Source: Candidatus Limnocylindrales bacterium (GTDB lineage Bacteria > Chloroflexota > Limnocylindria > Limnocylindrales > CSP1-4). From it: a stretch of DNA of 64,000 nucleotides. Position numbers and translations under genes: made by a program. The notes under the pieces are model-generated. The model was not told the DNA's origin, searched no databases, and was given only the letters and a program-made list of their open reading frames with translations. Numbering within the stretch: position 1 is the first letter of the stretch; each line of letters opens with the position of its first letter. Of this stretch, positions 1 through 64,000 are shown one piece after another. The stretch is taken from assembly GCA_038248915.1 (NCBI GenBank), contig JBBRXB010000003.1:49091-113090 (forward strand), in the 5' to 3' direction.

Positions 1-1298
1 CGGCGCTCTACCGCGCGGCCAAGATGGACGGCGCGACGTCATGGGAGAGCTTCCGATTCATCACCCTGCCGGCGATCAAGAACACCTTGATCGTCGTCGG
101 CGTCCTGCAGGTCATCATCGGGCTCCAGGTCTTCGACCTGCTGTACAGCCTGACGAGCGGCGGACCCGGGCGCGACACGTATGTGCTGATCATGGCGATC
201 TACGACATCACGTTCGGACAGATCAGCCTGGGCTACGGCGCCGCGATCACGGTCATCCTGTTCCTGATCATCGTCGCGGCGAGCTTCCTGATCCTGATTG
301 CCAGGGTCCGGCGGCGCGCGCCGGTCGCCGTCGTCGACGACGAAGCGGAGGATGCGGCCGCCACCGGACGCACGTCGCTACGACTCGATCCGGGATCGGC
401 GATGACGATCCGGGCGAGTACGGCGGAAGAGCCCGAGGAAGGCCGGCGCAACCGGATCCGCCTGCCTCGGAACGTCACCCGGATCGGCTTTGCCGTCGGG
501 GTGCTCGCCCTGTTCTTCTTCTACGTCGCCCCGATCGCGTGGATGATCATCGCCAGCCTGCAGCCGACCCAGGCCCTCGCCTCGCTGCCCCCCCATCTGA
601 CCCTCAACCTGTGGCTCGATGGCTACCAGACCATCGCCGGGGATCCACGCTGGCTCGGATCGCTCGCGGTCAGCCTCCAGGTGGCCCTGCTGACCGCCGT
701 GTTCGTGATAGTTCTCGCCGCGCCGCCGGCCTACGCCCTCGCCCGCTACGACATCACCGGGAAGGCCACCATCCTGGCCCTGCTGATCCTGATCCAGATG
801 GTGCCGGCCATCGTCATGGCCATCCCCGTCCTGCGTGTCTTCCAGATCGTCGGCCTGACCGACACGGTCGCGTCGTTGGTGATCGTCAATGTCGCCTTCT
901 GGCTGCCCTTGATCATCTGGCTATTACGCAACTTCTTCCTGGAGGTCCCGGCGTCGCTCGAGAAGGCGGCCCGGATCGACGGCTGCTCTCGGCTGGGCAC
1001 CCTGTTCCGGGTGACCATCCCGGCAGCCCGTCCGGGGATGGCGGCGGCGGCCATCCTCATCCTGATCGGCACGTGGAACGAGTTCCTGTTCGCGGTCATC
1101 CTCGGCAATCGGAACGCCGTCCCGATCACGCGGCTGATCACCGGCATCCAGAACTTCCCGGGGGCGCTGAATCAACAGCCCCCACCCAATCTGCTGGCCG
1201 CTGCCGCGATCGTCGCGGTGCTGCCCTGCCTGCTGCTTGTCCTGTTGTTCCATCGCCGGATCATCACCGGCCTTACCGGAGGGTTCGTGAAGGGCTGA
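1..1298 (+). CDS. ABC sugar transporter permease, tandem fused transmembrane domains (MalF-like C-terminal part + complete MalG-like domain); 5' partial
   Basis: The frame is open from the window edge. The N-terminal part carries the EAA loop (AAKMDGATSWESFRFITLPAIKN) and final TM of a type-I permease. A ~45-aa charged linker is followed by a second full permease domain (6 TM, EAA-like loop EKAARIDGCSRLGTLFRVTIPAARPG). There is no stop between the domains. Confidence 0.75.
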   Translation, partial: ALYRAAKMDGATSWESFRFITLPAIKNTLIVVGVLQVIIGLQVFDLLYSLTSGGPGRDTYVLIMAIYDITFGQISLGYGAAITVILFLIIVAASFLILIARVRRRAPVAVVDDEAEDAAATGRTSLRLDPGSAMTIRASTAEEPEEGRRNRIRLPRNVTRIGFAVGVLALFFFYVAPIAWMIIASLQPTQALASLPPHLTLNLWLDGYQTIAGDPRWLGSLAVSLQVALLTAVFVIVLAAPPAYALARYDITGKATILALLILIQMVPAIVMAIPVLRVFQIVGLTDTVASLVIVNVAFWLPLIIWLLRNFFLEVPASLEKAARIDGCSRLGTLFRVTIPAARPGMAAAAILILIGTWNEFLFAVILGNRNAVPITRLITGIQNFPGALNQQPPPNLLAAAAIVAVLPCLLLVLLFHRRIITGLTGGFVKG

Positions 1299-1350
1299 AG
1301 CACGACGGTCGCGGCGTTGTTGGCCGCCCACAGGGATGGAGGAGGAGAGC

Positions 1351-2772
1351 ATGACCGAGGATCAGGACACGACGCTGAGCCGATTGACATCGGCCGTCAG
1401 CCGACGCGAGGTGCTCAAGGGCGGCCTCATCGCCGGGAGCGCGGCGTTCCTCGCCGCGTGCGGTGCATCGACGACCAGCTCCGCGCCGAGCACCGCGCCC
1501 ACCAGCGGGACACCGGCCAGTGCGCCACCAGCGGCCAGCGGGTCGGCCAGCGCCGCCCCCTCGGCGGCGGCCGTGAGCTATGCCGGCGTCACGCTCAACA
1601 ACAGCACCGGTGGCTATTCGATCCCCGCGTTCCAGATCGGTCTGGACGCGTGGAAGGCCGAAACGGGTGGCAACGCCACCTTCAACAACATCCCGTTCGA
1701 CGAGAAGCCGGTCAAGTACGCGAGTTTCATCGCCACCCAGGATGCCTCGTGGGACCTGCATTACACCTATGACAACTACATGCAGAAGTTCGGGACCCGT
1801 CTGCTGCTGCCGCTCGAGGGCAACTACACCGGTGACGTGAGCGACTTCATCCAGACCGCACTGCCCGGCTTCACGACCCAGTCCGACCAGGTCCTGCGCG
1901 GCCTGCCGATCCACTTCAGCTCGTGGCTGTGGACCTGGAACCCGGAGCTCTTCACGGCGATCGGCGAGGACGGCACCAATCCTCCGGACACCTACGAGGC
2001 ACTCTTCGCCCTGACGCCCAAGTTCGTCGAGAAGAAGATCATCCCGTGCGCCCAGCCGTGGCAGGGTACCGGTGGAACCTTCGCCCAGCTCTACTGGACG
2101 CACATCTACAACTCGACCAGCCACCCCATGTTCAGCGATGACCGGACCCAGCTCATGTTCGATGGACCTGATGGGCTGTCCGCCTTCCAGACGATCGAAG
2201 CGGGTCTCAAGAGCGGGTTCTGGGATCCGAAGTTCCTCAACATCACCAACGAGCACGAGGCGTACGTCGAGTTCGCCAAGGGCAACATGGCGACGGTCAT
2301 GCACAGCGAGTCGGAGATCCATCCGACCGAGAAGGAATTGGTCGCCGCCGGCAAGCTGGCGGTTCGCCAGTTCCCCGGCATCAAGGCGGGGACGACGGGC
2401 TCGGCTCAAGGCGCTGACGGCACAGGCGTCAACAAATGGACCAAGCAGCCCGAAGCATCATGGAGCTACTTCAACCGCCTGTTCACGCCGGACATCGCGC
2501 TGAAGATCAGCCTTCACGAGCCGGAGCTGTACCCACCGACCCGGAACTCGACCCTCGCTGACCCCGCGGTCATCGCGGCCCAGCCGCTCATCCCGGCCCA
2601 TGCCGCGCAGGCCAAGGGTGTCACCAATCTGTGGTCGACTCCGTATAACTATGCACCGGTCTTCGACGAGGTCGTCAACAAGATGATCAAGGGCGAGTAC
2701 TCGGCCCAGCAGGCCCAGGACGCCGCCGTCAAGGGCGTCAACGACGTGATCATCAAGTACCTGAGCGCGTAG
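1351..2772 (+). CDS. ABC transporter substrate-binding protein (sugar-type), Tat signal + lipobox lipoprotein
   Basis: RBS GGAGGAGGAG lies upstream of the ATG. The signal SRREVLKGG...LAAC is followed by a Ser/Ala/Pro-rich linker and a family-1 SBP-like body. An alternative start is at 1336. Confidence 0.8.
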   Translation: MTEDQDTTLSRLTSAVSRREVLKGGLIAGSAAFLAACGASTTSSAPSTAPTSGTPASAPPAASGSASAAPSAAAVSYAGVTLNNSTGGYSIPAFQIGLDAWKAETGGNATFNNIPFDEKPVKYASFIATQDASWDLHYTYDNYMQKFGTRLLLPLEGNYTGDVSDFIQTALPGFTTQSDQVLRGLPIHFSSWLWTWNPELFTAIGEDGTNPPDTYEALFALTPKFVEKKIIPCAQPWQGTGGTFAQLYWTHIYNSTSHPMFSDDRTQLMFDGPDGLSAFQTIEAGLKSGFWDPKFLNITNEHEAYVEFAKGNMATVMHSESEIHPTEKELVAAGKLAVRQFPGIKAGTTGSAQGADGTGVNKWTKQPEASWSYFNRLFTPDIALKISLHEPELYPPTRNSTLADPAVIAAQPLIPAHAAQAKGVTNLWSTPYNYAPVFDEVVNKMIKGEYSAQQAQDAAVKGVNDVIIKYLSA

Positions 2773-2813
2773 CCACCAGCATTCGGCCGGCGCCGCCGGC
2801 AGGATCGAATCGG

Positions 2814-2843
2814 CACAGGGCGAGGACGAACTCCCGCCCTGTG
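2814..2843 (+). terminator. Putative intrinsic terminator hairpin after the SBP gene
   Basis: Stem cacagggcg, 12-nt loop, stem cgccctgtg, located 40 nt after the stop. There is no U-tract, which is typical for high-GC genomes. Confidence 0.4.
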
Positions 2844-2863
2844 CCCATGTCTGGGAGTCGTCA

Positions 2864-3949
2864 TTGTTCGCCAGTCTGGCCGCCGACTATCCTCGTGAGC
2901 CGCGGGCCGGGGAGCCCGATCTCCTGGGTGACGCCGATCGCCGGCTGGCCGCGGGAGAGATCACGCCTGCCGAGCACCTCGCGATCGTGCGCGAGTTCGC
3001 CGGGATCATCCTCAAGGAACAGGAGACGTCCGGTCTGGCCATGCTCACCGATGGCGACGTGGCCCACGAGGACCGGCTACGGCGACTGGTCGAGGGACTC
3101 GGCGGGACGAGCTCCGGGCGGACCGTGGCGTTGCCGGACGGCGCTGTGGTGCACGCGCCGCGGTTTGCCGAACCCGTGGCCTGGCGGAAGCCGATCACGG
3201 TCGAGGCATGGCGCTGGGCCGACCAGTCGAGCGACATCTTGGTCAAGCAGGTGCTTACCGGCCCGTACACGATGGCCGCACTGGCCGAGTCCGGGGCGAT
3301 CCCGCGAGACCAGCTCGCGCTCAGCCTCGCGGAGGCCATGAACGCCGAGCTCCACGCGCTGGTCGAGGCCGGTTGCCTGATGATCCAGGTCGACGAGGGC
3401 GCGCTGACGATGATCGCCGACGACACCGCGGAGTGGCGGCTCTATGCCGAGACGCAACGCCGGCTGACCGCCGGACTTGCGGAGCACCACTTGAGCCTCG
3501 GCCTCTACCGCGGCGGAGTCGCTCCGGCCGGCCACGGCGCCATCCTCGACGGGCCATATCGCAGCTACCTGGTGGACGCGCTGGGTGGCCCGGACGCGTG
3601 GCGCTTCGTGTTCGCGGTGCCCTCGGAGATCGGCGTGGTCATCGGGGCCCTCGACGCCGCCAACGCGGTACTCGACGAGACGGAGGTCATGGTCTGGGCG
3701 ATGGCCTGGGCGTGCCCGGAGGCGCGGACGACCGCACGTGTCGGGGTGGCCCCCAACGGCAGCCTTCGCGCCGTCGGCCGGCATGCGGCCCGCCGCAAGA
3801 TCGAATTGCTGGGAGAGGCGGTCCGCGTCGCCTCGATGGGTCCGCTCCGAGAGGTCGCCGAAGCGCTCGACCCGGCCCCCCTGGACAGCAAGTCGGCACC
3901 GCTGCGCGAGTTGGCGGTTTCGGTGGACGCCGCGCGGGGACCGCGCTGA
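2864..3949 (+). CDS. MetE-like (cobalamin-independent methionine synthase C-terminal domain / UROD-MetE fold) protein
   Basis: TTG start preceded by GGGAG. Motifs LVKQVLTGPYTMAALAE and CLMIQVDEGALT resemble the MetE C-terminal domain. Confidence 0.45.
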   Translation: MFASLAADYPREPRAGEPDLLGDADRRLAAGEITPAEHLAIVREFAGIILKEQETSGLAMLTDGDVAHEDRLRRLVEGLGGTSSGRTVALPDGAVVHAPRFAEPVAWRKPITVEAWRWADQSSDILVKQVLTGPYTMAALAESGAIPRDQLALSLAEAMNAELHALVEAGCLMIQVDEGALTMIADDTAEWRLYAETQRRLTAGLAEHHLSLGLYRGGVAPAGHGAILDGPYRSYLVDALGGPDAWRFVFAVPSEIGVVIGALDAANAVLDETEVMVWAMAWACPEARTTARVGVAPNGSLRAVGRHAARRKIELLGEAVRVASMGPLREVAEALDPAPLDSKSAPLRELAVSVDAARGPR

Positions 3950-3992
3950 TGGACCGCGCTTCGACCATCGGACAAACAGCCGGGAGGGCAGC

Positions 3993-5045
3993 ATGAACCA
4001 GTCGCCGATCACCTTCGGGATCCTCGGGTCCGGCAATATGGCCCGTGTCTACGGCGACGCACTCACGAACCAGGTCCCCGGCGGTCGGCTGACGGCCGTC
4101 GCGCTGGGTACTCGCGCGCCGGCCCTCGCGGCGGAGTTCCGTGCCGTGGCGGAGTCCTCGGCGGAGGCCCTGGTCGCCCGCGACGACATCGAGGTGGCGG
4201 TCATCGCGACGCCCCATTCGACCCATTTGCCGCTGGCCCTGCTGGCCGCGTCGGCGGGCAAGCACGTCTACCTCGAGAAGCCGATGGCCCTCGATGTCGC
4301 GGAGTGCGACCAGATCATCGACGCGTGCCGGACGTCCGGCGTCCAGTTGACGATCGCCAAGCAGACCCGCCACATGGAGATGTCCATGCGCGCCAAGGCG
4401 TTCATCGACGAGGGCCGGATCGGCGACGTCCTGTTCCTCCGCCCGATGAGCGTCACGCCCGGGGCCGGCTTCGCCAATGTCCCCCAGAGCTGGCCATCCG
4501 ATCCGCGCGAGGGCGACGCCTTCCTCGATTGGGGCGCCCATGCCTGCGACGCGATCCGCTGGTTCACCGGTTCGGATGCCATCCGCGCCTACGCCGACTA
4601 CGACAACTTCACCGGTCTGCCGCTGGAGAGCCCCACGGCGATGGTCCAATTCCGGATGGCGAACCGATCGATCGCCCAGGTCCTGATGTCCTACGAGATC
4701 GGTCCGTCCGGGTTCGGGACGCGGCGCAACAACCAGTACCACATCGTCGGCACGGAGGGCTCGATCTTCTGGGACCTCGACCGGGTCGACCTCGTCAGCG
4801 GCGACCGCGATGTGCAGACCTGGCAGCTGCCCAGTTGGACACTCCCCGACTTCAAGCCGCGCGACCCGCGCCGGGTCGGCAACACGGCCCGCCAGCTGGT
4901 CGACTTCATCGGCTCGCTGCGGGCTGGCGAGCGGCCCGCGATCACCGGCGAGGACGGCCGGGCCGCGATCGAGATGACCCAGGCGGCGAAGCTGTCGGCG
5001 CAGACCGGCCGCGCCGTCGACCTCCCGCTCCCCCACCCCGCCTGA
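3993..5045 (+). CDS. Gfo/Idh/MocA family NAD(P)-dependent oxidoreductase
   Basis: N-terminal Rossmann motif ITFGILGSGNMARVY and the EKPMA motif. RBS GGGAGGG precedes the ATG at 3993. The upstream part of ORF 3585 is an R-rich shadow. Confidence 0.85.
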   Translation: MNQSPITFGILGSGNMARVYGDALTNQVPGGRLTAVALGTRAPALAAEFRAVAESSAEALVARDDIEVAVIATPHSTHLPLALLAASAGKHVYLEKPMALDVAECDQIIDACRTSGVQLTIAKQTRHMEMSMRAKAFIDEGRIGDVLFLRPMSVTPGAGFANVPQSWPSDPREGDAFLDWGAHACDAIRWFTGSDAIRAYADYDNFTGLPLESPTAMVQFRMANRSIAQVLMSYEIGPSGFGTRRNNQYHIVGTEGSIFWDLDRVDLVSGDRDVQTWQLPSWTLPDFKPRDPRRVGNTARQLVDFIGSLRAGERPAITGEDGRAAIEMTQAAKLSAQTGRAVDLPLPHPA

Positions 5046-5231
5046 CATGAAGATCACCGATGTCCGGACGATGCTCCTGGACGGCCCTGATCCTCACGGC
5101 GTCGGCGGGCAGGAACGCTGGTGGCGCGTCCGCCTCGTTCGGATCGACACGGTCGGGCGTGTCTGGGCTGGGCGAGGCGAGCGGCTTCATCGGCGACCGC
5201 GAGGCGATCGAGACGGGCCACGTCCCGTTTC

Positions 5232-5261
5232 TTGACTGCGGGTTTGCCGCCACCGTAGATT
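5232..5261 (+). promoter_or_regulatory. Sigma70-like promoter (-35 TTGACT, 18-bp spacer, -10 TAGATT) for the ABC ATPase gene
   Basis: Seen directly. The -10 hexamer is fused to the palindromic operator. Confidence 0.5.
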
Positions 5262-5270
5262 GTCGACAAT
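5259..5270. promoter_or_regulatory. Palindromic operator ATTGTCGACAAT (site 1 of 6), candidate GntR-family binding site
   Basis: Perfect 12-bp palindrome with flank TAGATTGTCGACAATG. The same motif recurs at 11474, 46247, 49409, 55381 and 63589. Confidence 0.6.
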
Positions 5271-5316
5271 GTGCGCCGCCACCACGGCGCCCCGAGCCGG
5301 CAGGGAGTCTCACCCG

Positions 5317-6423
5317 ATGGTCGATATGGCGCTCCGGCTCGACGGGATCTCCCGCCACTACGGCGCCGTCCGCGCGGTCGACAACCTGTCGCTCGACATC
5401 CCCTCCGGCGCGTTCGTCACCCTCCTCGGCCCGTCCGGCTGTGGCAAGAGCACGACCCTGAGCCTGATCGCCGGCCTCGATCGGCTGGACGAGGGTCGCA
5501 TCCTCCTGGGCGACGAGGACATCACCGACACGCCACCCAACGAACGACGGATGGCGATGGTCTTCCAGAACTACGCGTTGTACCCCCACCTGTCGGCCTA
5601 CGACAACATCGCCTTCGGGCTCAAGTTGCAGCACCGCCCGAAAGACGAGATCCGGTCGCGCGTTGGTGCCGTGGCCGAAGCTCTCGACATCACCCACCTG
5701 ATGAAGCGAAAGCCGGGTCAGATGTCCGGCGGGCAGCAGCAGCGTGTCGCCCTCGGCCGTGCCCTGGTCAAGGAACCGCTCGTGTTCCTGCTGGACGAAC
5801 CGTTCAGCAACCTCGATGCCGGCCTGCGCAGCCGGATGCGCACTGAGGTCAAGCATCTCCATCTGAAGCTGGGCACGACCAGTGTCTTCGTGACCCACGA
5901 CCAGGAGGAGGCGATGAGCCTGTCCGACCTGATCGCGGTCATGCGCGACGGCAAGGTCGTCCAGCTCGGCACGACGCGCGAGATCTATCGAAATCCACGC
6001 GACCTCTACGTCGCCACGTTCGTCGGCAAGCCGAAGATGAGCCTGGTCGACGGGTCGCTCGAGCACTCGGACGGCGAGGTCGCGTTCCGTTCCGCGGATC
6101 TCCGGATCCCGCTGGGCTCGCCCGCGCGGTTGGGTCTCGTGGACGGCGCTTGGCCGTCCGTCGTGCTCGGCATCCGCGCGGAAGATGTCCAGGTCCTCGT
6201 GGATGGGGCCGAGCGGAACGCGGGCAGCTTCGGGGCGACCGTCACCCTCCTCGAACCGATCGGCTCGGACACCTTCGTGGAGCTGCAGGCCGGCGATGCC
6301 ACGGTCGTCGCGCGGGTCGCCCCGGACGTCAAGCTCGAGATCGACCAGAACGTGCACGCGACGCTGGCCCCGGGACGTGTCCACCTGTTCGATCGCGAGG
6401 ATGGCGGGCGGATCATCCACTGA
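5317..6423 (+). CDS. ABC transporter ATP-binding protein (MalK/UgpC-like, with C-terminal TOBE/regulatory domain)
   Basis: Walker A GPSGCGKST, signature LSGGQQQRVALGRAL, Walker B LLDEPFSNLD. RBS GGGAG precedes the ATG at 5317. Confidence 0.9.
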   Translation: MVDMALRLDGISRHYGAVRAVDNLSLDIPSGAFVTLLGPSGCGKSTTLSLIAGLDRLDEGRILLGDEDITDTPPNERRMAMVFQNYALYPHLSAYDNIAFGLKLQHRPKDEIRSRVGAVAEALDITHLMKRKPGQMSGGQQQRVALGRALVKEPLVFLLDEPFSNLDAGLRSRMRTEVKHLHLKLGTTSVFVTHDQEEAMSLSDLIAVMRDGKVVQLGTTREIYRNPRDLYVATFVGKPKMSLVDGSLEHSDGEVAFRSADLRIPLGSPARLGLVDGAWPSVVLGIRAEDVQVLVDGAERNAGSFGATVTLLEPIGSDTFVELQAGDATVVARVAPDVKLEIDQNVHATLAPGRVHLFDREDGGRIIH

Positions 6424-6429
6424 TCGATG

Positions 6430-6446
6430 GCGGTCGGTCGGACCGC
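6430..6446. terminator. Possible bidirectional terminator hairpin between the convergent ATPase and dhaL genes
   Basis: gcggtc-ggtcg-gaccgc stem-loop in a 30-bp convergent gap. Confidence 0.25.
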
Positions 6447-6452
6447 GCCGCG

Positions 6453-7067
6453 CTAGGTCGTCCCGAGCTCGGCCTGCACCGCCTCCAGGATCCGCACCCA
6501 GGCCGTCGCCCCGCCATCGGCGTGACCGGCGGTCCGCTCTCCCACCCACGCGGCGCGACCTCGTTGCGACACGAGACCTCGCGTGCGCTCAACGCCGTCG
6601 CGCGCCGCGTCGAGGGCGGCGGCCAGGGGCGCATCCGGAGCGGCGGCGGCCGCATCCAGGCTGGGCACGAGCGCGTCCAGGACGGTCTTGTCGCCGACCG
6701 CCGACTTGCCACGGGTGGCGATGGAGTCCGCGGCGGCGCGGGCCGCGCGCAGGCCGGTATCGGCGTCCACGTCCGGGGCGTCACCGAGCTCCTTCGCGGC
6801 GGCCAGCAGCCCGCCCATGGCCAGCGCGGAGAACGTCGACGGATTGGCCCGCGCGACCGTCAGCCCGACCGTCTTGAGCACGAGCGCCGGGGTCGGATCG
6901 GGCTCCAGCGCCGCGAGGGCTGCGGCGGCCGCCAGCGACCCGTCGCCGACGGTCACGCCGAGGTCGCCGTCGCCGATAGCCGCGTCGAGGTCGCGCAGCT
7001 CGTCGCGCGACGCCGCCAGGCGCGTCAGGGCGCCGATGAGGAGGGTCCGCAACGCCTCGCCGGTCAC
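6453..7067 (-). CDS. dhaL: Dihydroxyacetone kinase subunit DhaL (ADP-binding)
   Basis: Dak2 signature DLDAAIGDGDLGVTVGDG. GTG start with AAGAGAG RBS, 15 nt after the dhaK stop. The 5' part of ORF 6453..7871 is a shadow of dhaK. Confidence 0.8.
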   Translation of the reverse strand: MTGEALRTLLIGALTRLAASRDELRDLDAAIGDGDLGVTVGDGSLAAAAALAALEPDPTPALVLKTVGLTVARANPSTFSALAMGGLLAAAKELGDAPDVDADTGLRAARAAADSIATRGKSAVGDKTVLDALVPSLDAAAAAPDAPLAAALDAARDGVERTRGLVSQRGRAAWVGERTAGHADGGATAWVRILEAVQAELGTT

Positions 7068-7081
7068 CTGACGGCTCTCTT

Positions 7082-8080
7082 CTAGGCCTGGTAGAACGGT
7101 GACCGCGCGGGCGCCGCGAGCAGCGCCGCCAGCCGATCGTCGACGCGCATCACGGTCAGCGACGCGCCGGCCATCTCGAGGCTCGTGGCAAACTCCCCGA
7201 TGTACGGCCGGTGGATGGACACCCCGCGCTCGGTCAGGCCCGCGTGGATCCGGCGATAGAGGATGTAGAGCTCCTCGAGCGGTGTCGCCCCCAGGCCGTT
7301 GACGAGGACGGCCACGCGATCGCCGGCCACGAGCCCGAGGTCCGAGGCCACGGCACCAAGCAGGTCGTCCGCGACCTCGTCGGCCGTCTCGAGCGGCGCA
7401 CGCCGGATGCCGGGCTCGCCGTGGATGCCGATCCCCATCTCCATCTCGCCGTCGGCCAGCTCGAACGTCGGCTTGCCGGCCGCCGGCAGGATCGTGGGCG
7501 ACAGGCCGACGCCCATCGAGCGGGTGTTGGCGAGCGCGTGCCGGGCCGCGTCGGCGACCTCCTCGAGCGTGGCGCCCGCCTCGGCTGCGGCACCGGCGCA
7601 TTTGAACGCGAAGAACATCCCCGCGACGCCCCGTCGTGCGTCGGCCCGCTCCGGCGGCGCGGAGGCGACGTCGTCGGCGACGAGGACGGTCATGACCGCG
7701 ATGCCCTCGGCGTCCGCCAGCTCCGCGGCGAGGTCGAAGTTCAGGACGTCGCCACCGTAATTGCCGTACAGGTAGAGCACCCCGGCGCCGCCATCGACCG
7801 CCTTGGTCGCCTCGAGGATCTGGTCCATCGACGGCGACGAGAAGACGTTGCCGACCGCCACCCCCGAGCACAGCCCGACGCCGACGAAGCCGAGGAAGAC
7901 CGGCAGATGACCGGATCCGCCACCGGTCACGACGCCGACCCGGCCGGTCACCGGCGCATCGGCCCGGACGATCGAGCGACGGTCCGGCGCGACCGAGCGC
8001 AGCTGGTCCGGATGGGCGAGCAGGATGCCGTCGAGCATCTCGTCGACGAATGCGGCCGGGTCGTTGAGCAACTTCTTCAC
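7082..8080 (-). CDS. dhaK: Dihydroxyacetone kinase subunit DhaK
   Basis: Dak1 domain (VKKLLNDP..., GGGSGHLP, HGEPG). GTG start with GGGAGGTGA RBS. Confidence 0.85.
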   Translation of the reverse strand: MKKLLNDPAAFVDEMLDGILLAHPDQLRSVAPDRRSIVRADAPVTGRVGVVTGGGSGHLPVFLGFVGVGLCSGVAVGNVFSSPSMDQILEATKAVDGGAGVLYLYGNYGGDVLNFDLAAELADAEGIAVMTVLVADDVASAPPERADARRGVAGMFFAFKCAGAAAEAGATLEEVADAARHALANTRSMGVGLSPTILPAAGKPTFELADGEMEMGIGIHGEPGIRRAPLETADEVADDLLGAVASDLGLVAGDRVAVLVNGLGATPLEELYILYRRIHAGLTERGVSIHRPYIGEFATSLEMAGASLTVMRVDDRLAALLAAPARSPFYQA

Positions 8081-8112
8081 GGCGCCATCACCTCCCACCG
8101 TATCCTGCGTGG

Positions 8113-8523
8113 ATGACCATCCCGAGCGCCGAACGTCAGGTCGCGTTCCTGACGACCACCCCGAACGTCGTCGTGGCCACGATCCGGCCCGACGGCCTGC
8201 CGCAGCTCACCCCGAACTGGTACCTGTGGACCGGCGAGGTGTTCTGGATCAGCACCGCCGCGGCGACTGTCAAGACTCGGAACCTGCGGCTCGACCCTAG
8301 GATCGTCCTGTGCGTCGACGATGTCCCGAGCGGCGATTACGTCCAGGTGACCGGCACGGCGGCGCTCATCGAGGGCGACGCGGCCCGTGAGCCGACTCTC
8401 GCGCTGTGCCGCAAGTACATGCCCGCCGACGAGGTCGACGCTCACTGGGAATCGCTGCTGGCGACCGGACCGCAGCTGATCATCGAGGTCCATCCGGAGC
8501 GCTTCCAGTGGCACGACCACTGA
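8113..8523 (+). CDS. PPOX-class (pyridoxamine 5'-phosphate oxidase fold) F420-dependent enzyme family protein
   Basis: ~136 aa; RPDGLPQLTPNWYLW and FQWHDH C-terminus, typical of the TIGR03618-like family. Confidence 0.75.
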   Translation: MTIPSAERQVAFLTTTPNVVVATIRPDGLPQLTPNWYLWTGEVFWISTAAATVKTRNLRLDPRIVLCVDDVPSGDYVQVTGTAALIEGDAAREPTLALCRKYMPADEVDAHWESLLATGPQLIIEVHPERFQWHDH

Positions 8524-9115
8524 CCGGTTCGACGCGCACCTCGGCGAAGGCTCCGTGGGCGGAGCTCAAGGGCCGGCCCAGCTTCGGCAGCCAGACATCG
8601 TCCTCGAAGGGAGCGCCCGCGATATCGCGGCCGTCGACGGTGAGACGAGCTTGACGCGCGCCGACCATCAGCGCCCAGATGTCCTCGCCTTCGTGGAAGG
8701 CGCCGTGCTGACCGTCGACCCAGAACGGCGCGTCGGGAGCGTCCCAGCGGGCGTCGATCTCGTGATCGGCTGAGGTCAGGCGGAAGCCGAACCCATCGGC
8801 GTCGTACGGGACACGCTCGAAGCGCGCCTCGATCGGCGCCCGGCGACATGCCGGCCGGCCCTCGCCCATGGCGGTGAGCCGAGCCTGCTGACGCTCGCCC
8901 AGACCCAGGTCATCCGTGAACGTCGCAACCAGACCCGTGTCGCCGGCCGGGGCGCCCGGCACCTCGACGATGACGACGTGGCCCGCACCCAGCGACGCCG
9001 AGTAGGCGATCGCGTACAGGCTCAGGAAGCCGGTCTCCGTCGCCCCGTCGCGCAGGGTGATGACCAGGTGGTCCCAGCAGTGGGTGACCGCGCCGGGATG
9101 GATGATCGCCGGCAC
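8480..9115 (-). CDS. Hypothetical protein (211 aa) co-transcribed downstream of the XDH-family Mo subunit
   Basis: Non-shadow amino-acid composition. The start lies 5 nt after the upstream gene stop. No recognisable motifs; only 2 Cys, so not a CoxS/CoxM subunit. Confidence 0.4.
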   Translation of the reverse strand: MPAIIHPGAVTHCWDHLVITLRDGATETGFLSLYAIAYSASLGAGHVVIVEVPGAPAGDTGLVATFTDDLGLGERQQARLTAMGEGRPACRRAPIEARFERVPYDADGFGFRLTSADHEIDARWDAPDAPFWVDGQHGAFHEGEDIWALMVGARQARLTVDGRDIAGAPFEDDVWLPKLGRPLSSAHGAFAEVRVEPVSGRATGSAPDGPR

Positions 9116-9120
9116 AGCGG

Positions 9121-11430
9121 TCAGCCCTGGTCGCGGGTAGCGGCCCAGATCCGCCGCGGCGTCATCGGCATCTCGCGTAACCGCGGTCCACCCGCCGCGG
9201 CGATGGCGGACGCCACGGCGGCCCCGGCCGGGATGACCGACGCCTCCCCGATCCCCTTGGCCCCGAACGGCCCGTCCGGGGCCGGGACCTCGACCACCAG
9301 CGTGTCGATGTCCGGGACCTGGTCGGCGCGTGGCAGGGCGTAGTCGAGGAACGAGCCGCTCAGGAGCTGGCCCTCGCTATCGTGGATGAGCTCCTCGTGG
9401 AGCGCCCAGCCGATCCCCTGCGCGGCCGCGCCACGCATCTGGCCCTCGACGAGGGCGGGATTCAGGGCGCGCCCGACGTCCTGGGCGACGACGTAGCCGA
9501 GGACCTGGACGTCACCGGTCGCCGCATCCAGCCGGACATGGGCGATGTGCGCCGCGGTCGACGGCGCGAGACTGGCCTGGACGGTCGAGGCGTGCCCTTC
9601 CACCGGTGGGAACGTGGCGCTGAAGTCGTGCAGCTCTTCCGCGAACTCGGCGATCGGGCGGCCGCGACCGGGCGACCCGACCGGCCGGATGACGCCATCG
9701 ACGATCTCGAGGTCGGCCGGGTCGATCTCCATCTCGAGGGCGGCATAGGCCAGCATCTGGCGCCGCGCGTCGGCCGCCGCCTCGCGGATGGCCCGGCCCG
9801 ATGAGTACGTGATGACACTCCCGCCGCTGAGCGGCGACTGGGGCGCGCCGTCGGTGTCGAGGGCGACGACCTCGACCCGCGACGGGTCCACCCCGAACGT
9901 CTCCGCGGCGATGATCTGGAACGCGCCGGTCGTGCCGCTCATGTCCACGACGCCGGTCGTGATCGTGATCGAGCCGTCGGCGTTGAGCCGGCACAGCGCG
10001 GCGGCCGGCGCCTTGCCCCCCGGCCAGACGCCGAGGGCGATGCCGACGCCTTCGTCCGCCGGCAGGTCGTGGCGGCCCTGCCACAGCGGATGCGCCTTGG
10101 CTGCCTCGAGGACGGCGGCGTGGCCGAGACCCGGCCATGGCTCGCCGTCGACCATCTGATCGCCCTCGGCCGCGAGGTTGCGGGCACGGAAGTCGATCGG
10201 GTCGAGGTCCAACTGGCCGGCCAGCTCGTCGATGAGCGATTCGACGGCGAAGGCGGCCTGTGGCCCGCCGGGACCGCGATACGACCCCGTCCCGAACCGG
10301 TTGGTCCGGACACCGTAGGCCCGGACGTCGAACGCCGCCCAGCGGTACGGCCCACCGATGAGCACGGCCGCGATGCCCTCGATCGACCACTCGATGTAGG
10401 CACCGGTATCGAACACCAGGCGGGCGTCGAGCCCGGTCAGCTTGCCGTCCGCGTCGGCGCCGATCTTGATCTGGATGCGCGAGCCGGGCGCCGGGTTGGT
10501 GCCGGCGATGTCGTCGCGCCGGTCGAACGCGAGGCGGACCGGGCGCTTGAGGGCGAGCGCGGCCCCGGCCGCCAGCGGATCGACGATGAGGATCTTGGAC
10601 CCGAACGAACCGCCCAGCGGCGCGGATCGGACGCGGACCTTGGAGATCGGCCGGCCGAAGATCTTGGCCAGCTGCTTGCGGACATAGAAGATGCCCTGGG
10701 TCGCGGTCGACACGGTCAGGACGCCATCGGGCTCGAGCCAGGCGGTCGCGGCGTGCGGCTCGATGTAGCCCTGGTAGACCCAGTTCGTGAGGAACGTGGC
10801 CTCGGCCGTGACTGCCGAGCCGGCCAGCGCCGCGGCGCTGTCACCGAGCGTGTAGCGCTTGCGGTTGTGGACGTTGGCGGACAGATCCTCGTCGAGCAGC
10901 TCGGCGCCTTCGCCGCCGACCGCGGCATGGGCCGACTTCGCGGAGTTCTCCTCCGCATCCTCCGAGCCGGCCGGCAGGATCGATGTGATTCGAGCCAGCG
11001 GGCTCTCGGGACGCATCGCCGTCTCGAGATCGGTCACGACCGGCAGCCGCTCGGCATCGACGTAGACCTCCGCGACGGCGTCCGCGGCGGCGGACTCCGT
11101 CTCGGCCACGACCAGCGCGACGGGATGGCCCACGAACAGGGCTTCCTCGCGGGCCAGCGGCTCGAACATCCGCATGTCGTCGGCGGCGGCGATCGGCAGG
11201 TCTGCGGCGGTCAGGACCGCGACGACGCCGGGCATCGCCAGGGCGGCGGACGTGTCGATGCTCCGGATCCGGGCGTGGGCATAGACGCTCGGCACGATCC
11301 GGGCGTAGAGGAGGCCGGGCTGTCGCTGGTCGGCGGCATAGCGGGTGTTGCCGCGGACCTTGTCTTCCGAATCGACCCGCGCGCGGGCGACGCCGATGAA
11401 GCTCTTCGCGTCCGTTGCGTCGACCACCAT
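9121..11430 (-). CDS. Xanthine dehydrogenase/aldehyde oxidase family molybdopterin-binding subunit (CoxL/XdhA-like)
   Basis: 769 aa. N-terminal a/b-hammerhead region and the large Mo-binding domains. GGAGG RBS precedes the ATG at M8 of the ORF. Confidence 0.85.
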   Translation of the reverse strand: MVVDATDAKSFIGVARARVDSEDKVRGNTRYAADQRQPGLLYARIVPSVYAHARIRSIDTSAALAMPGVVAVLTAADLPIAAADDMRMFEPLAREEALFVGHPVALVVAETESAAADAVAEVYVDAERLPVVTDLETAMRPESPLARITSILPAGSEDAEENSAKSAHAAVGGEGAELLDEDLSANVHNRKRYTLGDSAAALAGSAVTAEATFLTNWVYQGYIEPHAATAWLEPDGVLTVSTATQGIFYVRKQLAKIFGRPISKVRVRSAPLGGSFGSKILIVDPLAAGAALALKRPVRLAFDRRDDIAGTNPAPGSRIQIKIGADADGKLTGLDARLVFDTGAYIEWSIEGIAAVLIGGPYRWAAFDVRAYGVRTNRFGTGSYRGPGGPQAAFAVESLIDELAGQLDLDPIDFRARNLAAEGDQMVDGEPWPGLGHAAVLEAAKAHPLWQGRHDLPADEGVGIALGVWPGGKAPAAALCRLNADGSITITTGVVDMSGTTGAFQIIAAETFGVDPSRVEVVALDTDGAPQSPLSGGSVITYSSGRAIREAAADARRQMLAYAALEMEIDPADLEIVDGVIRPVGSPGRGRPIAEFAEELHDFSATFPPVEGHASTVQASLAPSTAAHIAHVRLDAATGDVQVLGYVVAQDVGRALNPALVEGQMRGAAAQGIGWALHEELIHDSEGQLLSGSFLDYALPRADQVPDIDTLVVEVPAPDGPFGAKGIGEASVIPAGAAVASAIAAAGGPRLREMPMTPRRIWAATRDQG

Positions 11431-11473
11431 GTTCGCCTCCTGGGACGCCACGGGGACTTGCGGCGCCCGTGAG

Positions 11474-11485
11474 ATTGTCTACAAT
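11474..11485. promoter_or_regulatory. Operator ATTGTCTACAAT (site 2 of 6, 1 mismatch) in a divergent promoter region
   Basis: Lies between the XDH-family gene (-) and the AstE/AspA-like gene (+). TACAAT (plus strand) and GACAAT (minus strand) -10-like hexamers are formed by the operator halves. -35-like TTGCGG (plus) and TTGACC (minus, 11499-11504) are correctly spaced. Confidence 0.5.
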
Positions 11486-11531
11486 CCAACCTCGACCGGT
11501 CAAGGCTGGAGTCCGCGATGCCGACCCTTCC

Positions 11532-12494
11532 ATGGTGACCCATCCGAGGCGACGGCGAATCGCCATCTCACCCGGCGGTGACGACGGGTTCATGCTCATC
11601 GAACTGGGCGACGATGCGGCCGGACCGACCCTGTCGGTCGTCGGTGGCGTGCATGGCGACGAGTTCGAGGGTGTGGCGGCCTGCCTGGCGTTGGCCGACG
11701 GCCTGGCCGGGGCGACCATCCGCGGCCGGCTTCGCCTCGTGCCGGTCGCCCATGAGGGGGCCCACGTCGCCAGCCTGCGGTCGTCGCCGATCGACGGCCG
11801 GAACCTGGCCCGGACGTTCCCGGGCGACCCGACGGGCGAGCCGACCGAACGCCTGGCCGCCGCCCTCCGCGAGCAGGTCATCGAGGGCTCGGACGTCTTC
11901 GTCGACCTCCACAGCGCGGGAACCGCGTACGCCATGCCGTTGCTCGTCGGCTGGGGCGATGACGGGTGCGCGGTCTGTGCTCGCAGCGCCGCCGCGGCGG
12001 AGGCCTTCGCGGCCCCGGTCCTGTGGCGTCACGCCGGCCCGTTGCCGCCGGGACGCACGCTGTCGGCCGCGCACGACGCCGGCATCGCGTCGATCTACGC
12101 CGAGGCGTCGGGCGGCGGGACGGTCACTCGGTCGGAGGCGGCGATGTACGTGTCCGGCGTCCGTCGGCTGCTCGCGTCGCTCGGCATGCTCGAGCTCGAT
12201 CCGGCCGATCGCCTGCCGCCCGACCACGCGCCGCTGCGGCTGGTCGGTGAGGGCGATCTCGATGTGCCGGCCACGGTCGCCCCGTTCGACGGCCTGTGCG
12301 AGACCCTGGTGGGGCCACTCGACGTCGTGACCCGTGGCCAGGTCGTGGCCATCGTCACGGAGCCCCTGACCGGTGAGCGCGCCGAGGTCCGCTCGCTCGG
12401 CGACGGCATCGTCGTGCTTGCCCGGCGAGGTGCGCGGGTCGCCCGGGACGACAACCTCGTCGTGCTGGCCCAGCCCGAGGCGGGGGTCGCCTAG
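11532..12494 (+). CDS. Succinylglutamate desuccinylase/aspartoacylase (AstE/AspA, M14-like Zn hydrolase) family protein
   Basis: GGVHGDEFEG zinc-binding motif and overall family similarity. Start uncertain (11532 ATG or a few codons downstream). Confidence 0.7.
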   Translation: MVTHPRRRRIAISPGGDDGFMLIELGDDAAGPTLSVVGGVHGDEFEGVAACLALADGLAGATIRGRLRLVPVAHEGAHVASLRSSPIDGRNLARTFPGDPTGEPTERLAAALREQVIEGSDVFVDLHSAGTAYAMPLLVGWGDDGCAVCARSAAAAEAFAAPVLWRHAGPLPPGRTLSAAHDAGIASIYAEASGGGTVTRSEAAMYVSGVRRLLASLGMLELDPADRLPPDHAPLRLVGEGDLDVPATVAPFDGLCETLVGPLDVVTRGQVVAIVTEPLTGERAEVRSLGDGIVVLARRGARVARDDNLVVLAQPEAGVA

Positions 12495-12586
12495 CGCCCG
12501 ATGGCCCGACGACCCGGCGTCGTCTGCACCGCCCTCCGTCGCCCGATCACCCGTCGTCCCCCAGCCCTGCCGAGGTCAGCACCCCG

Positions 12587-13687
12587 ATGATCGCCATCCG
12601 CGAGACCGGTCTCGTCTATCGCAATCCGCGGCCCGAGCTCCGTTCGAGGCACACCTGGCACCCGACGGTCGTCCGCTTCGACGACGGCGAGTTACTGGTC
12701 ACCTTCGACATCGCCGAAGCGGACGTCTCGCTCGACTACCGGACCTATGCCACGCACTCGAGTGATGGCGGCGCGACGTGGACGACCCCGGAGCGCGTCG
12801 TACCCGATCCGCCCGGGCGGCCGACCACACAGTCGGTCCGGACCAACCTGATGTCGGATGGCTCGGTCGTGGCGATGGGCGCGCTGATGTACCGCGACGA
12901 TCCCGAGAAGAGTGTCGTCAATGTGCCCAGCCTCGGCTACACGGAGATGGAGCTGATCCTGACCCGCAGCCAGGACCGCGGCCACACCTGGAGCCCGATC
13001 GAGCGGATCGACCCGCCGCTCAAGGGACCCGCGTTCGAGGTCTGCCATTCGATCACCGAGCTGCGTGACGGGCGCTGGGTCTGGCCGTGCTCGACGTGGA
13101 TGGGCTGGGACGGCGACGCGCCGAACGGGATGAACGCGATCCTGCTGGTGTCCGAGGACCAGGGCCGGTCCTGGTCGTCTGCCATCACCGAGTTCGACCG
13201 CTGGGCCGAGCACATCATCCACTGGGAGCAGCATTTCCTCGAGCTGCGCGACGGGCGCTGGCTGACCGTGGCCTGGGTCGTCAACCTCGACACGGGCAAG
13301 ACGCTGGCCACGCCGTACGCCATCAGCCGCGATGGCGGGGCGACCTGGAAGCGCGACCTGACCGGCTTCCTGGCCCAGACGACGAAGACCATCGAGCTGC
13401 CCGATGGGCGGATCCTGGCGGTCTACCGGCGCAACGACGAGCCGGGGCTGTGGGCGACGGCTGCGCGGGTCGATGGCGACACCTGGGTCAACGAGGAGAC
13501 CGTCCCGCTGTGGCGCGGTCAATCGTCGGGGATGACCGGCGACACCAACCCGGGCGAGGAGCTGGCCCAGCTCAAGTTCGGCTTCCCGCAGATGGTCCTG
13601 GAGCCCGACGGGGCGGTCTTCCTCGTGTTCTGGGGCGAGGAGGACTGCGTCAAGAACATCCGCTGGTTCCGGATCGACGTGGGCTAG
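12587..13687 (+). CDS. BNR/Asp-box repeat protein, sialidase (exo-alpha-sialidase)-like beta-propeller, no signal peptide
   Basis: Four Asp-box motifs SxDxGxTW (SSDGGATW, SQDRGHTW, SEDQGRSW, SRDGGATW). Confidence 0.7.
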   Translation: MIAIRETGLVYRNPRPELRSRHTWHPTVVRFDDGELLVTFDIAEADVSLDYRTYATHSSDGGATWTTPERVVPDPPGRPTTQSVRTNLMSDGSVVAMGALMYRDDPEKSVVNVPSLGYTEMELILTRSQDRGHTWSPIERIDPPLKGPAFEVCHSITELRDGRWVWPCSTWMGWDGDAPNGMNAILLVSEDQGRSWSSAITEFDRWAEHIIHWEQHFLELRDGRWLTVAWVVNLDTGKTLATPYAISRDGGATWKRDLTGFLAQTTKTIELPDGRILAVYRRNDEPGLWATAARVDGDTWVNEETVPLWRGQSSGMTGDTNPGEELAQLKFGFPQMVLEPDGAVFLVFWGEEDCVKNIRWFRIDVG

Positions 13688-14247
13688 GCCTGGTACGAGT
13701 AGGGGCGCTCGAAGACCTGCCGGATCTGGGGCATGAATGCCTCGACCGGCAGGGCGTCGTAGGCCGGATCGAACGACGGGGCGTCGTAGTCACGGCAGAA
13801 GCGCCGGGTCAGCTCGAAGGCGGGATGGTCACGGTACGGGTCGAGCATCGCGTCGAGGACGCCGCTGCCCCAGTACGCGTGGTGGGTGAAGTTCTCCTTC
13901 TGGAAGAGGCCGTGCATCCGGACCATCCAGTAGTGGTCGTCGGACACGAACGGGCGCAGCATCTCGGCCGCGATCTGGCCGTGGTTGGCGGGCGCCAGCC
14001 GGTCGGCCACGTCGTGGAACAGGATGCACACGATCATCTCCGGCGTCTCACCGGCATGGAGCGCGCGCGTCGCCGCCTGGCGGCTGTGGTCGTACGGATT
14101 GAGCGTGTAGCCCGCGGGGTCGCCGCCGTTGAGCGACTCGAGCAGGGCCAGCGGTGCCTCGGCGTAATCCGTCCGCGCCTCGTCGAGCGCATCGATGCGG
14201 TCCCAGTCCTCCCGCGTCGCGTCATGCAGGTTGGTGAACGTCATCAT
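13684..14247 (-). CDS. HD-domain metal-dependent phosphohydrolase/oxygenase-like protein
   Basis: H...H/HD...D pattern (HSRQAATRALH ... ILFHDVAD). ATGATG start with GGAGGAGG RBS, 10 nt after the upstream stop. Confidence 0.55.
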   Translation of the reverse strand: MMTFTNLHDATREDWDRIDALDEARTDYAEAPLALLESLNGGDPAGYTLNPYDHSRQAATRALHAGETPEMIVCILFHDVADRLAPANHGQIAAEMLRPFVSDDHYWMVRMHGLFQKENFTHHAYWGSGVLDAMLDPYRDHPAFELTRRFCRDYDAPSFDPAYDALPVEAFMPQIRQVFERPYSYQA

Positions 14248-14257
14248 CGTCCTCCTC

Positions 14258-15088
14258 CTAGTGGTGCGGACCGGTCGTGCCCGCCACCGCGGCCACCGCG
14301 GGCTCGATGCCGAGGATCTCGCCCAGGGCCGCGCCGTGCTCGGCCCACCAGGCGTACAGGATCTGCATGTCCGTGCCGAGACAGAAGTGGCGCACGCCGA
14401 GGTCAAGATACCGCTGCGCATCGGCCGGGTCGTTGATCTCGGCACGGGGCTGGACGCCCGCGGCGAGCGCCCGGGTCAGGACGTCGCGCTCGACTTCGCG
14501 GACGTCCGGATCGAACCAGCCGCCGGGCCGCCCGATGCTCATCGCATAGTCGGCCGGGCCCCACTGGATCATGTCGATGCCGGGCACGGCCAGGATCTCG
14601 TCGAGCTCCTCGACCGCCTGCGCCTTCTCGATCATCAGCACGACCACGATCTCTTCGAGCGCGGTGATGTAGTCGGCTCCGGCCGCCTGGTTCCAGTAGC
14701 TCATCCGTCGGTCGGCCGCGCCGTACGTGCCGCCGCCGGTCGGCGTGTCCGGGCGGACCGTGCGCACGCAGGCCCGGGCGTCGGCGGCGGTCCGCACGTC
14801 CGCGAACAGCACCGACTGGAATCCGGCCCCGACCGCCCGCTGGGCGAGCCACGTCCGCGGCTCCTGGTCGAGCTTGATCATCGTGCCGAGCCCGTGGAGC
14901 TCGGCCGCGCGGCAGAAGTCGTCGAGGGCGTGCAGGTCGTACGGCGCGTACTCGCCGGAGAACTCGACGTAGTCGTAGCGGCCGGTGTGGCCGACGACCT
15001 CGACGATCGTCGGCCAGGTGGCATGGACGTGGGTCCCGATCGACGGGCGACCCTCGGTCAGCCGCTGCCGAAGGCGATTCGGACGCAC
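14258..15088 (-). CDS. HpcH/HpaI family 2-keto-3-deoxy-acid aldolase
   Basis: Family-level similarity (TIM-barrel aldolase, 276 aa). GTG start 2 nt after the upstream Gfo stop. Confidence 0.8.
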   Translation of the reverse strand: MRPNRLRQRLTEGRPSIGTHVHATWPTIVEVVGHTGRYDYVEFSGEYAPYDLHALDDFCRAAELHGLGTMIKLDQEPRTWLAQRAVGAGFQSVLFADVRTAADARACVRTVRPDTPTGGGTYGAADRRMSYWNQAAGADYITALEEIVVVLMIEKAQAVEELDEILAVPGIDMIQWGPADYAMSIGRPGGWFDPDVREVERDVLTRALAAGVQPRAEINDPADAQRYLDLGVRHFCLGTDMQILYAWWAEHGAALGEILGIEPAVAAVAGTTGPHH

Positions 15089-15090
15089 GG

Positions 15091-16128
15091 TCAGGATGCG
15101 CGGCCGGACAGCGAGAGCCGCACGCTCTGCCCGGTCGCCGCGGAACGCTCAGCGGCTTCCAGCCACGACGTCGTGTTGGCGCCCTGGCGACCGCTGACCT
15201 GCGGATCGCGACCCCCGGCGATGGCTGCCATCAGGTCGCGCAGCTGCGTGGCATACGCCTGGAGCCGGATCGAATCCTCGGCGTCGAGCGGGTCGAACGG
15301 CGGCTGCTCGAAGATGGTCTCCCAATCCCCGACCGGGGTCGCCAGCCGGACGGTGCCGTACGCATCGAGCTCGATGATCCCGTCCGAACCCGCGATCAGC
15401 AGCTGCATCGCCGAGCCGAGGGTCGGTGGCGGCAGCTCGTAGGTCAGCCAGATCTGGACCAGCACGCCATCGTCGAGCGTGTAGGTCGCCATCGAGCTCT
15501 GGTCTTCGGGCGGGATGTCCGTGTAGCTGGCGAACTGGGCGAACGCGAGGGTCGCCTCGGACCCCGTGAGCCAGCGGATGATGTCGCAGGCATGGGCACC
15601 CCAGTCCATGTAGGGCGAGACCTGGGCGCGCTGCGAGTTCCACGAGTCGGGCGGGATGTCCCAGCCGGCATTGGGGCCGAAGACGCGGATCATCCGGATC
15701 GTGCCGATCCGTCCGGCGTCGATCGCGGCCTTGGCCGCCATCGGGGCGCCGCGGTACCGGTGCTGGGAGCAGATCGCCAGGCGGACATCGGCGGCGTCGG
15801 CGGCGGCGACCATGGCGTCGGCGTCGGCCCTGGTATTGGTCATCGGCTTTTCGACCAGGACATGCTTGCCGGCCCGGGCGGCCGCCTCGGCCAGTGGCCG
15901 GTGGGTCGGGACCGGGGTGGCGACGACCACCGCGTCGATGTCGGGGCGCGCCAGCAGGGCTTCCTGGTCCAGCGCCTCTACGCCGAACGTCACGGCCAGC
16001 TCCCCGGCGCGGCGCCCGCCGCTGATCGCGACGAGCGTCGCCTCCGGCACATGGCGGGCGATGACTCGGGCCCAGGTCTCGCCCATGAACCCGGACCCGA
16101 ACACGCCGAACCGAACGGGCTCGGCCAT
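15091..16128 (-). CDS. Gfo/Idh/MocA family oxidoreductase
   Basis: VRFGVFGSGFMG Rossmann motif and EKPM motif. Confidence 0.85.
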   Translation of the reverse strand: MAEPVRFGVFGSGFMGETWARVIARHVPEATLVAISGGRRAGELAVTFGVEALDQEALLARPDIDAVVVATPVPTHRPLAEAAARAGKHVLVEKPMTNTRADADAMVAAADAADVRLAICSQHRYRGAPMAAKAAIDAGRIGTIRMIRVFGPNAGWDIPPDSWNSQRAQVSPYMDWGAHACDIIRWLTGSEATLAFAQFASYTDIPPEDQSSMATYTLDDGVLVQIWLTYELPPPTLGSAMQLLIAGSDGIIELDAYGTVRLATPVGDWETIFEQPPFDPLDAEDSIRLQAYATQLRDLMAAIAGGRDPQVSGRQGANTTSWLEAAERSAATGQSVRLSLSGRAS

Positions 16129-16131
16129 CGG

Positions 16132-17058
16132 TCAGCTCCTGCCGTTCGCGGCCACGACCGGGGTCACGAGCGTGCCCAGATCACCGACCGTGCCGTACAT
16201 GACGTCGCCTTCCTTGAGATAGGTGCCGGCCGCATCGCCGGTCCCGTCGAGGGTCCCGCCGGCGATGACATCGCCCGGCTCGAGGGTCATCCAGCGCGAC
16301 GCGAACGCGATGATCTCCTCCGGGCTGAAGATCATGTCCGCGGTCGAGCCGTGCTGCCAGGTCTTGTCGTTGACCTTGAGCGTCATCTCGAGGTCGTTCG
16401 GATCGGGCGACACCGAGTCGGTCGTGGTGATGTACGGGCCCCAGGCCGCGAAGCCGTCGCCCCACTTGCCGTTGAGCCAATCGAAGAAGTCGTCGAACCC
16501 GCCGGGGTTACGGCCTTCGACGCCCCACTGCATGGAGCGGGCGGAGATGTCGTTGATGACCGAGTAGCCGGCGATGTGGTCGCGGGCCTTGGCGAGCGGG
16601 ATGTCCCGCCCGGCCGTACCGACGACGATGGCGAGCTCGAGCTCCCAGTCGAGGGCGTTCGAAACGGTCGGCAGGGCGACCGCCTCGCCCGGGCCGATGA
16701 TCGCGGACGAGGGCTTGATGAACAGCTTCGGGACGATCACCGTCTTGTCGACCCGCTGTCCCCCGCCCTCCTCGATATGAGCCTGGAAGTTGCCGGCCAC
16801 CGCCAGGAGCTTGCCCGGCCGGCGGATGGGCGCGAGCAGTTCGACCGAGTCGAGCGCCTGGCCACCGCCGGCATCGGCCGCTGCACGGGCCGCGTCGAGG
16901 GCGGCCGGTCCGGCCTGGAGCAGGCCGAGCAGATCGCCGCTCGGGACACGACCGCCGCTGGCCTCGGCGAGGTCGACGATCCGTTCGCTGCCGGCGTCGC
17001 CGATGACTGCCCCGGCTCGGGGGTCGCCATCGGGACCGCGGAAGGTGGCAAGACGCAT
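16132..17058 (-). CDS. Fumarylacetoacetate hydrolase (FAH) family protein, likely 2-keto-3-deoxy-acid dehydratase/hydratase
   Basis: FAH-domain similarity (LAVAGNFQAHIEE..., IVGPGEAVALP). Confidence 0.85.
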   Translation of the reverse strand: MRLATFRGPDGDPRAGAVIGDAGSERIVDLAEASGGRVPSGDLLGLLQAGPAALDAARAAADAGGGQALDSVELLAPIRRPGKLLAVAGNFQAHIEEGGGQRVDKTVIVPKLFIKPSSAIIGPGEAVALPTVSNALDWELELAIVVGTAGRDIPLAKARDHIAGYSVINDISARSMQWGVEGRNPGGFDDFFDWLNGKWGDGFAAWGPYITTTDSVSPDPNDLEMTLKVNDKTWQHGSTADMIFSPEEIIAFASRWMTLEPGDVIAGGTLDGTGDAAGTYLKEGDVMYGTVGDLGTLVTPVVAANGRS

Positions 17059-17086
17059 GGTGATCCTCCTCGGATGTGGTCGGCGG

Positions 17087-18184
17087 CTAGCGCGCCGGAG
17101 CGTTGACGGGGGCGGCCAGCTCCTCGAGCTGGACCTTGATGTTGCCGCGGGCCTGGGACATCAGGACCGCCTGGATGAGCGCGACGGTCGTGCGGGCGGA
17201 CTCGGGCGGGCTGGCCGGTCGGCGACCCGTGTCGAGCGAATCGATGACGTCCTGGAGCCCGGCCTGCATGCCCGCCCGGGTGAACCGCGGGTGGATCGGC
17301 CGGACGGTCGTGACGCCCGGCTTGGTCCGGATGTCCTCGTGGAAGACAGAGTGGAGGCGGATGCCCTCGAGATCGACCACGATCCGGCCCTCCTTGCCGG
17401 TCAGGGTGACCCCGGTGTCCAGACCGACTGTGTCCTTGAACCCGGTCAGATACGCGCGCACACCGTTGGCATAGGCGATGTAGTAGTTCCCGCCCGGCTC
17501 CGTCGCCGGGTCGTTGCCGCCGTCGCCCGCGTAGGCGATGCCGTAGTCCTCGAACCCGGGCTCGAGCTCGGACCAGACCCACAGCGGCTCGGAGTCGGCG
17601 AGGAAGCCGACGAGGTCGATGGCGTGGGTGTGGTTGCGAAACAGCATCGAGCGCGGGCCGCCCATCTCGACGACGATCTGCGACAGCCGGCCGATCTCGC
17701 CGCTGCGAACCATCCGGCGCGCCTCGACGAACTCGGGAAACCAGCGACGGGTGTAGTTGACGTTCATCGTCACGTCCGCGCCACGGACCGCGTTGACGAT
17801 CGCATCGGCGTCCTCGAGCGTGGTCGCGATCGGTTTCTCGCAAAAGATGCCGCGCGCGCCAGCCTCGATGGCGACCTCCACGACGCCCCGGTGCAGATGA
17901 TCCGGGGTGACCACCGCCACGAACTCCGGGCGCTCCGTCCGGAGCATCTCGCCGTAATCCTCGTAGACCTTGAGGTTCGGGTAGCGACTCGACCAGCGCT
18001 CGCGGAACGTGTCGCGCGCTGTGGCCGAGATGTCGCAGCCCGCCACCAGGTCGAGCTCCGGGATGGCCGCGATCGCCGAGGCGTGGCTGTACGGGGTCGC
18101 CGTCCCGAGCGTCGGGTCCGAGGCGGTGGCTGGCAGGTCCGAGGAGATCCAGCTGAGCCCGACGAGGGCGATCCGACGGCTCAT
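17087..18184 (-). CDS. Gfo/Idh/MocA family oxidoreductase
   Basis: RIALVGLSWIS...EKP motif; 365 aa. Confidence 0.8.
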   Translation of the reverse strand: MSRRIALVGLSWISSDLPATASDPTLGTATPYSHASAIAAIPELDLVAGCDISATARDTFRERWSSRYPNLKVYEDYGEMLRTERPEFVAVVTPDHLHRGVVEVAIEAGARGIFCEKPIATTLEDADAIVNAVRGADVTMNVNYTRRWFPEFVEARRMVRSGEIGRLSQIVVEMGGPRSMLFRNHTHAIDLVGFLADSEPLWVWSELEPGFEDYGIAYAGDGGNDPATEPGGNYYIAYANGVRAYLTGFKDTVGLDTGVTLTGKEGRIVVDLEGIRLHSVFHEDIRTKPGVTTVRPIHPRFTRAGMQAGLQDVIDSLDTGRRPASPPESARTTVALIQAVLMSQARGNIKVQLEELAAPVNAPAR

Positions 18185-18332
18185 CGGACGGACTGTCCCG
18201 TATACCGGGACACCATGGGCGCTGATCCTACCCTCACCAGCTGACCTCCGACACGCGTGGCCTCCCTCGATCCCGCCCGGCCAGGTCGTGCGACGGAGCC
18301 CGACTTCGTTGACCCGTAGTGGCGTACAGGTT

Positions 18333-18362
18333 TAGTATGACAGCCGACAAACAGTATGACTT
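18333..18362. promoter_or_regulatory. Direct repeats AGTATGAC x2 plus a flanking inverted repeat (CCGACAA / TTGTCGG) in the divergent promoter region upstream of the XRE-cupin regulator
   Basis: Seen directly. They are preceded by -35-like TTGACC and a TTAGTA/TAGTAT -10-like element. Confidence 0.3.
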
Positions 18363-18499
18363 CACCGACACGTTGTCGGAAACCGAATCGATGCCGCCCC
18401 CGACTCCCAGCCACGGAGCGTCATGAAGACTCTTTCCGATGTGCGGACTCGACGTCACAGCATCGACGTGGACGCCTCGGCTGTCGGAAGGCGTGCCGC

Positions 18500-19105
18500 G
18501 TGACCGGGGACGCCCATGTCATCGTCGATACCACGACCGCTGAAGATGACCGTCCGGTCGACATCGAGAGCATCGGCGAGGGCATCCGCCGTGAGCGTCT
18601 GCGTCGTGGTCTGACCCTCGCGCAGCTGGCGTCGCAGGTCAATCTGACCGTCAGCGCCCTGAGTCAGATCGAACGCGGGGCGTCCGATCCATCGATCAGC
18701 TCGTTGCGTCGGATCGCCGGGGCCTTTGACGTCCCGATGTTCCAGTTCATGATCGGTGGCGCTCAGCGCGAGATCGTCGTGCGGCGCGACCGACGCACGA
18801 AGCTCAATTTCCCCGACCGGGTGCTGGAGTACGAGCTGGTCTCGGCGGACACATCCGGCGAGTTCGAGGTCCTGTCGCTGGCCATCGCGCCGGGCGGCTC
18901 GACCGGCGCGGCCCCGACCGGCCATGCCAGCGAGGAATGCGCGATGGTCCTGACCGGCGAGGTCATCGCCGAGGTGGCCGGACAGACCTACACGCTGAGC
19001 GCGGGCGACAGCATCAAGATCCACCGCGAGCTGCTGCACCGGTTCCTCAACGTGAGCGACCGCGACGCCGAGGTCCTGATCATCATCAGCCCGCCGACGT
19101 TCTGA
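18500..19105 (+). CDS. XRE-family transcriptional regulator with C-terminal cupin sensor domain
   Basis: HTH region IRRERLRRGLTLAQLASQVNLTVSALSQIERG, followed by a cupin_2-like C-terminus. GTG start. Confidence 0.7.
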   Translation: MTGDAHVIVDTTTAEDDRPVDIESIGEGIRRERLRRGLTLAQLASQVNLTVSALSQIERGASDPSISSLRRIAGAFDVPMFQFMIGGAQREIVVRRDRRTKLNFPDRVLEYELVSADTSGEFEVLSLAIAPGGSTGAAPTGHASEECAMVLTGEVIAEVAGQTYTLSAGDSIKIHRELLHRFLNVSDRDAEVLIIISPPTF

Positions 19106-19167
19106 CCGGCGTCCGGGGTAACGCCCGGACGGCGTTCGGCAGCCGAAGGTTGCGGTACGAGCCTCCG

Positions 19168-20373
19168 ATGCTTGACAGCGTACCTGTACAATCCGCCGAT
19201 GCGAAAAGTCACACTGCATCGCGGCCCCGCGTGACGATCCCGGCCGAGCCTGCCACGCCCGTCGACATCGGGCGCGACTGGCGGACCATCGATACGCCGG
19301 CCCTCCTGGTCGACCTCGATCGCCTCGACGCCAACATCACGTCGATGGCGGATCATGCCCGCGCCAGCCGGGTGGCCCTGCGCCCCCATTTCAAGACCCA
19401 CAAGGCCGTCGCCATCGCGCGGCGACAGCTGGCGGCCGGCGCGGCCGGCATCACGGTGGCCAAACTCGACGAGGCGGAGGCGCTGGTCGACGGTGGCATC
19501 GAGGCGCCCATCCTCATCGCCTACCAGATCGTGGCGGCGCCCAAGCTTGAGCGCGCCGTCCGCCTCGCCGGTCGCGTGCCATTGACGCTGGCCGTGGACA
19601 GTGCCGAAGGCGCCGTCCGCCTGGCGGTGGCCGCCGGTGCGGCCGGCCGGACGATCGAGGTCTGGATCGAGATCGACAGCGGTCTCCAGCGCTGCGGCGT
19701 GGTCCCGGCCGACGCGCCGGACCTGGCCCGCACCGTGGCCGCCCAGCCGAACCTCCGACTGACCGGGATGTTCACCCATGCCGGCCAGTCGTACGCCGCG
19801 CGGGACGTGGCCGAGGTGGCGGTCATCGCCGTGGCCGAAGCGGGCGCGGTGGTCGAGGCGGCCAACGCGACCCGGGCGATCGGCATCCCGATCGAGACGG
19901 TCAGCGCCGGGTCCACCCCGACCGCACGATTCCTCGACGGGTCATCGGGCATCACCGAGATCCGGCCCGGCACCTACGCCTTCTACGACGCGCTCCAGGT
20001 CGCCCTCGGCTCCACGACCGCGGACCACTGCGCGTTGTCGATCGCGGCGACGATCATCAGCCGCCCGACCCGCGGGCGGGTCGTGGTCGATGCGGGATCC
20101 AAGACGCTGGGCCTGGACAAGGGCGCCCATTCGAGCGACCTGCTGACCGATTACGGCCGGTTGGTCGACGACGAAGGGGCCGTGGTCCGGCTGTCCGAGG
20201 AGCACGGCATCCTGCGCGTTCCGGACGACTCGCCCCTGGCCATCGGCGACCGGGTCCGGATCGTGCCCAACCATGTCTGCTCGGTGACAAACCTCGCCCG
20301 TCGGTTCTACGGGCTCCGCGGCGACGTGGTCCGCGAGATCATCCCGATCGATGCGGCGGGCGGCGTCCACTGA
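19168..20373 (+). CDS. DSD1-family PLP enzyme (alanine racemase-like N-terminal domain; D-serine deaminase/D-threonine aldolase-like)
   Basis: TPALLVDLDRLDANI N-terminus, the lysine-containing HFKTHK motif and overall family similarity. Start uncertain (ATG 19168 or GTG 19231). Confidence 0.7.
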   Translation: MLDSVPVQSADAKSHTASRPRVTIPAEPATPVDIGRDWRTIDTPALLVDLDRLDANITSMADHARASRVALRPHFKTHKAVAIARRQLAAGAAGITVAKLDEAEALVDGGIEAPILIAYQIVAAPKLERAVRLAGRVPLTLAVDSAEGAVRLAVAAGAAGRTIEVWIEIDSGLQRCGVVPADAPDLARTVAAQPNLRLTGMFTHAGQSYAARDVAEVAVIAVAEAGAVVEAANATRAIGIPIETVSAGSTPTARFLDGSSGITEIRPGTYAFYDALQVALGSTTADHCALSIAATIISRPTRGRVVVDAGSKTLGLDKGAHSSDLLTDYGRLVDDEGAVVRLSEEHGILRVPDDSPLAIGDRVRIVPNHVCSVTNLARRFYGLRGDVVREIIPIDAAGGVH

Positions 20374-21979
20374 CCTCGGGGCGCAGCACCCGCCCGAGCG
20401 ACGGCCGGACGGCCTGGCCAGCCTCGATCGCGAACGCCCCGGCCAGCAGCACAGCCTCCACACCGACCGCGGCCCGTGTCGGTTCCGCGTAGGTCGAGGC
20501 ATCGGCGACAGTCGTCGGGTCGAAGAGCACGAGGTCCGCCACGGCGCCCGGCACGACGCGACCGCGATCGGTCAGGCCGAGCGTCGCCGCCGGCAGGCCC
20601 GTCATCTTGTGGATGGCCGTCGGCAGGTCGAGCATCGCGCGGTCGCGCACGTAGCGCCCGAGAACGCGCACGAACGTTCCGTACGCGCGTGGGTGGACCC
20701 GGGCGTCACGGGTGAGGACGCCCAGCTGGTCGGACCCGATGGTCGTCGCCCGGTCGGCGATGATCGTGTCGACGTCCCGGTCGGCCATCATCGTCACGAT
20801 CATCATCGTCGCGCCGCGGTCCGCCGCCATGACGTCGAGCGCGAGCGTGAACGGATCGAGGCCGCGGGCGGCAGCCGACCGGGCGATCGTCTCGCCCTCC
20901 AGCCAGCGGAGCGACGGATCGATGACCGCGGCGACCATGATCCCGTCCCAGCCGCCGGTCGCCACGATGTAGTTCGGCCAGCCGGGGATGCCCGTCGCCA
21001 CGTCGGCCGCGATCCGGCCCCGGACCTCAGTCGACCCGAGCCGCTCCACCAGCGCGTCCGTCCCGCCGTCGTGGACCCAGGCAGGCAGCAGCTGGGTCAG
21101 GAGCGTGCTGCCGGCCGTGTACGGATAGGCGTCGTGATGGACCCGCAGACCCTCCGCGCGCGCTCGGGCGAGCAGCGCGAGGGCCTCGCCGGCGCGGCCG
21201 TGGTTGGATCGGCCGGCGCTCTTGAGATGCGACACCTCGACCCGGACGCCCAGGCGCCGTCCGATCGTGATCGCCTCATCGAGAGCGTCGGTCAGCGTGT
21301 CGGTCTCGTTGCGGATGTGACTGGCGTACAGGCCGTCGACCGGCCGAAGCGCCTCGCCGACCGCGACGATCTCGTCGGTCCCGGCGTACGCCCCGGGCGG
21401 ATAGACGAGCCCGGTGCTCATCCCCCATGCGCCCTCCGCAAGCGCGGCCACGGCGGCCGCGCGCATCCCGTCGAGCTCGGACACAGTGGCGGAGCGTTCG
21501 TCGGCCCCGACCACCGATAGCCGGAGCATGCCGTGACCGACCAGCGCGATCGTATTGACCGCGGGCCGCGCGGCCTCGAGGCGCGCCAGGTACTGACCGA
21601 AGCTCCGCCAGCCCCAGTCGAGATCGGGTCCTAGACCGTGGCAGGACGCCCGCTGCTCATCAGCCAGCCCCCTGTCCAGGGACAGCGGCGCGGGTGAGTA
21701 GCCGCAGTTGCCGATGACCTCGGTAGTCACCCCCTGGGTCACCGAGTTGATCGCGTCGGGATAGGACGGCAGCGTGAAATCGGCATGCGAGTGCATGTCG
21801 ATGAACCCCGGCGCCAGGACGAGCCCGCCCGCGTCGACGACCCGTGCTGTGTCGGGCTCGGCAGCACCGCTGGCGACCACCGCGGCGATCCGCCCGCCTT
21901 CGATGGCGACGTTCGCGCGCCGCCCCGGCGCCCCTGTCCCATCGATGACGGTGGCGCCGCGGATGAGCAGATCGGTCAT
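20339..21979 (-). CDS. N-acyl-D-amino-acid deacylase (D-aminoacylase) family amidohydrolase
   Basis: LIRGATVIDGTG...IDMHSHADF metal-binding motif. 546 aa, family similarity throughout. Confidence 0.85.
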   Translation of the reverse strand: MTDLLIRGATVIDGTGAPGRRANVAIEGGRIAAVVASGAAEPDTARVVDAGGLVLAPGFIDMHSHADFTLPSYPDAINSVTQGVTTEVIGNCGYSPAPLSLDRGLADEQRASCHGLGPDLDWGWRSFGQYLARLEAARPAVNTIALVGHGMLRLSVVGADERSATVSELDGMRAAAVAALAEGAWGMSTGLVYPPGAYAGTDEIVAVGEALRPVDGLYASHIRNETDTLTDALDEAITIGRRLGVRVEVSHLKSAGRSNHGRAGEALALLARARAEGLRVHHDAYPYTAGSTLLTQLLPAWVHDGGTDALVERLGSTEVRGRIAADVATGIPGWPNYIVATGGWDGIMVAAVIDPSLRWLEGETIARSAAARGLDPFTLALDVMAADRGATMMIVTMMADRDVDTIIADRATTIGSDQLGVLTRDARVHPRAYGTFVRVLGRYVRDRAMLDLPTAIHKMTGLPAATLGLTDRGRVVPGAVADLVLFDPTTVADASTYAEPTRAAVGVEAVLLAGAFAIEAGQAVRPSLGRVLRPEVSGRRPPHRSG

Positions 21980-22077
21980 GCGCGCGGGCCCGCATCGTCC
22001 ACAGGTAGAGTGTACTGGAGACTTGATGGTGAAGTCCTGATGTAATACCCTCGACACCGAGGAGGGCACCCCAGCGC

Positions 22078-23055
22078 ATGAAGATCGGTCTGCTCCTGCC
22101 CCAGGGCTACTTCAACGAGTTCGAAGGCTGGCAACCGGTCGCGGCGTGGCAGCGCATCCTCGAGATCGCACGGCTCGGCGAGCGGCTCGGCTTCGATGCG
22201 CTGTGGGCCGGCGAGCACACGCTTTCCAAGTGGGATCCGGAGGGCATGGTCTTCGACTGCGTGACCCTCCATACGGCGGTCGCGGCGGCGGTCCCCCGCG
22301 TGGACATCGGGTTCGGGGTCATCAACTCCACCTTCCGCAATCCGGCGATGACGGCCAAGATGGCGTCCACCCTGGACACGATCAGCGGCGGCCGACTCAT
22401 CCTGGGCCTCGGCTGCGGCTTCAAGCCGAGCGAGGCGAACGCGTTCGGGGTGCCGTTCCCGGACATGAAGGAACGCCTGGCGATCCTTGGTGAGCACTTC
22501 GAGATCATCAGCCGGATGACCCGCCGAGACGAGGCGCCGTTCACGTTCGAAGGACAGCGCGCCCGGGTCGAGAACGTCGTCAACAACCCGCGGACCGGGG
22601 GCGGCGACCACGTCCGCCTGGCGATCGGCGGTCACGGCAAGAACGTGACCATGCGGCTGGCGGCCAGGTACTGCGACGAGATCAACGTCGACCTGCCGGC
22701 TGACGCGCTGCCCGAGGCGATCGCCGTCCTGGCCGACCGGTGCGACGAGATCGGCCGCGACCCGGCATCGTTGGACATCGTGACCGGCACCAACCCGGCC
22801 TGGCCCTACCCGGGGCTGCGCGCGATCGGCCGTCAGCGGCTGATGGCTAAGGAGGACCTGCCGGCGATCATGCCCTACGACTTCGACGATCTTTTGCCGC
22901 GCGCTGACGAGATGGCGCAATGGGTGGAGCTCGGGATCGACAGCATCATCTGTGGCGTGCCGGGCCTGGTCGATACCGACGAGGGCGTCTACGAGCTGAT
23001 CGACGACCTGCGGACCGCCGGCATCGAGCTGACGCCCGTCGCGGCGACGGCGTAG
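22078..23055 (+). CDS. LLM-class F420-dependent (luciferase-like) oxidoreductase
   Basis: KIGLLLPQG...LWAGEH N-terminus and TIM-barrel LLM similarity. Confidence 0.8.
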   Translation: MKIGLLLPQGYFNEFEGWQPVAAWQRILEIARLGERLGFDALWAGEHTLSKWDPEGMVFDCVTLHTAVAAAVPRVDIGFGVINSTFRNPAMTAKMASTLDTISGGRLILGLGCGFKPSEANAFGVPFPDMKERLAILGEHFEIISRMTRRDEAPFTFEGQRARVENVVNNPRTGGGDHVRLAIGGHGKNVTMRLAARYCDEINVDLPADALPEAIAVLADRCDEIGRDPASLDIVTGTNPAWPYPGLRAIGRQRLMAKEDLPAIMPYDFDDLLPRADEMAQWVELGIDSIICGVPGLVDTDEGVYELIDDLRTAGIELTPVAATA

Positions 23056-23062
23056 GCCCGCC

Positions 23063-24046
23063 ATGCAAGTCGGCCTGGTCCTGCCGCAGGGATATTTCAA
23101 CGAGTTCGAGGGCTGGCAGCCCGGCCGCGCCTGGGCCCGCATCGTCGAACTCGCCCAGACCGCCGAGCGCCTCGGCTTCGAGTCCATCTGGACCGGCGAG
23201 CACGTCCTGTCAAAGTGGCCGGGCGAGTCGATCGCCTTCGACTGCTGGGCGCTGTCGTCGGGCCTGGCGCCGCTGGTGCCGCGAGTCGGCATCGGGATGG
23301 TCGTCCTGAACTCGACGTTCCATAACCCGGCGATGACCGCCAAGGCGGCCTCGACCCTCGACGCGATCAGCGGCGGGCGGCTGACCCTCGGGCTTGGAGC
23401 CGGGTTCAAGGACAACGAGGCGGCCGCGTACGGCCACGCCTACCCGGGGCTCAAGGACCGCATGGAATGGCTGTCCGAGCACTTCGAGATCATCTGGCGG
23501 GCTACCCGCCGGGACGAGCCCGGGTTCTCCTTCAAAGGGACGTACTCGTGGGTCGACGACCTGACCAACAGCCCGCGCTCGGCCCGCGCGCCGGGCATCA
23601 AGCTGCTCATCGGCGGCCATGGCAAGAACTACACGTTCCGGCTCGCAGCGCGCTACTGCGACGAGCTCAACCTCAACGTCTTCCCGGACGAGGTCCCGGC
23701 GCTCCTCGAGGTGTTCGGCGAGCGGTGCGCGGAGATCGGGCGCGACCAGGCTACCGTCGAGCTCAACTGCGGCACCAACCAGATCATGCGTTACAAGGAC
23801 CTCAAGGTGACCGGCGGGCAGCGTTTCGCCGAACCACATGAGCTGGCCTACCAGGATCCGGAACGGGTGGCCAATGTCGGCACGCGGGCGGAGGAACTGG
23901 CGGCCTGGAATGAGCTCGGGTTCGACCGGATCACGGCCGGCATCCCGGGCCTCCAGAACACCGACGAAGGGCTGTACGAGTTCATCGACGACTGCCGGAC
24001 GGCCGGGATCGACTTCTTCGATCGTCAGACGGCGCCGGTCGCATGA
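23063..24046 (+). CDS. LLM-class F420-dependent oxidoreductase (tandem paralog)
   Basis: ~55% identical to the preceding gene by eye (MQVGLVLPQGYFNEFEGWQP...). Confidence 0.8.
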   Translation: MQVGLVLPQGYFNEFEGWQPGRAWARIVELAQTAERLGFESIWTGEHVLSKWPGESIAFDCWALSSGLAPLVPRVGIGMVVLNSTFHNPAMTAKAASTLDAISGGRLTLGLGAGFKDNEAAAYGHAYPGLKDRMEWLSEHFEIIWRATRRDEPGFSFKGTYSWVDDLTNSPRSARAPGIKLLIGGHGKNYTFRLAARYCDELNLNVFPDEVPALLEVFGERCAEIGRDQATVELNCGTNQIMRYKDLKVTGGQRFAEPHELAYQDPERVANVGTRAEELAAWNELGFDRITAGIPGLQNTDEGLYEFIDDCRTAGIDFFDRQTAPVA

Positions 24047-25068
24047 CCATCCGGATCGGGATCATCGGCTCCGGCTTCATGGGTCGGACCTGGGCGGAAG
24101 TCGCCGCCAACCATGCTCAGGGCACCTCGCTCAGCGCGGTCAGCGGCGGCCATCGGGCGGCCGCCCTGGCGTCCGACATGGGCATCCCGCTCGAGGCCAG
24201 CCTCGAAGCGCTGCTGTCCCGTGACGACATCGACGCGGTCGTCCTCGCCACGCCTCCGGCGGGCCACCTGCGCCAGACGCTCCAGGTGGCGGCGGCCGGC
24301 CGGCACCTGCTGGTCGAGAAGCCGATGGCCCAATCGGCCTCGGAATGCGCCGAGATGGTCGCCGCCTGCCGAGCCGCTGGCGTCCGCCTGTCGGTCGTGT
24401 CCCAGCATCGCTTCCGCGACACACCGGTCGCCGCCAAGCGGCTCATCGACGAGGGCGCCATCGGTGACATCCGGATGATCCAGCTGACCGGCGCCGAAGT
24501 CGGCTGGTGGGATCTGGCCGACCGCGGCGACGAGTGGAAGCTCGATCCGCACCAGCAGACGGCGTGGGCCTCGTGGGGCGCCCACAGCTGCGACCTGCTG
24601 CGCTGGTTCACCGGCGCGGACGGCGAGCTGGCCTTCGCCCGGATCACCAACTACTCCGGAACGCCGCCGGATGTCGGCCAGAGCGCGGTGGTGACCTACG
24701 AGATGACGTCCGGCGTCCTGGTGCAGATCCTCATGAGCTACGAGTTCCCGCCGCCCGGGCTCAGCCCGTCGTGGCCATGGCGGATCGTCGGCTCGAAGGG
24801 GATCATCGAGCTCGATCCGTACGCCTCCGTCCGGCTTGGACGCGGCGATGGCTGGGAGGTTGTCGCCGAGCAGGCGCCGTTCGACCCGCTGGACGCCTCG
24901 GACCCGATCCGCCTGCGCGCCTACGCGCGTCAGCTCGAGGACCTCGTCGCCGCCATCGTCGACGGCCACGACCCGCTGGTGTCCGGCGAAGAGGGCCGGA
25001 GCACGACCGCGATGCTCGACGCCGCCGAGCGTTCGGCTGCCAGCGGGACGTCCGCGGCGGTCGCCTGA
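24043..25068 (+). CDS. Gfo/Idh/MocA family oxidoreductase
   Basis: ATGA overlap with the upstream stop. IRIGIIGSGFMG and EKPMA motifs. Confidence 0.85.
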   Translation: MTIRIGIIGSGFMGRTWAEVAANHAQGTSLSAVSGGHRAAALASDMGIPLEASLEALLSRDDIDAVVLATPPAGHLRQTLQVAAAGRHLLVEKPMAQSASECAEMVAACRAAGVRLSVVSQHRFRDTPVAAKRLIDEGAIGDIRMIQLTGAEVGWWDLADRGDEWKLDPHQQTAWASWGAHSCDLLRWFTGADGELAFARITNYSGTPPDVGQSAVVTYEMTSGVLVQILMSYEFPPPGLSPSWPWRIVGSKGIIELDPYASVRLGRGDGWEVVAEQAPFDPLDASDPIRLRAYARQLEDLVAAIVDGHDPLVSGEEGRSTTAMLDAAERSAASGTSAAVA

Positions 25069-25090
25069 CCAACAGAGGAGACCGACGCCG

Positions 25091-26017
25091 ATGACGACCG
25101 AACGCGCCGCGAGCGCCTGGACCGATCATCCCGGTGGCGCGCTGCGCTATCGGGCGAACTCGCGGTTCGGGGCGGACGGGCTGCCGTCGGGCGCGTGGTT
25201 CGGGCGGGTCTCCGGGGCGATCGAGGCGCCCGACGGCTCGGTCGTCGTCTTCCAGCGTGGCCCGTCCATCGAGCCGATCGTCGTGCTCGATCGCGAGGGC
25301 CGCTATCTGCGGTCGTGGGACCACGGCTTCGGCCTGCCCCATGGTCTCCGGCTGATGCCCGATGGCAACCTGTGGCTGACCGACGCCGGCCGCCACCGCG
25401 TGCTCAAGACGACGCTCGACGGCGTGGTGCTGATGGAGCTCGGCACGGTCGGCGTCGCCGGCACGGACGAGCGCACGTTCGACAAGCCGACCGACGTCGC
25501 GGTCGCCGCCGACGGCACGATCTACGTCGCTGACGGCTACGGCAATTGCCGGGTCGTGGTGTTCGATCCGGACGGCACGTATCGCGGGACGTGGGGCCGG
25601 ACCGGGACGGCGCCGGGCGAATTCGACACGCCCCACTCGGTGGCGATCGCGCCGGATGGCTCGATCTGGGTCAGCGATCGCGGCAACCTGCGGATCCAGC
25701 GGTTCGAACCGGACGGCCGCTACATCGACGCATGGACGCACCTCGGCGCCACCCAGTGCATCCAGTTTTACGAGGACGAGCTGTGGGTCATCACCCACCG
25801 CACGATCGGCGAGTTGCTCGGCTGGGACAGCCTCGGCGGTCGGATCATGCGGGTCGACCCGGCGAGCGGCGACGTGCTCGGGTCGCTCCCGCTGGCCGGC
25901 CACTTCTTCCACCGGGCGCCGTCCGGTGACATCTGGGTCGGCGCGCTCAATGGGACCGTGGTCCGGCTGACGACCGACTGGAACGAGCTGCCGGGCGAGG
26001 ACGAGCCGGCGCGATGA
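25091..26017 (+). CDS. NHL-repeat six-bladed beta-propeller protein (possible lactonase)
   Basis: Repeated ...DG.IYVAD..N.RV..F..DG... units. GAGGAG RBS. Confidence 0.65.
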   Translation: MTTERAASAWTDHPGGALRYRANSRFGADGLPSGAWFGRVSGAIEAPDGSVVVFQRGPSIEPIVVLDREGRYLRSWDHGFGLPHGLRLMPDGNLWLTDAGRHRVLKTTLDGVVLMELGTVGVAGTDERTFDKPTDVAVAADGTIYVADGYGNCRVVVFDPDGTYRGTWGRTGTAPGEFDTPHSVAIAPDGSIWVSDRGNLRIQRFEPDGRYIDAWTHLGATQCIQFYEDELWVITHRTIGELLGWDSLGGRIMRVDPASGDVLGSLPLAGHFFHRAPSGDIWVGALNGTVVRLTTDWNELPGEDEPAR

Positions 26018-26994
26018 CGTTCAAGGTCGGCGCCCAGATCCTGACCTACGGCTCGACCTGGGACGAAGCGCTCGACGTCGTTCGGTGGCTGGACGGCGCC
26101 GGCTACACGTACATCTGGGGCCACGACCACCTGTACTCCACTGGTGGCGACCCGTACCAGGGGTTCTTCGAGGGCTGGACGACGCTGGCAGCGTGGGCCC
26201 AGGCGACGACGCGCGCTCGGCTCGGGCTGCTGGTCGGCGCCAACACCTTCCGTAACCCTGGGGTCGTGGCCAAGATGGCGGTCACCATCGACCATGCCAG
26301 CCACGGCCGGTCGATCCTCGGGCTGGGCGCCGGCAACGTTGCGTTCGAGAACATCGCCCACGGCATCGATCCCGGCAAGACCATCGGTCAGCGGATGGAC
26401 TGGTTCGAGGAGTCGCTCGGAATGGTCATCGCCCTCCTCGCCGGCGACGAGGTCACCCACCACTCGGACAAGTACCAGTTCGAGGCGGTTCGCCACGCGC
26501 CGCGTCCGTTCCAGCCGCGGATCCCGGTCGTCATCGGGGCCGACGGCGAGAAGCGCGGCTTGAAGTTGGCAGCCCGGCACGCCGACATCTGGCAATGGTT
26601 TGCGCCATTCGACGGCGTCGAGCTGTTCCGCCACAAGGACGAGGTCCTGCAAACGCACGCGGCGAACGAAGGCCGGGACGCGACGACCATCGAGCGGATG
26701 CTCGGCGCCAAGCTCGTCCTCCGCTCCGACCCCGACGAGGCCCAGCGGGTCGCCGAGGAGCTCGTCGCGATCCACAAGTGGGGTCCCTCGGTCTGGGACT
26801 CCGTGTGGGCGACGACCCCGGAGCGGGCCGCCGCTCGCCTGGTCGAATTCATCGAGGCTGGGGCACACTCGTTCAGCCCCCAGATCGGCTGGCCGTACGA
26901 CCGCGAGACGATCGAGCGCCTCATCAGCGAGGTCAAGCCGGCCGTCGAGGCGAGCGTCGCCCGGGGGGATGCGGGCGAGGTGCCAGGAGAGTGA
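26014..26994 (+). CDS. LLM-class F420-dependent oxidoreductase
   Basis: ATGA overlap with the upstream stop. LLM similarity (YIWGHDHL..., GLGAGN). Confidence 0.8.
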   Translation: MTFKVGAQILTYGSTWDEALDVVRWLDGAGYTYIWGHDHLYSTGGDPYQGFFEGWTTLAAWAQATTRARLGLLVGANTFRNPGVVAKMAVTIDHASHGRSILGLGAGNVAFENIAHGIDPGKTIGQRMDWFEESLGMVIALLAGDEVTHHSDKYQFEAVRHAPRPFQPRIPVVIGADGEKRGLKLAARHADIWQWFAPFDGVELFRHKDEVLQTHAANEGRDATTIERMLGAKLVLRSDPDEAQRVAEELVAIHKWGPSVWDSVWATTPERAAARLVEFIEAGAHSFSPQIGWPYDRETIERLISEVKPAVEASVARGDAGEVPGE

Positions 26995-28589
26995 TGGCCG
27001 TGCCCGATCTGGACCTCGTGCTGGCCGGCGGCTCGGTCGTCGACGGGAGTGGCGCCCCGCGTCGTCGGGCGGACGTTGGCGTGGCCGGGGGACGGATCGT
27101 CGCCATCGGAGATCTTTCGGCGGGACCCGGCACCGAACGCATCGATGCAACGGACCGTATCGTCGCGCCCGGCTGGGTGGACCTCCACAGCCACTCGGAT
27201 TTCACGCTCCTCAGCGACGGCCGTGCGGTCAGCAAGGTCGCGCAGGGCGTGACCACCGAAGTCAATGGCAATTGCGGGATGGGTGGCGTGCCGCTCCCGC
27301 CGACGGTCGCCGACCTCACGCGTGCGGCCAACGCCACGGTCGACCCGGACCCGACTGTGCGCTGGGACTGGTCGGACCTTGCGGGCTACGTCAAGGCCCT
27401 CCATGACACCGGCCTGGCGGTCAACACGGCGCCCTTGATCGGTCACGTGACGTTGCGGATCGCGGTCGCCGGGGAGGCGGCGCGACCACTCGACGATGGT
27501 GAGCGCGGCGCGCTCGTCGCCGCCATCGACGCCGGCCTCGATGGCGGCGCGGCGGGCGTATCGACGGGGCTGATGTATCCGCCGGCGATGTCGGCCGACC
27601 GCGACGAACTCGTGGCGATCGGGCGGGCAGTGGCGCGACACGACCGCTTGTTCGCGGTCCACATGCGCAACTACAGCGACCACCTGCTCGAGGCGGTGAC
27701 CGAGGCGCTCGACATCGCGCGAGCGAGCGGGTGCCGCCTCCAGATCTCGCATCTGGCGGTCGCCGGTCGGCGCAACTGGGGGACCGTGCCACGCGCCCTC
27801 GAGTTGATCGAGGCGGCACGCGCGGACGGTGTCGATGTGGCCGTGGACATCTATCCGTACATCGCGGGCAGCGCCAACCTCTCGCAGCTCCTCCCGGTCT
27901 GGGCTCAGGCCGGCGGCCCGGCGGTCATCGTCAAACGCCTGTCCAGCGCGGAGGAACGCCGAACGATCCGGGAAGATTGGCACGAGAGCCTGTTCTTCGG
28001 ATGGGACGAGATCGAGGTCTCGTCGTCGGAGCCAGGGCTGGAGGACGCGCTGGGCCTGACGGTCCAGGCCGTCGCCGAGGCTTGGTCCATGGACCCGAAC
28101 GAGACCGCGCTGTCATTGATCGCGCGCAGCGACAACCGAATCCAGATGGTCGCCTACGGCCGGTCCGAGGACGACCTCCGCGCGGTGCTGACCCACGACC
28201 TCACCTCGATCGGGTCCGATGGCCTGGCCATGGATCCAGATGGACCGTCGTCCGCGGGTCGGCCGCATCCGCGATCGTTCGGCTGTTACCCGCGTCTCCT
28301 CGGACGCTACGTCCGTGATGCCGGGCTGCTCACGCTCGAGCGGGCGGTCGAGATGTCCACCTCGCGCCCCGCCGACCGGGCCGGGCTGGTCGATCGCGGA
28401 CGGATCGTGGAGGGTGCCATCGCGGACCTCGTGGTCTTCGATCCGGACACCATCATCGATGCCGCCACCTTCGCGGCACCGACCCTTCGGCCGGTCGGGA
28501 TCCACGAGGTCGTCGTGGCTGGGCGCAGAGTCCTCGCGGATGGCCGGCAGCTCGACGCCACGCGGCCCGGCCAGGCGTTGCTCGCGTGA
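26994..28589 (+). CDS. N-acyl-D-amino-acid deacylase (D-aminoacylase) family amidohydrolase, second paralog
   Basis: VDLHSHSDFTLL...TTEVNGNCG, paralogous to 20339..21979. TGATG overlap with the upstream stop. Confidence 0.85.
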   Translation: MAVPDLDLVLAGGSVVDGSGAPRRRADVGVAGGRIVAIGDLSAGPGTERIDATDRIVAPGWVDLHSHSDFTLLSDGRAVSKVAQGVTTEVNGNCGMGGVPLPPTVADLTRAANATVDPDPTVRWDWSDLAGYVKALHDTGLAVNTAPLIGHVTLRIAVAGEAARPLDDGERGALVAAIDAGLDGGAAGVSTGLMYPPAMSADRDELVAIGRAVARHDRLFAVHMRNYSDHLLEAVTEALDIARASGCRLQISHLAVAGRRNWGTVPRALELIEAARADGVDVAVDIYPYIAGSANLSQLLPVWAQAGGPAVIVKRLSSAEERRTIREDWHESLFFGWDEIEVSSSEPGLEDALGLTVQAVAEAWSMDPNETALSLIARSDNRIQMVAYGRSEDDLRAVLTHDLTSIGSDGLAMDPDGPSSAGRPHPRSFGCYPRLLGRYVRDAGLLTLERAVEMSTSRPADRAGLVDRGRIVEGAIADLVVFDPDTIIDAATFAAPTLRPVGIHEVVVAGRRVLADGRQLDATRPGQALLA

Positions 28590-29509
28590 ACGGGACGATG
28601 GAGTTCGGGTTCGCCGCGCCGCCCGGCGATCGGGAGATGGGCCGAGTGGACCCGGCCACCTTTGCCGCCGACCTCCACAGCCTGATGGTCGTCGCTGGCC
28701 GGATCTTCGATTCGGTCTGGGTCTCGGACCACCTCATGGAGGGCGATCGCTACCGGATCGAGCCGTGGACCCAGCTGACCTGGCTGGCCGCGCGGGTGCC
28801 GGGTGTCCGGCTCGGCCACAGCGTGCTCGCGAACTCGTATCGGCACCCGGCGCTGATGGCCAAGATGGCGGCCAGCATCCAGGCGCTCAGCGGCGGCCGG
28901 TTCATCCTCGGCTACGGCGCCGGGTGGCTCGAGGACGAGTACCGCGCCTACGGCTACCCGTTCCCGCCGACCCGCGAGCGGATCGCCCGGATGGAGGAGG
29001 CGCTCCGGCTGATCAAGACGATGTGGACCGAGTCGCCGGCCACGTTCGAGGGCGAGTTCTACAGCGTGACGGAGGCCTGGTGCGAGCCGCGGCCCGATCC
29101 TCTGCCCCCGATCATGATCGGCGGGAGTGGCGAGCGATATCTGCTGCGGGCGGTCGCGGAGCACGCCGACTGGTGGCTGTCGTACGGGGACGTCCCGGCC
29201 GTGCAGGAGCGCAAGCTCGCTGCTCTGGCCGACCACTGTCGCGATGTCGGCCGCGACCCTGCGACGATCCGCAAGGCCATCCCGTGGACCGTGTACCTCC
29301 ACCGTGACCGCAACGCGGCCCGGCGCTGGGCGGGCGACGCGGTCGAGGGTGACCGGCCGGCCTTCGCCGGTGACCCGGCCGAGCTCCGCGACCGGATCGT
29401 CGAGGCGGCCGGACTCGGCTTCGACATGATCCAGCTCCGGTTCGCGGGATTGATGGACACGACCGATATCGAGCTGTTCGCCGATGAGGTGCTGCCCCAT
29501 GTCCGCTGA
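28586..29509 (+). CDS. LLM-class F420-dependent oxidoreductase
   Basis: LLM similarity; start overlaps the upstream stop. An alternative ATG is at 28598. Confidence 0.8.
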   Translation: MNGTMEFGFAAPPGDREMGRVDPATFAADLHSLMVVAGRIFDSVWVSDHLMEGDRYRIEPWTQLTWLAARVPGVRLGHSVLANSYRHPALMAKMAASIQALSGGRFILGYGAGWLEDEYRAYGYPFPPTRERIARMEEALRLIKTMWTESPATFEGEFYSVTEAWCEPRPDPLPPIMIGGSGERYLLRAVAEHADWWLSYGDVPAVQERKLAALADHCRDVGRDPATIRKAIPWTVYLHRDRNAARRWAGDAVEGDRPAFAGDPAELRDRIVEAAGLGFDMIQLRFAGLMDTTDIELFADEVLPHVR

Positions 29510-29526
29510 CCTCCCCGAGGCGGGTC

Positions 29527-30262
29527 GTGCCGGCGGCTGAGTTCGACCTGCCCGCCGGGCATCTCGACGCGCCCGCGCTACCGGCGGTCCGGTTCCCCGA
29601 GGACGGCCGGCCCGAGGCCGAGGTCATCGACGACGTCCGTGGCCGCTTCGACGAGGACCGCTACGCCCCCGACCAGAACTTCTCCATCACCTACTCCGGG
29701 ATCCCATCGGCGATCAGTCAGCAGGTCGAGGCGTTGGCTCACGGCCGGTTCTTCGTCGAGTGGGCGCGCGAGACGGAGCTCGGCATCTGGTCGATGGAGC
29801 GCGAAGCCGTCGCCATGATGGCGTCGCTGCTGGGCGGCGACGGCGGGACCGGTGGGTTCATGACCACCGGCGGCACCGAATCCAACCTGGCCGCCATGCG
29901 CTCGCCCGCAACACCGGCGGCCAGGCCGAGCCGGAGATCATCGCGCCGGTCACGATGCACTTCAGCTTCCGGCGCGGGGCCGAGCTCATGGCCATCCGGC
30001 TGGTCGAGGTCGACGTCGACGACACGACCTACCTGCCCCGCATCGAGGACGTCGAACGCGCGATCACGCCGCGGACGGTCGGGCTGATCTGGTCGGCGCG
30101 GACGGCTCGCTGAGCGCCTTCGACTACCTGATGTCGATGGACCGCTTCACCTTCGGTCACCCGTGCGGCGTCGTCACCGGCCCCAACGAGGCGCTCGTGT
30201 TCTGCTATGCCGGCGGCACCACCAAGACGAGCATCAACGGCGCCCGGTTGCGGATCGACTGA
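29527..30262 (+). pseudogene. Decayed group-II PLP-dependent decarboxylase gene (frameshifted and truncated)
   Basis: The N-terminal part, up to GGTESNLAAMRS, matches fold-type-I decarboxylases. The reading frame then shifts twice (around 29905 and 30090) through all three frames. Only ~245 codons remain, and the downstream PLP-lysine region is not recognisable. Confidence 0.55.
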
Positions 30263-30308
30263 GGGTGATCGAGCACAATCTGGCCGGCGACGGGCGAAGT
30301 GGCGGCGC

Positions 30309-30917
30309 TTACCGCGGCAAAGGGTTCGGGCCGGTCGCCGTCACGAGGCGCTGCGGGACCCAGTCATCGACGTGGACGAATCCCTCGTAGCGTGCTCCCT
30401 CGTCCTCGACGACGTCGAAGAAGGAGCGCCGGTAGAACTTGACGTGTGTGAAGTCCTCGAACAGCACGTAGACCGGTTCGACGTCGGGGCTCTGGAACTG
30501 CTGCCCAGTCAGCGCGACCCGATGCACTCGCGAGAACTCGTCGATGTCGTCACCGACGACGACGCCGAGATGCTCCAGGCCCATCCGGTAGACACGCTGG
30601 TGAACGGGCGGGATGAGCTCGATTCGCGAGACCGGAGTCCCATCGAGGACATCGAGCGGCTCGGCGAGGACGATCTTGGAGATCGGCCGGCCGTTCCACA
30701 CGCTTTCGAGGTTCGCGGTCGCGTAGCGTTCGAGCAAGGTCCGCATGTGGACGTACTGGTCCCAGTCCGGCACCCGGACGGCGAGGTGGCTGAGCGGGTA
30801 CGGGCGGATGTCGATGCCTCTGGCGAGCAGGCGGTCGCGCTGCTGCGCGGCGAATGCCCGATAGTCCCCGATGATGTCGCCGACCGGATCGGCCATGGCC
30901 TCCTCCTCGGCCGTCAT
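30309..30917 (-). CDS. VOC/glyoxalase-like or DUF-type small protein (uncertain family)
   Basis: Non-shadow composition. The start is placed at MMTAEEE to avoid overlap with the SDR gene; an alternative ATG at 30896 has a GAGGAGGAGG RBS. Confidence 0.45.
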   Translation of the reverse strand: MTAEEEAMADPVGDIIGDYRAFAAQQRDRLLARGIDIRPYPLSHLAVRVPDWDQYVHMRTLLERYATANLESVWNGRPISKIVLAEPLDVLDGTPVSRIELIPPVHQRVYRMGLEHLGVVVGDDIDEFSRVHRVALTGQQFQSPDVEPVYVLFEDFTHVKFYRRSFFDVVEDEGARYEGFVHVDDWVPQRLVTATGPNPLPR

Positions 30918-30957
30918 CATACGACGCGCTCTGCGGCGAACCGTCAGACGACTGGAC

Positions 30958-31716
30958 TCAATGGCCGGCGCGGCCACCCGAGATGTCGAACACCGCGCCG
31001 GTCGAGAACGAACACTCGTCCGAGGACAGCCAGGCGACGAGCGCCGCTACCTCAGGTGGCTGGCCGACGCGACCGACCGGGTGCCGCTTCCGCACTTCCT
31101 CCTGGGCCTCCGCGCTGACCTTTGCCCAGTTTCCGCTTGCGATCGTGCCCGGCGTGATCGCGTTGACGAGGATCCCGTGGGGGGCGACCTCGAAGGCCAC
31201 GGCCTTGGTCAGGCCGATGACGCCCGCCTTCGCCGCCGCGTAGGCGACGGGGTTGTGCTTGCCTTCCTTGCCGGCGATCGATGAGATGTTGATGATCCGG
31301 CCCCAGCCACGATCGAGCATCGTGGGCAAAACGGCCCGGCAGCCGTGGAAGACCCCGGTCAGGTCGATGTCGATGGTTCGCTGCCAGGCCGCGAGCGGCA
31401 TCTCCCACGTCGGGACGCTGTCCTCGGCGATGCCCGCGTTGTTGACCATGATGTCGATCCGGCCGGACCAGGCGAGGCCTGCCTGGACCATCGCCTCGAC
31501 GGTCGCGTAGTCGGCGACGTCCACGGCTACCGGCAGCGCCATCGCCCCCGACGGATCCAGTCGCTCGGCGAGGGCGCGCGCCGGCTCGAGCGCCACGTCC
31601 GCGACGAGGACCCGGATGCCATCGCGGACGAAGCGCCCGCACATGGCGGAGCCCAGCGCGCCGGCCGCGCCGGTCACGATGGCGACCCGGCGGTCATCGG
31701 TCGTCGCGTCGGTCAT
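30958..31716 (-). CDS. SDR-family NAD(P)-dependent oxidoreductase
   Basis: TGAAGALG glycine motif, NNAG, and catalytic S...Y...K (SSIAGKEG...YAAAK). GGAGG RBS. Confidence 0.85.
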   Translation of the reverse strand: MTDATTDDRRVAIVTGAAGALGSAMCGRFVRDGIRVLVADVALEPARALAERLDPSGAMALPVAVDVADYATVEAMVQAGLAWSGRIDIMVNNAGIAEDSVPTWEMPLAAWQRTIDIDLTGVFHGCRAVLPTMLDRGWGRIINISSIAGKEGKHNPVAYAAAKAGVIGLTKAVAFEVAPHGILVNAITPGTIASGNWAKVSAEAQEEVRKRHPVGRVGQPPEVAALVAWLSSDECSFSTGAVFDISGGRAGH

Positions 31717-31809
31717 CGTGGTGTCGCCTCCACTTACACTTCCAGCGTACAAGGACGCCCCTAGACGATTTCCAGTGTAGTCCGCCCCAACCGGCGGAGA
31801 GGAGCCGGC

Positions 31810-33090
31810 ATGCACATCGTGGACGTTCGGACGGTCCTGCTGACCGGCCCCAGCACGAACGACCCATATCTCGGCCGGAGCCGCCGGAGCGCGGCCTTCG
31901 TCGAGATCTTGACCGACACGGAGTTGACCGGCCTCGGCGAGACCTACGCCGGCTACTTCATCCCCGAGGCGATCCCGGCGATCGTCGACTTCTACCGTCC
32001 GATCCTGCTCGGTCAGACGGTCGACGACGTGCCGACACTCGCCGCGCGCCTGTTCCACACCGGGCGCTACTGGGCGCGGACCGGCCTCGGTCTGGCGGTC
32101 ATCACCGCACTCGAGGCGGCCCTCTGGGACCTGCGGGGCCACGAGCTGGGCCGCCCCGTCCACGAGCTGCTCGGTGGCCGCCGGCACGACAGCCTGCTCG
32201 GCTACGCGACCGGCGGCGGCACCGTCTACCCGCCGGCACGCCTCGCCGACAAGATCGACTTCTATCTCGGGCTCGGCTTCCGGGCGTTCAAGATCGGGAC
32301 GGGTGCTTCGACTCCCGACGGCGAGGAGTGCGCCTTCACCGAACCCGAGGCCGCCGCCGACTTCGAAGCCGAGAAGTTCGCGTTCGTGCGCGACCACGTC
32401 GGCCCCGACGTGGCCGTCCTGCTCGATGGTCATCAGGACAACCTCGCGATCCCGGGCTGGGAGGTGCCGACCGCGCTGGCCGTCGTCAGGGCCGTGGAAC
32501 CGTTCGACCTGTTCCTGTTCGAGGAGCCACTGCCCTACACCAACCCGTGGGGCTACGGCGAGTTGCGCGGCGCGACGAGCGTGCGGATCGCCGGCGGCGA
32601 GACGCTGACCGGCGTCCCGGAATGGCGGGTCTTCGCCGAGGAGGACGCTTTCGACATCGCCCAGCCCGACGCGGCGTTCTGCGGCGGACTCGGTGAGTTC
32701 CTGCGGATCGCGGCGCTGTTCGAATCACGCGGCCGCAAGATCGCGACCCATGCCTGGGGTGCCGGCGGTGCGCTGATGCAGAACATCCATGCCGCCTTCG
32801 CCGCGCCCAACACGGTCATCTGCGAGATCCCGCCCGCATTCGGGCCGCTGCACTCGGAGATCGTGGGCGACTCGTTCGTGATGCGTGACGGCCAGGTCCT
32901 GCCGCCGGACTCGCCCGGCCTGGGCATCCGGCTCCCGCCGGAGCTGCGCGACCGCTACCCGTTCGTGCCCGGCAGCGGCGAGTTCAACCCGGTCCCCGGC
33001 AAGCCGCTCACGGACGTTGGCTATCCGGGACTGGAACCCCAAGCTCCGAGTGCTCCGCGCCAGATCCCCGGAGATCGCCCCGGAGCGTGA
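31810..33090 (+). CDS. Enolase-superfamily protein (mandelate racemase/muconate lactonizing enzyme family; acid-sugar dehydratase-like)
   Basis: N-terminal capping domain followed by a barrel domain with metal-ligand spacing (LLDGHQDN..., FEEP...). GGAGAGGAG RBS. Confidence 0.85.
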   Translation: MHIVDVRTVLLTGPSTNDPYLGRSRRSAAFVEILTDTELTGLGETYAGYFIPEAIPAIVDFYRPILLGQTVDDVPTLAARLFHTGRYWARTGLGLAVITALEAALWDLRGHELGRPVHELLGGRRHDSLLGYATGGGTVYPPARLADKIDFYLGLGFRAFKIGTGASTPDGEECAFTEPEAAADFEAEKFAFVRDHVGPDVAVLLDGHQDNLAIPGWEVPTALAVVRAVEPFDLFLFEEPLPYTNPWGYGELRGATSVRIAGGETLTGVPEWRVFAEEDAFDIAQPDAAFCGGLGEFLRIAALFESRGRKIATHAWGAGGALMQNIHAAFAAPNTVICEIPPAFGPLHSEIVGDSFVMRDGQVLPPDSPGLGIRLPPELRDRYPFVPGSGEFNPVPGKPLTDVGYPGLEPQAPSAPRQIPGDRPGA

Positions 33091-34381
33091 CGCCGTCACG
33101 CCCGACCGCCAGGGTCGGGATCTGGGGCCGGATGTACAGCGCCACCGCGGCCGCCAAGGCCAGTCCGACTCCGCACAGGGCCAGGGCATGCCGGGCGCCG
33201 ATCTGCTCGGCCACGATCCCGACGACGATCGCACCGATCGGCATCATCCCCCAATAGAGGGTGGCGAACAGGCTGACCATCCGGCCGCGCAGCCGGGGCG
33301 GGGAGATGGCCTGGGTGAGGGTCAGCGTGGCCGCGGCGAACGTCAGGAAGCTCGCGCCGACGATCGGCAGGACACCGATGGCGAGCGCGGCGCCCGGCAC
33401 GAGCCCGAAGGCCGTGAGCCCGATGGCCGCCCCGAACATCCCGCAGAACAGCGCCCGGCCATGGCCGATCCGCCGCTGGATGGTCTCGAGCGAGACGCCC
33501 GCGATGAGGCCGCCGATCCCGACCGTGACCATCAGGATGCCGAGGCCGGCCGCACCGATGCCGAGCTCCTCCGCCGCGACCGGCAGCATGTACACGTAGC
33601 TCAGACCGATCGCGCCGGGGGCGATGGCCAGGATGATCAGCACGCCGAGGGTCGGGTGGCTGGTGGCGTACCGGAACGCCTCCGTGAGCGGTCCGAGGAG
33701 GCTGGCGCTCGGACGGTCATCGGGTGCATGGGTGGTGGTCGTATGGACCCACAGGAGGACCACGACCGGGAACGCGAACAGGATCGCGGCGATGAAGAAC
33801 GCGAGGGACGTGGTCGTCGTCGCCAACAGGAAGCCACCGAGCAGGCCGCCGATGATCCGGGCGACGTTCATGTGCAGGAAGTTGAGGGCCGTCGCGCTCG
33901 ACACGGCCTTTGGCGGAACGAGGTCGTTGACGATGGCGACCGACGCCGGTGCACCGATCGTCTGGCCGATGCCGAACAGCAGCGCCAGGCCGAGGACCGC
34001 GAGATATGGCGGCGAACCGCCGAGGGCGACGATGCCCTGGATCACGCCGACCATGGACAGGGCCGCGAACGAGGCCATCAGCATCGCCCGCGCACCGAAC
34101 CGGTCGGTCAGCACGCCCGCATGTGGCGAGAGGAGCAGGACCGGCAGGCCGGTCATGGTGAACGCCAGCCCGACCGCGGCCGCGGAGCCGGTCACCTGGA
34201 GCACGTACCAGCCGAGGGCCGCGTTGTACAGGAAGCTGCCGCTGGTCGAGCCGAGCATGGCCGCGATGAACCAGCGGAACGGGGGGTACTCGAACGCGGT
34301 CCAGCCGACGCGATCGAGTCGCGAGTCGGCTCTCGTCACGACTTGGGCGGGCGGTCGGGCCACGCGGGCAGTGTAAGTCAC
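33008..34381 (-). CDS. MFS transporter
   Basis: 12 predicted TM helices and MFS loop motifs (GVLTDRFGAR). 83-bp convergent overlap with the enolase gene 3' end. Confidence 0.75.
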   Translation of the reverse strand: MTYTARVARPPAQVVTRADSRLDRVGWTAFEYPPFRWFIAAMLGSTSGSFLYNAALGWYVLQVTGSAAAVGLAFTMTGLPVLLLSPHAGVLTDRFGARAMLMASFAALSMVGVIQGIVALGGSPPYLAVLGLALLFGIGQTIGAPASVAIVNDLVPPKAVSSATALNFLHMNVARIIGGLLGGFLLATTTTSLAFFIAAILFAFPVVVLLWVHTTTTHAPDDRPSASLLGPLTEAFRYATSHPTLGVLIILAIAPGAIGLSYVYMLPVAAEELGIGAAGLGILMVTVGIGGLIAGVSLETIQRRIGHGRALFCGMFGAAIGLTAFGLVPGAALAIGVLPIVGASFLTFAAATLTLTQAISPPRLRGRMVSLFATLYWGMMPIGAIVVGIVAEQIGARHALALCGVGLALAAAVALYIRPQIPTLAVGRDGVTLRGDLRGSGAEHSELGVPVPDSQRP

Positions 34382-34466
34382 ACTGGATACTCGGGGTCGA
34401 GTTGCAGTGCTACGCTAGCTCGTGATGGGCTACGCAGCGTCAACGACCCGGACCGGCCGGGCGGGC

Positions 34467-35582
34467 ATGATCGATCTTCGGTCCGACACGGTCACCATGC
34501 CGTCGCCGGCGATGCGCCGCGCGATGGCCGGGGCCGAGGTCGGCGACGACGTCTTCGGCGAGGACCCGACCGTCCGTGCCCTCGAGGAGCGCTCGGCTGA
34601 GCTGCTGGGGAGCCAGGATGGCCTGCTCGTCTCGAGCGGCACGATGGGTAACCTGGTCGGCCTGATGGCCCACGTCCCCCGCGGCGGCGAGATCATCGGG
34701 CCGGCCGACATCCACACCTTCAGCAGCGAGGGTGCCGGGCACGCCGTCATCGCCGGCGCCTCGGTCCGGCAGATCCAGTGGGACGACGACGGCCGGATGG
34801 ACATGGCCGCCATCCGCGCGGCCATCCGCGATCCCGATGACGTCCACGAGCCGATCACCTCGATGCTGACCGTCGAGAACACCCACGCCCTGTCGATGGG
34901 CCAGCCGCTCCCGCCGGACTACATGGCGTCTGTGGCGGAGGTCGCGCGCGACATCGGCGTGCCGCTGTTCATCGATGGTGCGCGACTGTTCAACGCGGCG
35001 GTCGCGCTGGGCGTACCGGCCCGCGAGCTGGTCCCGGCCGGCGCCTCGGCGACCTTCTGCCTGTCCAAGAGCCTCGGCTGTCCGGTCGGCTCGGTCGTGG
35101 TCGGCGATGGCGCGTTCATCGCTCGCGCGCGACGTGCCCGCAAGATGGTCGGTGGCGGGATGCGCCAGGCCGGGATCATCGCCGCGGCCGGCGTCGTCGC
35201 GCTCCAGGACGGCCCAGACGGGATGATCGACCGCCTCGCCGACGATCACGCCAACGCCCGCTACCTCGCCGACGCACTGGCCTCGATGACCGGGGTGCGC
35301 CGGATCGACCCGTCGCGTGTCCGCACGAACTTCGTGCTGTTCGGCGTCGGCGACGACGAGCACTGGCCGGATGACGTCGCCGGTCGCGAGCGCGTGGTCA
35401 GGACACGAGCCGCCTTCCTGAGCGCCCTCCACGACCGCGGCGTCCGGATGATCGAGTACCCGAAGGGCCTCATCCGGGCGATTCCCCACTACGGCGTCGA
35501 GCGAGCCGATATCGACACGGCCATCGCCACCGCACGTGCTGCGCTCACGGACATCGGGCTGGCCCCCGCCGTTCCCGTCTGA
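34467..35582 (+). CDS. ltaE: Low-specificity L-threonine aldolase (PLP, beta-eliminating lyase family)
   Basis: Classic N-terminus MIDLRSDTVTMPSPAMRRAMAGAEVGDDVFGEDPTV and the GTMGNL motif. Confidence 0.8.
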   Translation: MIDLRSDTVTMPSPAMRRAMAGAEVGDDVFGEDPTVRALEERSAELLGSQDGLLVSSGTMGNLVGLMAHVPRGGEIIGPADIHTFSSEGAGHAVIAGASVRQIQWDDDGRMDMAAIRAAIRDPDDVHEPITSMLTVENTHALSMGQPLPPDYMASVAEVARDIGVPLFIDGARLFNAAVALGVPARELVPAGASATFCLSKSLGCPVGSVVVGDGAFIARARRARKMVGGGMRQAGIIAAAGVVALQDGPDGMIDRLADDHANARYLADALASMTGVRRIDPSRVRTNFVLFGVGDDEHWPDDVAGRERVVRTRAAFLSALHDRGVRMIEYPKGLIRAIPHYGVERADIDTAIATARAALTDIGLAPAVPV

Positions 35583-35604
35583 TCGGACGGGATCAGGGAC
35601 CGCG

Positions 35605-36024
35605 TCACTCGTCGTAGCGCCATTGAAAGCGTTCGGGGGTCACGACAAGCAGGACCCGGTCCGCCTTGATCCCCTCCCAGTGGGCCTGCGCGTCGGCCTC
35701 GACGGGTTCGTACTTGCGGATCAGGTCGAGCGTTCGCTTACGAACGTCGCCCTCGACGACCTCGGCGATCCCGAACACCTGCACGTAGTTGGACCGACGG
35801 CCCGGGCCGTCGATACACAGCGTGATCCGCGGGTCGCGCTTGGCGTTCTTGACCTTGACCGTCCAGTCGAGCGTGCTGACCCAGAACCGCTCGCCATCCC
35901 AGTAGAACCAGTTGGGCGTCAGCTGCGGCCGTCCATCGGCCATGATCGTGGCGACGATGGCGTGCGGCCGCTCGCGCAGGAACGTCGCCTGCGACTCGGT
36001 CAGGTCCGCCGCGGTGCTGGCCAT
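35605..36024 (-). CDS. PPOX-class F420-dependent enzyme family protein (second paralog)
   Basis: RPQLTPNWFYW...FQWRYDE. ATGA overlap with the E1 stop. Confidence 0.75.
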   Translation of the reverse strand: MASTAADLTESQATFLRERPHAIVATIMADGRPQLTPNWFYWDGERFWVSTLDWTVKVKNAKRDPRITLCIDGPGRRSNYVQVFGIAEVVEGDVRKRTLDLIRKYEPVEADAQAHWEGIKADRVLLVVTPERFQWRYDE

Positions 36025-38483
36025 CAGCGGTCCTCCAGGTCCAGCGCGAGGATCGCGGCCTCGACGATGTGGTCGGCGTCGATGCCGGCGTAGGCGTACA
36101 GATCAGGGATCGTCCCCGACTGCCCGAAGGTGTCGACCCCGAGCGGCACGACCGGCGCGCCGAAGACGCCGCCGATGAACGACAGCCCATGCGACGCTCC
36201 GTCCGCGACGGTCACGATGGGCGCACGCCGTTGCCCGGCCGGGATGAGCGTGCCCAGGTGGCCAACGTCGTCGCGCCGACCGCGTCGCATGGCATCGAGC
36301 CGACCGCCGTGCTGGCTCGCCGCCAGCCGCTCCGCTGACGTGATCACGATGAGGTTGGCCGCGATCTCCTCCTCGTGGAGCGTCCGGACCGCGGCGACGG
36401 CTTCCGGCACGATCGCGCCGGCGGCGACGACGTGGACGACCGGGCTGGCGGGTGGCAGCGGTTCAAGCGCCTCAGTCGAGTCGATCAGCCGGTAGCCGCC
36501 GGCCAGGACGGCGTCGCGCCAACCATCGAGCCCGAGACGCGCCTCCACCGGCGCCGCCAGCCCCTGGTCGATGGGCCGCGTCGCGAGCCGCAGGTACGTG
36601 GCGAAGCCCTCATCGGGCGACAGGCAGCCGCGGATCCCCTCGAGCAGCGTCCAGGCGACCTCGCGGGCGAAGACCGGCTCGTAGCTGCGCAGGCCGGGCA
36701 GCTCGATGCCGAGCGACGGGGTCACGGTCGACTGGTGGGCGCCACCCTCCGGCGCCAGCGATACGCCCGATGGCGTCCCGACGAGCACGAACCGCGACTT
36801 GACGTACAGCGCATAGATCAGCGCATCGAGGCCGCGCGCGATGAACGGGTCGTAGACCGAGCCGATGGGCGCCAGCCGCTCACCGAACAGCTCGCCCGTG
36901 AGCCCGAACTGGCTGAGCCACAGGAACAGGTTCATCTCGCTGATGCCGAGTTCGATGTGGCGGCCGGCGGGTCCCGGCTCCCAGACCAGCGGCCGCTTGA
37001 CGTCATGCCGGTCCGGACCGGCCTCGGAGGAGAACACGCCGGCCCGGTTGATCCAGCCACCGAGATTCGTCGAGACCGCCACGTCCGGAGCCGCGGTCAC
37101 GATCCGGCCGCCGATTTCCGGATCGCGCGCGAGCGCGGCGAGCGTGTCGCCGAAGGCCTGCTGGGTGCTCGTGGCGGCGCCGATCCGGATATCCGGCATC
37201 GTGATCGTCGGGGCTGTCGCGGGTGCGATCGGCCGGCGTGGCATGTCGTAGCCCAGTTCCGTCCGGCGTCGTGCGGCCAGCTCCGCCTCGGCACTGCCAG
37301 GCGCGAACCCAGCCCACACGTCGTCGGGATCGATCCCGAGCGTGCGCCCGAGCTGCTCGACCTGCTCCTGCCCGAGGTGCGCCGAGTGGTTCAGGCTGTC
37401 GCCCGCGAACGGCAGCCGCCAGCCCTTGATCGTGTACGCGAAGATGACCGTCGGGCGGTCGCGCTCGGCATCGGCGGCCCGGAATGTGCGCTCGAGCTCG
37501 GACTGGTCGTGGCCGCCGAGATCGCCGACGAGGGACGGCAAGTCGTCATCGGGGACGTCGCGGACGTTGCGAGCGAGGTCGTCGCGGCGGGTCGGTGGCG
37601 CCCCCTCGAGCAGCCGCTCGCGAAGCTCCGCGCCGGGCCGACGGATGAGGATCTGGTAGTCCTCGTTCTCCATGTCGTCGATCCGGTCCCTCAACGCCGC
37701 ACCGCCGGGCATCGCGAACCGTTCCTGGAGCCGGTGGCCGTACTTCGCCTCGATGGCGTGCCAGCCGGCAGCGGCGAACATCCCCTCCACCCGCCGGATG
37801 CGGATGCCGGGCACGACCCGGTCCAGGCTCTGGCGGTTGAGGTCGACGATCATCGTCACGTTGGCGAGGTTGCCGAGCCCTTCCTCGAGGATCGCCTCCC
37901 AGACGTTGCCCTCATCGAGCTCGGCGTCGCCGACGAGGGCGACGAACCTGCGCTCCGGCTGGCTGGCGATCGATTCTCGGAAATGGAGGCGCAGGTAGCG
38001 GTCGGCCAGCGCCGCGAACATCGGCGCGACCGCGCCGAGCCCGACCGAGCCCGTCGAGAAGTCGACCGGATCCGGATCCTTGGTCCGCGACGGGTAGGAC
38101 TGGAGCCCACCGAACTCGCGCAGGCGCGGCAGCATCGAGACGTCCAGGTTGCCGAGCAGGTACTGGAGCGAGTGATAGGCGGGCGAGGCATGCGGCTTGA
38201 TGGCCACGAGGTCGCCCGCGCGCAGCCAGCGGAAGTAGAGCGCGGTCAGGATCGACACGACCGACGCGCTCGAGGCCTGGTGCCCGCCGACCTTGATGCC
38301 GTCGTGGCTCGGGCGGACGTGATTGGCCTCATGGATCATCCGGACCGCCAGCCACAGGATCCGGGCGGCGACCGCGTCGAGCGTGGCCGAGTCGAGCGCC
38401 GTGGCGGACGGGACGGTTCCGGCCGGCGGCCGCGGGCGCGGGCGCGGGCGTGGCGGTCTGACCTCGGGATCGCTGACCGCCAC
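36024..38483 (-). CDS. Homodimeric AceE-type 2-oxo-acid dehydrogenase E1 component (ThDP-dependent), stand-alone
   Basis: GGHQASSAS, GDLVAIKPHASP and SYPSR...GSVGLGAV motifs align with E. coli AceE. No E2/E3 genes are nearby. Pro-rich N-terminus. Confidence 0.8.
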   Translation of the reverse strand: MAVSDPEVRPPRPRPRPRPPAGTVPSATALDSATLDAVAARILWLAVRMIHEANHVRPSHDGIKVGGHQASSASVVSILTALYFRWLRAGDLVAIKPHASPAYHSLQYLLGNLDVSMLPRLREFGGLQSYPSRTKDPDPVDFSTGSVGLGAVAPMFAALADRYLRLHFRESIASQPERRFVALVGDAELDEGNVWEAILEEGLGNLANVTMIVDLNRQSLDRVVPGIRIRRVEGMFAAAGWHAIEAKYGHRLQERFAMPGGAALRDRIDDMENEDYQILIRRPGAELRERLLEGAPPTRRDDLARNVRDVPDDDLPSLVGDLGGHDQSELERTFRAADAERDRPTVIFAYTIKGWRLPFAGDSLNHSAHLGQEQVEQLGRTLGIDPDDVWAGFAPGSAEAELAARRRTELGYDMPRRPIAPATAPTITMPDIRIGAATSTQQAFGDTLAALARDPEIGGRIVTAAPDVAVSTNLGGWINRAGVFSSEAGPDRHDVKRPLVWEPGPAGRHIELGISEMNLFLWLSQFGLTGELFGERLAPIGSVYDPFIARGLDALIYALYVKSRFVLVGTPSGVSLAPEGGAHQSTVTPSLGIELPGLRSYEPVFAREVAWTLLEGIRGCLSPDEGFATYLRLATRPIDQGLAAPVEARLGLDGWRDAVLAGGYRLIDSTEALEPLPPASPVVHVVAAGAIVPEAVAAVRTLHEEEIAANLIVITSAERLAASQHGGRLDAMRRGRRDDVGHLGTLIPAGQRRAPIVTVADGASHGLSFIGGVFGAPVVPLGVDTFGQSGTIPDLYAYAGIDADHIVEAAILALDLEDR

Positions 38484-38695
38484 CTGCCCGTCTGCCTCCT
38501 GTCGTCGTGTGGTTCGGATCCGGTTGCGTCCGGTTTATCGGGACGCGAGTCCCATTCTGCTGGTATGCTCACTGTGCCATGCGCAGCCCGACCGGGTCAA
38601 TCACCCGGACCACGACCGGCCCCGCGACACCGCCCACGCCCGTGACGCACGTGCCTCCCCTCCCCGCCGTCGCCGGCACCGCCCGGAGCGGCCCG

Positions 38696-39445
38696 ATGGC
38701 CCGCTGGGTCCGCGTCCTGGAGGCCTTCGCCGTGTCGGGTGAATGGGGCATCCGCGACCTGGCCCGCGCGACGGACATCCCGCGCAGCGCAGCCCATCGC
38801 ATCCTCCATGACATGGCCGCGCTCGGATTGTTGGCGCCGGCCGACGAGGCCGGCCGGTTCCGGGTCGGGGCGGATCTCGCCCGGATCGGGCTCCTCGTCG
38901 CCGAGCACCTCGACATCCGCCGCGTCGGCCGGCCGTTCCTCGAGCGCGCATCCGCGGCCATCGGTGAGACCGTCGTCATCGCCATCTACGACCCGGTCCG
39001 ACGCCAGTTCTCCGCGGTCGACGCGGTCGAGACCAGCCATCCGATCCGCTACCTGTGGGAATCGCTCCGCGATTGGAGCGACCTCCACCTCGGCTCGTCC
39101 GGCAAGGGCATCCTCGCGTTCCTGCCGCCGGACGAGCAGGCGGCCATCCTTGAGCGGCTGCCGGATCCGATCCCGGGCCGCACCGCCCTGACCAAGGAGC
39201 AGCTGCGTGCAGAGCTCGAGGCGGATCGAGGGCGAGGCTACGTCGTGAGCCACGGCGAGCGCTACGAGGGCGCGGTCGGTGTCTCGGCCCCGGTCCGCGA
39301 CGCCCGCGGCCGTGTCGTCGGCGACCTGATCGCGACCTGGCCGGACAACCGCACGGACGCGGTCAAGGAGGCGGCTGCAGGGATCGTGGTGATGGCCGCC
39401 GCGGACGATCTGTCGCGCCGGCTTGGCTGGAATGGCCATGAGTGA
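38696..39445 (+). CDS. IclR-family transcriptional regulator
   Basis: N-terminal wHTH (VRVLEAFAVSGEWGIRDLARATDIPRSAAHRIL) and C-terminal IclR effector domain. GGAGCGG RBS. Confidence 0.8.
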   Translation: MARWVRVLEAFAVSGEWGIRDLARATDIPRSAAHRILHDMAALGLLAPADEAGRFRVGADLARIGLLVAEHLDIRRVGRPFLERASAAIGETVVIAIYDPVRRQFSAVDAVETSHPIRYLWESLRDWSDLHLGSSGKGILAFLPPDEQAAILERLPDPIPGRTALTKEQLRAELEADRGRGYVVSHGERYEGAVGVSAPVRDARGRVVGDLIATWPDNRTDAVKEAAAGIVVMAAADDLSRRLGWNGHE

Positions 39446-40469
39446 GCCGATCCGGATCGGGATCGTGGGCGCCGGCCGGATCGTCGAAGCTGAGCACGTC
39501 CCACGCTTTCGTGCCATCGCCGGCGTCGAACTGGTCGGCGTGGCCAATCGGTCCGAAGCGTCGTCGCGCGCCGCCGCCGAGTGGCTGGGGCTCCCCCGCG
39601 CCTATTCGTCCTGGCAGACGCTCGTGGCCGATCCCGCGATCGACGCGGTCGTCGTGGGTGCGTGGCCGGTCTTCCACGCTCCGGTCACGATCGCCGCGCT
39701 CGAGGCGGGCAAGCACGTGCTGACCGAGGCCCGCATGGCGGCCACCGCCGACGATGCCCGGGCCATGGTGCGACGCGCCCGCGCCCACCCGGACCTCGTC
39801 GCGATGGTCGTCCCCGCCACGTTCTCCTCCTGGGCAGACGGCACGGTCGCCCGGCTGCTGCGCGACGGCACGATCGGCCACGTTCGCCACGTGCAGGTCG
39901 GCTGGGACAACGGCGGACCAGGCGACGCCGGCGATTTCTGGCGCTGGCAGCGAGCCACCAGCGGCGACAACATCATGGCCCTCGGCATCCTGGCTGAGGC
40001 GATGACCCGCTGGCTCGGCCAGCCGGAGGCTGTCACCGCCACGACCCGGCTGGGCGCGCCGCAACGACCCGGTCCGCACGGTCCGATCACGGTGGACGTT
40101 CCCGACCACGTCCTTGCCCTCGTCGACTTCCCGGACGACGTGACCGCCACGATCGAGATGTCGGCGCGAATCAACCATGTGCGTCCCGACCACGCGACCA
40201 TCCATGGCACCGACGGCACGCTCCATGTCGACCTCGGCGCCAAGCAGATCGACCTCGTCCGCGCGGGAACCCGCGAGCCCGTCGCCATCCGCGACGAGGA
40301 CCGTGCCGGCTGGACGGCCGAAGTCGACTTCGTCTCGGCGATCCGCGGCGGCCCGCCCGGCACCCTGACTGACTTCGTGACCGGGCTCGGCTACATGGCA
40401 TTCCTGGAAGCCGTCCACCGTTCCGCGGCCAGCGGCTGCCGCACCGTCATCGACGGAGACGCATCGTGA
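39438..40469 (+). CDS. Gfo/Idh/MocA family oxidoreductase
   Basis: IRIGIVGAGRI Rossmann motif. Start overlaps the IclR stop. Confidence 0.8.
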   Translation: MSEPIRIGIVGAGRIVEAEHVPRFRAIAGVELVGVANRSEASSRAAAEWLGLPRAYSSWQTLVADPAIDAVVVGAWPVFHAPVTIAALEAGKHVLTEARMAATADDARAMVRRARAHPDLVAMVVPATFSSWADGTVARLLRDGTIGHVRHVQVGWDNGGPGDAGDFWRWQRATSGDNIMALGILAEAMTRWLGQPEAVTATTRLGAPQRPGPHGPITVDVPDHVLALVDFPDDVTATIEMSARINHVRPDHATIHGTDGTLHVDLGAKQIDLVRAGTREPVAIRDEDRAGWTAEVDFVSAIRGGPPGTLTDFVTGLGYMAFLEAVHRSAASGCRTVIDGDAS

Positions 40470-41314
40470 AGCTGTTGGAGTTCGCGCGCTCGACGATCCT
40501 GTTGCGGATCGACCTGGACGTGCTGACCGCGCGAACGCTCAGTCACGAACCACCGTTCGCGCTGAACAACGGCCGGGTTCCGATCGATAGCATCTGCCGG
40601 ATCACTGAATGCGACGGCGGACGGGTCCACACCTATGTCCTCGGTGGTGACTGCAAGACGGAGCGGGTCGGGGCAGCGGCAGAGCTGTTCCTGGAGCCCA
40701 ATGCGGACTTCATCCCGATCTTCTCGGATGACGCGTTCATGCACATCAAGACGTTCGCGCGGGCGGGCACACAGGCCCAGGCCTACCCGCCGGGCTCGGG
40801 CGAGCAGAGCGACCGGTTGATCTCCGCGCTGACCGAATCCTTCGTCGGCGTCCATTTCGATCTCGTCGAGCGCGAGGGCGAGCGACTGGCGGACGGCCGG
40901 GCCATCGTCGACGCCGTCCTCGCCAACGACGTCATCGTCGGCGTCCACCGCCTGCGCACCGATCGCTACGACGTCGAGATCGAATACCCGGCCAAGACGA
41001 TCAACGCCAACGAGCGAGACATCGTCTACCAGACCGACACCGGCCCGATCCTGTGGCCCGACCTCGAGCGCGACCCGGCCGACCTGCTGTCCGGGCTCGA
41101 GCTCGCCTTCACGGCCGCCAACGCGCCGGACTGGGCCCAGATCATCGTGCGCCGCCGGACGTCGATCGCCGACGGCGTCGAGGTCTACCACTACGCCGAC
41201 TCGATTCGGGTGGAGGCCATCGCCAACGAGTTCTACCGGATCCCCGACGACGCGCCGATCACCCGGCGCCGGGTCGACCTGATGGCGACCACGAATGGAG
41301 AGGGCCGATCATGA
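40466..41314 (+). CDS. Hypothetical protein (282 aa) translationally coupled between the Gfo oxidoreductase and an enolase-family gene
   Basis: GTGA and ATGA overlaps on both sides. Normal amino-acid composition. No motif recognised. Confidence 0.5.
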   Translation: MKLLEFARSTILLRIDLDVLTARTLSHEPPFALNNGRVPIDSICRITECDGGRVHTYVLGGDCKTERVGAAAELFLEPNADFIPIFSDDAFMHIKTFARAGTQAQAYPPGSGEQSDRLISALTESFVGVHFDLVEREGERLADGRAIVDAVLANDVIVGVHRLRTDRYDVEIEYPAKTINANERDIVYQTDTGPILWPDLERDPADLLSGLELAFTAANAPDWAQIIVRRRTSIADGVEVYHYADSIRVEAIANEFYRIPDDAPITRRRVDLMATTNGEGRS

Positions 41315-42438
41315 AGGTCACCGCGATCGAATCCCGGGTCATCGGCTACGACATCGCCGAGGCGTGGGGCGAAGGCCTCCTGCCCGAAGGCATCAACACG
41401 AGCTGGTACGAGTACTCGTTCGACACGTTCGAAACGGACGACGGGCTCGTCGGCTACACGATGCAGAACGCCAACCTGCGCGATGGCGCAGCGATGATCA
41501 ACGTGCTCCACGACCTGTATGCCCCGCAGGTCATCGGCGAGGATCCGCTCCAGAGCGAGGCGCTGTGGCAAAAGCTGCGCCGCCTCAACCGCCACGCCTA
41601 CAACCTGTCCGACGGGATGGCCGGCGCCATCGACGTGGCGGTCTGGGACATCCGCGGCAAGGCGGCCGGCATGCCGATCGCGACGATGCTCGGCCTCGCC
41701 CGCGAGAAGATCCCGGCCTACGCCACCGCCCGCAACATCGAGCCGACGCCCGACGACGTCTACAAGGAGGCGGCCGAGCGCAAGGCACAGGGTTACCATG
41801 GCTTCAAGGTCCAGTTCTGGGATGGCCTCGACCGCGACATCCCGCGCTTCCGGGCCGCGCGTGAGGCGGTCGGCGACGACTACCCGCTGATGCAGGACGC
41901 CGCCGGGATGTACAGCTACACGCAGGCGTTGGCCGCGGGCAAGGTCCTGGGCGAGCTCGGCTACACCTGGTTCGAGGAACCCATCCCGGACCGCAACCTG
42001 TTCCAGCTCCAGCGTCTGACCGCCCAGCTCGACGTGCCGATCCTGGCCGGCGAGACCTCGCGGGTCCACGAGCTGGCCGAGATGATCCGGATGGGCGCCT
42101 GCGACATCGCCCGGGGCGACGTCCACATGAAGGAGGGCATCACCGGCCTGCACAAGGCGGCCGGCCTGGCGGACCTGCTCGGCTTCGAGCTCGAGGTCCA
42201 CGGCATCAACCAGCCGCTGCTCGACACCGCCAATCTGCATGTGGCGCTGTCGATGTCGAACGGACGCTGGTCCGAGACCTTCCACCCGATCTACTACCGC
42301 GGCCTCAAGGGTGGACCGCTCGACATCGATGCCGAGGGCTACAAGCACCTGCCGGCCGGGCCCGGCCTCGGCGTCGAGCTCGACTGGGACTGGATCGACG
42401 ACAACACGCGTTCGACGCGACGGACACCCGCCGCCTGA
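41311..42438 (+). CDS. Enolase-superfamily protein (mandelate racemase-like)
   Basis: MKVTAIESRVIGYD... capping domain and barrel domain. GGAGAGGG RBS. Confidence 0.85.
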   Translation: MKVTAIESRVIGYDIAEAWGEGLLPEGINTSWYEYSFDTFETDDGLVGYTMQNANLRDGAAMINVLHDLYAPQVIGEDPLQSEALWQKLRRLNRHAYNLSDGMAGAIDVAVWDIRGKAAGMPIATMLGLAREKIPAYATARNIEPTPDDVYKEAAERKAQGYHGFKVQFWDGLDRDIPRFRAAREAVGDDYPLMQDAAGMYSYTQALAAGKVLGELGYTWFEEPIPDRNLFQLQRLTAQLDVPILAGETSRVHELAEMIRMGACDIARGDVHMKEGITGLHKAAGLADLLGFELEVHGINQPLLDTANLHVALSMSNGRWSETFHPIYYRGLKGGPLDIDAEGYKHLPAGPGLGVELDWDWIDDNTRSTRRTPAA

Positions 42439-42494
42439 GGGACGAACACCCGTCGTCGGGCTCGTTCCTCGCGGGTCCGACGCATACTCCGGGG

Positions 42495-44105
42495 ATGGAC
42501 GATGCGTCGATCGGACCGAGCTCGCCGGATCGTCGATGGGCGCTGGGCGGCGAGGCGTTTGCGGTCCTGATCCTCGTGCCGGCCCTGTGGTTCAGCGCGT
42601 GGGCCTTCGGCGCGGCCGGCGGCAACACCGGCTACGGGGTCTGGGCCGCCGTGGGGCTGGTCGCTTGCGCCGTCATCTGCCTGGGCAGCCTGGCCCGGAC
42701 GGACCCCGTCGGTTATGCCTCGATCGCCGGTCCGGTGCTGGTTTCCGGGGCCATCGTCGTCGCGCTCGAGTGGGCCCGCATGAACGCGGCCGCGCTCGTG
42801 ACCCTCGCCTTCGCCTGGCTCGTCGCCTGGATCTTCTTCGGCGACCGCATCTGGCCGACCTGGTCACGGCTCGTCCTTCGCCGGGGAGCGACGCCCGAGG
42901 CGACCTTCGCCGATGCATATCAGCGCCTACGGACGCATTGGGAGCATGACCGCGCGACCGATCGTGGGGCTCTGTGGGAGGAGGTCCAGGCGCTCGAGGT
43001 GTGGCGCACACCACGCACCGCACCCATCATCAACGGGCTGCTCGCATCGCTCGATATCGGGGTCCGCGAGAGCGACCAGGTCCGCGCCCCACGAGTCCGG
43101 GATCGTCTGGACGACGAGTGGGCTCGCTTCCGCAGGGACGGCACGACGTCCTCGAAGGGCGCCGCCATCACCGAACGTCCCACACGAGGCACGCTCCTCG
43201 AGTACCTCATCCCCGAGCTCGAGGCCCTCGTCGCGGAGGTGAAGCCGGATCGACAGCGCAGGATCGCCGTCGAATCCGCCAGGTATGCCTACCGGCTGGC
43301 GGGCGCCACCGACCTGACCATCGAGGCCGCCCTCGACGACGCCGCTCGGGGCCGTCCCGATGTCGCGGAACGTGACCGGATCGGACGCGAGCTAGCGGCC
43401 CTGCCGCGACCGTCCGGCGATATGGCCGGACCCGCTGCCGAGGCCGCGCTGATCGCCGCGTGGCGCCGGGCCGTATCGCTGTCGGCCGTGCTGGCGGCCC
43501 TGGTCGAGCCGATGACGCCAGTCGCCGCGGCAGATGCCGTGTACGAGGGCAGCCGGAGTCTGAACGACGCGGAGCTCGCCGAGCTCACGAGGCTGGTCAC
43601 GGGACTCGCCGGTCCGGAGGCGGCCGAGCGGGCCGTGATCATCGAGCCAGACCCGACGCTGGCACCGACCAGCGGGCGGCGCGCGGATGACGGCCGGCCG
43701 GCCGGCCCGGCGCGGACCGATGTGTCGGTGGCAGGTCTGGCCGCGGTCGGGCTCGCCGCCGGGATCGCCGGATCGGCCATCCGCGAGCCGCTGTGGGCGG
43801 TCTACGGTCAGGTCCCGCAGGCGGCGGCGCTGGACAACCTGGTCGGGGTGGTCATCGTGGCGCTGGTCGCGGTCGGCCTGCTGCTGATCGGTGGATACCG
43901 GCTCTCACCGATGGGCATCCTCGGCTTGTACATCGGCTCGCTCATCGCCAGCGTCCTCGTTGCGATGCTGTCCGATCCGACCGAGGCGTTCACGTTCGTG
44001 CTGCTGTACGGCGTGGCGTACGCCCTGGTGCTCGTCACGGGCGCCGTGCTCCTTCGCCGCGGTTCGACACGGAACGCGTCGGGCGGAGCGCCGACCGAGG
44101 CCTAG
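42495..44105 (+). CDS. Hypothetical polytopic membrane protein (4 N-terminal + 4 C-terminal TM helices flanking a ~330-aa soluble domain)
   Basis: Hydrophobic segments are seen directly. Ala-rich rather than Arg-rich, so unlikely to be a shadow ORF. Confidence 0.5.
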   Translation: MDDASIGPSSPDRRWALGGEAFAVLILVPALWFSAWAFGAAGGNTGYGVWAAVGLVACAVICLGSLARTDPVGYASIAGPVLVSGAIVVALEWARMNAAALVTLAFAWLVAWIFFGDRIWPTWSRLVLRRGATPEATFADAYQRLRTHWEHDRATDRGALWEEVQALEVWRTPRTAPIINGLLASLDIGVRESDQVRAPRVRDRLDDEWARFRRDGTTSSKGAAITERPTRGTLLEYLIPELEALVAEVKPDRQRRIAVESARYAYRLAGATDLTIEAALDDAARGRPDVAERDRIGRELAALPRPSGDMAGPAAEAALIAAWRRAVSLSAVLAALVEPMTPVAAADAVYEGSRSLNDAELAELTRLVTGLAGPEAAERAVIIEPDPTLAPTSGRRADDGRPAGPARTDVSVAGLAAVGLAAGIAGSAIREPLWAVYGQVPQAAALDNLVGVVIVALVAVGLLLIGGYRLSPMGILGLYIGSLIASVLVAMLSDPTEAFTFVLLYGVAYALVLVTGAVLLRRGSTRNASGGAPTEA

Positions 44106-45118
44106 AGCCGGACGACCGTCCCCTCGCGCCACGAGCGCAGCGCGCCGGTCGCCATCGCCACGGCGGCGAGGCCATCGTGGCCGTCGATCGTCGGCGGACG
44201 GTCATCCTCGATCGCTTCGACGAGATCGCGGACCTGGGCCGCGAACCCGCGCCGGAAGTACGGCGCGTGCTCGTCCCACGTGGTGTTCGCATCGGTGAAC
44301 CGACCGTCGCGATAGCCCCGGTCGCGCTTGTCGCCGCGCAGGATGTCGACGGCACCGTAGGCATGGACGTCGATGACCGCGTCCGTGCCGATGGCCGTGT
44401 AATGGGCGCGCTCCGTCGCGGCCGAGCCCGGGATCTCGTACGACATGAACAGGCTGGCCAGGAGGTCGCCCGGGAACTCGAAGGTGGCCATCCCGGTCAG
44501 ATCGGGCATGTCAGTCCGGCGCGAGGCGAAATGCGCGCTGACCACCGTCGGCTCGCGGGCAGCGAACCAGCGGACGATATCGCAGCCGTGGCTGCCCCAA
44601 TCGAGCCACGCCCCGCCCTCGCGCGGATCGAGCGGCCAGCCGGTGTTCGGGTAGCCCGGGAACAGGCGATGGACGTGGATCGCCACGAGATCGCCGGCCA
44701 CACCGTCCGAGATCAGCTCGTGACCGACCCGCACGGCGTCCAGCCAGCGCGAGATCTTGGCCAGGCTCAGCTTGACCCCGGCCGCGTCGCAGGCTTCGAT
44801 CATCGCGCGGCATTCGTCGACGCCGAGGGCCATCGGCTTCTCGAGGAGGATGTGCTTGCCGGCAGCCGCGGTCGCCAGCACGTTCGGCAGATGGGCCGTG
44901 TGGGGCGTGGCGATGACCACCGCATCGATGTCGGGGCGTTCCAGCAGTGCTTCGACGGAGGGCGCTGTGACCGCCCCGAACTCCGTGGCGAGGGCCGGCG
45001 CGCGCGTGCCGCCGGTGATCGCCACGACCCGTGCTCGTCCAACGTCCTGCTCGGTGATGGCCACGGCGTGGATGTGGGCCATCCCGCCGGCCCCGATGAG
45101 CCCGAACCCGACCGTCAT
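44102..45118 (-). CDS. Gfo/Idh/MocA family oxidoreductase
   Basis: VGFGLIGAGGMA and EKPMA motifs. GGAGGG RBS. Confidence 0.85.
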   Translation of the reverse strand: MTVGFGLIGAGGMAHIHAVAITEQDVGRARVVAITGGTRAPALATEFGAVTAPSVEALLERPDIDAVVIATPHTAHLPNVLATAAAGKHILLEKPMALGVDECRAMIEACDAAGVKLSLAKISRWLDAVRVGHELISDGVAGDLVAIHVHRLFPGYPNTGWPLDPREGGAWLDWGSHGCDIVRWFAAREPTVVSAHFASRRTDMPDLTGMATFEFPGDLLASLFMSYEIPGSAATERAHYTAIGTDAVIDVHAYGAVDILRGDKRDRGYRDGRFTDANTTWDEHAPYFRRGFAAQVRDLVEAIEDDRPPTIDGHDGLAAVAMATGALRSWREGTVVRL

Positions 45119-45410
45119 GGTCTGTGCCCTCCGGGTACTAGATGTGATGGGCGTACGCGTCGCTGGCGGATGCTCTGGCTGCGGCCCGCCTGGACCCGTA
45201 GATGGCAGGATGTGCGCCCGGGGACCGTTGCGGCGGGTATCGCGAACTCAGCGGCCCGACCGGACCGCCGTCTGAGCGTGGGTCCTCCCGCAAGACCATC
45301 CCCGAGCTGTCCCGGATCGACCGGAACGGTCCCCCCAGGCACGTCACGGCCGATACCGCGCGTCACGCATTCGCCCTCGTTGCCCGACGAAGTCCAGGGC
45401 GTGTCACGAA

Positions 45411-46214
45411 TCAGACCGCCACGACGCCGACGGCCGACGCCGTCTCGCCGCGGGCCATCGCGATGTGGGCCTTGGCGCCGACCGTGATCAACCCTAGCTC
45501 GTTCGCGACGGTCACCATCTGGAACCCCTGCTCGAGATAGCGGCGGGCCGTCGCGCCGTCACCGGTGTGCATCCCGGGCGCGACACCGTGCTTGACGCAC
45601 GACTGGCGGATCCGCTCGACGGTATCGGCATGGAGCTTGGCCTCGGCCGGCGTCCAGTCCTCGGACCAGGCCGACAGGCCGAGACCGAGGGCGAGGTCGC
45701 CGGGGCCGATGTAGATCGCGTCGACGCCGGGCGTGGCCGCGATCGCGTCGACGTTCCGGACGCCCTCCGGCGTCTCGATCATCACCACGCAGGCGGCCTC
45801 ATCGGTCGCCTCGAGGCGGTTCGATGCGCGCACGAGGGTCCCGCGCAGCGGGCCCACCGAGCGGCGCCCGCGCGGCGGGAAGTGGCAGGCGTTGGCCGCC
45901 GCGGCAGCCTCCTCCGCGCTGCCGACCATCGGCACGATGATCGCCACCGCGCCCACGTCGAGCGCGAAGCCGATCGCGGCGAAGTCGTTGGCTGGGACGC
46001 GGGTCGTCGGGGCAACGCCATGGATCTCGAGCGCCCGGAACATCGCCGGCAGCGTCGACGCGTCCGCCAGGCCGTGCTGCTGGTCGACGCAGATCTCATC
46101 GAAGCCGCCGCTGGCGAGGTACTCGGCGATCTGCGGGTCGGCCGTCGTGAGCCAGCCACCGAGGCTGGGCTTGCCGGCCCGCCACAGCGCCAGGAGCGGA
46201 TTGACCGACGTCAT
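45411..46214 (-). CDS. HpcH/HpaI family aldolase (2-keto-3-deoxy-acid aldolase)
   Basis: The C-terminal 267 aa of ORF 45411..46793 match the HpcH family; the upstream part of that ORF is a shadow. ATG at 46214, 33 nt downstream of the operator. Confidence 0.8.
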   Translation of the reverse strand: MTSVNPLLALWRAGKPSLGGWLTTADPQIAEYLASGGFDEICVDQQHGLADASTLPAMFRALEIHGVAPTTRVPANDFAAIGFALDVGAVAIIVPMVGSAEEAAAAANACHFPPRGRRSVGPLRGTLVRASNRLEATDEAACVVMIETPEGVRNVDAIAATPGVDAIYIGPGDLALGLGLSAWSEDWTPAEAKLHADTVERIRQSCVKHGVAPGMHTGDGATARRYLEQGFQMVTVANELGLITVGAKAHIAMARGETASAVGVVAV

Positions 46215-46246
46215 GGCGGCGTCTCCTCGGAAGGTTGTGGAGATGG

Positions 46247-46258
46247 ATTGTCGACAAT
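46247..46258. promoter_or_regulatory. Operator ATTGTCGACAAT (site 3 of 6) upstream of the HpcH aldolase gene
   Basis: Perfect palindrome GGATTGTCGACAATCC, with a TATGCT -10-like element (minus strand) just upstream. Confidence 0.55.
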
Positions 46259-46321
46259 CCGGAGCATACGCCCGAGTGGCCGACCGTCGCTCGACCGTTC
46301 GGCGAGGGTCGAGCGAGTGGG

Positions 46322-47128
46322 TCAGGCCGGCGAGATCATCCGACGTAGGAGGGCGTCCTCGCGGAAGCCGATCCGGAGGTAGACGCCGCGCCCCATCCGT
46401 GATGCGGTGAGGGTCGCCCACCTGGTCCCCTGGCGGGCGGCGATGTCCACGACCGCGAGCGTAGCCAGCGTCCCGAGCCCCTGCCCGCGTGCGGCCGGGA
46501 TGGTGCCGACGTTCGTGACGAAAGCGTGGCCGTCGCTGCTGAACAGCGAGGCGCAGGCGGCGGGTCGGCCGTCGCGCCGGACGACGACGTGGCGAATCGT
46601 CCGGTCGGCGTCGGCAGGCTCGGCGCCGGCCGCCTCGGCCGCTTCGGCCGGCAGCCGGTAGAGCTCGGCCCAGGCGCTCGATCGGCCGTCGTCGGTCCAG
46701 CCGTACGCGCCGGCCATGACCGACAGAAACGCATCGAGGCCGGCCGCGTCTCCGACGATCTCGACATCGCTGCCGACCGGCCGCTCCCTCCACGCCGTGA
46801 GGTCGAGGACCATGCCGTACTCAGGTTCCGTTTCGACGAACCTGCGACGAGCGAGCCGAGCATCGAGATCCGCCGGCGTCGTCGACGGCCCGATCCACCA
46901 CGTCGCCGGCACGGAGCCCCGCCGACGGAGGCCGGCGTCCAGATCGTCGATCCGACGCTCGATCGCCATGTCGTCGCCGGCGAGCTGTGCACGAAGGACG
47001 TGGTTCAGACCCTCGAGCGGGCGCGCGCCCGCAACCCAGGTCGCGTCGTCCTCGACATGGAGCTCCGCGCCGGGGAGCCCCGCGATGACCCCGAGGGCCG
47101 CCTCGAGCGCGGCCTCGGACGGGGTCAA
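46322..47128 (-). CDS. GNAT-family N-acetyltransferase (with N-terminal extension)
   Basis: C-terminal acetyl-CoA-binding region RGQGLGTLATLAVVDIA...GF. TTG start overlapping the upstream stop. Confidence 0.65.
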   Translation of the reverse strand: MTPSEAALEAALGVIAGLPGAELHVEDDATWVAGARPLEGLNHVLRAQLAGDDMAIERRIDDLDAGLRRRGSVPATWWIGPSTTPADLDARLARRRFVETEPEYGMVLDLTAWRERPVGSDVEIVGDAAGLDAFLSVMAGAYGWTDDGRSSAWAELYRLPAEAAEAAGAEPADADRTIRHVVVRRDGRPAACASLFSSDGHAFVTNVGTIPAARGQGLGTLATLAVVDIAARQGTRWATLTASRMGRGVYLRIGFREDALLRRMISPA

Positions 47129-48294
47129 GCGGGGCGGACCCCGGCGGCGTCGATGACCATCATCGAGACCGCGTGATGGCGCAGGTAGTCCTCGTCGATC
47201 TCGACACCCAGGCCGGGCCCGGTCGGGATGGTCGCCCAGCCGTCCTTGAACTCGAACGGTGTTGCCAGGACCCCCGCCCGGTGCGGGTTGTCGTCGACGC
47301 CGTACTCGAGGAACAGCTCGTCCGATGCCGGCGACAGCGTCGGGTTCGGCAGGCAGGCGAGGACCTGGAGCCCGGCGGCGATGCCGAGAGCGTTGTTCGA
47401 CGTGTGCGGCATCGCCGTGATCGAATGGACCGCCGCGAGGTCCGCGATCCAGAGGGTCTCGGCGATCCCGCCGCAGATGACCGGCTCAGGTTGCACGACG
47501 TCGACGGCGCGGCGCGCCAGCAGCTCGATCGCGTCGCTCCGCGTCTGAAGGATCTCGCCGCCGGCCAGAGCGATATCGAGCGCCGCGGCCAGATGCTCGT
47601 AGCCGGCATACAGCTCGCGCTGGCGCATGGGCTCCTCGAACCACACGAAGCCGAGCGAATCGAGGATGCGGCCCATCTCGATCGCGCGGGGCAGCGTGTA
47701 GCCCGCGTTGCCGTCGGCCATCAGCAGGACGTCGGGGTGGTCCTCGCGGATACGCTCCAGCAGGGCGGCCTCGTGAGCGACCGGGTAGCGTCCGACCCGG
47801 AATTTCATGGCCGTGAACCCGGCCTCAAGGACCCGCTCGACATCGCCCGGCCAGCTGTCGGCCGGGTCGACCCCTTCGACATACCCGCCGAACGCGGCAT
47901 ACAGCCGGACCTTCTCGCGGACGGGCCCGCCGAACGAGGTGGCGACCGAGACGCCGAGCTGGCGCGCCCGGAGGTCCTCGATGGCGATGGTCATCGCCGA
48001 GGCCGCGTACGGGTGCTCGGCCGACCAGCGGATGTCGATGCCGATCTGGCGAGACGGCAGGGCCGACCGGCCGATGACGACCGGTGCGACCGCCGCCAGG
48101 ATCTCCGGGATGCCGGGCACGGCGTACGTCTCGCCCCAGCCGGCGCGGCCGTCGCCGTCGGTGACCTTGACGAGGACGTAGGCGTGCGCGCTGGACAGCG
48201 CGATCGATGGCCCGGTCCGCGGGTCCAGCGTGTGGCTGACCAGGAAGGTCTCGACTCGTTCGATGCGGCGGCCGTCATCGGTCCCGGCTGGCAC
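47125..48294 (-). CDS. Enolase-superfamily protein (mandelate racemase-like)
   Basis: GTG start 5 nt after the FMN-dehydrogenase stop. The upstream part of ORF 47125..48444 is an R-rich shadow. Confidence 0.8.
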   Translation of the reverse strand: MPAGTDDGRRIERVETFLVSHTLDPRTGPSIALSSAHAYVLVKVTDGDGRAGWGETYAVPGIPEILAAVAPVVIGRSALPSRQIGIDIRWSAEHPYAASAMTIAIEDLRARQLGVSVATSFGGPVREKVRLYAAFGGYVEGVDPADSWPGDVERVLEAGFTAMKFRVGRYPVAHEAALLERIREDHPDVLLMADGNAGYTLPRAIEMGRILDSLGFVWFEEPMRQRELYAGYEHLAAALDIALAGGEILQTRSDAIELLARRAVDVVQPEPVICGGIAETLWIADLAAVHSITAMPHTSNNALGIAAGLQVLACLPNPTLSPASDELFLEYGVDDNPHRAGVLATPFEFKDGWATIPTGPGLGVEIDEDYLRHHAVSMMVIDAAGVRPA

Positions 48295-48299
48295 GGACG

Positions 48300-49334
48300 T
48301 CAGCCCGCGGCGTCGACGACGAGGTCGCGCGGCACCGAGGCGATGTCCGCGATGCCGCACATCCCGGCTTCCTCGGCCAGGCCCTCGCGCAGGTCGTCGA
48401 GCACGCGCGCCACGCCGTCGGCGCCGGCCAGGGCCATGCCCCACAGCACCGGCCGCGCGACGAGGACCGCGCGGGCACCGAGCGCCAGCGCGATGAGCAC
48501 GTCAGTGCCGCTCCGGACGCCGCCATCGAGATAGACCTCCGCCCCACCGGCACCGGCCACGACGTCGGGCAAGGCGTCCAGCGTCGAGATCGAGCGCGCC
48601 AGCTGACGTCCGCCGTGGTTCGAGACGATGATCCCGGCCGCGCCGGCGTCGACGGCCCGGGCCGCGTCGTCGCGGGTCATTATCCCCTTGGGCACGATGG
48701 GCAGCGACGTCACGGACCGCAGCCAGCCGAGATACTCCCAGGTGTTCCGGGATTCGAGGCCGGGTGAGCTCTCGAAGTGGGCGAACTTGGCGCCGGCCGG
48801 CAACCGGAACCCGAGCCTGGGCGAGGTGTGGTTGACCCCGATCGGTGTGTTGACCAGCGGCACGATCACCTTGACCCCGACGGCCTCGGCGCGCTTGATG
48901 ACCCCGGCCAGCGCGTCGCGGTCATCCCAGTTGTAGAGCTGGAACCAGAGCGGCAGCGTCGGCTGGGCGGCGGCGATGTCCTCGATGCTGACCGTGGCGT
49001 TGACCGCGACCGTCAGCAGGCTGCCCGCCTGGGCGGCGCCGGCGGCCATCGCCAGCTCGCCATCGGGGTGGATGGCCTTCTGGAGCCCGACCGGCCCAAC
49101 GACAACGGGCGCGGAGACGGTCGCGCCAAGGAGCGTCGTCTCGGTCCGGACCGACGACACGTCGACGAGGACGCTGGGTCGCAAACGGCGGCGGCCGAAG
49201 GCGGCCTCGTTGTCACCGGCGAAATCAGGTCCGGACCCCGAGCGGATCCATTCGTAGACCGGGGTGTCGAGCACGTGCCGGGCGACCTCCCCGAAGACCC
49301 GCGGATCGAGTCGGGCGACGAGCGGATCGGTCAT
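48300..49334 (-). CDS. FMN-dependent alpha-hydroxy-acid dehydrogenase (L-lactate/glycolate/(S)-mandelate dehydrogenase family)
   Basis: FMN-binding TIM-barrel motifs (SNHGGRQL, GGVRSGTDV). Confidence 0.85.
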   Translation of the reverse strand: MTDPLVARLDPRVFGEVARHVLDTPVYEWIRSGSGPDFAGDNEAAFGRRRLRPSVLVDVSSVRTETTLLGATVSAPVVVGPVGLQKAIHPDGELAMAAGAAQAGSLLTVAVNATVSIEDIAAAQPTLPLWFQLYNWDDRDALAGVIKRAEAVGVKVIVPLVNTPIGVNHTSPRLGFRLPAGAKFAHFESSPGLESRNTWEYLGWLRSVTSLPIVPKGIMTRDDAARAVDAGAAGIIVSNHGGRQLARSISTLDALPDVVAGAGGAEVYLDGGVRSGTDVLIALALGARAVLVARPVLWGMALAGADGVARVLDDLREGLAEEAGMCGIADIASVPRDLVVDAAG

Positions 49335-49405
49335 CGGGGCAGTCGGCAGCAGCGCATCGGGACCCTCACGCGGCGGATAGGATGGACGGGGTCAAGCGGC
49401 CCGTG

Positions 49406-49423
49406 TAGATTGTCGACAATCTA
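49406..49423. promoter_or_regulatory. Perfect 18-bp palindrome TAGATTGTCGACAATCTA (operator site 4 of 6) between the divergent FMN-dehydrogenase operon and the GntR gene
   Basis: Seen directly; flanked by GTCAAGC(G/C)GCCCG repeats. Confidence 0.65.
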
Positions 49424-49447
49424 GGGTCTGGTCGATGCGGGCGTCAA
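49418..49447 (-). promoter_or_regulatory. Sigma70-like promoter on the minus strand (-35 TTGACG, 18-bp spacer, -10 TAGATT) for the FMN-dehydrogenase/enolase/GNAT operon
   Basis: The -10 hexamer is the outer half of the palindromic operator. Confidence 0.5.
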
Positions 49448-49479
49448 GCCGCCCGACGGGGACCACCCAGGAGGTGCCT

Positions 49480-50178
49480 GTGGTGACCATCGGGTCGAGC
49501 CTCCCGCCCGTCGAGCGACGGGTCCTCCGCCAGGACATCCTCCTCGGTCTCCGCTCCGGGATCCTCAACGGCGAGATCCCGCCGGGCACGCGTCTGCTCG
49601 AGATCCCCCTCGCCACGGAGCTCGGCGTCAGCCGCGGCCCCGTCCGCGAGGCACTCCGCCAGCTGGAGCAGGAAGGTCTGGTCGAGTTCTTCCCGCACCG
49701 CGGCGCGATCGTCGTCGGCGTGTCCGACAACGAGATCGAGACGATCTACGCCATCCGCTCGCTGCTCGAGGAACGCGCCTTCGCCAGGGCCTGCCGGGTG
49801 GTGGACGACGCGGAGCTCGATGCCCTGGCCGAGACGGTCGAGAAGATGATCGAGGCCAGTGACGCTGGCGATGTCGCCGCGGTGACCGAGCACGACATGC
49901 ACTTCCACGGCCGGGTGGTCGAGCTGTCCGGCTTTTCCTATCTCCGCCGGCTGTGGACGAGCATCGACGGCGTCGTCCGTCTACGGGCGGCGAGTCAAGC
50001 GGAGCGGCCCGAGCTTGCCGACACCTCCAGCGCGCGTGAATGGCTGAGCGCGCCCTCGATCGAGCATCGCGAGCTGATCGAGTCATTGCGGTCCCGTCGA
50101 CCGGCCACGGCCGCGAAGGCCGCCCGGGCGCACATCTCGCGAGCGCTGGAGCGACTTCACGAGGAAGAGCTCGAGTGA
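49480..50178 (+). CDS. GntR-family transcriptional regulator (FadR subfamily, FCD effector domain)
   Basis: wHTH LATELGVSRGPVREALRQLEQEGLV and FCD-type C-terminal domain. GTG start with AGGAGG RBS. Confidence 0.85.
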   Translation: MVTIGSSLPPVERRVLRQDILLGLRSGILNGEIPPGTRLLEIPLATELGVSRGPVREALRQLEQEGLVEFFPHRGAIVVGVSDNEIETIYAIRSLLEERAFARACRVVDDAELDALAETVEKMIEASDAGDVAAVTEHDMHFHGRVVELSGFSYLRRLWTSIDGVVRLRAASQAERPELADTSSAREWLSAPSIEHRELIESLRSRRPATAAKAARAHISRALERLHEEELE

Positions 50179-51269
50179 TCGAGCGGGTGGAGGTCCTCGT
50201 CCTCACCCATCGCCTGTCCCGGACGCGGATCTTCGGCAGCGGTTCCAACGTCACCCGCGACTCGGTCGTGGTCCGGCTGGAGGACCGCGACGGGGTCATC
50301 GGCTGGGGCGAGACGTACCTGGTCGGCGCCGCGCTCGACGCGACCCGGGCGATGACCGATGACCTCGTGGGCATGGACCCTGATCGCGTGGCGGCGGACC
50401 TGACGGCGCGACCGGGGGCGCACCGCTGGGCGCTCGGCGCCGTGTCGATGGCGCTGGACGATCTGCGCGCCCGTGGCCGTGGCATCCCCGTCTCCGAGCT
50501 GTACGGCTCCCGACGTCGCGACCGTGTCCGGGCTTACGCCTCCAGCCGCGGGTATCTGCCCGGCCTGTCGCCCGAGGCGGCATGGAGCGACGAGGCGCGC
50601 ACGAGCTGGGACGACGGCTTCCGCGCGATGAAGCTGCGGGTCGGCCGGTTCCCGGTCGAGGACGAGATCGCCGCCATCGAGCAGGTCGTCGCGGACGCCC
50701 CGCCGATGACCTGGATGGCCGACGGCAACGGTGCCTACGACCTCGACGAGAGCCGGCAGCTGGCGGCCGCCCTCGAGGCGCTCGGGTTCCGCTGGCTCGA
50801 GGAGCCGCTCCCGACCGACGACTACCCGGCTTACGCGCCGCTCGCGCGCGAGCTGACGATCCCGCTGGCCGGCGGCGAGATGCTCGAGTCGGCCGCGGCG
50901 GCCAAGCCGCTGCTGTGGGGCGGCTCGTTCGACCTCGTCCAGCCGGACGTGTCGATCTGTGGCGGGATCGGCGGCGTGCTCGATATCGCGGCCGTGGCCA
51001 ACGCCGCCGGCCGGTTCGCCGTGCCGCACGCGTGCGGCGGGGCGATCGCCCTCGCGGCCACGCTCCACGTCCTGGCCGTGCTGGAGGTGCCTGCCGATGC
51101 GCCGAAGTGGGCCGAGCCGATGCTCGAGCACGACGTCGGCGAGAACCCGATCCGGACCGCCATCCTGACCGAGCCGCTGACGCTCGACGATGGCTGGATG
51201 ACGATCCCGGCCGGCCCGGGGCTCGGCATCGAGATCGACGAGGAGGCCCTGCGCCGGCTGGTGGCGTGA
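50175..51269 (+). CDS. Enolase-superfamily protein (mandelate racemase-like), translationally coupled to the GntR gene
   Basis: GTGA overlap with the GntR stop. Capping and barrel domains. Confidence 0.8.
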   Translation: MIERVEVLVLTHRLSRTRIFGSGSNVTRDSVVVRLEDRDGVIGWGETYLVGAALDATRAMTDDLVGMDPDRVAADLTARPGAHRWALGAVSMALDDLRARGRGIPVSELYGSRRRDRVRAYASSRGYLPGLSPEAAWSDEARTSWDDGFRAMKLRVGRFPVEDEIAAIEQVVADAPPMTWMADGNGAYDLDESRQLAAALEALGFRWLEEPLPTDDYPAYAPLARELTIPLAGGEMLESAAAAKPLLWGGSFDLVQPDVSICGGIGGVLDIAAVANAAGRFAVPHACGGAIALAATLHVLAVLEVPADAPKWAEPMLEHDVGENPIRTAILTEPLTLDDGWMTIPAGPGLGIEIDEEALRRLVA

Positions 51270-51282
51270 CGGCGGCGGAAGA

Positions 51283-51298
51283 CGCCGCGGCTGCGGCG
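51283..51298. terminator. Possible terminator hairpin (CGCCGC-GGCT-GCGGCG) in a 280-bp convergent gap
   Basis: Seen directly, 14 nt after the enolase stop. No U-tract. Confidence 0.25.
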
Positions 51299-51550
51299 GC
51301 GCGCTCGAAGCCGGAGCCGCCGCGCTCGATGCCACTCCAGGACCTGCCAGTTCTTGCATGGGTGGACCGCTACGGGCGATCTTGGACTCGCGGAAGGCGC
51401 GAGCTCTGCGATCCACGCTCGAATTGCGCATCAGACAGGTCCAGAACGCCCGCGACCGGCCATCACGGTCCCCCGAAGACAGTCCTGCCAGTTTCGGGGC
51501 TCTGACATCCCGGATCGTCAACGACGTGTCCGGGAATCACGGCCGTGTCC

Positions 51551-52618
51551 CTAGCCGCTGAGCGGCAGCGTCACGACCTGGTGACTCGCGGCGGATCGGT
51601 CCGCTGCCTCGACGATCTCCACGGCGGCCCGCCCATCCCGGCCGGTCACGACCGGGTCGCGGCCATCCCGGATCGCCTCGGCGAAGTCCTGGACCTGGGC
51701 CGCGAACCCCTCGAGCCGGTTGGGGTCGAGGTAATCGCCCAGGAAGTCGAACGCGACTTGCTCGTCCGTGACCCGCCAGCCATCGGCGTCGCCCAGACTG
51801 ACCTTGCCGTAATGGTCGGCCTCGATGATCCCCTTCGACCCGACGATCCGCGTCCAGTCGTTGGGCACCAGGCCGGGTTCGGGCGTCTCGTAGGTCATCA
51901 GCATCTGGGCCATCACCCCGTTCTGCATCGTGACCTGGACCTGGGCGGTCAGGTCGGCCGGCGGCGGGGTCCCGAAGGTGTGGTACTCGGCGTAGACGCG
52001 GGCGACCTCGGAGCCGGTCAGCCAGCGGAGCGCATCGGTCTCGTGGACGCCCCAATCGAGGAATTGCGAGCCCTCGGCCGGATCCCACGCCCAGGCCTTC
52101 CTCGGGATGATCACCCGGCCGGTCGCCTCGTCGATGATGTCCTCGAGCAGGAACCCGGTCCACGTGCCACGCATCTCGATCAGCCGGACGTCGCCGATGG
52201 CGCCCTCGTCGACGAGCCGTTTCATCGCCACCGGCGCGTGCCGGAACCGGGTCACGAAGTTCACCGTGAGCCTGACCCCGGCCGCGTCGCAGGCCGCGAT
52301 GATCGCGTCGCAGTCGGCCACGGACACCGACATCGGCTTCTCGATGTAGACGTGCTTGCCGGCGGCGGCGGCCGCCTCCGCCTGCGGCCGATGTGCGGTA
52401 TGGGGCGAAGTGATGACGACCGCCTCGACCTCGGGCCGGGCGAGCAACGCCGCGAGGGAATCGTCAGCCCCGACCCCAAACTCCGCGGCCAGCGCCGGCG
52501 CCCGCTTGCCACCCCACACCGACACGAGCCGGCCGTCCGGCACGTGCCGGGTCAGACACGCGGCGTAGGTCCGGCCCATGTAGCCGGTCCCGATGACGGC
52601 CATCCCGATCGGGCTCAT
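51551..52618 (-). CDS. Gfo/Idh/MocA family oxidoreductase
   Basis: MAVIGTGYMG and EKPM motifs. GAGGG RBS. ATGA overlap with the PIG-L gene stop. Confidence 0.8.
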   Translation of the reverse strand: MSPIGMAVIGTGYMGRTYAACLTRHVPDGRLVSVWGGKRAPALAAEFGVGADDSLAALLARPEVEAVVITSPHTAHRPQAEAAAAAGKHVYIEKPMSVSVADCDAIIAACDAAGVRLTVNFVTRFRHAPVAMKRLVDEGAIGDVRLIEMRGTWTGFLLEDIIDEATGRVIIPRKAWAWDPAEGSQFLDWGVHETDALRWLTGSEVARVYAEYHTFGTPPPADLTAQVQVTMQNGVMAQMLMTYETPEPGLVPNDWTRIVGSKGIIEADHYGKVSLGDADGWRVTDEQVAFDFLGDYLDPNRLEGFAAQVQDFAEAIRDGRDPVVTGRDGRAAVEIVEAADRSAASHQVVTLPLSG

Positions 52619-53352
52619 GCGTCGCCCTCGGCCGCGGGCGCGACTGATGGTCCGGCCGACAGATCGATGCCCTGGACGAGCGCGTCGACCTTGCCGCCCA
52701 TCCGCTCGGGCTCGCCGGGCAGGTCGTCCCGTGGCGGCAGCCGGTGGAACGGCACGGCGAAGACGGCGTCGAACCCCTCGGCGTGGCGCGACGGCCAGCC
52801 CAGGTCGAGGGCATACCGAAGTCCCAGGTTGACCTCCCACTGGACGAGGTCCACCGGCCATTCGTCCTCGAGCCCGCGGGTCATGATGGCCGCCAGCTCC
52901 ACCTTGCGCTGGGCGATCTCGACGGGCAGGTCGATCCACATGTTCGGGTGGAACTCCAGGGTCGTCGACGCGATCGGATAGCGCAGGATCCGGCTCTTGT
53001 AGGCGAACGTGCCGGCCAGGTCGGCCGCGTCGAGGAGCGCACGTCCGACGGTCGTGTGGTCGCCCGTCCAGTCGCCCGTGGCCGGCGGCCCGAACACGTA
53101 GGCGGGCCTGCGCTCGCGCAGGATCGCTGCCAGCGAGTCCTTGACCCGCTGGGCGTGGTCGGAGATGCGGTGGTAGGGCGCCTCCAGGAATTCGATGGTG
53201 GCGCCGAATGCCGCCGCGACATCGCGCGCCGCCGTCTGCTGGATGGACGACACCGCGACGATGTGGATGTCGTCATCGGCGTGGGTGATGAGCGTGCCGC
53301 CGACGCCGTAGATGAAGTCATCGGTGTGGGGCGTGACGACCAAGATCTCCAC
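52615..53352 (-). CDS. PIG-L/LmbE family N-acetyl-sugar deacetylase
   Basis: VTPHTDDFIYGVGG (HPDDE-type motif). GTG start with GGAGG RBS; an alternative ATG is at 53394. Confidence 0.7.
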   Translation of the reverse strand: MEILVVTPHTDDFIYGVGGTLITHADDDIHIVAVSSIQQTAARDVAAAFGATIEFLEAPYHRISDHAQRVKDSLAAILRERRPAYVFGPPATGDWTGDHTTVGRALLDAADLAGTFAYKSRILRYPIASTTLEFHPNMWIDLPVEIAQRKVELAAIMTRGLEDEWPVDLVQWEVNLGLRYALDLGWPSRHAEGFDAVFAVPFHRLPPRDDLPGEPERMGGKVDALVQGIDLSAGPSVAPAAEGDA

Positions 53353-53413
53353 GGGGCCTCCGAGTCTCTGGTTCGATGGCGATGGGCCGGCCATCGCGCC
53401 GGCCGGCGCGCGG

Positions 53414-54349
53414 TCAGGCGGTGAGGACCGAGTCCTCCAGCCACGAGCGGTACTCCGCCTCGAGGAACCGCTTGCAGACCTGGTAGTCGTCCTCGCTGAA
53501 GCCCGTATACGGCGACAGCAGCCGGAGCGGGAATTCCGGGAGCATGCCGAGCTTGACCAACATCTTGTCGTAGGCGCCGTCCATGTGCGGCCCGGGCGTC
53601 GGCTGTTCCCACAGGTCCGTGCCCAGGCGCTGAAACGCGTGCTGGAGCCGCATCAGCTCGCCGGCATCGCCGGTCCGGCCGGCTTCGAACAGGGCGAACG
53701 TCTGCCGTGGCGACAGCTCCGCATACGACGCGAGCAGGGACGCCTCGCCGAACATGGCGCCGTGCGGGAAGTTGCCCTCGCCCATGAAGTGCTGGAGCTC
53801 GCCAGCGTGGCGGATCAGCTCCTCCGCTCCGGCCATCCCGCCGCCGGTCGTCTTGGTCGCGACGAGGTTGGGGACCTTCGGGATGACCTTGGCGTAATCG
53901 CGCCCGCCGAGGACCCGCTTGGTCCGGGGCAGGTTGTAGTGGAGGAACTGCGAGTCCGGGAAGCTGCCGCACACGTCCGAGAAGAAGCGCAGGACCTCGT
54001 CGTCGTTGAGCGGGCCCCACGACGGCAGCGAGATCTGGAACGTGCGAAAGCCGACGTCATGCGCGTATGAAAGGCGCTCGACGATCTGGACGGTCGACAG
54101 CCCGATGACGCCGACCATCGCGTTGACCGGCCGGCCGTCGATCTCCTCGTGGAAGACGTCGACCACCTGGCGGAACCGTCGTGTGTCGACGGCGTAGCCC
54201 TCCCCGCCCGTCCCGAACACGTAGCAGTGCTTGAAGCCGGCGGCGATGACGCGCCGGACCTCCTCGCGGAGGAGCTCCTCGATGAGCTCGTCGTGGTCGT
54301 CCCAGGGCGACGGACAGGCGACGAGGATGCCCTGCGGATAGCGGGCCAT
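53414..54349 (-). CDS. Dihydrodipicolinate synthase/N-acetylneuraminate lyase (DapA) family protein, likely 2-keto-3-deoxy-acid lyase/dehydratase
   Basis: FGTGGEG motif and DapA-family TIM barrel. Confidence 0.75.
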   Translation of the reverse strand: MARYPQGILVACPSPWDDHDELIEELLREEVRRVIAAGFKHCYVFGTGGEGYAVDTRRFRQVVDVFHEEIDGRPVNAMVGVIGLSTVQIVERLSYAHDVGFRTFQISLPSWGPLNDDEVLRFFSDVCGSFPDSQFLHYNLPRTKRVLGGRDYAKVIPKVPNLVATKTTGGGMAGAEELIRHAGELQHFMGEGNFPHGAMFGEASLLASYAELSPRQTFALFEAGRTGDAGELMRLQHAFQRLGTDLWEQPTPGPHMDGAYDKMLVKLGMLPEFPLRLLSPYTGFSEDDYQVCKRFLEAEYRSWLEDSVLTA

Positions 54350-55353
54350 CAGGCGGCCGCCGGGATGCGGCCACCGGTCTCGAGGAGACCGAGCACGTAT
54401 TCGGCGGCCAGCCGGTGGAGGTCGTCCACGGCCTCGCGCGAGGTGCCCGCGATGTGTGGGGTGAGCACGACGTCGTCGCGTCCCTTGAGTGGGTCCGCGG
54501 CGGGCTCCGGCGGTTCCGTGACGCGGACGTCGAGGGCCGCGACGACGACCCGGCCGTCCTCGAGCGCCTCGGCCAGCGCGGTCTCGTCGATGTGGCCGCC
54601 GCGCGAGATGTTGACGAGGATCAGTCCCGGCTTGACCCCGGCCAGCGTCTCGCGAGTGACGAGCGCCGGCGACCCCGGCGTGTAGGCGGCGCAGATGACG
54701 ATGGCGTCGGCCGTGGCGAACAGCTCGTCGCGGTCCACCAGGGGCAGGTCCGGATCGTTGGCCTCGGCCAGGAACGGATCGTAGGCGATGGTCCGGAACC
54801 CGAACGCGCGGGCCTTGGCCGCGACCAGGCGGCCGATCCGGCCCGCGCCCGCGACCCCCAGCGTCTGCCCACGAAGCCGGCGGATGGAGCCCGTGATGGT
54901 CTTGTCACCGGCTGGCCAGCCACCGGCGGCGGTGGCCGTCGCGAACGGCAGGATGCGTCGTTGCGCGGCGAGGAGCAGGGCTAGCGCGTGATCGGACACC
55001 TCGTCCGTGCAGTAATCCGGGACGTTCCGGACCGCGATCCCGGCCTTGGCCGCAGCCGGTCCGTCGACCTTGTCCATGCCGATGCTGTAACAGAGGATCC
55101 CGGCGCAGCGCTCCAGGCTGGCCACACGGTCCGCGTCGAGGCGGCCCCAGCCGGTGACGATGACCGCATCGGCGGTCCGGATCGCCTCGTCGGCCTCGGC
55201 CGCGTCGCCCGGCACGATCAGGTCCACGCCCCGGCTGCCGAGGATCGCGGTTTCCGGACCCCAACTCGAGATACCGGGAACGGGGTCGAAGACGACGACC
55301 CTCGGGCGCGCGCCGGACTCGGTGGCGGCGGTTGGCGCGGGGCTCTGGGTCAT
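54349..55353 (-). CDS. D-isomer-specific 2-hydroxyacid dehydrogenase family protein
   Basis: GVAGAGRIG NAD-binding motif and catalytic region; start overlaps the downstream gene. Confidence 0.85.
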   Translation of the reverse strand: MTQSPAPTAATESGARPRVVVFDPVPGISSWGPETAILGSRGVDLIVPGDAAEADEAIRTADAVIVTGWGRLDADRVASLERCAGILCYSIGMDKVDGPAAAKAGIAVRNVPDYCTDEVSDHALALLLAAQRRILPFATATAAGGWPAGDKTITGSIRRLRGQTLGVAGAGRIGRLVAAKARAFGFRTIAYDPFLAEANDPDLPLVDRDELFATADAIVICAAYTPGSPALVTRETLAGVKPGLILVNISRGGHIDETALAEALEDGRVVVAALDVRVTEPPEPAADPLKGRDDVVLTPHIAGTSREAVDDLHRLAAEYVLGLLETGGRIPAAA

Positions 55354-55377
55354 CGGATCTCCGTTGCGGTCGGGATG

Positions 55378-55395
55378 TACATTGTCGACAATCTA
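55378..55395. promoter_or_regulatory. Operator ACATTGTCGACAATCTAG (site 5 of 6; core ATTGTCGACAAT at 55381-55392) in a divergent promoter region
   Basis: Lies between the 2-hydroxyacid dehydrogenase operon (-) and the ALDH operon (+). TACATT -10-like hexamer on the plus strand. Confidence 0.6.
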
Positions 55396-55419
55396 GGGTC
55401 CGTGGCGCGCCGCCGTCAA
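55390..55419 (-). promoter_or_regulatory. Sigma70-like promoter on the minus strand (-35 TTGACG, 18-bp spacer, -10 TAGATT) for the 2-hydroxyacid dehydrogenase/DapA-like/PIG-L/Gfo operon
   Basis: Same architecture as at 49418-49447. Confidence 0.5.
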
Positions 55420-55467
55420 GGCGGATCCGGACGGCGTCCAGGGCACCACCGACAGGAGGATCGAGCG

Positions 55468-56952
55468 ATGATGGTGATGGAACGGACCGACACGGTGGCG
55501 CATTTCATCGGTGGCGAGGAGGTGCCCTCGGCCTCCGGCCGGACCTTCGCGACGATCGATCCGTCGACCGGGCGGGAGATCGCCCAGGTCGCGTTCGGCG
55601 ACACGGAGGACATCGACCGGGCGGTCGCGGCCGGGCGCGCGGCGTTCGAATCGGGCGCCTGGTCGAAGGCCGCGCCGGGCCACCGCGCGGCGGTCATGCG
55701 CAAGCTCGCCGACCTCATCCACCAGGACGCCGACCGGATCGGCGCGATCGAGTCGCGCGACACGGGCAAGCCCCTGGGCCAGGCCATCGCCGAGGTCCAC
55801 CTGGGCGCCGATTTCCTGACCTACTTCGCCGGGCATGCCGAGCTCCCGAATGGGACCACCTACCCCGCCGACGCCGGCTACTTCGTCTACTCGGTCCGCG
55901 AGCCGTATGGCGTCGTCGGTGCGATCAGCCCATGGAACTATCCGTTCCTGCTCGCCTGCTGGAAGACCGCGCCGGCGCTCGCAGTCGGCAACTCGGTCGT
56001 GCTCAAGATGGCCGAGCAGACGCCGCTGTCCACCGCCGAGCTGGGCCGGCTGACGCTCGAAGCAGGGATGCCGGCTGGGGTGTTCAACGTCGTCCACGGT
56101 GACGGCCCGACGACCGGGGCCGCCCTGGTCGCCCACCCGCACGTGCCCAAGCTCACGTTCACCGGCTCCACCGTGACGGGCCAGGCGATCCTGCGCTCGG
56201 CGGCCGACCACATCAAGAGCGTGCATCTCGAGCTCGGTGGCAAGACGCCCAGCATCGTCTTCGGCGATGCGGACATCGATCAGGCGATCTCCGGCTCTCT
56301 GTTCACGGCCTTTTACAACACCGGCCAGATCTGCACGAGCGGGTCGCGACTGCTCGTCCAGAAGAACCGGGCGGACGAGATCATCGACGCGTTCGTGGAG
56401 CGCGCCCGCGGCATCAAGGTCGGCGATCCTGGCGAGGCGACCTCGCAGCTCGGGCCGCTCATCAGCGAGGAGCAGTACCGGCGCGTCACCGGCTACATCG
56501 AGGAGGGCCAGCGCGGCGGAGCGCGACTCGCGCTCGGTGGCGGGCGGCCGTCGGTCCCGATCGCCGATGACGGCTATTACGTCGAGCCGACGATCTTCGT
56601 GGACGTGACCCCGGACATGCGGATCGCACAGGAGGAGATCTTCGGGCCGGTCCTGTCGGTCCTCACCTTCGAGGACGAGGACGACGCCATCCGGATCGCC
56701 AACGACGTCATGTATGGACTGGCCGCGACGGTCTGGACCACCGACCTTGGCCGCGCTTTCCGGGTGGCCGACAAGATCGACGCCGGGATCATCTGGACCA
56801 ACTGCCCGCATTACCTGCCGGTCAACGTGCCGTACGAGGGCCACAAGATGTCCGGCCAGGGCGAGGACCTGGGCGTCGAGGCGCTCCAGACGTTCACCCA
56901 CCTCAAGACCCATTGCATCAACTTCAACGGCGGCAGGATGGCATGGGCGTGA
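55468..56952 (+). CDS. NAD(P)-dependent aldehyde dehydrogenase (possible 2-oxoglutarate-semialdehyde dehydrogenase-type)
   Basis: ALDH motifs (GAISPWNYP, ELGGK, catalytic Cys in GQICTSGSR, EEIFGPV). GGAGG RBS. Confidence 0.9.
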   Translation: MMVMERTDTVAHFIGGEEVPSASGRTFATIDPSTGREIAQVAFGDTEDIDRAVAAGRAAFESGAWSKAAPGHRAAVMRKLADLIHQDADRIGAIESRDTGKPLGQAIAEVHLGADFLTYFAGHAELPNGTTYPADAGYFVYSVREPYGVVGAISPWNYPFLLACWKTAPALAVGNSVVLKMAEQTPLSTAELGRLTLEAGMPAGVFNVVHGDGPTTGAALVAHPHVPKLTFTGSTVTGQAILRSAADHIKSVHLELGGKTPSIVFGDADIDQAISGSLFTAFYNTGQICTSGSRLLVQKNRADEIIDAFVERARGIKVGDPGEATSQLGPLISEEQYRRVTGYIEEGQRGGARLALGGGRPSVPIADDGYYVEPTIFVDVTPDMRIAQEEIFGPVLSVLTFEDEDDAIRIANDVMYGLAATVWTTDLGRAFRVADKIDAGIIWTNCPHYLPVNVPYEGHKMSGQGEDLGVEALQTFTHLKTHCINFNGGRMAWA

Positions 56953-58058
56953 GCGGACCCACCGGGATCACAGCCGCGACCACGGCCGACCTCGCCGCCA
57001 TCCGCGCCCAGTTCCACCCGGCCGACGGGATCACCTACCTCGACAGTGCGACGTACGGGCTGCCGCCGCAGGCGACCGTGGACGCACTCGATCGGGCAAC
57101 GCGCGCCTGGCAGACCGGGACTGGCGACTGGGTGACCGACTGGGACGCCCCGACGGACCAGGCGCCGCGCGACTTCGCGGCGCTGATCGGGGCACCGGAG
57201 GACACGATCGCCACGATCCCGGCCTCGTCGGTCGGAACGGGGTTAGTGGCCGGGATGCTGGGCGCTGGCGACGAGGTGGTCGTGCCGGCCGACGAGTTCA
57301 CGTCGAGCCTGTTCCCCTTGCTGGTGGCAAGGGAGCGCGGCGCCGTCATCCGCGAGGTGCCATTCGACGAACTGGCCGCGTCTATCGGGCCGGCTACGAC
57401 GTTGGTGGCGTTCAGCCTGGTCCAGATGCAGACCGGCAAGCTGGCCGACCTCGAAGGGATCACCGCGGCCGCCGACCAGCACGGCGCACGCGTCATGGTC
57501 GACGCGACGCAGTCGATCCCGTTCGTGCCGCTCGACGGCGTCATCGACCGGATCGACTACCTCGTCTGCTCGGGCTACAAGCACCTCCTCTCCCCGCGCG
57601 GGACCGCGTATCTCTACGTCCGCCGCGACCACTGGGACGAGCTCGAGCCTCGGAATGCCAACTGGCGTGCCGCGGACCTGCCGTTCGGTCGCTACTTCGG
57701 CGGGCCGCTGTCGCTGGCACCGGACGCGCGCCGGTTCGACGTGTCGCGGGCCTGGTTCCCGTGGGTCGGCGCGACCGAGTCGCTGCACCTGCTGACCGAG
57801 TGGAAGGCGACCGGCGCGTTCGAGGCGGTCCGCGGCCTGGCGGAGCGTCTGGCGGACAGGCTCGGCGTCCCGTGGTTCGGCGGCTCGCTCGTGTGCGCGC
57901 CGCTGGACAACGGCCAGGCAGCCCGTGCGGCCTGCCTGGCGGCCGGCGTCAAGGCATCGGTCCGCGGCACGGCAGTCCGCTTCGCGGTCCACGTCTACAA
58001 CACCGAAGCCGACCTCGACCGAGCAGCGGAGGCCATCGCGCCGTTCACCGGCGGCTGA
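56943..58058 (+). CDS. Aminotransferase class V-fold PLP-dependent enzyme
   Basis: YLDSATYGLPP N-terminus and the PLP-lysine region CSGYKHLLSPRG. 10-nt overlap with the ALDH 3' end. Confidence 0.75.
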   Translation: MGVSGPTGITAATTADLAAIRAQFHPADGITYLDSATYGLPPQATVDALDRATRAWQTGTGDWVTDWDAPTDQAPRDFAALIGAPEDTIATIPASSVGTGLVAGMLGAGDEVVVPADEFTSSLFPLLVARERGAVIREVPFDELAASIGPATTLVAFSLVQMQTGKLADLEGITAAADQHGARVMVDATQSIPFVPLDGVIDRIDYLVCSGYKHLLSPRGTAYLYVRRDHWDELEPRNANWRAADLPFGRYFGGPLSLAPDARRFDVSRAWFPWVGATESLHLLTEWKATGAFEAVRGLAERLADRLGVPWFGGSLVCAPLDNGQAARAACLAAGVKASVRGTAVRFAVHVYNTEADLDRAAEAIAPFTGG

Positions 58059-58150
58059 GCGTCGTCGAGGAGCTCCGTATCGGTACGACCCCGACGATCG
58101 GATACGTTGATGGCTTCGTGACCCGATCATCTGCAAGTACCCGATCCTGG

Positions 58151-58843
58151 TCAGGCCGCGAGGTCGGTCGACGGCCCCGGTAGCGCTGCGTTCAAGAGTG
58201 CGGCGAACAACGCCCCGGTCGGCCCGTGGTTTCCGAGCATCGACGCACGCGCAGCCTGTCCATACAGCAGGGCAGCCGGTCGCGGCTTGATCGCCACGAT
58301 CGCGGGCAGCCCGTATCGAAGCGCCACGAAGTTGGCCCAACACCGAGCTATCCGGCCATTGCCGTTGGCGAACGGGTGGATGCGAACCCACTCGCCGTGG
58401 GCGAAGGCCGCGAACCGCACAACAGCGGCCAGAGCAGCTGGCGACGACGGCTTGGCGCCCACTGCGATGTGCACCTCGATTCGGCCACAAAGCGTGTGCA
58501 TAGCCGCTTCGAAGGTCGCGAGTGCGGCCGGGACATCGGTGTGACGGACGCCGGGTAAGCCGCCGACGACCACGTCATAGGCGATGAGTTCTGGAAACAA
58601 CGGATCAGTGTCGCGGATCTCGCCGGTGTAGTACGGCACCGGAAGCGGCACCCCGCGATAGATGGATCGATGCCAGTCGGCGGCAAGTGCCAAGGTGGGC
58701 GCCACACGCGCTGCCGCTTGGCCCTTGACCGTCTGGGCGACGGCTGCGGTGTTCTGCGCGATGAGTGGGTAGGCGGACGGAGGATCGGCGTCCCAGGCGA
58801 TCGGCATCAGCGGCCGAACGCGGCGCGATCTCGAACGGGTCAT
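58151..58843 (-). CDS. Fic/Doc family protein (toxin-like)
   Basis: Core Fic motif HPFANGNGR. Start uncertain (58843 or ATG 58807). Confidence 0.75.
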   Translation of the reverse strand: MTRSRSRRVRPLMPIAWDADPPSAYPLIAQNTAAVAQTVKGQAAARVAPTLALAADWHRSIYRGVPLPVPYYTGEIRDTDPLFPELIAYDVVVGGLPGVRHTDVPAALATFEAAMHTLCGRIEVHIAVGAKPSSPAALAAVVRFAAFAHGEWVRIHPFANGNGRIARCWANFVALRYGLPAIVAIKPRPAALLYGQAARASMLGNHGPTGALFAALLNAALPGPSTDLAA

Positions 58844-59117
58844 CCTCCCGGACCACCATTCGGGCGGAGATCGGATCGGTCTGCCCCTCGGCCTCGGCCC
58901 ATGCCGTGAGCGACGCCTCGATGTCGCTCGGCCGCAGCTCCTGGAGTCGTCGCAGGGTGGCTTCGAGTTCTGCCTCGAGACCGAGGCTGATCGCCGCCAG
59001 CTCCCGCTCGATCATCTCCTCGGCCAAACGGTTCATCGACGTGCCCAACTGCTCAGCGACGAGACGAAGCCGCTCCCGAGTGTCGGGATTGGCGAATCGC
59101 AGCGGAAAGGTGCTCAT
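58836..59117 (-). CDS. Putative ribbon-helix-helix antitoxin/regulator partner of Fic; 3' end undefined
   Basis: N-terminal beta-strand/helix pattern MSTFPLRFANPDTRERLRLVAEQLGTSMNRLAEEMIERELAA. The frame has no stop until 58605 and runs 240 nt into fic in another frame, so the true end is uncertain. Confidence 0.4.
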
Positions 59118-59134
59118 CCTCGAACCATAGGGAC

Positions 59135-59167
59135 GAATGATGTCAGATGTCGAATCTGACATCATTC
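59135..59167. promoter_or_regulatory. 33-bp inverted repeat (GAATGATGTCAGA-7 nt-TCTGACATCATTC) immediately upstream of the antitoxin start; candidate autoregulatory operator
   Basis: Seen directly, 18-50 nt upstream of the ATG at 59117. Confidence 0.45.
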
Positions 59168-59209
59168 TAGCATCGGGTACAGGTCCATTCGTGTTGCTTC
59201 CGCCTGGAT

Positions 59210-59950
59210 TCAGGAACCGCATGTCGTTGGCGGGGGCAACGTGCCCTCGAAGGCGGCGTTCGGATGCGTCGGCTTGCCGAGACCTGGAACGACGGGCCAC
59301 GGATCAGGTGCCGAGCCCGAGAGCCCCGGGCTGTCGATCCAAAACGGCGTCCCAGCGGTTGCGTTTCCGGCGATGGCGAACACGAAGGTCCTGTCATCGC
59401 TGAAACCCCCGGTCGCCTTGACGCCATGGATCGCAAGCGCACTCACGCCACGTTGCATCAGTTGGCCGAAGACGAACCCGGGCCGGGCAAGATCGGTCCT
59501 GGCGCAGCGAACTGACTCCATCGCACCGAAGGACGCCCCCTCGGGCCGTGGCGCATCGGCCGACTTCAGGGTCGTGAGAACCCAGGCATCACCGCTCTTG
59601 ATTGCGAGAATCAGTTGGACCTTGCCGTCGCGCCATCGGGACAGGACAGCCCCGTCCTCCGTGGGCCAGATCGCGGCCGACTCAACACTGGCAAGAGCCG
59701 CGATCGCCTGGCGATCCGATCCGGCCAGGCCCTGATCGGCGATCTGGACACGACTCGTGCCGACGGCAAGCGCCGCAACGGCGACGGCCAACACGGCGGC
59801 CGCACCAGCCAGACGCGGCGCCCAGATCCAAGGTGATCGAGTTCCACCTGCCTCGGTGACCCGAGCACGAACCCGTGCGAACGTGGGCGGCACGTAGCGA
59901 TCGACTTCAGGATGTCCGCGCCGCAACTGGCGCTCGAGCATGTCATGCAT
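59210..59950 (-). CDS. Putative anti-sigma factor (single-pass membrane protein)
   Basis: Starts 5 nt after the ECF sigma stop, with the sigma C-terminal GAGGAG acting as RBS. One TM helix (AAAVLAVAVAALAV), then an extracytoplasmic domain. Confidence 0.55.
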   Translation of the reverse strand: MHDMLERQLRRGHPEVDRYVPPTFARVRARVTEAGGTRSPWIWAPRLAGAAAVLAVAVAALAVGTSRVQIADQGLAGSDRQAIAALASVESAAIWPTEDGAVLSRWRDGKVQLILAIKSGDAWVLTTLKSADAPRPEGASFGAMESVRCARTDLARPGFVFGQLMQRGVSALAIHGVKATGGFSDDRTFVFAIAGNATAGTPFWIDSPGLSGSAPDPWPVVPGLGKPTHPNAAFEGTLPPPTTCGS

Positions 59951-59955
59951 GTCGG

Positions 59956-60465
59956 TCACTCCTCTATCCATGTACGGAGTCGCGCGATGCCGCGAAAGAC
60001 GTTGGCCCTGGCGCCGCTCTCTGAGATCCGGAGGACGGTCGCGATGGCGGCGAAATCGAGATCTGCCCGGAAGCGCAGGTAGATCGCGGCGCGCTGCCGT
60101 TCGGGCAGCCGGTCGACCTGAGTCCAAAGAGCAAGCCGCTGGGCATCATCGGGATCCTGGGCAACCAGTTCGATCTCGCTGACCGCGATCCGCCGACCAA
60201 GTCGATGGCTATCCATGGCCAGGTTGTGGGCGACGCGGAAGAGCCATGCATCGACGTTGCCGGGACGCCGCGAAGCCTGTAGACCGAGGAGCCGGGCGAA
60301 GGATTCCTGAGCGACCTCCTCGGCGCGGGCGGGATCGAGCCCGAGTCGACGGCCGTATTCCCAGATCTGCGTCGCACGACGCTCATACGCGCGCTCGACG
60401 GTCGCGTCCCAGTAGTCGTGGGACTCCGCGATAAGAATGGCCAGGTCAGGCTTGCTGCTCGTCAC
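59956..60465 (-). CDS. ECF (sigma-70 family group 4) RNA polymerase sigma factor
   Basis: Region 2 (WLFRVAHNLAMDSHR) and region 4 HTH (QRAAIYLRFRADLDFAAIATVLRISESGARANVFRGIARLR). GTG start. Confidence 0.8.
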   Translation of the reverse strand: MTSSKPDLAILIAESHDYWDATVERAYERRATQIWEYGRRLGLDPARAEEVAQESFARLLGLQASRRPGNVDAWLFRVAHNLAMDSHRLGRRIAVSEIELVAQDPDDAQRLALWTQVDRLPERQRAAIYLRFRADLDFAAIATVLRISESGARANVFRGIARLRTWIEE

Positions 60466-60501
60466 GGTTGTGTGACGCGAGTGCCGACCCCTTCGTTTAC
60501 G

Positions 60502-61101
60502 TCAATCGGTCACCCATCGCCGATACGAGGTCGGAGCGGACAAGACGCGGAGGACGAACACGAGATCGTGGCCGGGCACGGTCTCGGTCATCGACCAGCA
60601 GCCGGGTGACGGGAATACGATCCCGACCGCCTGAAATCCGCTCGAACCGTACCCATCTGGCACCGAGATCTCCACGCTACCGGTCGGTCCGTCGAGACGG
60701 CGCGCGCTCACGGTCAGGTTTCCATCAACAAGCCGATACGACACGAATTTCGCGTGGAGGTCCGGTCCAACGACCAGCGTGCCATCGCTTGTCCCGAGTT
60801 GGACCCACATTGCGTCGTTGCCAAACATGGTGTCCAGGGGCGCAGGTGTCATGCCAGGCGGCAGGACCACGCCTCCGAGGATGAAGGCCGTAACCGCCGC
60901 CGGAACCGCAATCGGTGGGGCCGCAATGGTGACAGCGCAACTCGATCGGTCCGGTGATCGGGCCGCTACGGAACTCGTCGGAGTCACCGAGCTATTGCAC
61001 CCTGCCAGCGCGAAGAACACGCACAGGGCGACAACGCGTCGGCCCACGGGCGACGTGGTCTTGGAGTCGCCGACCAGTGCAGCGATCGTGTGCTGGGTCA
61101 T
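60502..61101 (-). CDS. Putative lipoprotein of unknown function
   Basis: Signal peptide with lipobox VVALCVFFALAGC at M25 of ORF 60502..61173. Confidence 0.45.
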   Translation of the reverse strand: MTQHTIAALVGDSKTTSPVGRRVVALCVFFALAGCNSSVTPTSSVAARSPDRSSCAVTIAAPPIAVPAAVTAFILGGVVLPPGMTPAPLDTMFGNDAMWVQLGTSDGTLVVGPDLHAKFVSYRLVDGNLTVSARRLDGPTGSVEISVPDGYGSSGFQAVGIVFPSPGCWSMTETVPGHDLVFVLRVLSAPTSYRRWVTD

Positions 61102-61230
61102 CGTGCCCCGATCTCGAGCAGCAGATCCAGTCGAAGCATAGCCTGAGGGTCCAGTCTGCCTCGAGAGCGTCACTGATGCCGACGCACCAACACTTGCCGT
61201 TCGTCTCAGCGGCGGCCGACCGTCCGAACC

Positions 61231-62388
61231 TCAGCCAGAGTTCCGGAGCGGGTGCTCGGCGACGACCGACTCGACGATGTTGGCGCCGAGCCCGGGCCGT
61301 GAGGGCACGATCAGCTCGCCGTCGACGATCTCGATCTTCTGGTCGATGAGGTCCCACTTCCAGGGGATGTCGTCCATGTCGATCTCGAAGATCTCGAAGT
61401 TGGGCATCGCGGCGTAGAGATGCGCGTTGGCGAGGGTGGACAGCGGGCTCATGTAGTTGTGCGGCGAGACCATCGTGTCGTAGTGGGCCGCCAGCTCGCA
61501 GATCCGGCGCGATTCCGACAGGCCGTTGTTGAGGAGCTCCACCATGACCACGTCCGTGACGTGGCGCTCGAGGAACGGGCGGAACTGCTCGCGCCGGATG
61601 AGCGCCTCGCCATGGCACAGGCGCGTCCGGGTCCCCCGCCGGGCGGTCAGCAGCGCGTCCGGATCGAACCCTTCGGCCTCCAGCCAGTACAGGTCGAATG
61701 GCTCAAGCGCCCGCCCGAGCTCGATGATCCCGCCGTGGCGGTACTCCTGGCCGACGTCGAACAGGATCCCCATGTCCGGTCCGACCCGCTCTCGCAGGGC
61801 GCCGATGAACGCCACCGCCGCATCGATCCGGTAGCGGTCGATAGCGCCGTACAGCGTGGGTGGCAGGCCGGTCGTCAGCCCCGGCACGAGCAGATTGGTC
61901 TTGAGCGCCTTGAAGCCTGCCGCTTCGACGTCGTCGACGAGCGCGATCCAGCTGTCGAGGGTGCGCGCCGGCTCGACCCCGAGCGCCTCCGGGTCGATCG
62001 CCCGGTAGGAGGCGAAATGCGACCAGTACAGCGGCAGCCGGTCGCGGTACAGGCCGCCCAGCAGCTCGTAGACGGGCACGCCCAGCCACTTGCCCTTGAT
62101 GTCGTAGAGCGCCAGCTCGATCGCCGCGAGGACCTTCATCCGTTCCGGCACGCCGGCCTTGCCCACGTCCCAGAACTTCCGGCCGATCAGGTCGATCCGG
62201 CGCGGATCCTCGCCGACCAACTCCTTGCCGAGGACGCGGATGGCCTCGGCCAGCACGGACCCGGTGTGCCAGTCGTAGCCCTCGCCCCAGCCGACGATGC
62301 CCTCGTCGGTCGTGACCTTGACGAACAGCCAGTCCCGACCGCCGATGCCGCTGTTGCAGGTCATCGGCTCGATGGCGGTGATCTTCAT
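61231..62388 (-). CDS. Enolase-superfamily acid-sugar dehydratase (D-mannonate/D-galactonate dehydratase-like subgroup)
   Basis: MKITAIEP...VKVTTDEGIVGWGEGY N-terminus. ATGA overlap with the upstream paralog. Confidence 0.85.
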   Translation of the reverse strand: MKITAIEPMTCNSGIGGRDWLFVKVTTDEGIVGWGEGYDWHTGSVLAEAIRVLGKELVGEDPRRIDLIGRKFWDVGKAGVPERMKVLAAIELALYDIKGKWLGVPVYELLGGLYRDRLPLYWSHFASYRAIDPEALGVEPARTLDSWIALVDDVEAAGFKALKTNLLVPGLTTGLPPTLYGAIDRYRIDAAVAFIGALRERVGPDMGILFDVGQEYRHGGIIELGRALEPFDLYWLEAEGFDPDALLTARRGTRTRLCHGEALIRREQFRPFLERHVTDVVMVELLNNGLSESRRICELAAHYDTMVSPHNYMSPLSTLANAHLYAAMPNFEIFEIDMDDIPWKWDLIDQKIEIVDGELIVPSRPGLGANIVESVVAEHPLRNSG

Positions 62389-63551
62389 GGCAACCGGTCC
62401 GCGGCGAGCGGATGCGCTCGCACGACGTCTTCGACGATGTCGGCGCCCCAGCCGGGCCGGTCCGACACGATCAATTGCCCGTTCTCGATCTCGAGCGGGT
62501 GGGTCAGCAGGTCGCCCTTCCAGGGCACGTCGTCGATGTCGATCTCGAGGATCTCCACGTTCGAGACCGCCGCGCACAGCTGGGCGTTGATCAACGTCCC
62601 GAGCGGGCTCATCCAGTTGTGGGGCGAGATCATCGTGTCGTACAGCTCGGCCATCTCGGCGATCCTGCGCGACTCGGACAGGCCATTGGACAGCGTTTCG
62701 ATCATCACGACATCCGTGACGTGACGCTGGAAGAACGGCCGGAACTGCTCGCGCCGGATGAGGCTTTCGCCGTGGCACAGGCGGGTGGTCGTCTGCTCGC
62801 GCGCCGCCAGCAGCGCGTCCGGGTCGAGGCTCTCGGCCTCCAGCCAGTACAGGTCGAATGGCTCGAGCGCCCGGGCGAGCTGGACGATGCCGCCCATCCG
62901 GTAGTCGAACTGGACGTCGACGGCGATACCGATGCCCGGTCCGACCACGTCGCGGAGCGTGCCGATCCAGGCCACCGCGGCGTCGATCGTCGCGTGGTCG
63001 ATCGCGCCGTCGAGGTAGCGCGGCAGACGGGCGCGGCCGTCCGGGCCGCCCTCCGCGATGAGGTTAGTCTTGAGGACCTTGTACCCGGCCGCGACCACGT
63101 CCCGCGCCCCGGCCGCCCACTCGGCGTACGTGTGGGTCGGCGGCTGGCCGACGACCTCCGGCCAGACCGCGCGGTACGTCGCGAAGTGCGACCAGTACAG
63201 CGGGATCCGATCGCGGAACAGGCCGCCGAGCAGCTCGTAGACCGGCACGCTCAGCCACTTCGCCTTGATGTCCCACAGCGCGAGGTCCATCGCGGCCAGG
63301 ACCTTCTGGCGTTCCGGGACGCCCGGCCGGCCGCTGTACCAGATCCGCTCGTTCATCAGCTCGATCCGACGCGGGTCTTCGCCGATCAGCCGCCGGCCCA
63401 TGACTTCGAGCGCGGTCTTGAGCGACGCCGAGGTGTGCCAGTCGTAGGTCTCCGCCCAGCCGACGATGCCCTCGTCCGTGGTGACCTTCAGGAAACCGAA
63501 TTCGCGCGATCCGCCGTCGCAGACGAATGGCTCGATCGCCGTGATCTTCAC
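62385..63551 (-). CDS. Enolase-superfamily acid-sugar dehydratase, tandem paralog
   Basis: ~65% identical by eye to 61231..62388 (VKITAIEPFVCDGG...LKVTTDEGIVGWAETY). GTG start chosen so that the operator lies upstream. Confidence 0.85.
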   Translation of the reverse strand: MKITAIEPFVCDGGSREFGFLKVTTDEGIVGWAETYDWHTSASLKTALEVMGRRLIGEDPRRIELMNERIWYSGRPGVPERQKVLAAMDLALWDIKAKWLSVPVYELLGGLFRDRIPLYWSHFATYRAVWPEVVGQPPTHTYAEWAAGARDVVAAGYKVLKTNLIAEGGPDGRARLPRYLDGAIDHATIDAAVAWIGTLRDVVGPGIGIAVDVQFDYRMGGIVQLARALEPFDLYWLEAESLDPDALLAAREQTTTRLCHGESLIRREQFRPFFQRHVTDVVMIETLSNGLSESRRIAEMAELYDTMISPHNWMSPLGTLINAQLCAAVSNVEILEIDIDDVPWKGDLLTHPLEIENGQLIVSDRPGWGADIVEDVVRAHPLAADRLP

Positions 63552-63588
63552 TCGCGGGCCCCTCGCGATTCGGTTGACATCGTCCCGG

Positions 63589-63600
63589 ATTGTCGACAAT
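63589..63600. promoter_or_regulatory. Operator ATTGTCGACAAT (site 6 of 6) in the divergent region between the tandem dehydratases and a Gfo oxidoreductase
   Basis: GGATTGTCGACAATCAT. TATGAT -10-like element on the minus strand at 63599-63604; TTGACA at 63573-63578 on the plus strand. Confidence 0.6.
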
Positions 63601-63700
63601 CATACCGACACGGTCCGTCGAGATCGACGCGATTCCCGAATGCTGTCTCCGGTTCGCTGCGCGTCCCGGATGGCCACTTCACGAAAGGACGCAGGCCTCC

Positions 63701-64000
63701 ATGAGCGTCGGCTTCGGGCTCCTCGGATCGGGTTTCATGGCGCACACGTACGCGCAGAGCCTCGCCAAGCACGTCCCGGACGGCCGCCTGGTGGCCGTCG
63801 CGGAAGGCACCCGAGCACCGGGGCTGGCCGCCGAGTACGGCGTTCCGGCCCTCGCGGACGCGGCGGCCCTGTTCGCCCGCGACGATGTCGATGCGGTCCT
63901 CATCTGCACGCCCCATTCGACCCACCGGGCGCTGACCGAGGCTGCCGCCGCGGCCGGCAAGCACGTCTACATCGAGAAGCCGATGGCCGTCACGCTGGCC
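63701..64000 (+). CDS. Gfo/Idh/MocA family oxidoreductase, 3' partial at the window edge
   Basis: MSVGFGLLGSGFMAHTY...EKPMAV. The ORF runs off the window. Confidence 0.75.
   Translation, partial: MSVGFGLLGSGFMAHTYAQSLAKHVPDGRLVAVAEGTRAPGLAAEYGVPALADAAALFARDDVDAVLICTPHSTHRALTEAAAAAGKHVYIEKPMAVTLA

Follow-up and report, generated by a model that had tools for sequence, protein, structure and literature searches.

A putative GntR-type operator palindrome at the promoters of sugar-acid-type catabolic operons in an uncultured Chloroflexota bacterium

The operator of Pseudomonas aeruginosa PrpR (PA0797), an FCD-GntR repressor of the 2-methylcitrate (prp) operon, is the 12-mer ATTGTCGACAAT, and the upstream region is bound by the protein in EMSA (PMC9765439). 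Within the FadR subfamily, the 'Bxe_A4089' group (Bxe_A4101, Bphyt_6216, Acry_1267) is a computational prediction of Suvorova et al. 2015 (PMC4494728, supplementary file 2), and HyuR is the only FadR-type regulon earlier reconstructed in Chloroflexi (Chloroflexus, Roseiflexus, Sphaerobacter; PMC4494728 supplement). The subfamily consensus, TKGT/ACMA, has a 2-nt-spacer variant that fits ATTGTCGACAAT (PMC4494728), in keeping with the original prediction of a GntR-family core for the palindrome described here. That palindrome recurs in a 64-kb stretch of DNA (the window) from an uncultured soil Chloroflexota bacterium, where we hold it very probable, judging from sequence, that six copies serve as operators for the FCD/FadR-subfamily GntR repressor encoded at 49480-50178 and may be shared by a close paralogue; the repressor would most likely switch off about ten sugar-acid-type catabolic operons. 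The regulon is of an ordinary kind, its palindrome being already known as the operator of Pseudomonas PrpR, and because an identical operator has been published for this proteobacterial GntR-type regulator, the finding is less novel than first implied.

With at most one mismatch, ATTGTCGACAAT occurs in the window at 5259, 11474, 46247, 49409, 55381 and 63589, exactly where predicted, and nowhere else; the 11474 copy is the G7->T variant ATTGTCTACAAT. Chance would yield 0.02 such sites, and none of 100 dinucleotide shuffles reached six. Loosening the search to three mismatches gives 12 matches against 9.6 expected, that is, background only, so the operator class is sharply bounded. The perfect 18-mer TAGATTGTCGACAATCTA occurs once in the window, at 49406-49423, next to the GntR gene as originally noted, and at the remaining five sites 1-3 bases or more are different. 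The portion invariant across sites is the GC-containing core TTGTCGACAA and not the -10-like flanks. The asymmetry of these flanks tracks the orientation of the gene that follows. Each of the six sites falls between genes called by GC frame, confirming that every copy is intergenic; each stands upstream of a gene, none separates two convergent genes, and none shows an extended repeat beyond 18 bp, their flanking DNA being unrelated.

The genes that the sites front were all reproduced with Pfam as first annotated (in part also with NCBIfam, as given). The leftmost operator, TAGATTGTCGACAATGTG (5256..5273), stands 52 nt upstream of the start of an MsmX/MalK-like ABC transporter ATPase gene with a TOBE domain (5317..6423, +) and meets a promoter-like TTGACT-18-TAGATT (5232-5261, +). 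The variant GAGATTGTCTACAATCCA (11471..11488) separates a xanthine dehydrogenase/aldehyde oxidase-family molybdopterin subunit gene (9121..11430, -; ATG start at 11430 after AGGAGG), with a promoter-like TTGACC-18-GACAAT (11474..11503, -), from the unit 11532..13687 (+), which comprises an AstE/AspA-like deacylase gene (start 11532 or 11592, end 12494) and a BNR-repeat protein gene (12587-13687) and has a putative promoter, TTGCGG-16-TACAAT (11458-11485, +), read directly from the sequence. The third operator (46244..46261; core 46247-46258) lies 38 nt upstream of the start of an HpcH/HpaI-type aldolase gene (45411-46214, -), which shares the unit 44102..46214 with a Gfo/Idh/MocA oxidoreductase gene (44102-45118, -; both Pfam and NCBIfam); a TATGCT -10-like hexamer, conserved in relatives, sits 4 nt upstream of the core (46263-46268, -). 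The perfect operator (49406..49423) divides the gntR operon (+) from the tightly spaced FMN_dh operon 46322..49334 (-), which encodes an FMN-dependent 2-hydroxyacid dehydrogenase (48300-49334), an MR_MLE protein (47125-48294) and a GNAT protein (46322-47128). Here the palindrome's right outer half is the -10 hexamer of a promoter-like TTGACG-18-TAGATT for the FMN_dh operon (49418..49447, -), and the left outer half is that of a candidate gntR promoter, TGGACG-17-TAGATT (49383..49411, +), read from the sequence with 8/12 matches and under the scan threshold. Operator TACATTGTCGACAATCTA (55378..55395) likewise faces two ways: toward the operon 51551..55353 (-), encoding a 2-hydroxyacid dehydrogenase (54349-55353), a DHDPS-like protein (53414-54349), a PIG-L deacetylase-like protein (52615-53352) and a Gfo oxidoreductase (51551-52618), with a promoter-like TTGACG-18-TAGATT (55390..55419, -), and toward the operon 55468..58058 (+), encoding an aldehyde dehydrogenase (55468-56952) and a class-V aminotransferase (56943-58058), with a candidate promoter TTGCGG-17-GACAAT (55364-55392, +) read from the sequence and conserved in the related loci L004 and L005. 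Finally, CGGATTGTCGACAATCAT (63586..63603) lies between two enolase-superfamily (MR_MLE) dehydratase-like genes (62385-63551 and 61231-62388, together 61231..63551, -; Pfam and NCBIfam) and a Gfo/Idh/MocA oxidoreductase gene truncated by the window end (63701..64000, +), with a promoter-like TTGACA-18-AATCAT (63574..63603, +) and, read from the sequence, a TATGAT hexamer overlapping the core (63599-63604, -).

Five of the six sites thus overlap a sigma-70-like promoter whose -10 hexamer falls inside the palindrome or abuts it, and a promoter scan of 39 kb gave eight promoter-like matches, five of them so placed; these -10 and -35 assignments are consensus matches only, promoters of the host Chloroflexota lineage being unmapped. 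The scan recovers the predicted TTGAC(T/G)-18-TAGATT arrangement at three sites and bears out the placement of operators in -10 regions. No -35 box passed the scan at 46247 or on some strands of the divergent sites. Promoters whose -10/TSS region meets a site share a -35 box that is conserved and set at a constant spacing of 17-18 nt, and TTGAC peaks 26-27 nt ahead of the core in 17 of 78 site-orientations. Every site overlaps the core promoter (about -21 to +10) and none lies upstream of a -35 box; the register of the core relative to the -10 hexamer varies, from within it to downstream (46247) to between -35 and -10 (63589).

The gene beside the perfect operator (49480..50178, +) encodes a 232-aa protein with Pfam GntR (PF00392) and FCD (PF07729) domains, as expected of the FadR-type regulator originally named. 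It starts at GTG 49480 with AGGAGG ahead, an identical protein with the same start being on record, and its stop codon is overlapped (GTGA) by the GTG start of an enolase-superfamily (MR_MLE) dehydratase-like gene (50175..51269, +; Pfam, NCBIfam and start analysis). We found 582 homologues; the HTH and residues D139/H143/H196/H218 are invariant in 20 orthologues, and the closest solved structure, 7xp0, has a PrpR-like HTH.

Motif and regulator co-occur whichever is taken as the starting point. In Chloroflexota MAGs the palindrome precedes the orthologue's own gene at identities as low as about 45%, and the autoregulatory site lies 45-100 bp upstream of orthologues (68-90% identity) and paralogues (43-57% identity) alike; among the other homologues fetched, Burkholderiaceae GntR proteins at 34-36% identity lacked such a site. 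Conversely, a GntR-family gene lies just downstream in 34 of 78 metagenome loci with the exact 18-mer, all 34 proteins share the recognition helix SRxP[VIL]REA, and the pairing spans unrelated phyla whose GC content ranges from 0.44 to 0.67; a prpR-prpB-prpC-acnD operon in L102 has the identical 18-mer in front of it. Upstream of orthologues of the FMN dehydrogenase, HpcH aldolase, 2-hydroxyacid dehydrogenase/ALDH and ABC ATPase genes, the sites persist in flanking DNA that has diverged. The 49406..49423 position is kept in L001-L004, L017 and L082, and conservation of the FMN_dh/gntR intergenic region is limited to the -35 boxes and the 18-mer, the spacers diverging: the GTCAAGCC block of the FMN_dh promoter stands at a fixed distance in at least five genomes, and the TGGACGGG block of the gntR promoter at the same distance in L002, L003, L004, L017 and L082. 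The HpcH operator is kept with its GAGCATAC block in L003, L004, L017, L082 and L084, and the 55378..55395 operator in L004 and L005, where the 2-Hacid_dh operon has the same order plus one extra gene. The gntR-MR_MLE pair is kept in L002-L005, L082 and L085. ABC ATPase orthologues have an upstream site in L084 (14549), L085 (8547), L009 (14158) and 13 metagenome loci, and in L009 the G->T variant seen at 11474 lies upstream of a GntR gene adjoining an XDH_Mo orthologue.

We posit that a dimer binds TAG-ATTGTCGACAAT-CTA through TTGT/ACAA half-sites 2 nt apart. Each operator would cover the -10 hexamer or transcription start either of a single promoter or of a divergent, face-to-face pair, so that RNA polymerase would be excluded while repressor is bound, and about ten transcription units (roughly 20 genes), together with the repressor's own gene, would be silenced. 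A small carboxylate ligand on the metal-containing FCD domain could then trigger DNA release and induction of the regulon; this ligand is probably an acid-sugar or 2-keto-3-deoxy-acid pathway intermediate, 2-methylcitrate being unlikely as the effector. Of this scheme the analysis shows the sites with their statistics and intergenic position, their overlap with promoter-like elements, the regulator's domains, and the cross-genome conservation of regulator-site and site-gene pairs; we infer that the regulator actually binds the sites, that it represses and does not activate, and what kind of effector and substrate are involved. The coherent oxidative sugar-acid pathway once proposed is plausible only as a class: no regulon enzyme reached an NCBIfam equivalog cut-off, and the regulon also includes N-acyl- or amino-handling enzymes (PIG-L, GNAT, AstE-like, class-V aminotransferase).

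Short perfect palindromes in intergenic DNA could be dispersed (REP/MITE-like) repeats, clustered restriction sites (GTCGAC is a common type II recognition sequence) or chance matches, but we give this reading negligible weight: it is effectively refuted by the chance expectation of 0.02, by orthologously conserved positions and by the intergenic location of all 28 strong sites (at most one mismatch) in 316 kb of related DNA that is 83% coding, which also disposes of a generic coding-region repeat, and the unrelated flanks and placement upstream of genes speak against it too. It is very unlikely, though somewhat less so, that the palindrome serves chiefly as a bidirectional promoter built from two symmetric -10 hexamers rather than as a transcription-factor site. 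At 49409 TAGATT does stand on both strands in the outer halves with -35 boxes 17-18 nt off on both sides, and flank asymmetry follows gene direction; yet it is the core that is invariant rather than the -10-like flanks, its register against the -10 hexamer differs among sites, GntR genes of unrelated phyla come with the same 18-mer, and the palindrome is a demonstrated target region of the GntR-type PrpR (PMC9765439). An activator or dual regulator at some sites, instead of a pure repressor, is improbable: the position of a site can make a FadR-subfamily protein an activator (FadR and HypR are discussed in PMC6608401), and at 63589 (+) and 11474 (-) the core lies between -35 and -10, not over the start, but all sites overlap the core promoter and PrpR, the nearest analogue in function that uses this operator, is a repressor.

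A paralogous FCD-GntR group in the same lineage (group B; the window protein is of group A) has a nearly identical recognition helix and wing, ATTGTCGACAAT stands upstream of the regulator's own gene in both groups, a single contig can carry a gene of each, some 35 kb from the other (L082 and L010), and BNR, XDH_Mo and ABC ATPase orthologues occur in group-B-type loci (L007, L009, L011, L012, L016). It is possible, if on the whole doubtful, that a group-B protein encoded elsewhere in the genome shares or splits the sites, with the same DNA specificity but different ligands; the six would then not be one protein's regulon, and 5259 and 11474 may be mainly the paralogue's. Against this, the window holds no group-B gene, the group-A loci L084 and L085 also have ABC ATPase sites, and the sole genome with shown A and B coexistence has a GTATAC-type site at its B locus, which would separate the two regulons. 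Such a GTATAC-centred variant takes the orthologous position in some group-B loci despite the same HTH, so specificity is not fully predictable from the helix. Because a same-lineage paralogue with a nearly identical recognition helix is able to share the chromosome, the six sites cannot all be assigned to the one window regulator: whatever in the original interpretation is open to computational checking holds, but its sole regulator is less certain.

PrpR resembles the window protein in its wHTH GntR plus FCD architecture, its type of recognition helix (ISRGPLREA against VSRGPVREA), its identical operator core ATTGTCGACAAT (in L102 the full 18-mer TAGATTGTCGACAATCTA as well) and a site upstream of its own gene. 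At about 31-39% identity, however, the two are not orthologous; the window lacks prpB, prpC and acnD, and its six sites front Gfo oxidoreductases, enolase-superfamily dehydratases, aldolases and ALDH, whereas PrpR controls one operon. The predicted sites of the Bxe_A4089 group are literally ATTGTCGACAAT, often in divergons with the regulator gene, and its helix is SR[SA]P[VI]REAF, but the group is proteobacterial, a prediction only, and has other regulated genes. HyuR shares phylum, subfamily and the outer boxes ATTGTA-TACAAT, and a GTATAC-centred variant is met in some group-B loci; it differs in the central TA/TA in place of C/G, in its helix (SRTPVRQA) and in its hydantoin-utilisation regulon. 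Bacillus subtilis GntR (operator ATACTTGTATACAAGTAT, 2-nt spacer), Escherichia coli DgoR (operator TTGTAGTACAA) and UxuR/ExuR likewise belong to the FadR subfamily, repress acid-sugar catabolism from TTGT..ACAA palindromes and are induced by the acid sugar, but they have different central bases and spacer, one operon each and low similarity to the window protein. The face-to-face promoters that we propose at 49409 and 55381 have their counterpart in the E. coli bio operon (bioO/BirA), where overlapping divergent promoters are governed by one repressor at one symmetric operator, an architectural analogy only, as that operator is 40 bp long and its repressor belongs to an unrelated family.

The underlying sequence observation is confirmed, and several independent lines of computational evidence support a regulon under an autoregulated GntR repressor of the FCD/FadR type, with predicted operators that merge with core promoter elements. 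With at most one mismatch, the 64 kb contain the palindromic core ATTGTCGACAAT only six times, at 5259, 11474, 46247, 49409, 55381, and 63589, exactly the positions of the original prediction; the copy at 11474 is the one-mismatch form ATTGTCTACAAT. Chance would yield 0.02 matches on average, and no dinucleotide shuffle reached six; the 70% G+C content of the window makes the A/T-rich 12-mer more conspicuous still. The perfect 18-mer TAGATTGTCGACAATCTA is found in the window only at 49406–49423, adjoining gntR as had been proposed, and relative to it the copies at 55378 and 5256 have one and two changed bases, and those at 11471 and 46244 three each. No additional credible sites emerged from a window scan with TTGTNNACAA at one mismatch or from a three-mismatch scan; the latter returned 12 matches against 9.6 expected, adding background only, so that the six sites form a sharply separated class. 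The sole two-mismatch match (12911) falls inside the BNR gene and is compatible with a chance occurrence. Neither Rfam nor tRNA scans of the window gave a match.

Gene calls based on the GC-frame signal place all six sites between genes, and Pfam annotation of the neighbors matches the gene list drawn up earlier. The site at 5259 follows a Gfo oxidoreductase gene (+, ending at 5045) and precedes a gene for a stand-alone ABC ATPase with a TOBE domain (+); that at 11474 separates an XDH-family Mo subunit (−) from an AstE-like deacylase and a BNR protein (+). To the left of 46247 are HpcH aldolase and Gfo oxidoreductase genes (−), and to its right a GNAT gene (−) at the end of the FMN_dh operon. 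The site at 49409 lies between genes for an FMN-dependent dehydrogenase, MR_MLE, and GNAT (−) and those for the GntR/FCD regulator and MR_MLE (+); that at 55381 lies between 2-hydroxyacid dehydrogenase, DHDPS-like, PIG-L, and Gfo genes (−) and genes for an ALDH and a class-V aminotransferase (+); and that at 63589 has two MR_MLE genes (−) on its left and a Gfo gene (+) on its right. The distance from site center to likely start codon is 33–113 nt, and a Shine-Dalgarno sequence precedes each start.

The probable partners of the ABC ATPase are encoded upstream of its site: a permease (3–1298), a likely binding protein (SBP) without a Pfam match (1336/1573–2772), a MetE-like Meth_synt_2 protein (2864–3949), and Gfo. 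Unlike the window (3–6423), where the ATPase gene stands alone behind the site, the related locus L085 (2809–8547) groups ATPase, fused permease, SBP, and Meth_synt_2 genes into a single operon preceded by the site. The HpcH aldolase and Gfo genes are separated by 292 bp without a called gene (45119–45410), a gap of 22 bp in the related locus L004. Between the aminotransferase and MR_MLE genes, the segment 58100–61230 has a G+C content of 0.62–0.67 versus 0.70 and a weak coding-frame signal, contains a Fic-domain ORF (58151–58843, −) and ORFs without Pfam matches, and may represent an insertion into the regulon cluster, either acquired or in decay. Four luciferase-like monooxygenase genes, interspersed with Gfo, NHL-repeat/SGL-like, and amidohydrolase genes, occupy 22078–29509 (+) and have no GntR site.

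A sigma-70-like consensus scan over 39 kb of the window returned eight matches, five of which place the −10 hexamer inside or against an operator: TTGACT-18-TAGATT at 5232–5261 (+), TTGACC-18-GACAAT at 11503–11474 (−), TTGACG-18-TAGATT at both 49447–49418 (−) and 55419–55390 (−), and TTGACA-18-AATCAT at 63574–63603 (+). The scan thus recovered, at 5232, 49447, and 55419, the TTGAC(T/G)-18-TAGATT arrangement originally read at three sites. The hexamers TATGCT and TATGAT lie just upstream of, or overlap, the cores at 46247 and 63589. Read from the sequence on the opposite strand, below the scan threshold, are putative partner promoters for gntR (TGGACG-17-TAGATT), the ALDH operon (TTGCGG-17-GACAAT), and the AstE-like gene (TTGCGG-16-TACAAT), the blocks of which are conserved in other genomes. 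If transcription starts ~7 nt past the −10 hexamer, every core falls within about −21 to +10. At 49409, the two promoter-like sites face each other and overlap completely; hence, one bound dimer, as predicted, would block both. The −35/−10 spacer is 18 nt in every scan match, and across 39 sites 18-nt spacers (10 cases) are commoner than 17-nt spacers (7 cases); a spacer one base above the Escherichia coli optimum may be a lineage trait.

The 232-aa regulator encoded at 49480–50178, identified earlier as a FadR-type GntR protein, indeed combines a GntR winged-helix domain (residues 19–78, PF00392, E = 1e-14) with an all-helical FCD domain (residues 89–220, PF07729, E = 5.8e-22). Its GTG start is adopted because it follows an AGGAGG Shine-Dalgarno sequence and yields an exact match to a called protein on a public contig; the longest ORF would begin at ATG 49435, and this longer version is not on record. 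The stop codon of gntR and the start codon of the following gene overlap (GTGA). The protein matches FCD-type solved structures (7xp0, 3c7j, 6z74, and 3sxy), of which 7xp0, with a PrpR-like helix, is the closest (E = 1e-20). The HTH, which in the window protein has the recognition helix SRGPVREA, is nearly invariant among 20 orthologues. D139, H143, H196, and H218 are invariant in the same set and may correspond to the metal-ligand positions of TM0439-type FCD domains. Nearly all of the 582 regulator homologues come from soil and sediment metagenomes.

The co-occurrence of motif and regulator orthologues, put forward originally as a check, holds in both directions. Starting from the regulator, whose closest reference-genome relatives are in Chloroflexota MAGs (Thermomicrobiales, Limnocylindrales, and "uncultured Chloroflexia"), the exact 12-mer lies 45–100 bp upstream of the regulator gene in six related loci (L001–L004, L006, and L082), and a one-mismatch form precedes it in four others (L007, L008, L009, and L017). 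Synteny mapping shows conservation of the FMN_dh/gntR divergon site in seven genomes, the HpcH site in six, the ABC ATPase site in four, and the 2Hacid_dh/ALDH site in three or four. Within the FMN_dh/gntR spacer, conservation is confined to TGGACGGG, the 18-mer, and GTCAAGCC, and the intervening DNA has diverged, a pattern that, at the sequence level, is a classic phylogenetic footprint. Starting from the motif, the exact 18-mer occurs at 78 metagenome loci, 34 of which have a GntR-family gene starting 16–234 bp downstream; half of these (17/34) encode orthologues (71–92% identity) paired with a divergent FMN_dh gene, and the other 17 encode distant proteins (30–48% identity) on contigs of 44–67% G+C. 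At 13 further loci, the 18-mer is followed by an ABC ATPase orthologue and at three by a 2-hydroxyacid dehydrogenase gene. All regulators downstream of the 18-mer share the helix [VIT]SR[GASN][PA][VIL]REA. Across 39 distinct sites, the core is fixed within a flank consensus gTAG-core-CTAg and TTGAC peaks sharply 26–27 nt before it; at sites with a single TAG flank, the transcribed gene is the one downstream of the TAG side.

Several alternative readings of the motif and of its predicted regulator were considered. A generic repeat abundant in coding DNA, the outcome against which the prediction had been staked, is rejected, since every one of the 28 sites with no more than one mismatch in the window and loci L002–L018 (316 kb, 83% coding) is intergenic, counting three that fall 4–17 nt inside called starts judged over-called. 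Two other regulators of the window, IclR (38642–39445) and an HTH_3-cupin protein (~18500–19105), are not linked to the sites by position, nor conserved beside them in other genomes. Streptomyces coelicolor HypR, considered for the DHDPS-like and ALDH genes (hydroxyproline catabolism), has an unrelated, experimentally derived motif, CTNTGC(A/C)ATGTCAC, and was set aside. HyuR, the sole FadR-type regulon reconstructed in Chloroflexi by Suvorova et al. (PMC4494728), has the site ATTGTATACAAT and the helix SRTPVRQA, as opposed to the GTCGAC center and SRGPVREA helix of the window.

A paralogue may share the sites. These Chloroflexota contain two regulator groups, A (at least 68% identical to the window protein) and B (43–57%), with an almost identical recognition helix and wing and different ligand domains, including a 4-residue indel; in both groups, the motif precedes the regulator's own gene or operon. 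The window contains no group-B gene in its 64 kb; orthologues of its BNR, Mo-enzyme, and ABC ATPase genes do occur in group-B-type loci, so attributing the six sites to a single protein is not secure. The operator centers of the paralogues may diverge: in four group-B loci (L010 ~7468, L014 ~7590, L015 ~5592, and L013 ~270), the orthologous DSD/BNR intergenic position has ATCGTATACA(T/A)T instead of ATTGTCGACAAT, with a conserved gggATATCGTATACATTcgac whose GTATAC center resembles the HyuR motif of Chloroflexi. Yet L011, L012, and L016 carry ATTGTCGACAAT at that position, despite having the same regulator HTH as the variant loci. The A and B genes of L082 (GTCGAC type) and L010 (GTATAC variant) lie ~35 kb apart on one 2.14-Mb contig. 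One 18-bp palindrome may serve in three roles, as operator and as the opposing −10 elements of mirror-image, fully overlapping divergent promoters, with −35 boxes that may lie 17–18 nt away on either side, and at least two paralogous FCD-GntR repressors, alike in the DNA-reading helix and unlike in the ligand domains, may compete for one set of operators. We consider it rather unlikely that both propositions hold together. If the paralogues compete, the regulon would integrate several metabolite signals, and the GTCGAC and GTATAC centers would insulate the repressors where they coexist. The D-serine-dehydratase-like (19231–20373, +) and Amidohydro_3 (20339–21979, −) genes have no GntR site in the window, and their orthologues are under the GntR motif in group-B loci; they adjoin the HTH_3-cupin gene, which has its own promoter-like site, TTGACC-18-TAGTAT (18309–18338).

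As a class, the regulon enzymes fit an oxidative, non-phosphorylative scheme in which Gfo dehydrogenases would feed mandelate-racemase-type acid-sugar dehydratases, followed by class II (HpcH) and class I (DHDPS-like) aldolases or dehydratases and finally ALDH. The best NCBIfam scores are to galactonate, arabinonate, and talarate dehydratase models for MR_MLE and HpaI/GarL models for HpcH; ALDH scores with HpaE, BADH, and KGSADH models. No substrate can be assigned, as none of ten regulon enzymes scores above an NCBIfam equivalog cut-off; the sugar-acid pathway proposed at the outset is plausible at the level of enzyme classes and otherwise stays conjectural. The PIG-L, GNAT, AstE-like, and aminotransferase genes suggest that the substrate carries an amino or N-acyl group, as do the D-aminoacylase-like and D-serine-dehydratase-like genes of group-B loci. 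An N-succinyl-amino-acid racemase (NSAR) route to D-amino acids, conceivable from the combination of MR_MLE, GNAT, and AstE-like genes, finds no support, as OSBS/NSAR and epimerase models match the MR_MLE proteins much less well than acid-sugar dehydratase models do.

The results outline a regulon in a lineage of uncultured soil Chloroflexota with relatives in Thermomicrobiales/Limnocylindria, where hardly any regulation is known: one regulator, a precise predicted operator, and ~10 transcription units. They join many unassigned enzymes, among them five enolase-superfamily members, several Gfo proteins, aldolases of two types, an ALDH, a Mo-enzyme, and the stand-alone ABC ATPase, in one predicted co-regulated catabolic module, which should aid the search for their substrate.

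The operator has clear precedents. FadR-subfamily operators follow the consensus TKGT/ACMA with a GT–AC spacer of usually 3 nt, and of 2 nt in the GntR, HpxS, HypR, MdcY, PrpR, and UxuR groups (Suvorova et al. 2015, PMC4494728); the window boxes, TTGT-CG-ACAA with a 2-nt spacer, conform to this pattern. ATTGTCGACAAT is the predicted site of the "Bxe_A4089" group (supplement of Suvorova et al. 2015, PMC4494728) and the 12-nt palindrome predicted upstream of prpR of Pseudomonas aeruginosa, whose product (PA0797, GntR/FCD) is a repressor that binds the upstream prpR region in EMSA (Dolan et al. 2022, PMC9765439); besides that paper, TTGTCGACAA appears in the literature mostly in cloning primers with a SalI site. 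The window regulator likewise has ATTGTCGACAAT upstream of its own gene, and the 64 kb encode no methylisocitrate lyase, 2-methylcitrate synthase, or AcnD. In the metagenome locus L102 (6629–12210; contig of 59% GC), the identical 18-mer precedes a gntR-type prpR by 107 bp, and prpB, prpC, and acnD come next, all three above equivalog cut-offs, an arrangement also seen in L131 and L135; the PrpR-like proteins of these loci are only ~31% identical to the window regulator, so the operator is common to regulators of different phyla. FCD-GntR proteins of several phyla use the PrpR-type operator, and this use correlates with an SRxP[VIL]REA recognition helix. Given these reports, L102, and the helix of 7xp0, operator sequence and regulator type were already known, and what is new here is the lineage and the regulon content. 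No new kind of mechanism is revealed: the system would work in the same way as PrpR, DgoR, and GntR-type repressors, with a PrpR-type operator, but its regulator is not orthologous to PrpR and the genes under its predicted control are different.

Follow-up and report, generated by a model that had tools for sequence, protein, structure and literature searches.

Within the 64,000-nucleotide stretch of DNA analyzed here (the window), seven closely spaced plus-strand genes encode four luciferase-like (LLM) oxidoreductases together with a Gfo/Idh/MocA oxidoreductase (Gfo), an NHL propeller (NHL) and a D-aminoacylase-fold amidohydrolase (DAA2), and upstream of them lie genes for an XRE-cupin protein, a PLP enzyme (DSD1) and a second D-aminoacylase-fold amidohydrolase (DAA1; Table 1). 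Genes were called from third-position GC and ORF analysis, as matched by an independent gene call of the identical public contig, and Pfam confirmed every domain named in the initial annotation. From LLM1 to LLM4, four junctions overlap by 1-4 nt (by 4 nt where the Gfo start meets the LLM2 stop) and the remaining two leave gaps of only 7 and 22 nt, so that translational coupling within the operon is credible. By dN/dS against orthologues on three other contigs (0.07-0.26 for every gene), all operon genes are under purifying selection. These features, together with a gene order identical to that of three related loci (L006, L007 and L008), indicate that the cluster is real and co-transcribed, far beyond chance, and the earlier description of an operon that combines LLM oxidoreductases with enzymes of amidohydrolase and D-amino-acid types is borne out by gene calls, Pfam and synteny.

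Table 1. Positions of genes and other features in the window
Feature	Positions	Strand	Basis
HpcH/HpaI aldolase	14258-15088	-	Pfam
Gfo/Idh/MocA (52% identical to operon Gfo)	15091-16128	-	Pfam
FAH-family hydrolase	16132-17058	-	Pfam
Gfo/Idh/MocA	17087-18184	-	Pfam
Promoter-like site upstream of XRE-cupin	18309-18338		Promoter scan
XRE-cupin	18500-19105	+	GC3 frame, ORFs, Pfam HTH_3 + Cupin_2, independent gene call
DSD1-type PLP enzyme	19231-20373 (alternative start 19168)	+	Pfam Ala_racemase_N + D-ser_dehydrat
DAA1, D-aminoacylase-fold amidohydrolase	20339-21979	-	Pfam Amidohydro_3
Conserved footprint, presumed promoter/operator	22000-22052		Alignment of 7 loci
LLM1	22078-23055	+	Pfam Bac_luciferase
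LLM2	23063-24046	+	Pfam
Gfo/Idh/MocA oxidoreductase (operon Gfo)	24043-25068	+	Pfam
NHL six-bladed propeller, PAL-type	25091-26017	+	Pfam, hhalign, Foldseek
LLM3	26014-26994	+	Pfam
DAA2, D-aminoacylase-fold amidohydrolase	26994-28589	+	Pfam, PDB matches
LLM4	28586-29509	+	Pfam, NCBIfam, PDB matches
Deletion scar (MfnA-like decarboxylase/BNR_2 remnants)	29536-30256	+	Three-frame translation, tblastn
SDR	30958-31710	-	Pfam
Enolase-superfamily acid-sugar dehydratase (MR_MLE)	31810-33090	+	Pfam, NCBIfam
MFS_3 transporter	33008-34381	-	Pfam

The upstream genes had been described as a divergent unit of deacylase, DSD1 and XRE-cupin gene; this holds for DAA1, the only one of the three on the minus strand, but not for the other two. 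DSD1 and DAA1 are convergent, their 3' ends overlapping by 35 nt. The 98-bp intergenic region between DAA1 and LLM1 carries a conserved footprint, CACAG..AGAGTGTA..CTTGATGRTGAAG..ATGYAATA, and each locus that carries the composite motif has a single copy, invariably 5' of LLM1 (the window, L002, L004, L006, L007, L092, L094 and L096); it presumably marks a promoter/operator shared by DAA1 and LLM1. The XRE-cupin protein has a PuuR-like architecture (74 bits on NCBIfam PuuR; cut-off, 211), and we infer that it probably regulates this divergent promoter region.

Conservation and gene loss among related loci

In a synteny matrix of 17 LLM-Gfo loci and one LLM-less relative (L012), the nearest related loci being in Chloroflexia/Limnocylindrales MAGs, LLM1(/2) plus Gfo is the only constant set (17/17 LLM-Gfo loci), adjoined in nearly all variants, wherever the flank is covered, by an SDR, an acid-sugar dehydratase (MR_MLE) and an MFS transporter. 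NHL, LLM3, LLM4, both deacylases and DSD1 are variably present: NHL is missing from L093, L094 and L096, LLM3 is frequent but not universal, LLM4 is accessory, and DAA2 is confined to the window, L006, L007 and L008. The orders LLM1-LLM2-Gfo and NHL-decarboxylase-DMFA2 are fixed wherever those genes occur. Conservation as one unit, which the initial annotation had proposed as a check, fails outside close relatives: all seven genes are kept only in genomes with ~85% or more amino-acid identity, and more distant ones keep LLM1(/2) and Gfo and shuffle the others.

Downstream of LLM4, three-frame translation and tblastn with the intact L005 proteins reveal a scar in which amino acids 4-124 of an MfnA-like PLP decarboxylase are followed by a frameshift and by amino acids 125-189, fused to the last 54 codons of BNR_2. 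The operons of L006 and L007 continue through LLM4-decarboxylase-DMFA2_C-BNR_2 with the genes intact, and ~3.9 kb of the relatives' sequence (the remainder of the decarboxylase, the entire DMFA2_C gene and most of BNR_2) is absent at the scar. As read from these remnants, the operon is truncated in this genome, three genes kept by its nearest relatives (MfnA-like decarboxylase, DMFase-like protein and sialidase-like BNR_2) having been deleted; the seven genes first proposed as an operon are present as described, but the operon is incomplete. Among the related loci, this trio is found only where NHL is present.

The modularity may itself mean that there is no single linear pathway, and the locus could be a catabolic toolbox of co-regulated, promiscuous or independent paralogues attacking diverse recalcitrant organic matter, with no single substrate or step order. 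Such a toolbox, a real but minority possibility, would account for the independent gain and loss, among close relatives, of every gene except LLM1(/2) and Gfo, for the packing of the window with paralogues (seven Gfo, five MR_MLE and four LLM genes) and for the single LLM1-like genes found elsewhere next to ABC transporters of the Opp type and BNR_2 genes, and comparable luciferase-like expansions occur in SAR202 Chloroflexi genomes (PMC5395668). There, too, many deeply diverged luciferase-like paralogues have been read as belonging to degraders of recalcitrant organic matter, and that study, too, does not decide between FMN and F420, but those genomes are marine, the enzymes are read as Baeyer-Villiger or alkane monooxygenases, and no comparable LLM-Gfo-deacylase operon is described (PMC5395668). 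Translational coupling, strong purifying selection on every gene, the two fixed gene orders and a characterized two-step precedent for the DAA1/DSD1 pairing all argue against a mere collection of independent enzymes.

Enzyme families and active sites

The four LLMs had been called F420-dependent. Each has F420-type families as its four best NCBIfam matches, ~100 bits above any FMN family, and the NtaA/DmoA family scores just 29-51 bits, but all four lie under the curated cut-offs of the F420-type LLM families; on TIGR03560 (F420_Rv1855c), the closest family, which has no member with a known substrate, LLM1 and LLM4 reach 174 and 200 bits (cut-off, 231). LLM2 is a tandem paralogue of LLM1 (54% identity), LLM3 is ~30% identical to the other LLMs, and a 92%-identical homologue bears the NCBI name 'LLM class flavin-dependent oxidoreductase', nothing more specific. 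With the F420-dependent LLM hydride transferases (Fgd/FSD, Adf, Mer, fHMAD and the Rv1855c family) they share the TIM-barrel fold (307-327 residues here), and their best-scoring families are actinobacterial F420-associated LLM groups. Chloroflexi make F420 (PMC8498797), and two PPOX-class genes in the window exceed the curated cut-off of the F420-dependent family TIGR03618. Unlike Fgd and fHMAD, however, the LLMs have Phe, Asn or Trp in place of the catalytic Glu, and fold comparison puts FMN-dependent sulfonate monooxygenases slightly higher: the AF2 model of LLM1 (pLDDT 90.7) best matches the FMN-dependent SsuD, MsuD and SfnG in Foldseek. The PDB matches of LLM4 are 3RAO, F420-dependent fHMAD (9FP4, 1e-20) and FMNH2-dependent SfnG (3e-18). 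F420 dependence of LLM1-LLM4 is plausible from family scores and is not favored by the folds.

DAA1 and DAA2 are 42% identical, and neither is nearer to the deacetylase OngB than to the true D-aminoacylases AfDam and BbDam. DAA1 keeps all AfDam/OngB metal ligands and the residues that bind the alpha-carboxylate and acetamido groups (6 orthologues), has Ala at the M254-equivalent position, matching OngB Ala256, and has a D-aminoacylase-type Thr (Thr290) at the position of OngB Ser292. DAA2, which matches AfDam (1M7J, 1e-87), BbDam (3GIP, 6e-85) and PpOngB (9KB1, 7e-76), keeps the metal ligands, but both Lys252, the carboxylate-binding residue kept by all D-aminoacylases (PMC12017989), and Thr290 are replaced by Ala in the window, L006 and L007 copies. 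By residue content, then, the DAA1 active site is canonical and the DAA2 substrate pocket non-canonical. DSD1 best matches D-Thr aldolase (7DIB) and D-threo-3-hydroxyaspartate dehydratase (3WQC), both at ~1e-56; its metal ligands are His-x-Cys ('NHVC') and the aldolase base His193 is replaced by Ala, a dehydratase pattern (PMC4401734), suggesting a fold-type III PLP, metal-dependent D-beta-hydroxy-alpha-amino-acid dehydratase.

Plain D-amino-acid salvage, with DAA1 and DAA2 deacylating N-acyl-D-amino acids (e.g., from cell-wall turnover), DSD1 dehydrating D-Ser, D-Thr or D-hydroxy-Asp, and the LLM and Gfo genes merely co-located, would suit the true D-aminoacylases among the closest solved relatives of DAA2, Thr290 in DAA1 and the similarity of DSD1 to D-threo-3-hydroxyaspartate and D-Ser dehydratases. 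We nevertheless consider it unlikely: DAA1 and the LLM operon have a conserved divergent control region in common, DAA2 lies inside the operon, coupled translationally to LLM3 and LLM4, its pocket lacks the alpha-carboxylate-binding Lys, and the surrounding genes are overwhelmingly of carbohydrate-acid type.

The nearest solved relatives of the operon Gfo are sugar oxidoreductases: 3Q2K (1e-25), which we take to be WlbA-like (its database label is merely 'oxidoreductase'), the aldose-aldose oxidoreductase 5A02 and inositol dehydrogenases. This core gene is predicted to encode an NAD(P) sugar oxidoreductase. NHL had been called lactonase-like, and an SMP30-type lactonase is ruled out by its match to PAL, the catalytic core of animal PAM (rat PAL by hhalign, probability 99.95%, E 8e-38; PAL 3FVZ as top Foldseek PDB match, TM 0.74). 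R56, H84, Y150, H182, R197 and H271, which correspond to PAL R533, H585, Y654, H690, R706 and H786 (three Zn-binding His, the catalytic Tyr and the two Arg that contact substrate), do not vary across 30 homologues, identifying NHL by homology as a PAL-type (peptidyl-alpha-hydroxyglycine alpha-amidating lyase-like) Zn lyase and an accessory module. NHL differs from PAL in several respects: it turned up no copper monooxygenase (PHM) as a partner, it seems to be cytoplasmic (nothing at its N terminus looks like a signal by eye), it does not conserve the Ca-site Asp787 and Met784 of PAL, and its context is carbohydrate/amide catabolism rather than peptide maturation, the gene being dispensable in some cluster variants.

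It is not obvious what such a site would do in a route that simply takes a sugar to an aldonate. In an alternative PHM/PAL-like scheme of oxidative N-dealkylation, the LLMs would be FMNH2-dependent monooxygenases like NtaA/EmoA and would hydroxylate an N-acyl- or N-alkyl-glycine-type compound at its alpha-carbon; the hemiaminal would be split by the PAL-type lyase into amide/amine and glyoxylate, the amidohydrolases would cut the amide, and a BhcC-like DSD1 would handle glyoxylate-derived hydroxy-amino acids. The complete PAL site, the PAL and FMN-enzyme structural matches of NHL and LLM1, the best NCBIfam match of DSD1 (3-hydroxy-D-aspartate aldolase BhcC, 197 bits; cut-off, 690) and the amide-hydrolase-like genes that travel with NHL are consistent with this. 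The scheme is made quite improbable by the F420-type family scores of the LLMs, the absence from the operon of a flavin reductase gene (Pfam), the three otherwise intact LLM-Gfo clusters without NHL, the dehydratase-type site of DSD1 and the lack of a monooxygenase partner among the neighbors of 70 distant NHL homologues.

A candidate route for N-acylated amino sugars or acid sugars

The locus appears to sit within a much larger sugar-acid utilization island. The minus-strand unit 14258-18184 is syntenic with the operon in L004, L006-L008 and L096; the best NCBIfam match of its FAH protein is 2,4-didehydro-3-deoxy-L-rhamnonate hydrolase, and those of the dehydratase beyond the scar are talarate/galactarate, arabinonate and galactonate dehydratases, all under their cut-offs, no enzyme here reaching an equivalog-level NCBIfam cut-off. 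Besides its Gfo and MR_MLE genes, the window holds HpcH, FAH, DHDPS-type aldolase, PIG-L, Aldedh, 2-hydroxyacid dehydrogenase and Dak1 genes (Pfam). The MFS_3 transporters are EntS-like, in a family better known for export, and a biosynthetic (secondary-metabolite or cofactor) cluster could use them as pumps for a tailored amino-sugar- or amino-acid-derived product; F420-dependent LLMs, Gfo-type sugar oxidoreductases and PLP decarboxylases are known in antibiotic biosynthesis (in part from the review PMC8498797). This we hold to be highly improbable, given that Pfam results for the window and the related loci examined include no enzyme that would build a scaffold (NRPS, PKS, ATP-grasp, glycosyltransferase or RiPP precursor), that the neighboring aldolases, hydrolases and dehydratases are of degradative-pathway types, and that L005, L089 and L133 have Opp-type uptake systems ahead of the cluster.

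Our preferred reading, with a probability of roughly 0.4, is a co-regulated, modular locus for the oxidative, non-phosphorylative catabolism of N-acylated amino sugars or acid sugars; in its host, an uncultured soil or freshwater Limnocylindria-like Chloroflexota rather than an actinomycete, the cluster most likely degrades nitrogen-bearing sugars or sugar acids. The constant redox core would comprise LLM1 and LLM2 (Rv1855c-like, plausibly F420-dependent hydride transferases) and Gfo, with the SDR, acid-sugar dehydratase and MFS transporter almost always beside it and optional modules for nitrogen substituents plugged in around it. We infer that an imported sugar or amino sugar is oxidized by Gfo and/or the LLMs to a lactone and then an acid, that DAA1 deacylates the N-acyl-D-2-amino-aldonate, that DSD1 then dehydrates and deaminates the product to a 2-keto-3-deoxy acid and ammonia, and that this acid is cleaved by the HpcH aldolase or by SDR plus FAH hydrolase. 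DAA2, a second deacylase, should accept a different amide because its pocket lacks the carboxylate-binding Lys, and the NHL lyase would act in a module with the MfnA-like decarboxylase, DMFase-like amidase and sialidase-like propeller, the latter three deleted here. No described pathway covering the whole gene set was found, as initially stated, although part of the cluster resembles a known one.

That part is the DAA1/DSD1 pair, which resembles OngB/OngC of the oxidative chitin pathway of Pseudoalteromonas prydzensis, a characterized pair that converts N-acetyl-D-glucosaminate to KDG (PMC9537276, PMC12017989). In the ong cluster, too, a D-aminoacylase-fold deacetylase (OngB, a beta-site mononuclear Zn enzyme) adjoins a fold-type III PLP enzyme (OngC, a relative of D-Ser deaminase and D-Thr aldolase; PMC9537276), the two enzymes jointly yielding a 2-keto-3-deoxy acid, acetate and NH3 from an N-acetyl-D-2-amino-aldonate; DAA1 shares all common ligands and the Ala256 equivalent, and the metal site of DSD1 is dehydratase-type. 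The two substrate guesses made earlier, N-acyl-D-amino acids and sugar lactones, thus become mutually compatible, since N-acetyl-D-aminoaldonates are N-acyl-D-amino acids. The ong genes for GH20 OngA, KdgK, RidA-type OngD and the SSS transporter are absent from Pfam scans of the window ORFs, and its MurR regulator was likewise not seen; DAA1 has Thr and DAA2 has Ala where OngB has Ser292, the host belongs to the Chloroflexota rather than the Gammaproteobacteria, and DAA1/DSD1 are linked here to LLM, Gfo and non-phosphorylative aldolase and hydrolase genes. Non-phosphorylative deoxy-hexose/aldonate pathways (L-rhamnose LRA1-6, L-fucose) include no LLMs, deacylases or PLP enzymes, and they differ further in that the flanking enzymes here all score under equivalog cut-offs and a canonical lactonase is absent here, but the flanks supply every enzyme family that those pathways use: Gfo/SDR sugar dehydrogenase, enolase-superfamily aldonate dehydratase, HpcH-type 2-keto-3-deoxy-acid aldolase, SDR plus FAH-type diketo-acid hydrolase, and aldehyde dehydrogenase.

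Gene map and a deletion scar behind LLM4

At the ~70% G+C of the window, raw ORF lists are rich in spurious frames, and genes were set by frame-specific third-position GC together with inspection of start sites. Gene calling done independently on a public contig of identical sequence (Logan SRR19962012) returns the same ten genes, so that the operon coordinates and gene content of the initial annotation stand, and every domain named there was recovered by Pfam. The seven plus-strand genes, which encode four luciferase-like oxidoreductases (LLM1–LLM4), a Gfo/Idh/MocA oxidoreductase (Gfo), a propeller protein (NHL) and a D-aminoacylase-fold amidohydrolase (DAA2), overlap by 1–4 nt at four of their six junctions and are separated by 7 and 22 nt at the remaining two. 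The genes ahead of the operon had been taken for a divergent unit; the minus strand holds only DAA1, a second D-aminoacylase-fold amidohydrolase, and the XRE-cupin gene and the gene for the fold-type III PLP enzyme DSD1 both lie on the plus strand. DSD1 is convergent with DAA1, their 3' ends overlapping by 35 nt, and the same layout is seen in the related locus L004.

Beyond LLM4, the N-terminal part of a group II PLP decarboxylase can be read in one frame until a frameshift interrupts it. With intact proteins of the related locus L005 as queries, tblastn assigns this stretch to two consecutive pieces of an MfnA-like decarboxylase followed by the very end of a BNR_2 protein, a weakly sialidase-like partner. 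L006 and L007, the two closest relatives, carry three intact genes between LLM4 and the SDR gene that they share with the window: a decarboxylase, a DMFA2_C protein (~730 residues) and a BNR_2 protein. The window must therefore have lost ~3.9 kb, made up of the remainder of the decarboxylase gene, the whole of DMFA2_C and most of BNR_2. By this comparison, the ancestral operon comprised ten genes rather than seven.

Features of the window (positions in the window; strand and remarks where available)
Feature	Position	Strand	Remark
XRE-cupin (putative regulator)	18500-19105	+	
DSD1-type PLP enzyme	19231-20373	+	alternative start 19168
DAA1	20339-21979	-	
Conserved footprint	22000-22052		53 bp
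LLM1	22078-23055	+	
LLM2	23063-24046	+	
Gfo	24043-25068	+	
NHL	25091-26017	+	
LLM3	26014-26994	+	
DAA2	26994-28589	+	
LLM4	28586-29509	+	
Deletion scar	29536-30256		frameshifted 5' MfnA-like decarboxylase fragment fused to last 54 BNR_2 codons
Scar, first piece	29536-29901		residues 4-124 of 409-residue MfnA-like decarboxylase
Scar, second piece	29901-30098		residues 125-189 of the same decarboxylase
Scar, third piece	30095-30256		last 54 residues of BNR_2 protein
PPOX-class gene	8113-8523	+	above TIGR03618 cut-off
PPOX-class gene	35605-36024	-	above TIGR03618 cut-off
PLP aldolase	34422-35582	+	GntG (guanitoxin-type) threonine-aldolase-like
Molybdopterin-binding large subunit	9121-11451	-	xanthine-dehydrogenase/aldehyde-oxidase type
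Tandem enolase-superfamily dehydratases	~61231-62420 and 62385-63599	-	
Segment of G+C ~0.66	58058-61230		no high-GC3 ORFs
Fic/DOC protein	58151-58843	-	within the preceding segment
ORF, no Pfam match	1336-2772		passed high-GC3 filter
ORF, no Pfam match	40466-41314		passed high-GC3 filter
ORF, no Pfam match	41233-42348		
ORF, no Pfam match	42495-44105		passed high-GC3 filter

Families and active sites of the encoded enzymes

The propeller protein had been described as lactonase-like, and comparison of profiles, residues and folds places it with the peptidyl-alpha-hydroxyglycine alpha-amidating lyases (PALs) instead. NCBI names its ~50%-identical homologues [quoted passage not shown]. A PDB sequence search returns mainly TRIM proteins rich in repeats and the designed "Pizza" NHL proteins; profile–profile alignment with rat PAL (hhalign) gives a probability of 99.95% (E = 8e-38, 253 columns). 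Using as reference a rat PAL core that is 100% identical to PDB 3FVZ (index + 497 gives PAM numbering), NHL residues R56, H84, Y150, H182, R197 and H271 align with rat PAM R533, H585, Y654, H690, R706 and H786, and each of the six is invariant in 30 homologues. We take H585, H690 and H786 to bind Zn, Tyr654 to be catalytic, and Arg533 and Arg706 to bind substrate; unlike PAL, NHL carries Phe272 in place of the Ca-site residue Asp787 and has no counterpart of Met784. An AF2 model of NHL (six-bladed propeller, pLDDT 92.7) has PAL 3FVZ as its top PDB match in Foldseek (E = 1.3e-20, TM 0.74), with no SMP30/PON lactonase in the top 50, and Pfam SGL matches are only faint. With PAL ranking best in both profile and fold and no lactonase among the top 50 folds, we rejected membership of the SMP30-type sugar lactonases; a lactonase activity is nevertheless chemically conceivable.

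PAL chemistry is the cleavage of N-C(OH)(COO-) hemiaminals. No PHM-like Cu monooxygenase partner is seen in the window, in the related clusters or beside 70 distant NHL homologues, and we regard an oxidative N-dealkylation of the PHM/PAL kind, with the LLMs as FMN monooxygenases, as quite improbable. NHL is missing from three otherwise intact clusters, a pattern that would suit a step that can also proceed spontaneously (e.g., the breakdown of a hemiaminal or hemiketal, the opening of a ring or the hydrolysis of a lactone). Bacterial PAL homologues are numerous (at least 594 relatives in the genome collection) and have lost none of the catalytic residues of their peptide-amidating counterpart in animals; we found no assigned function for them, and a literature search on bacterial PAL-like gene clusters returned nothing relevant. 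Among NHL homologues of ≤54% identity (~70 loci, mostly Acidobacteriota, with other phyla), immediate neighbors are heterogeneous, xylose-isomerase-like TIM barrels and Gfo genes being only slightly overrepresented, and tblastn with the window proteins finds none of the partner genes; an assignment of NHL function from the context of these distant homologues was abandoned.

LLM1 and LLM2 are tandem paralogues (54% identity; ~30% for other LLM pairs). The best family for all four LLMs is TIGR03560 (174.2, 172.8, 174.8 and 200.3 bits for LLM1 to LLM4, each below the curated cut-off of 231.4 bits), the four best NCBIfam families of each are F420-associated (TIGR03560, TIGR03619, TIGR03856 and TIGR03621), and the TIGR03560 scores lie ~100 bits above any FMN-type family. 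Among solved structures, PDB sequence searches match LLM4 to 3RAO, the F420-dependent fHMAD and the FMNH2-dependent SfnG, and LLM1 to Mer, FGD and LuxA at ~1e-11. At the catalytic-Glu position of the fHMAD "GxGxGE" motif, which we take to be the catalytic Glu of Fgd as well, the residue is Phe in LLM1 and LLM2, Asn in LLM3 and Trp in LLM4. Foldseek of an AF2 model of LLM1 (pLDDT 90.7) ranks the FMN-dependent SsuD, MsuD and SfnG first, slightly above Mer and FGD, with TM ~0.70–0.75 for all. A sulfoquinovose or sulfonate monooxygenase reading prompted by this ranking was set aside on low SsuD/SfnG HMM scores (39–99 bits against cut-offs of 383–518) and on the absence of a flavin reductase gene from the operon. 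The NCBI/PGAP name of a 92%-identical LLM homologue is simply "LLM class flavin-dependent oxidoreductase". The best sign within the window that the organism may use F420 is a pair of PPOX-class genes whose products pass the F420-dependent family TIGR03618 (93.0 and 95.8 bits against a cut-off of 79.05). F420 is produced in Chloroflexi (PMC8498797), and a literature search on Limnocylindria and F420 returned nothing relevant. Taken together, we infer, rather than find, that F420 dependence of the LLMs is somewhat more probable than not. To our knowledge, no Rv1855c-like enzyme has a known substrate, nor do most other luciferase-like enzymes of the F420 type.

Gfo has the N-terminal Rossmann and C-terminal alpha/beta domains of its family (PF01408, 82.7 bits; PF22725, 59.4 bits; PF02894, 48.0 bits; all above cut-offs) and reaches no equivalog (IolG, 106.6 bits against 355). 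Its nearest solved relatives are sugar oxidoreductases: 3Q2K (labeled "oxidoreductase" in the database and presumably WlbA), aldose-aldose oxidoreductase and inositol dehydrogenases.

DAA2 matches Alcaligenes faecalis D-aminoacylase (1M7J, 1e-87), N-acyl-D-glutamate deacylase (3GIP, 6e-85) and PpOngB (9KB1, 7e-76). OngB is a deacetylase of N-acetyl-D-glucosaminate (PMC9537276; PMC12017989), and OngC, a distant relative of D-Ser deaminase and D-Thr aldolase among the fold-type III PLP enzymes, converts D-glucosaminate to 2-keto-3-deoxygluconate and ammonia (PMC9537276). Since an N-acetyl-aminoaldonate can formally be regarded as an N-acyl-D-amino acid, the two substrate guesses of the initial annotation (N-acyl-D-amino acids, or sugar-lactone/lactam compounds) are compatible. 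The metal ligands His67, His69, Cys96, His220 and His250 and the catalytic Asp366 (AfDam numbering) are present in both DAA1 and DAA2, within the motifs HxH, GNCG, two His and GSD. Dam and OngB enzymes share five strictly conserved anchors of the alpha-carboxylate and acetamido groups (Tyr192, Lys252, Tyr283, Ser289 and Arg377; PMC12017989), and DAA1 and five orthologues keep all five, with Ala at Met254 (OngB Ala256) and Thr at Thr290 (OngB Ser292). In DAA2 and its orthologues in L006 (11888-13480) and L007 (11897-13477), Lys252 and Thr290 are both Ala, with the metal site kept, and the two orthologues also have Phe at Tyr192. At the PpOngB pocket positions 193/256/292/348, whose residues there are polar or small (Ala/Ala/Ser/Gly), DAA1 has Val/Ala/Thr/Met and DAA2 has Met/Ala/Ala/Gly, the Gln298 equivalent lying outside the aligned block; neither protein has a clean OngB or a clean Dam pattern. 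Because Lys252 and Thr290 are both replaced, DAA2 is unlikely to be a canonical N-acyl-D-amino-acid deacylase, and the replacements suggest a substrate lacking an alpha-carboxylate. Ordinary salvage of N-acyl-D-amino acids seems to us unlikely.

DSD1 has Ala_racemase_N and D-ser_dehydrat Pfam domains above cut-offs, and its "RPHFKTHK" aligns with the PLP-lysine motif of D-Thr aldolase 7DIB. It is equally close (~1e-56) to D-Thr aldolase and to D-threo-3-hydroxyaspartate dehydratase; its best NCBIfam match, BhcC 3-hydroxy-D-aspartate aldolase (NF045642), scores 196.9 bits, far below the 690-bit equivalog cut-off. The metal site is His and Cys in the dehydratase, and His and Asp plus the base His193 in the aldolase (PMC4401734). 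DSD1 has His-x-Cys ("NHVC" opposite the aldolase "SHVD") and Ala in place of His193, a pattern of the dehydratase type.

Conservation, control region and surrounding island

Related loci were sought with a profile built from NHL homologues in a genome collection with one representative per species; a metagenome scan with Gfo yielded further variants, and synteny was derived by comparing every window protein with every locus in tblastn. The nearest NHL loci (83–87% identity) are "uncultured Chloroflexia" MAGs, and the next (55–61%) are from Candidatus Limnocylindrales and other Chloroflexota. The host is therefore placed with Limnocylindria-like Chloroflexota; an actinobacterial origin, initially supposed on account of the 70% GC, was rejected, as every close relative is a Chloroflexia/Limnocylindrales MAG.

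Gene order of the cluster in the window and in related loci
Locus	Gene order or feature
Window, L006, L007, L008	LLM1-LLM2-Gfo-NHL-LLM3-DAA2-LLM4
L002	LLM1-LLM2-Gfo-NHL-LLM3-LLM4 (without DAA2)
L004	LLM1-Gfo-NHL-LLM4
L094	LLM1-LLM2-Gfo-LLM3-LLM4
L096	LLM1-LLM2-Gfo-LLM3
L093	LLM2-Gfo, SDR directly after
L091, L095	LLM1-LLM2-Gfo-LLM3-NHL
L005, L009, L010, L089	MFS gene inserted ahead of NHL

Only LLM1(/2) and Gfo are invariant across these variants, and in almost every one this core is adjoined by the SDR, an 81–90% identical enolase-superfamily dehydratase and an MFS gene. The decarboxylase-DMFA2_C-BNR_2 trio is confined to loci with NHL, and DAA1, DSD1 and XRE are present in the window's sub-clade; around Gfo homologues of ≤68% identity, tblastn finds none of the partner genes. 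Conservation of the cluster as a whole is thus limited to very close relatives, the others keeping LLM1(/2) and Gfo while the rest varies, and by the refutation criterion that accompanied the original proposal, lack of conservation as a unit in relatives, the "unit" is only partly supported. Against L007, L004 and L096, every orthologous gene has a dN/dS of 0.07–0.26 (i.e., purifying selection); what the window carries is a real cluster, and a functional one. A toolbox of promiscuous paralogues under common regulation, with no linear pathway, would fit the variation in membership; we consider it a doubtful explanation.

Several observations on individual loci bear on the synteny picture. In the long-read MAG contigs L002, L006 and L008, genes are split by apparent frameshifts (e.g., LLM2 in L006 and most L008 genes), which are probably assembly errors, and gene absences there must therefore be read with care. 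In L089, NHL and the decarboxylase are separated by a gene (10969-11883) for a PIG-L protein, an LmbE-type N-deacetylase, and no Amidohydro_3 (D-aminoacylase-fold) gene was seen in the 21-kb locus, which suggests that one deacylase family can stand in for another in the cluster. Opp-type ABC transporter genes lie upstream of the cluster in L005 and L089, and in L133 (1-11026; ERZ25039488 contig_5234) a 63%-identical LLM1-like singleton directly follows such a transporter beside two BNR_2 genes, so that the association of LLM, peptide-type ABC transporter and BNR_2 recurs outside the operon.

The 98-bp divergent intergenic region between DAA1 and LLM1 contains a conserved footprint, AGAGTGTA..CTTGATGRTGAAG..ATGYAATA, which is present in eight loci, a single time in each and always ahead of LLM1, and which has no clear palindrome. 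Its conservation suggests a shared control region, for which the XRE-cupin protein would be the obvious candidate regulator. A promoter/terminator scan gave nothing useful within or after the operon, and scans of the window for Rfam families and tRNAs found none.

Judged by its gene content, the whole window (1-64000) reads as a sugar-acid (carbohydrate-acid) catabolic island. It carries seven Gfo/Idh/MocA and five enolase-superfamily dehydratase genes (including a tandem pair), HpcH and DHDPS-type aldolases, an FAH hydrolase best matched by 2,4-didehydro-3-deoxy-L-rhamnonate hydrolase, a PIG-L deacetylase, an AstE/AspA-type deacylase, a BNR_2 protein, an aldehyde dehydrogenase, a 2-hydroxyacid dehydrogenase, FMN_dh, Dak1, a transketolase-like E1, sugar-type ABC transporter components, and GntR and IclR regulators. 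We regard a biosynthetic cluster as very improbable.

Other genes of the window are recorded here for completeness. The PLP aldolase passes the GntG NCBIfam subfamily (390.6 bits against 230) and has a homologue near the cluster in L005 (17615-18322) and in L002. For the molybdopterin-binding large subunit, no adjoining FAD or [2Fe-2S] subunit genes were identified. The segment of lower G+C, whose sole recognizable domain is the Fic/DOC protein, may be foreign or decayed DNA. Three of the four sizeable ORFs lacking a Pfam match passed the high-GC3 filter.

Proposed function and relation to known systems

The reading we favor, with a probability of about 0.4, is a modular locus that breaks down N-acylated amino sugars or acid sugars by an oxidative, non-phosphorylative route. 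The redox steps on the sugar would fall to Gfo and/or the LLMs, DAA1 and DSD1 would act as OngB and OngC to yield a 2-keto-3-deoxy acid, and the neighboring dehydratase, SDR, FAH and HpcH enzymes would complete the breakdown; variable substituents would be dealt with by DAA2, the decarboxylase, and the PAL-like, DMFase-like and BNR_2 proteins. In NCBIfam, every enzyme scores below the equivalog-level cut-offs. A more specific proposal, to which we give a low probability, is a hitherto undescribed Chloroflexota route in which F420-dependent LLM hydride transferases and Gfo oxidize or epimerize N-acylated amino sugars or acid sugars, and a PAL-type Zn propeller cleaves or ring-opens a sugar-derived alpha-hydroxy-carboxylate hemiaminal or hemiketal (i.e., a non-peptide job). 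If true, the Rv1855c-like LLM clade would gain its first physiological substrates, and the PAL fold its first function in bacteria. Under the ordinary reading, the benefit is mainly an improved annotation of carbon and nitrogen metabolism in Limnocylindria.

Two to four LLMs fixed in an operon with sugar and amide enzymes offer a concrete, testable context for function assignment, and this context comes from an abundant but uncultured soil and freshwater lineage. For the LLM1/LLM2-Gfo core, we found no matching described system. The DAA1-DSD1 module would be a new member of the recently described OngB/OngC kind, a pairing that may reach well beyond marine Gammaproteobacteria and whose logic may be independent of LPMO-generated chitin fragments. 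The cluster is a variant, in an uncultured lineage, of known kinds of catabolic cluster; the evidence does not demand new biochemistry, and the cluster yields useful, testable leads.

Follow-up and report, generated by a model that had tools for sequence, protein, structure and literature searches.

A conserved island of anciently diverged enolase-superfamily genes, probably for sugar-acid dehydration, in a soil Chloroflexota bacterium

The window described here, a stretch of 64 kb from a Candidatus Limnocylindrales bacterium, carries six enolase-superfamily genes that we denote E1-E6, and we think it probable that they belong to a conserved catabolic island of parallel non-phosphorylative sugar and sugar-acid routes in an uncultured, high-GC soil Chloroflexota host, with the six enzymes serving as dehydratases. 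The island would comprise several small, separately regulated operons, each with a different, anciently diverged MR-like enolase, whose oxidoreductase partners would be mostly Gfo/Idh/MocA proteins, together with an SDR and an FMN-dependent hydroxy-acid dehydrogenase, and whose remaining partners would be transporters and enzymes of 2-keto-3-deoxy acids (HpcH aldolases, a DHDPS-family enzyme, an FAH hydrolase and an aldehyde dehydrogenase). In the chemistry that we propose a Gfo-type dehydrogenase would oxidise the sugar, with the lactone or acid as product, after which the enolase-superfamily enzyme would hold the carboxylate on Mg2+ via an Asp/Glu/Glu triad on strands 3-5, observed in all six proteins, while a strand-7 His, paired with a strand-6 Asp or Glu, would take the alpha-proton and elimination of the beta-hydroxyl would leave a 2-keto-3-deoxy acid. 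The latter could be cleaved by an aldolase, or dehydrated further and oxidised, in either case to central metabolites, in Dahms-/Weimberg-like and rhamnonate-/fuconate-like routes running in parallel for different sugars or sugar acids.

All six enolase-superfamily genes listed in a preliminary description of this DNA are present at the positions given there, each with both Pfam MR_MLE_N and MR_MLE_C: E1 (31810..33090, + strand; MR-subgroup-like with a GalD-type active site, MR_MLE_C 1.2e-47), E2 (41311..42438, +), E3 (47125..48294, -; in the AtGCI/DauB neighbourhood), its paralog E4 (50175..51269, +), and a tandem pair with E6 upstream (62385..63599, -) and E5 downstream (61231..62388, -). 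A tblastn re-scan of the window returned exactly this number. The different operon contexts that had been ascribed to them are borne out, operon membership being inferred throughout from spacing and overlaps: the stop of a GntR/FCD regulator gene (49435..50178, +; Pfam GntR and FCD) overlaps the E4 start as GTGA at 50175-50178, in keeping with the translational coupling claimed earlier, the tandem genes E6 and E5 share an ATGA overlap on the minus strand (62385-62388), and the reported IclR-Gfo-hypothetical-enolase operon is real, its consecutive overlaps being read directly in the sequence. Six enolase genes in 32 kb exceed chance for an ordinary genome; with 8-20 genes per 4.6-5 Mb assumed, the probability of at least six is ~1e-11 to 1e-9 per window of that size. 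At the richness of SAR202 group I (80 per 3.08 Mb) it becomes 2e-4 per window and ~0.02 genome-wide, only marginal, and these figures, coming from 64 kb alone, do not separate local from genome-wide enrichment.

The massive local expansion that had been suggested holds in one respect, an old, lineage-specific tandem duplication (E5/E6), and fails as in-place amplification. It is very improbable that the six enolases and eight Gfo proteins arose as paralogs through recent amplification, in place, of one or two ancestors, and this reading is already largely refuted. The adjacency of E5 and E6 at 64.6% identity, the spacing of only 1.9 kb between E3 and E4 at 39% identity and the mutual 35-60% identity of six Gfo proteins (Gfo1, Gfo2, Gfo4, Gfo6, Gfo7 and Gfo8) might invite it. 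However, these two enolase pairs are the exceptions, and 13 of the 15 pairs share only 22-28% identity, which implies between-family divergence inside the superfamily; E3 is moreover closer to homologues labelled Acidimicrobiia, another phylum (~55%), than to E4, and repeats, tRNAs and mobile-element genes are absent outside an insert at 58.1-61.2 kb. The best solved relative in the PDB differs gene by gene, 3sjn for E1 (1e-35), 1rvk/4hcd from A. tumefaciens for E2 (3e-46), 4ggb/4hpn (AtGCI) for E3 (1.6e-48) and 2oo6 for both E5 (1e-65) and E6 (6e-79), and E4 was aligned residue by residue with 4ggb (6.8e-47); the names of the closest solved relatives 3sjn, 1rvk, 2oo6 and 2qq6 are generic or doubtful. 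Nor are the genes near-identical copies of a characterised enzyme, and none of E1-E6 reaches an NCBIfam equivalog cut-off, the best scores of E1 (~125-129 bits) lying far below.

Also against a recent burst, MAGs of related soil Chloroflexota preserve the entire gene order at protein identities of 60-95%, the nearest of them labelled by NCBI Chloroflexia, Thermomicrobiales or Candidatus Limnocylindrales. One locus (L083) keeps the series E1-MFS-...-IclR-Gfo-hyp-E2-...-HpcH-GNAT-E3-FMN_dh-GntR and others (L001-L017) keep Gfo8/E6/E5 ... AT5/Aldedh/2-Hacid_dh/DHDPS/PIG-L/Gfo7/E4. Because of this synteny and the depth of divergence, the island is, as judged by sequence comparison, an old co-localisation of distinct families plus a single lineage-specific tandem duplication.

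That duplication, E5/E6, is on the same comparison the sole one of its kind here, and old. The tandem arrangement is confined to the Chloroflexota loci L001-L017, homologues elsewhere being single-copy at ~44% identity, and since about a dozen related MAG loci share it, with 62-66% identity between paralogs and 73-96% between orthologues and the window (75-96% for E5, in 13 loci), the duplication predates their divergence. At 37 sites the two proteins are fixed within each orthologue group and differ between groups, including positions +2 to +4 past the first metal ligand, +1 past the third and +2 past the His, as well as sites in the N-terminal capping-loop region; by this measure E5 and E6 have diverged since duplication in residues adjoining catalytic positions. 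The neighbouring Gfo8 (63701..64000, +; Pfam GFO_IDH_MocA 6.7e-21), divergent from E6-E5 and cut by the window end after its N-terminal 100 aa, keeps its place in relatives.

In order to compare active sites we have aligned E1-E6 with three characterised members, AtGCI (anchor residues K164, K166, D194, E220, E246, D269 and H296, with roles from PMC5698469) and E. coli DgoD and RhmD. All six retain the Lys on beta2, the His on beta7 and the full set of three metal ligands; on beta6, E1, E2 and E4 carry Asp, and E3, E5 and E6 carry Glu. The positions are K161, D206-x-H208, E238, E264, D287 and H314 in E1; K166-x-Q168, D196, E222, E248, D270 and H297 in E2; K164-x-R166, E270 (beta6) and H297 in E3; K153-x-R155, D183, E209, E235, D258 and H285 in E4; K163-x-N165, D211, E237, E261, E284 and H310 in E5; and K177-x-N179, D228, E254, E278, E301 and H327 in E6. 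With metal triad and acid/base residues in 6/6 these are not dead paralogs, and all six enzymes are apparently active. Conservation extends to the families of E2 and E3, the catalytic residues being invariant in 114/114 homologues of E2 and, KxR included, kept in 116/117 members of the E3 family, except that the beta6 position is split between Glu (84 members) and Asp (33).

The second Lys of the KxK motif is absent from all six proteins, being G, Q, R, R, N and N in E1-E6. Characterised dehydratases likewise do without it, DgoD having KxN with D183-x-H185 and RhmD KxP, and because E1-E6 share this single-base layout of GalD and RhamD, they look like dehydratases, not racemases. We give correspondingly little credence to E1-E6 as racemases or epimerases acting on stereocentres alpha to a carboxylate, whose inversion would make otherwise unusable stereoisomers oxidisable ('chiral complexity'), a role that Saw et al. 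proposed for SAR202 group I/II paralogs (PMC6946804). E3 could, for example, feed the FMN-dependent L-2-hydroxyacid dehydrogenase encoded directly upstream, as mandelate racemase feeds S-mandelate dehydrogenase, and a second pairing of an FMN_dh-like gene with an enolase recurs in relatives just past the window end. Yet 1,1-proton transfer of the MR type requires opposed bases, the second KxK Lys and the beta7 His, and the substitution of that Lys is invariant in the E2 and E3 families; the MLE-type Lys on beta6 is absent from E1-E6 as well, with Asp/Glu in its place, and a later SAR202 culture study favours dehydratases (PMC10444878).

The operon of E3 (389 aa; exact record P0121) begins with this FMN-dependent 2-hydroxyacid dehydrogenase/oxidase (48300..49334, -; FMN_dh 3.4e-94; NCBIfam L-lactate dehydrogenase/oxidase and MftD matches under cut-off) and continues past E3 with a GNAT acetyltransferase (46322..47128, -; Pfam), whose TTG start overlaps the E3 stop, and a 2-keto-3-deoxy-acid aldolase of the HpcH/HpaI family (45411..46214, -; HpcH_HpaI 1.6e-26; HpaI/GarL/rhamnonate aldolase matches all under cut-off, 27% identity to E. 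coli YfaU), an order kept in L083. Counting against the dehydratase reading, the characterised enzymes closest to E3 and E4, AtGCI (4ggb/4hpn) and DauB (5olc), are cycloisomerases. Many E3 homologues carry the name 'D-galactarolactone cycloisomerase' from JGI automatic annotation, and DHDPS-family and aldehyde dehydrogenase genes lie 2-4 kb from E4, so that one might picture E3 and E4 as cycloisomerases of D-galactarolactone (or of another lactone or anhydro-sugar acid) in an Agrobacterium-like oxidative uronate pathway. This we regard as improbable: the proposed general base of AtGCI, Lys166, is Arg in E3, E4 and 116/117 family members (roles from PMC5698469), His197 is Ala/Gly, Trp298 is Ser/Cys and the Asp87 loop is missing; E3 and E4 share little identity with AtGCI and only 39% with each other; and the DHDPS protein scores only ~26 bits on KdgD models. 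As a name for the E3 family the JGI label fails on the catalytic Lys.

Around E1 lie a divergent SDR dehydrogenase (30958..31716, -; adh_short 1.7e-56), a putative 2-keto-3-deoxy-acid dehydrogenase partner, and a convergent MFS transporter (33008..34363, -; MFS_3/MFS_1) that the E1 3' end overlaps by 83 nt; the pairing, with a comparable overlap, is kept in L083. The E2 operon opens with an IclR-family regulator (38642..39445, +; HTH_IclR and IclR_C), overlapping by 14 nt Gfo5 (39432..40469, +; GFO_IDH_MocA 2.8e-24), a divergent member that shares no more than 33% identity with any other Gfo paralog. Gfo5 in turn overlaps hyp40466 (40466..41314, +) as GTGA at 40466-40469, and hyp40466 overlaps E2 as ATGA at 41311-41314.

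The product of hyp40466 is an observation in its own right, a conserved all-beta protein whose gene is locked between Gfo5 and E2, translationally coupled to both, and which matches neither Pfam nor NCBIfam models. All 321 homologues are named 'hypothetical' (662 representatives at 50% identity), and the AF2 model (pLDDT 80, pTM 0.82) finds no Foldseek match in the PDB at E<=1e-3. Gfo5 lies upstream in 18 close-homologue loci, and the Gfo5-hyp-E2 triad is found in 19/19 close loci with room for it.

Eight Gfo/Idh/MocA genes, not the nine first counted, were found by Pfam and the tblastn re-scan, starting at 3993, 15091, 17087, 24043, 39432, 44102, 51551 and 63701; the best models of the paralogs are inositol and other dehydrogenases, all well under cut-off, which counts against the preferred reading. 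Gfo1 (3993..5045, +; Pfam) lies within an ABC sugar-type transporter cluster, and a second operon of sugar-acid type (13684..18184, -; Pfam) comprises Gfo3, an FAH hydrolase (best NCBIfam match 2,4-didehydro-3-deoxy-L-rhamnonate hydrolase, 152 bits against a cut-off of 500), Gfo2, an HpcH aldolase and a small unassigned ORF. Gfo6 (44102..45118, -; Pfam) and Gfo7 (51551..52618, -; Pfam; best match IolG-like, 159 bits against 355; orthologues in L004, L008 and L015) follow, the latter with a PIG-L deacetylase at 52615-53352. Nearby are a DHDPS-family enzyme, KdgD- or aldolase-like (53414..54349, -; DHDPS 1.8e-17; only weak NCBIfam matches), which adjoins 2-Hacid_dh and PIG-L genes in relatives too, and an aldehyde dehydrogenase (55468..56952, +; Aldedh 6e-169), conserved at 86-95% identity in most of the relatives that have it, with alpha-ketoglutaric semialdehyde, 2,5-dioxovalerate dehydrogenase and other matches under cut-off. 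Four luciferase-like monooxygenase paralogs (22078..29509, +; Pfam; starts 22078, 23063, 26014 and 28586; pairwise identity 26-54%) are interspersed with Gfo4 (24043), an NHL/SGL-like propeller (25091) and an amidohydrolase (27177). It also counts against the preferred reading that the enolase operons hold no clear lactonase, the window offering only the NHL/SGL-like protein at 25091.

The context thus numbers two HpcH genes, DHDPS, Aldedh, FAH, SDR and FMN_dh genes, MFS and ABC transporters and IclR and GntR regulators, and the sugar acids first named as likely substrates are a reasonable class given the aldolase, DHDPS-like, ALDH, FAH and SDR neighbours. Counting against plain sugar acids, many neighbours suggest amino or N-acyl compounds: the PIG-L deacetylase (52615), a class-V aminotransferase (56913), the GNAT gene at the E3 stop, an AstE/AspA-like deacylase (11532), a BNR_2 sialidase-like protein (12587), Amidohydro_3 proteins (20339 and 27177), a D-Ser-dehydratase-like protein (19231) and a beta-eliminating lyase (34422). 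Members of the hyp40466 family are also fused to BNR_2 domains (P0434, P0471), and at distant loci its homologues adjoin PALP and AstE, RidA and NanM-like genes. The reading that the island's main substrates are sugar acids bearing amino or N-acyl groups, or hydroxy-amino acids (sialic-acid-like or cell-wall-derived, for example), with the enolases acting on these and not on plain aldonates or aldarates, is rather unlikely, since HpcH, DHDPS, ALDH and FAH form the classical 2-keto-3-deoxy sugar-acid set, none of the enolases matches a known family acting on amino acids, and the NCBIfam models for DgcA, dipeptide epimerase, OSBS/NSAR and hydroxyproline dehydratase score far below those for acid-sugar dehydratases; for some operons it is compatible with the preferred reading, parallel sugar-acid routes, and not exclusive of it.

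A similar pattern is known from marine SAR202 Chloroflexota. In group I, genomes have 80 COG4948 genes of high divergence; the proposal made for them, with growth data on fucose, rhamnose and the acid forms of both, is that they work alongside paralogs of dehydrogenases, HpcH (COG3836) and DHDPS (COG0329) in non-phosphorylative pathways that run in parallel (PMC10444878). Group II combines expansions of COG4948 and COG2141 (PMC6946804), and four COG2141-type luciferase-like genes are likewise present in the window. The SAR202 pattern was reported genome-wide and from the sea; here the same pattern appears in one soil island, which would make the latter a land-based counterpart of the paralog expansions known from marine SAR202 and not new in kind.

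Genes in the window (~70% G+C) were called from third-position GC and codon-position scores and then annotated with Pfam. The six enolase-superfamily genes lie where the preliminary description had placed them, with coordinates that agree with the Pfam-annotated calls: E1 at 31810-33090 (+), E2 at 41311-42438 (+), E3 at 47125-48294 (-), E4 at 50175-51269 (+), E5 at 61231-62388 (-) and E6 at 62385-63599 (-). In each of the six both the N-terminal capping domain (MR_MLE_N) and the C-terminal modified TIM barrel (MR_MLE_C) exceed the Pfam gathering scores. These genes make up 6 of the 59 called within the 64-kb window (10%), and a tblastn re-scan of the window gave no enolase copies or fragments beyond them. 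For an ordinary genome, this number of enolase genes within 32 kb greatly exceeds chance expectation, the excess being only marginal if the genome is as paralog-rich as those of SAR202 group I. Nine Gfo/Idh/MocA oxidoreductase genes had also been claimed; Pfam and a tblastn search of the Gfo proteins against the six-frame window agree on eight, Gfo1-Gfo8, at 3993, 15091, 17087, 24043, 39432, 44102, 51551 and 63701, which combine an N-terminal Rossmann domain (PF01408) with a C-terminal alpha/beta domain. Only the N-terminal part of Gfo8 is present, the gene running past the window end. Six of the eight proteins are 35-60% identical among themselves and two are outliers, and none reaches an NCBIfam equivalog cut-off among the models tested. 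Two Pfam-less ORFs were considered as the ninth member and neither is Gfo-like by sequence inspection. The first, 1336-2772 (+), encodes 478 amino acids with a Tat/lipoprotein-like N-terminus (SRREVLKGG...LAAC) and is flanked by genes for an ABC permease and an ATPase; a solute-binding protein is its presumed identity, and it matches no Pfam family even at E<=10. The second, 42495-44105 (+), has good coding GC3 and encodes 536 amino acids, with hydrophobic segments at both termini and abundant Ala between them, resembling a multi-pass membrane protein by inspection.

The gene couplings that had been proposed can be read directly from the sequence. E2 is the last gene of an IclR-Gfo5-hyp40466-E2 operon in which IclR and Gfo5 overlap by 14 nt, Gfo5 and hyp40466 share GTGA, and hyp40466 (a hypothetical protein gene, 40466-41314, +) and E2 share ATGA. 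A GTGA common to GntR and E4 couples those two genes, and the tandem E6 and E5 overlap by ATGA. E4 faces Gfo7, PIG-L, DHDPS-like, 2-hydroxyacid dehydrogenase and aldehyde dehydrogenase genes, the E6-E5 pair is divergent from Gfo8, and E3 belongs to an FMN_dh-E3-GNAT set followed by a same-strand HpcH aldolase and then Gfo6. E1 has a divergent SDR gene on one side and a convergent MFS transporter gene on the other. The 3' ends of E1 and the MFS gene overlap by 83 nt (33008-33090), and since a similar overlap of ~70 nt occurs in L083, a related locus, E1 seems genuinely to have this C-terminal extension. In the first half of the window lie a Gfo3-FAH-Gfo2-HpcH set and a stretch where four luciferase-like genes are grouped with Gfo4 and a gene for an NHL/SGL-like propeller. 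The luciferase-like paralogs (22078-29509, +; family COG2141) are 26-54% identical, and small PNPOx-like flavoproteins are encoded at 8113-8523 (+) and 35605-36024 (-); the luciferase-like and PNPOx-like proteins are possibly F420- or FMN-dependent sugar/lactone oxidoreductases. An ORF at 29527-30087 (+) begins like a PLP-dependent group II decarboxylase ('GGTESN') and continues as an Ala/Arg/Ser-rich stretch; it has no Pfam match, the next 200 nt are without coding signal, and by eye it is probably what remains of a truncated or frameshifted gene.

We infer that the neighbors of E4 form a Weimberg-like set, and the gene set as a whole would be the vocabulary of non-phosphorylative sugar and sugar-acid oxidation. 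On the best-supported reading, the region would be a conserved island of several operons that serve the oxidative breakdown of sugars or sugar acids by parallel routes. Amino- or N-acyl-substituted compounds are a live alternative as substrates, with deacylase, aminotransferase and PLP genes interspersed in numbers across the window. On the reading of oxidative sugar or sugar-acid catabolism, the catalysts of the island would be anciently diverged enolase-superfamily enzymes of the single-base dehydratase type.

That assignment draws on the active-site residues, which were located in an alignment of the sequences from the PDB-search alignments together with E. coli DgoD, RspA and RhmD from the MG1655 record. 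The alignment places the DgoD residues at D183, H185, E209, E235, D258 and H285, which match the published GalD numbering. A second anchor is provided by AtGCI, a galactarolactone cycloisomerase, for which Lys166, Asp194, Glu220, Glu246 and His296 are reproduced as in PMC5698469, where Lys166 is the proposed general base, His296 the acid, and Asp87 and Trp298 belong to the pocket. All six window proteins retain D/E/E metal ligands, aligned with D194/E220/E246 of AtGCI and D183/E209/E235 of DgoD, as well as the first Lys of the beta2 KxK motif and the beta7 His, so that none is a paralog that has lost its ligands. The beta6 residue that pairs with the His is Asp in three of the proteins (E1, E2, E4) and Glu, a conservative variant, in the other three (E3, E5, E6). 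The second Lys of KxK is absent in 6/6, the position being occupied by G, Q, R, R, N and N in E1-E6, respectively, and the substitution is a family property in E2 (KxQ in 114/114 homologues) and in E3 (KxR in 116/117). Characterised members of the mandelate racemase subgroup also dispense with this Lys (KxN in DgoD, KxP in RhmD), and in DgoD and RhmD the His dyad serves as the sole base. Mandelate racemase proper uses two bases, Lys166 and His297, and with the equivalent of its Lys166 missing from all six proteins a two-base racemase mechanism is unlikely for E1-E6; the residue pattern fits that of the beta-elimination dehydratases.

The muconate-lactonizing subgroup (OSBS/NSAR and dipeptide epimerases) has, besides the strand-2 KxK, a Lys on strand 6, where E1-E6 have Asp or Glu without exception, and the OSBS, epimerase and DgcA NCBIfam models score 26-52 bits vs cut-offs of 130-500. 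The ManD layout, exemplified by E. coli RspA (R147, D212-x-H214, T287, no strand-6 acidic residue), was considered for E5 and E6 and rejected, since they have Lys rather than Arg on beta2, no D-x-H, and Glu on strand 6; the ManD model scores 120-126 bits vs a cut-off of 550. In E1, D206-x-H208, D287 and H314 match D183/H185/D258/H285 of DgoD, and its GalD score is 125.5 bits vs a cut-off of 311; judged by these residues E1 would be GalD-like in mechanism, yet it is not a GalD orthologue. None of the six reaches an NCBIfam equivalog cut-off or is a near-identical copy of a known enzyme, and the same cut-offs are not attained by the partner enzymes tested.

Among solved structures, E3 and E4 are closest to AtGCI (4ggb/4hpn) and DauB (5olc), with which the metal ligands, first Lys and beta7 His align, the beta6 residue of AtGCI aligning with Asp in E4 and Glu in E3. 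The two depart from these enzymes at His197, at Trp298 and in the Asp87 loop, none of which they share. They are unlikely to be AtGCI-type cycloisomerases: Lys166 is replaced by Arg, Trp298 by Ser or Cys, and the Asp87 region corresponds to a gap. Many E3 homologues (records P0122-P0240) carry the JGI automatic name 'D-galactarolactone cycloisomerase'. Because the proposed general base is exchanged for Arg in 116/117 members of the E3 family and the AtGCI pocket residues are also absent, this label is probably wrong; His296 is kept.

In the tandem pair, neither E5 nor E6 has lost a catalytic residue. A comparison of their two orthologue groups, at 14 sequences per group, shows 37 columns that are conserved inside either group but differ from one group to the other, including those at +2 to +4 after metal ligand 1, +1 after ligand 3 and +2 after the His (the position of AtGCI Trp298), as well as columns in the N-terminal capping-loop region. 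Such a pattern suggests either that two specificities have been maintained or that the proteins form a heteromer. The nearest solved relative of the pair (1e-65 and 6e-79) is a Burkholderia xenovorans 'putative L-alanine-DL-glutamate epimerase' (PDB 2oo6/3go2/3sn0/3sn1/3sn4), which has in common with E5 and E6 the K-T-N motif, the WxE-x-x second ligand and PHN but which has Asp at beta6 where they have Glu. The closest counterpart is E. coli GudD/GudX, likewise an adjacent tandem pair of enolase-superfamily genes in one operon, at 63% identity (64.6% for E6/E5), although belonging to a different subgroup, that of glucarate dehydratase. GudX has been reported as a low-activity partner.

The most novel element of the region is hyp40466, whose 282-residue all-beta product matches no Pfam and no NCBIfam model. 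Its AF2 model is confidently all-beta (pLDDT 80, pTM 0.82) and has no Foldseek match in the PDB. The family comprises 321 close homologues, with 662 representatives at 50% identity, and in 19/19 close loci with enough flanking sequence the gene lies between Gfo5 and E2. More distant members occur in other small-molecule catabolic contexts, with a mixture of neighbors (DUF3604, NanM/kelch, GntR-PBP, PALP, AstE, RidA, a TPP enzyme and MFS) in which no single theme is apparent. In two representatives, P0434 and P0471, a hyp40466 homologue is fused, in opposite orders, to a BNR_2 sialidase-like propeller homologous to the BNR_2 protein encoded at 12587-13687 in the window. The BNR_2 part of P0434 is 27% identical to the window protein (E 1e-12), whose free-standing gene (+) adjoins that of an AstE/AspA-like deacylase (11532-12494, +). 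At another locus, L150, a distant hyp40466 homologue adjoins AstE-like and PALP genes. Taken together, these associations are a hint of a functional link among the hyp40466, BNR_2 and AstE-like families. We regard as improbable the proposals that the hyp40466 product is a new enzyme or obligatory partner in sugar-acid metabolism, for example one that processes a lactone or anhydro-sugar and supplies E2 with its substrate, and, separately, that E6/E5 form a hetero-oligomer or represent two specificities in one pathway.

The preliminary description spoke of a massive local expansion, a term that suits only part of the region. Pairwise identities among E1-E6 are 22-28%, apart from 39% for E3/E4 and 64.6% for E5/E6, and the best solved relatives differ: 3sjn for E1, 1rvk/4hcd for E2, AtGCI for E3 and E4, and 2oo6 for E5 and E6. 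Homologues of E3 labelled Acidimicrobiia are ~55% identical to it and thus nearer than its neighbor E4. The E6/E5 tandem is found only in Chloroflexota loci, where the E5 and E6 lineages are each kept across about a dozen related MAG loci; outside these loci there is a single copy at ~44% identity, often adjoining a molybdopterin dehydrogenase gene. In L018-L080, loci from Alphaproteobacteria, Rokubacteria and others, the single-copy E6 homologue very often has, ~0.8 kb downstream, a gene for a molybdopterin subunit of the xanthine dehydrogenase family; the window's own gene of this kind, at 9121-11451, is far from E5/E6. On these identities and distributions E5/E6 would be the product of one old lineage-specific tandem duplication, which is the portion of the claim that stands, and the remaining enolases would be co-localised members of anciently separate families.

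The nearest E6 relatives in a species-level genome collection come from soil MAGs labelled Chloroflexia, Thermomicrobiales, Chloroflexota or Candidatus Limnocylindrales and are 73-94% identical, which places the source of the window in the Chloroflexota and not among the actinomycetes. Their loci have the order Gfo8, E6, E5, aminotransferase, aldehyde dehydrogenase, 2-hydroxyacid dehydrogenase, DHDPS-like, PIG-L, Gfo7, E4, and L083, on an 819 kb contig, has the same order as the window over E1, MFS, beta-eliminating lyase, PNPOx, transketolase-like, IclR, Gfo, hyp, E2, HpcH, GNAT, E3, FMN_dh and GntR. Given that gene order is kept in the relatives, the island is ancestral to the clade, with orthologues now 60-95% identical. 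The 42495-44105 gene and Gfo6 are absent at the corresponding position of L083. In eight relatives (L001-L004, L007, L010, L011, L017) a BNR protein, a hyp8480-like ORF, an FMN_dh-like gene and a further enolase, ~30% identical to E2, lie upstream of the Gfo8 orthologue, and L007 and L010 have another enolase-Gfo pair between the aldehyde and 2-hydroxyacid dehydrogenase genes. Since enolase genes continue past the window's right end in relatives, the cluster is larger than the window. A mobile island was considered and rejected: there are no tRNA genes, Rfam matches, or integrases or transposases among the Pfam matches, GC is uniform (0.67-0.72), and only the 58.1-61.2 kb segment looks inserted. 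That segment (58100-61230) has lower third-position GC and includes a Fic-domain ORF (58151-59011, -) and two Pfam-less ORFs whose N-termini, judged by eye, are signal-peptide- or lipoprotein-like. In relatives this place is taken by a luciferase-like gene or by other sequence, and the segment has the look of a local insertion that separates E5 from the aminotransferase gene.

How does the island compare with known systems? E1-E6 share with E. coli DgoD and RhmD the single-base layout, in which the beta2 Lys lacks its KxK partner, three carboxylates serve as ligands and an acidic beta6 residue (Asp in DgoD and RhmD) pairs with the beta7 His, and the D-x-H of DgoD recurs in E1; they differ in the beta6 Glu of E3, E5 and E6 and are only 23-28% identical to RhmD. 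With GalD scores of 108-160 bits (cut-off 311) and RhamD scores of 50-109 (cut-off 393) they are therefore not orthologues. The E3 operon resembles in gene make-up the E. coli rhamnonate operon yfaXWVU, which consists of an IclR regulator, dehydratase, MFS transporter and HpcH-family aldolase. The nearest solved relative of E2 (3e-46) is an A. tumefaciens 'isomerase/lactonizing enzyme' (1rvk/4hcd), which has KxH and a beta6 Gly where E2 has KxQ and Asp. Our findings leave the understanding of the enolase superfamily unchanged; what they yield is a residue argument for single-base dehydratases, a widespread and probably erroneous E3-family label, and a protein family with neither Pfam model nor solved fold tied to one enolase family.

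The broadest parallel is with marine SAR202 Chloroflexota, in which COG4948 and COG2141 paralogs have expanded (Saw et al. 2020, PMC6946804; Lim et al. 2023, PMC10444878). Expansions of the SAR202 type are marked by an unusually high share of COG4948 genes genome-wide, about 1-3.5% of CDS. SAR202 group I genomes contain 4-75 enolase paralogs and cultivated strains 80; the paralogs are deep-branching, belong to the MR-like subfamily alone, and correlate in number with HpcH aldolase, DHDPS-family and dehydrogenase paralogs, and in group II they occur together with luciferase-like FMNO paralogs (PMC6946804; PMC10444878). The COG2141 family is expanded in groups II and III. The proposal was that this ancient enolase/flavin-monooxygenase diversification enabled marine Chloroflexota to exploit carbohydrates that are rare or recalcitrant. 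Racemase roles were suggested in the earlier paper (PMC6946804), and the later culture study put forward dehydratases working in parallel non-phosphorylative routes, growth being stimulated by fucose, rhamnose and their acid forms (PMC10444878). Active-site residues of the six soil proteins favor the dehydratase view over the racemase view. The window, from the same phylum, likewise has many divergent MR-like paralogs mostly outside characterised clusters, together with two HpcH genes (COG3836), DHDPS (COG0329), SDR, MFS and dehydrogenase genes and, as in group II, COG2141-type genes (four), and similar parallel non-phosphorylative sugar/sugar-acid pathways are proposed. It differs in lineage, which is from soil, high in GC (~70% vs 51.8%) and outside Dehalococcoidia/SAR202, and in its main dehydrogenase partner, Gfo/Idh/MocA (eight genes) vs SDR or aldo-keto reductase. 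Moreover, the SAR202 reports give genome-wide counts, whereas the window, read over 64 kb, is a physically clustered syntenic island. Soil Chloroflexota thus show the SAR202 gene families as a compact syntenic island of small operons, which gives each orphan enolase defined partner genes and makes assignment of function from context combined with library screening far more tractable than for scattered paralogs.
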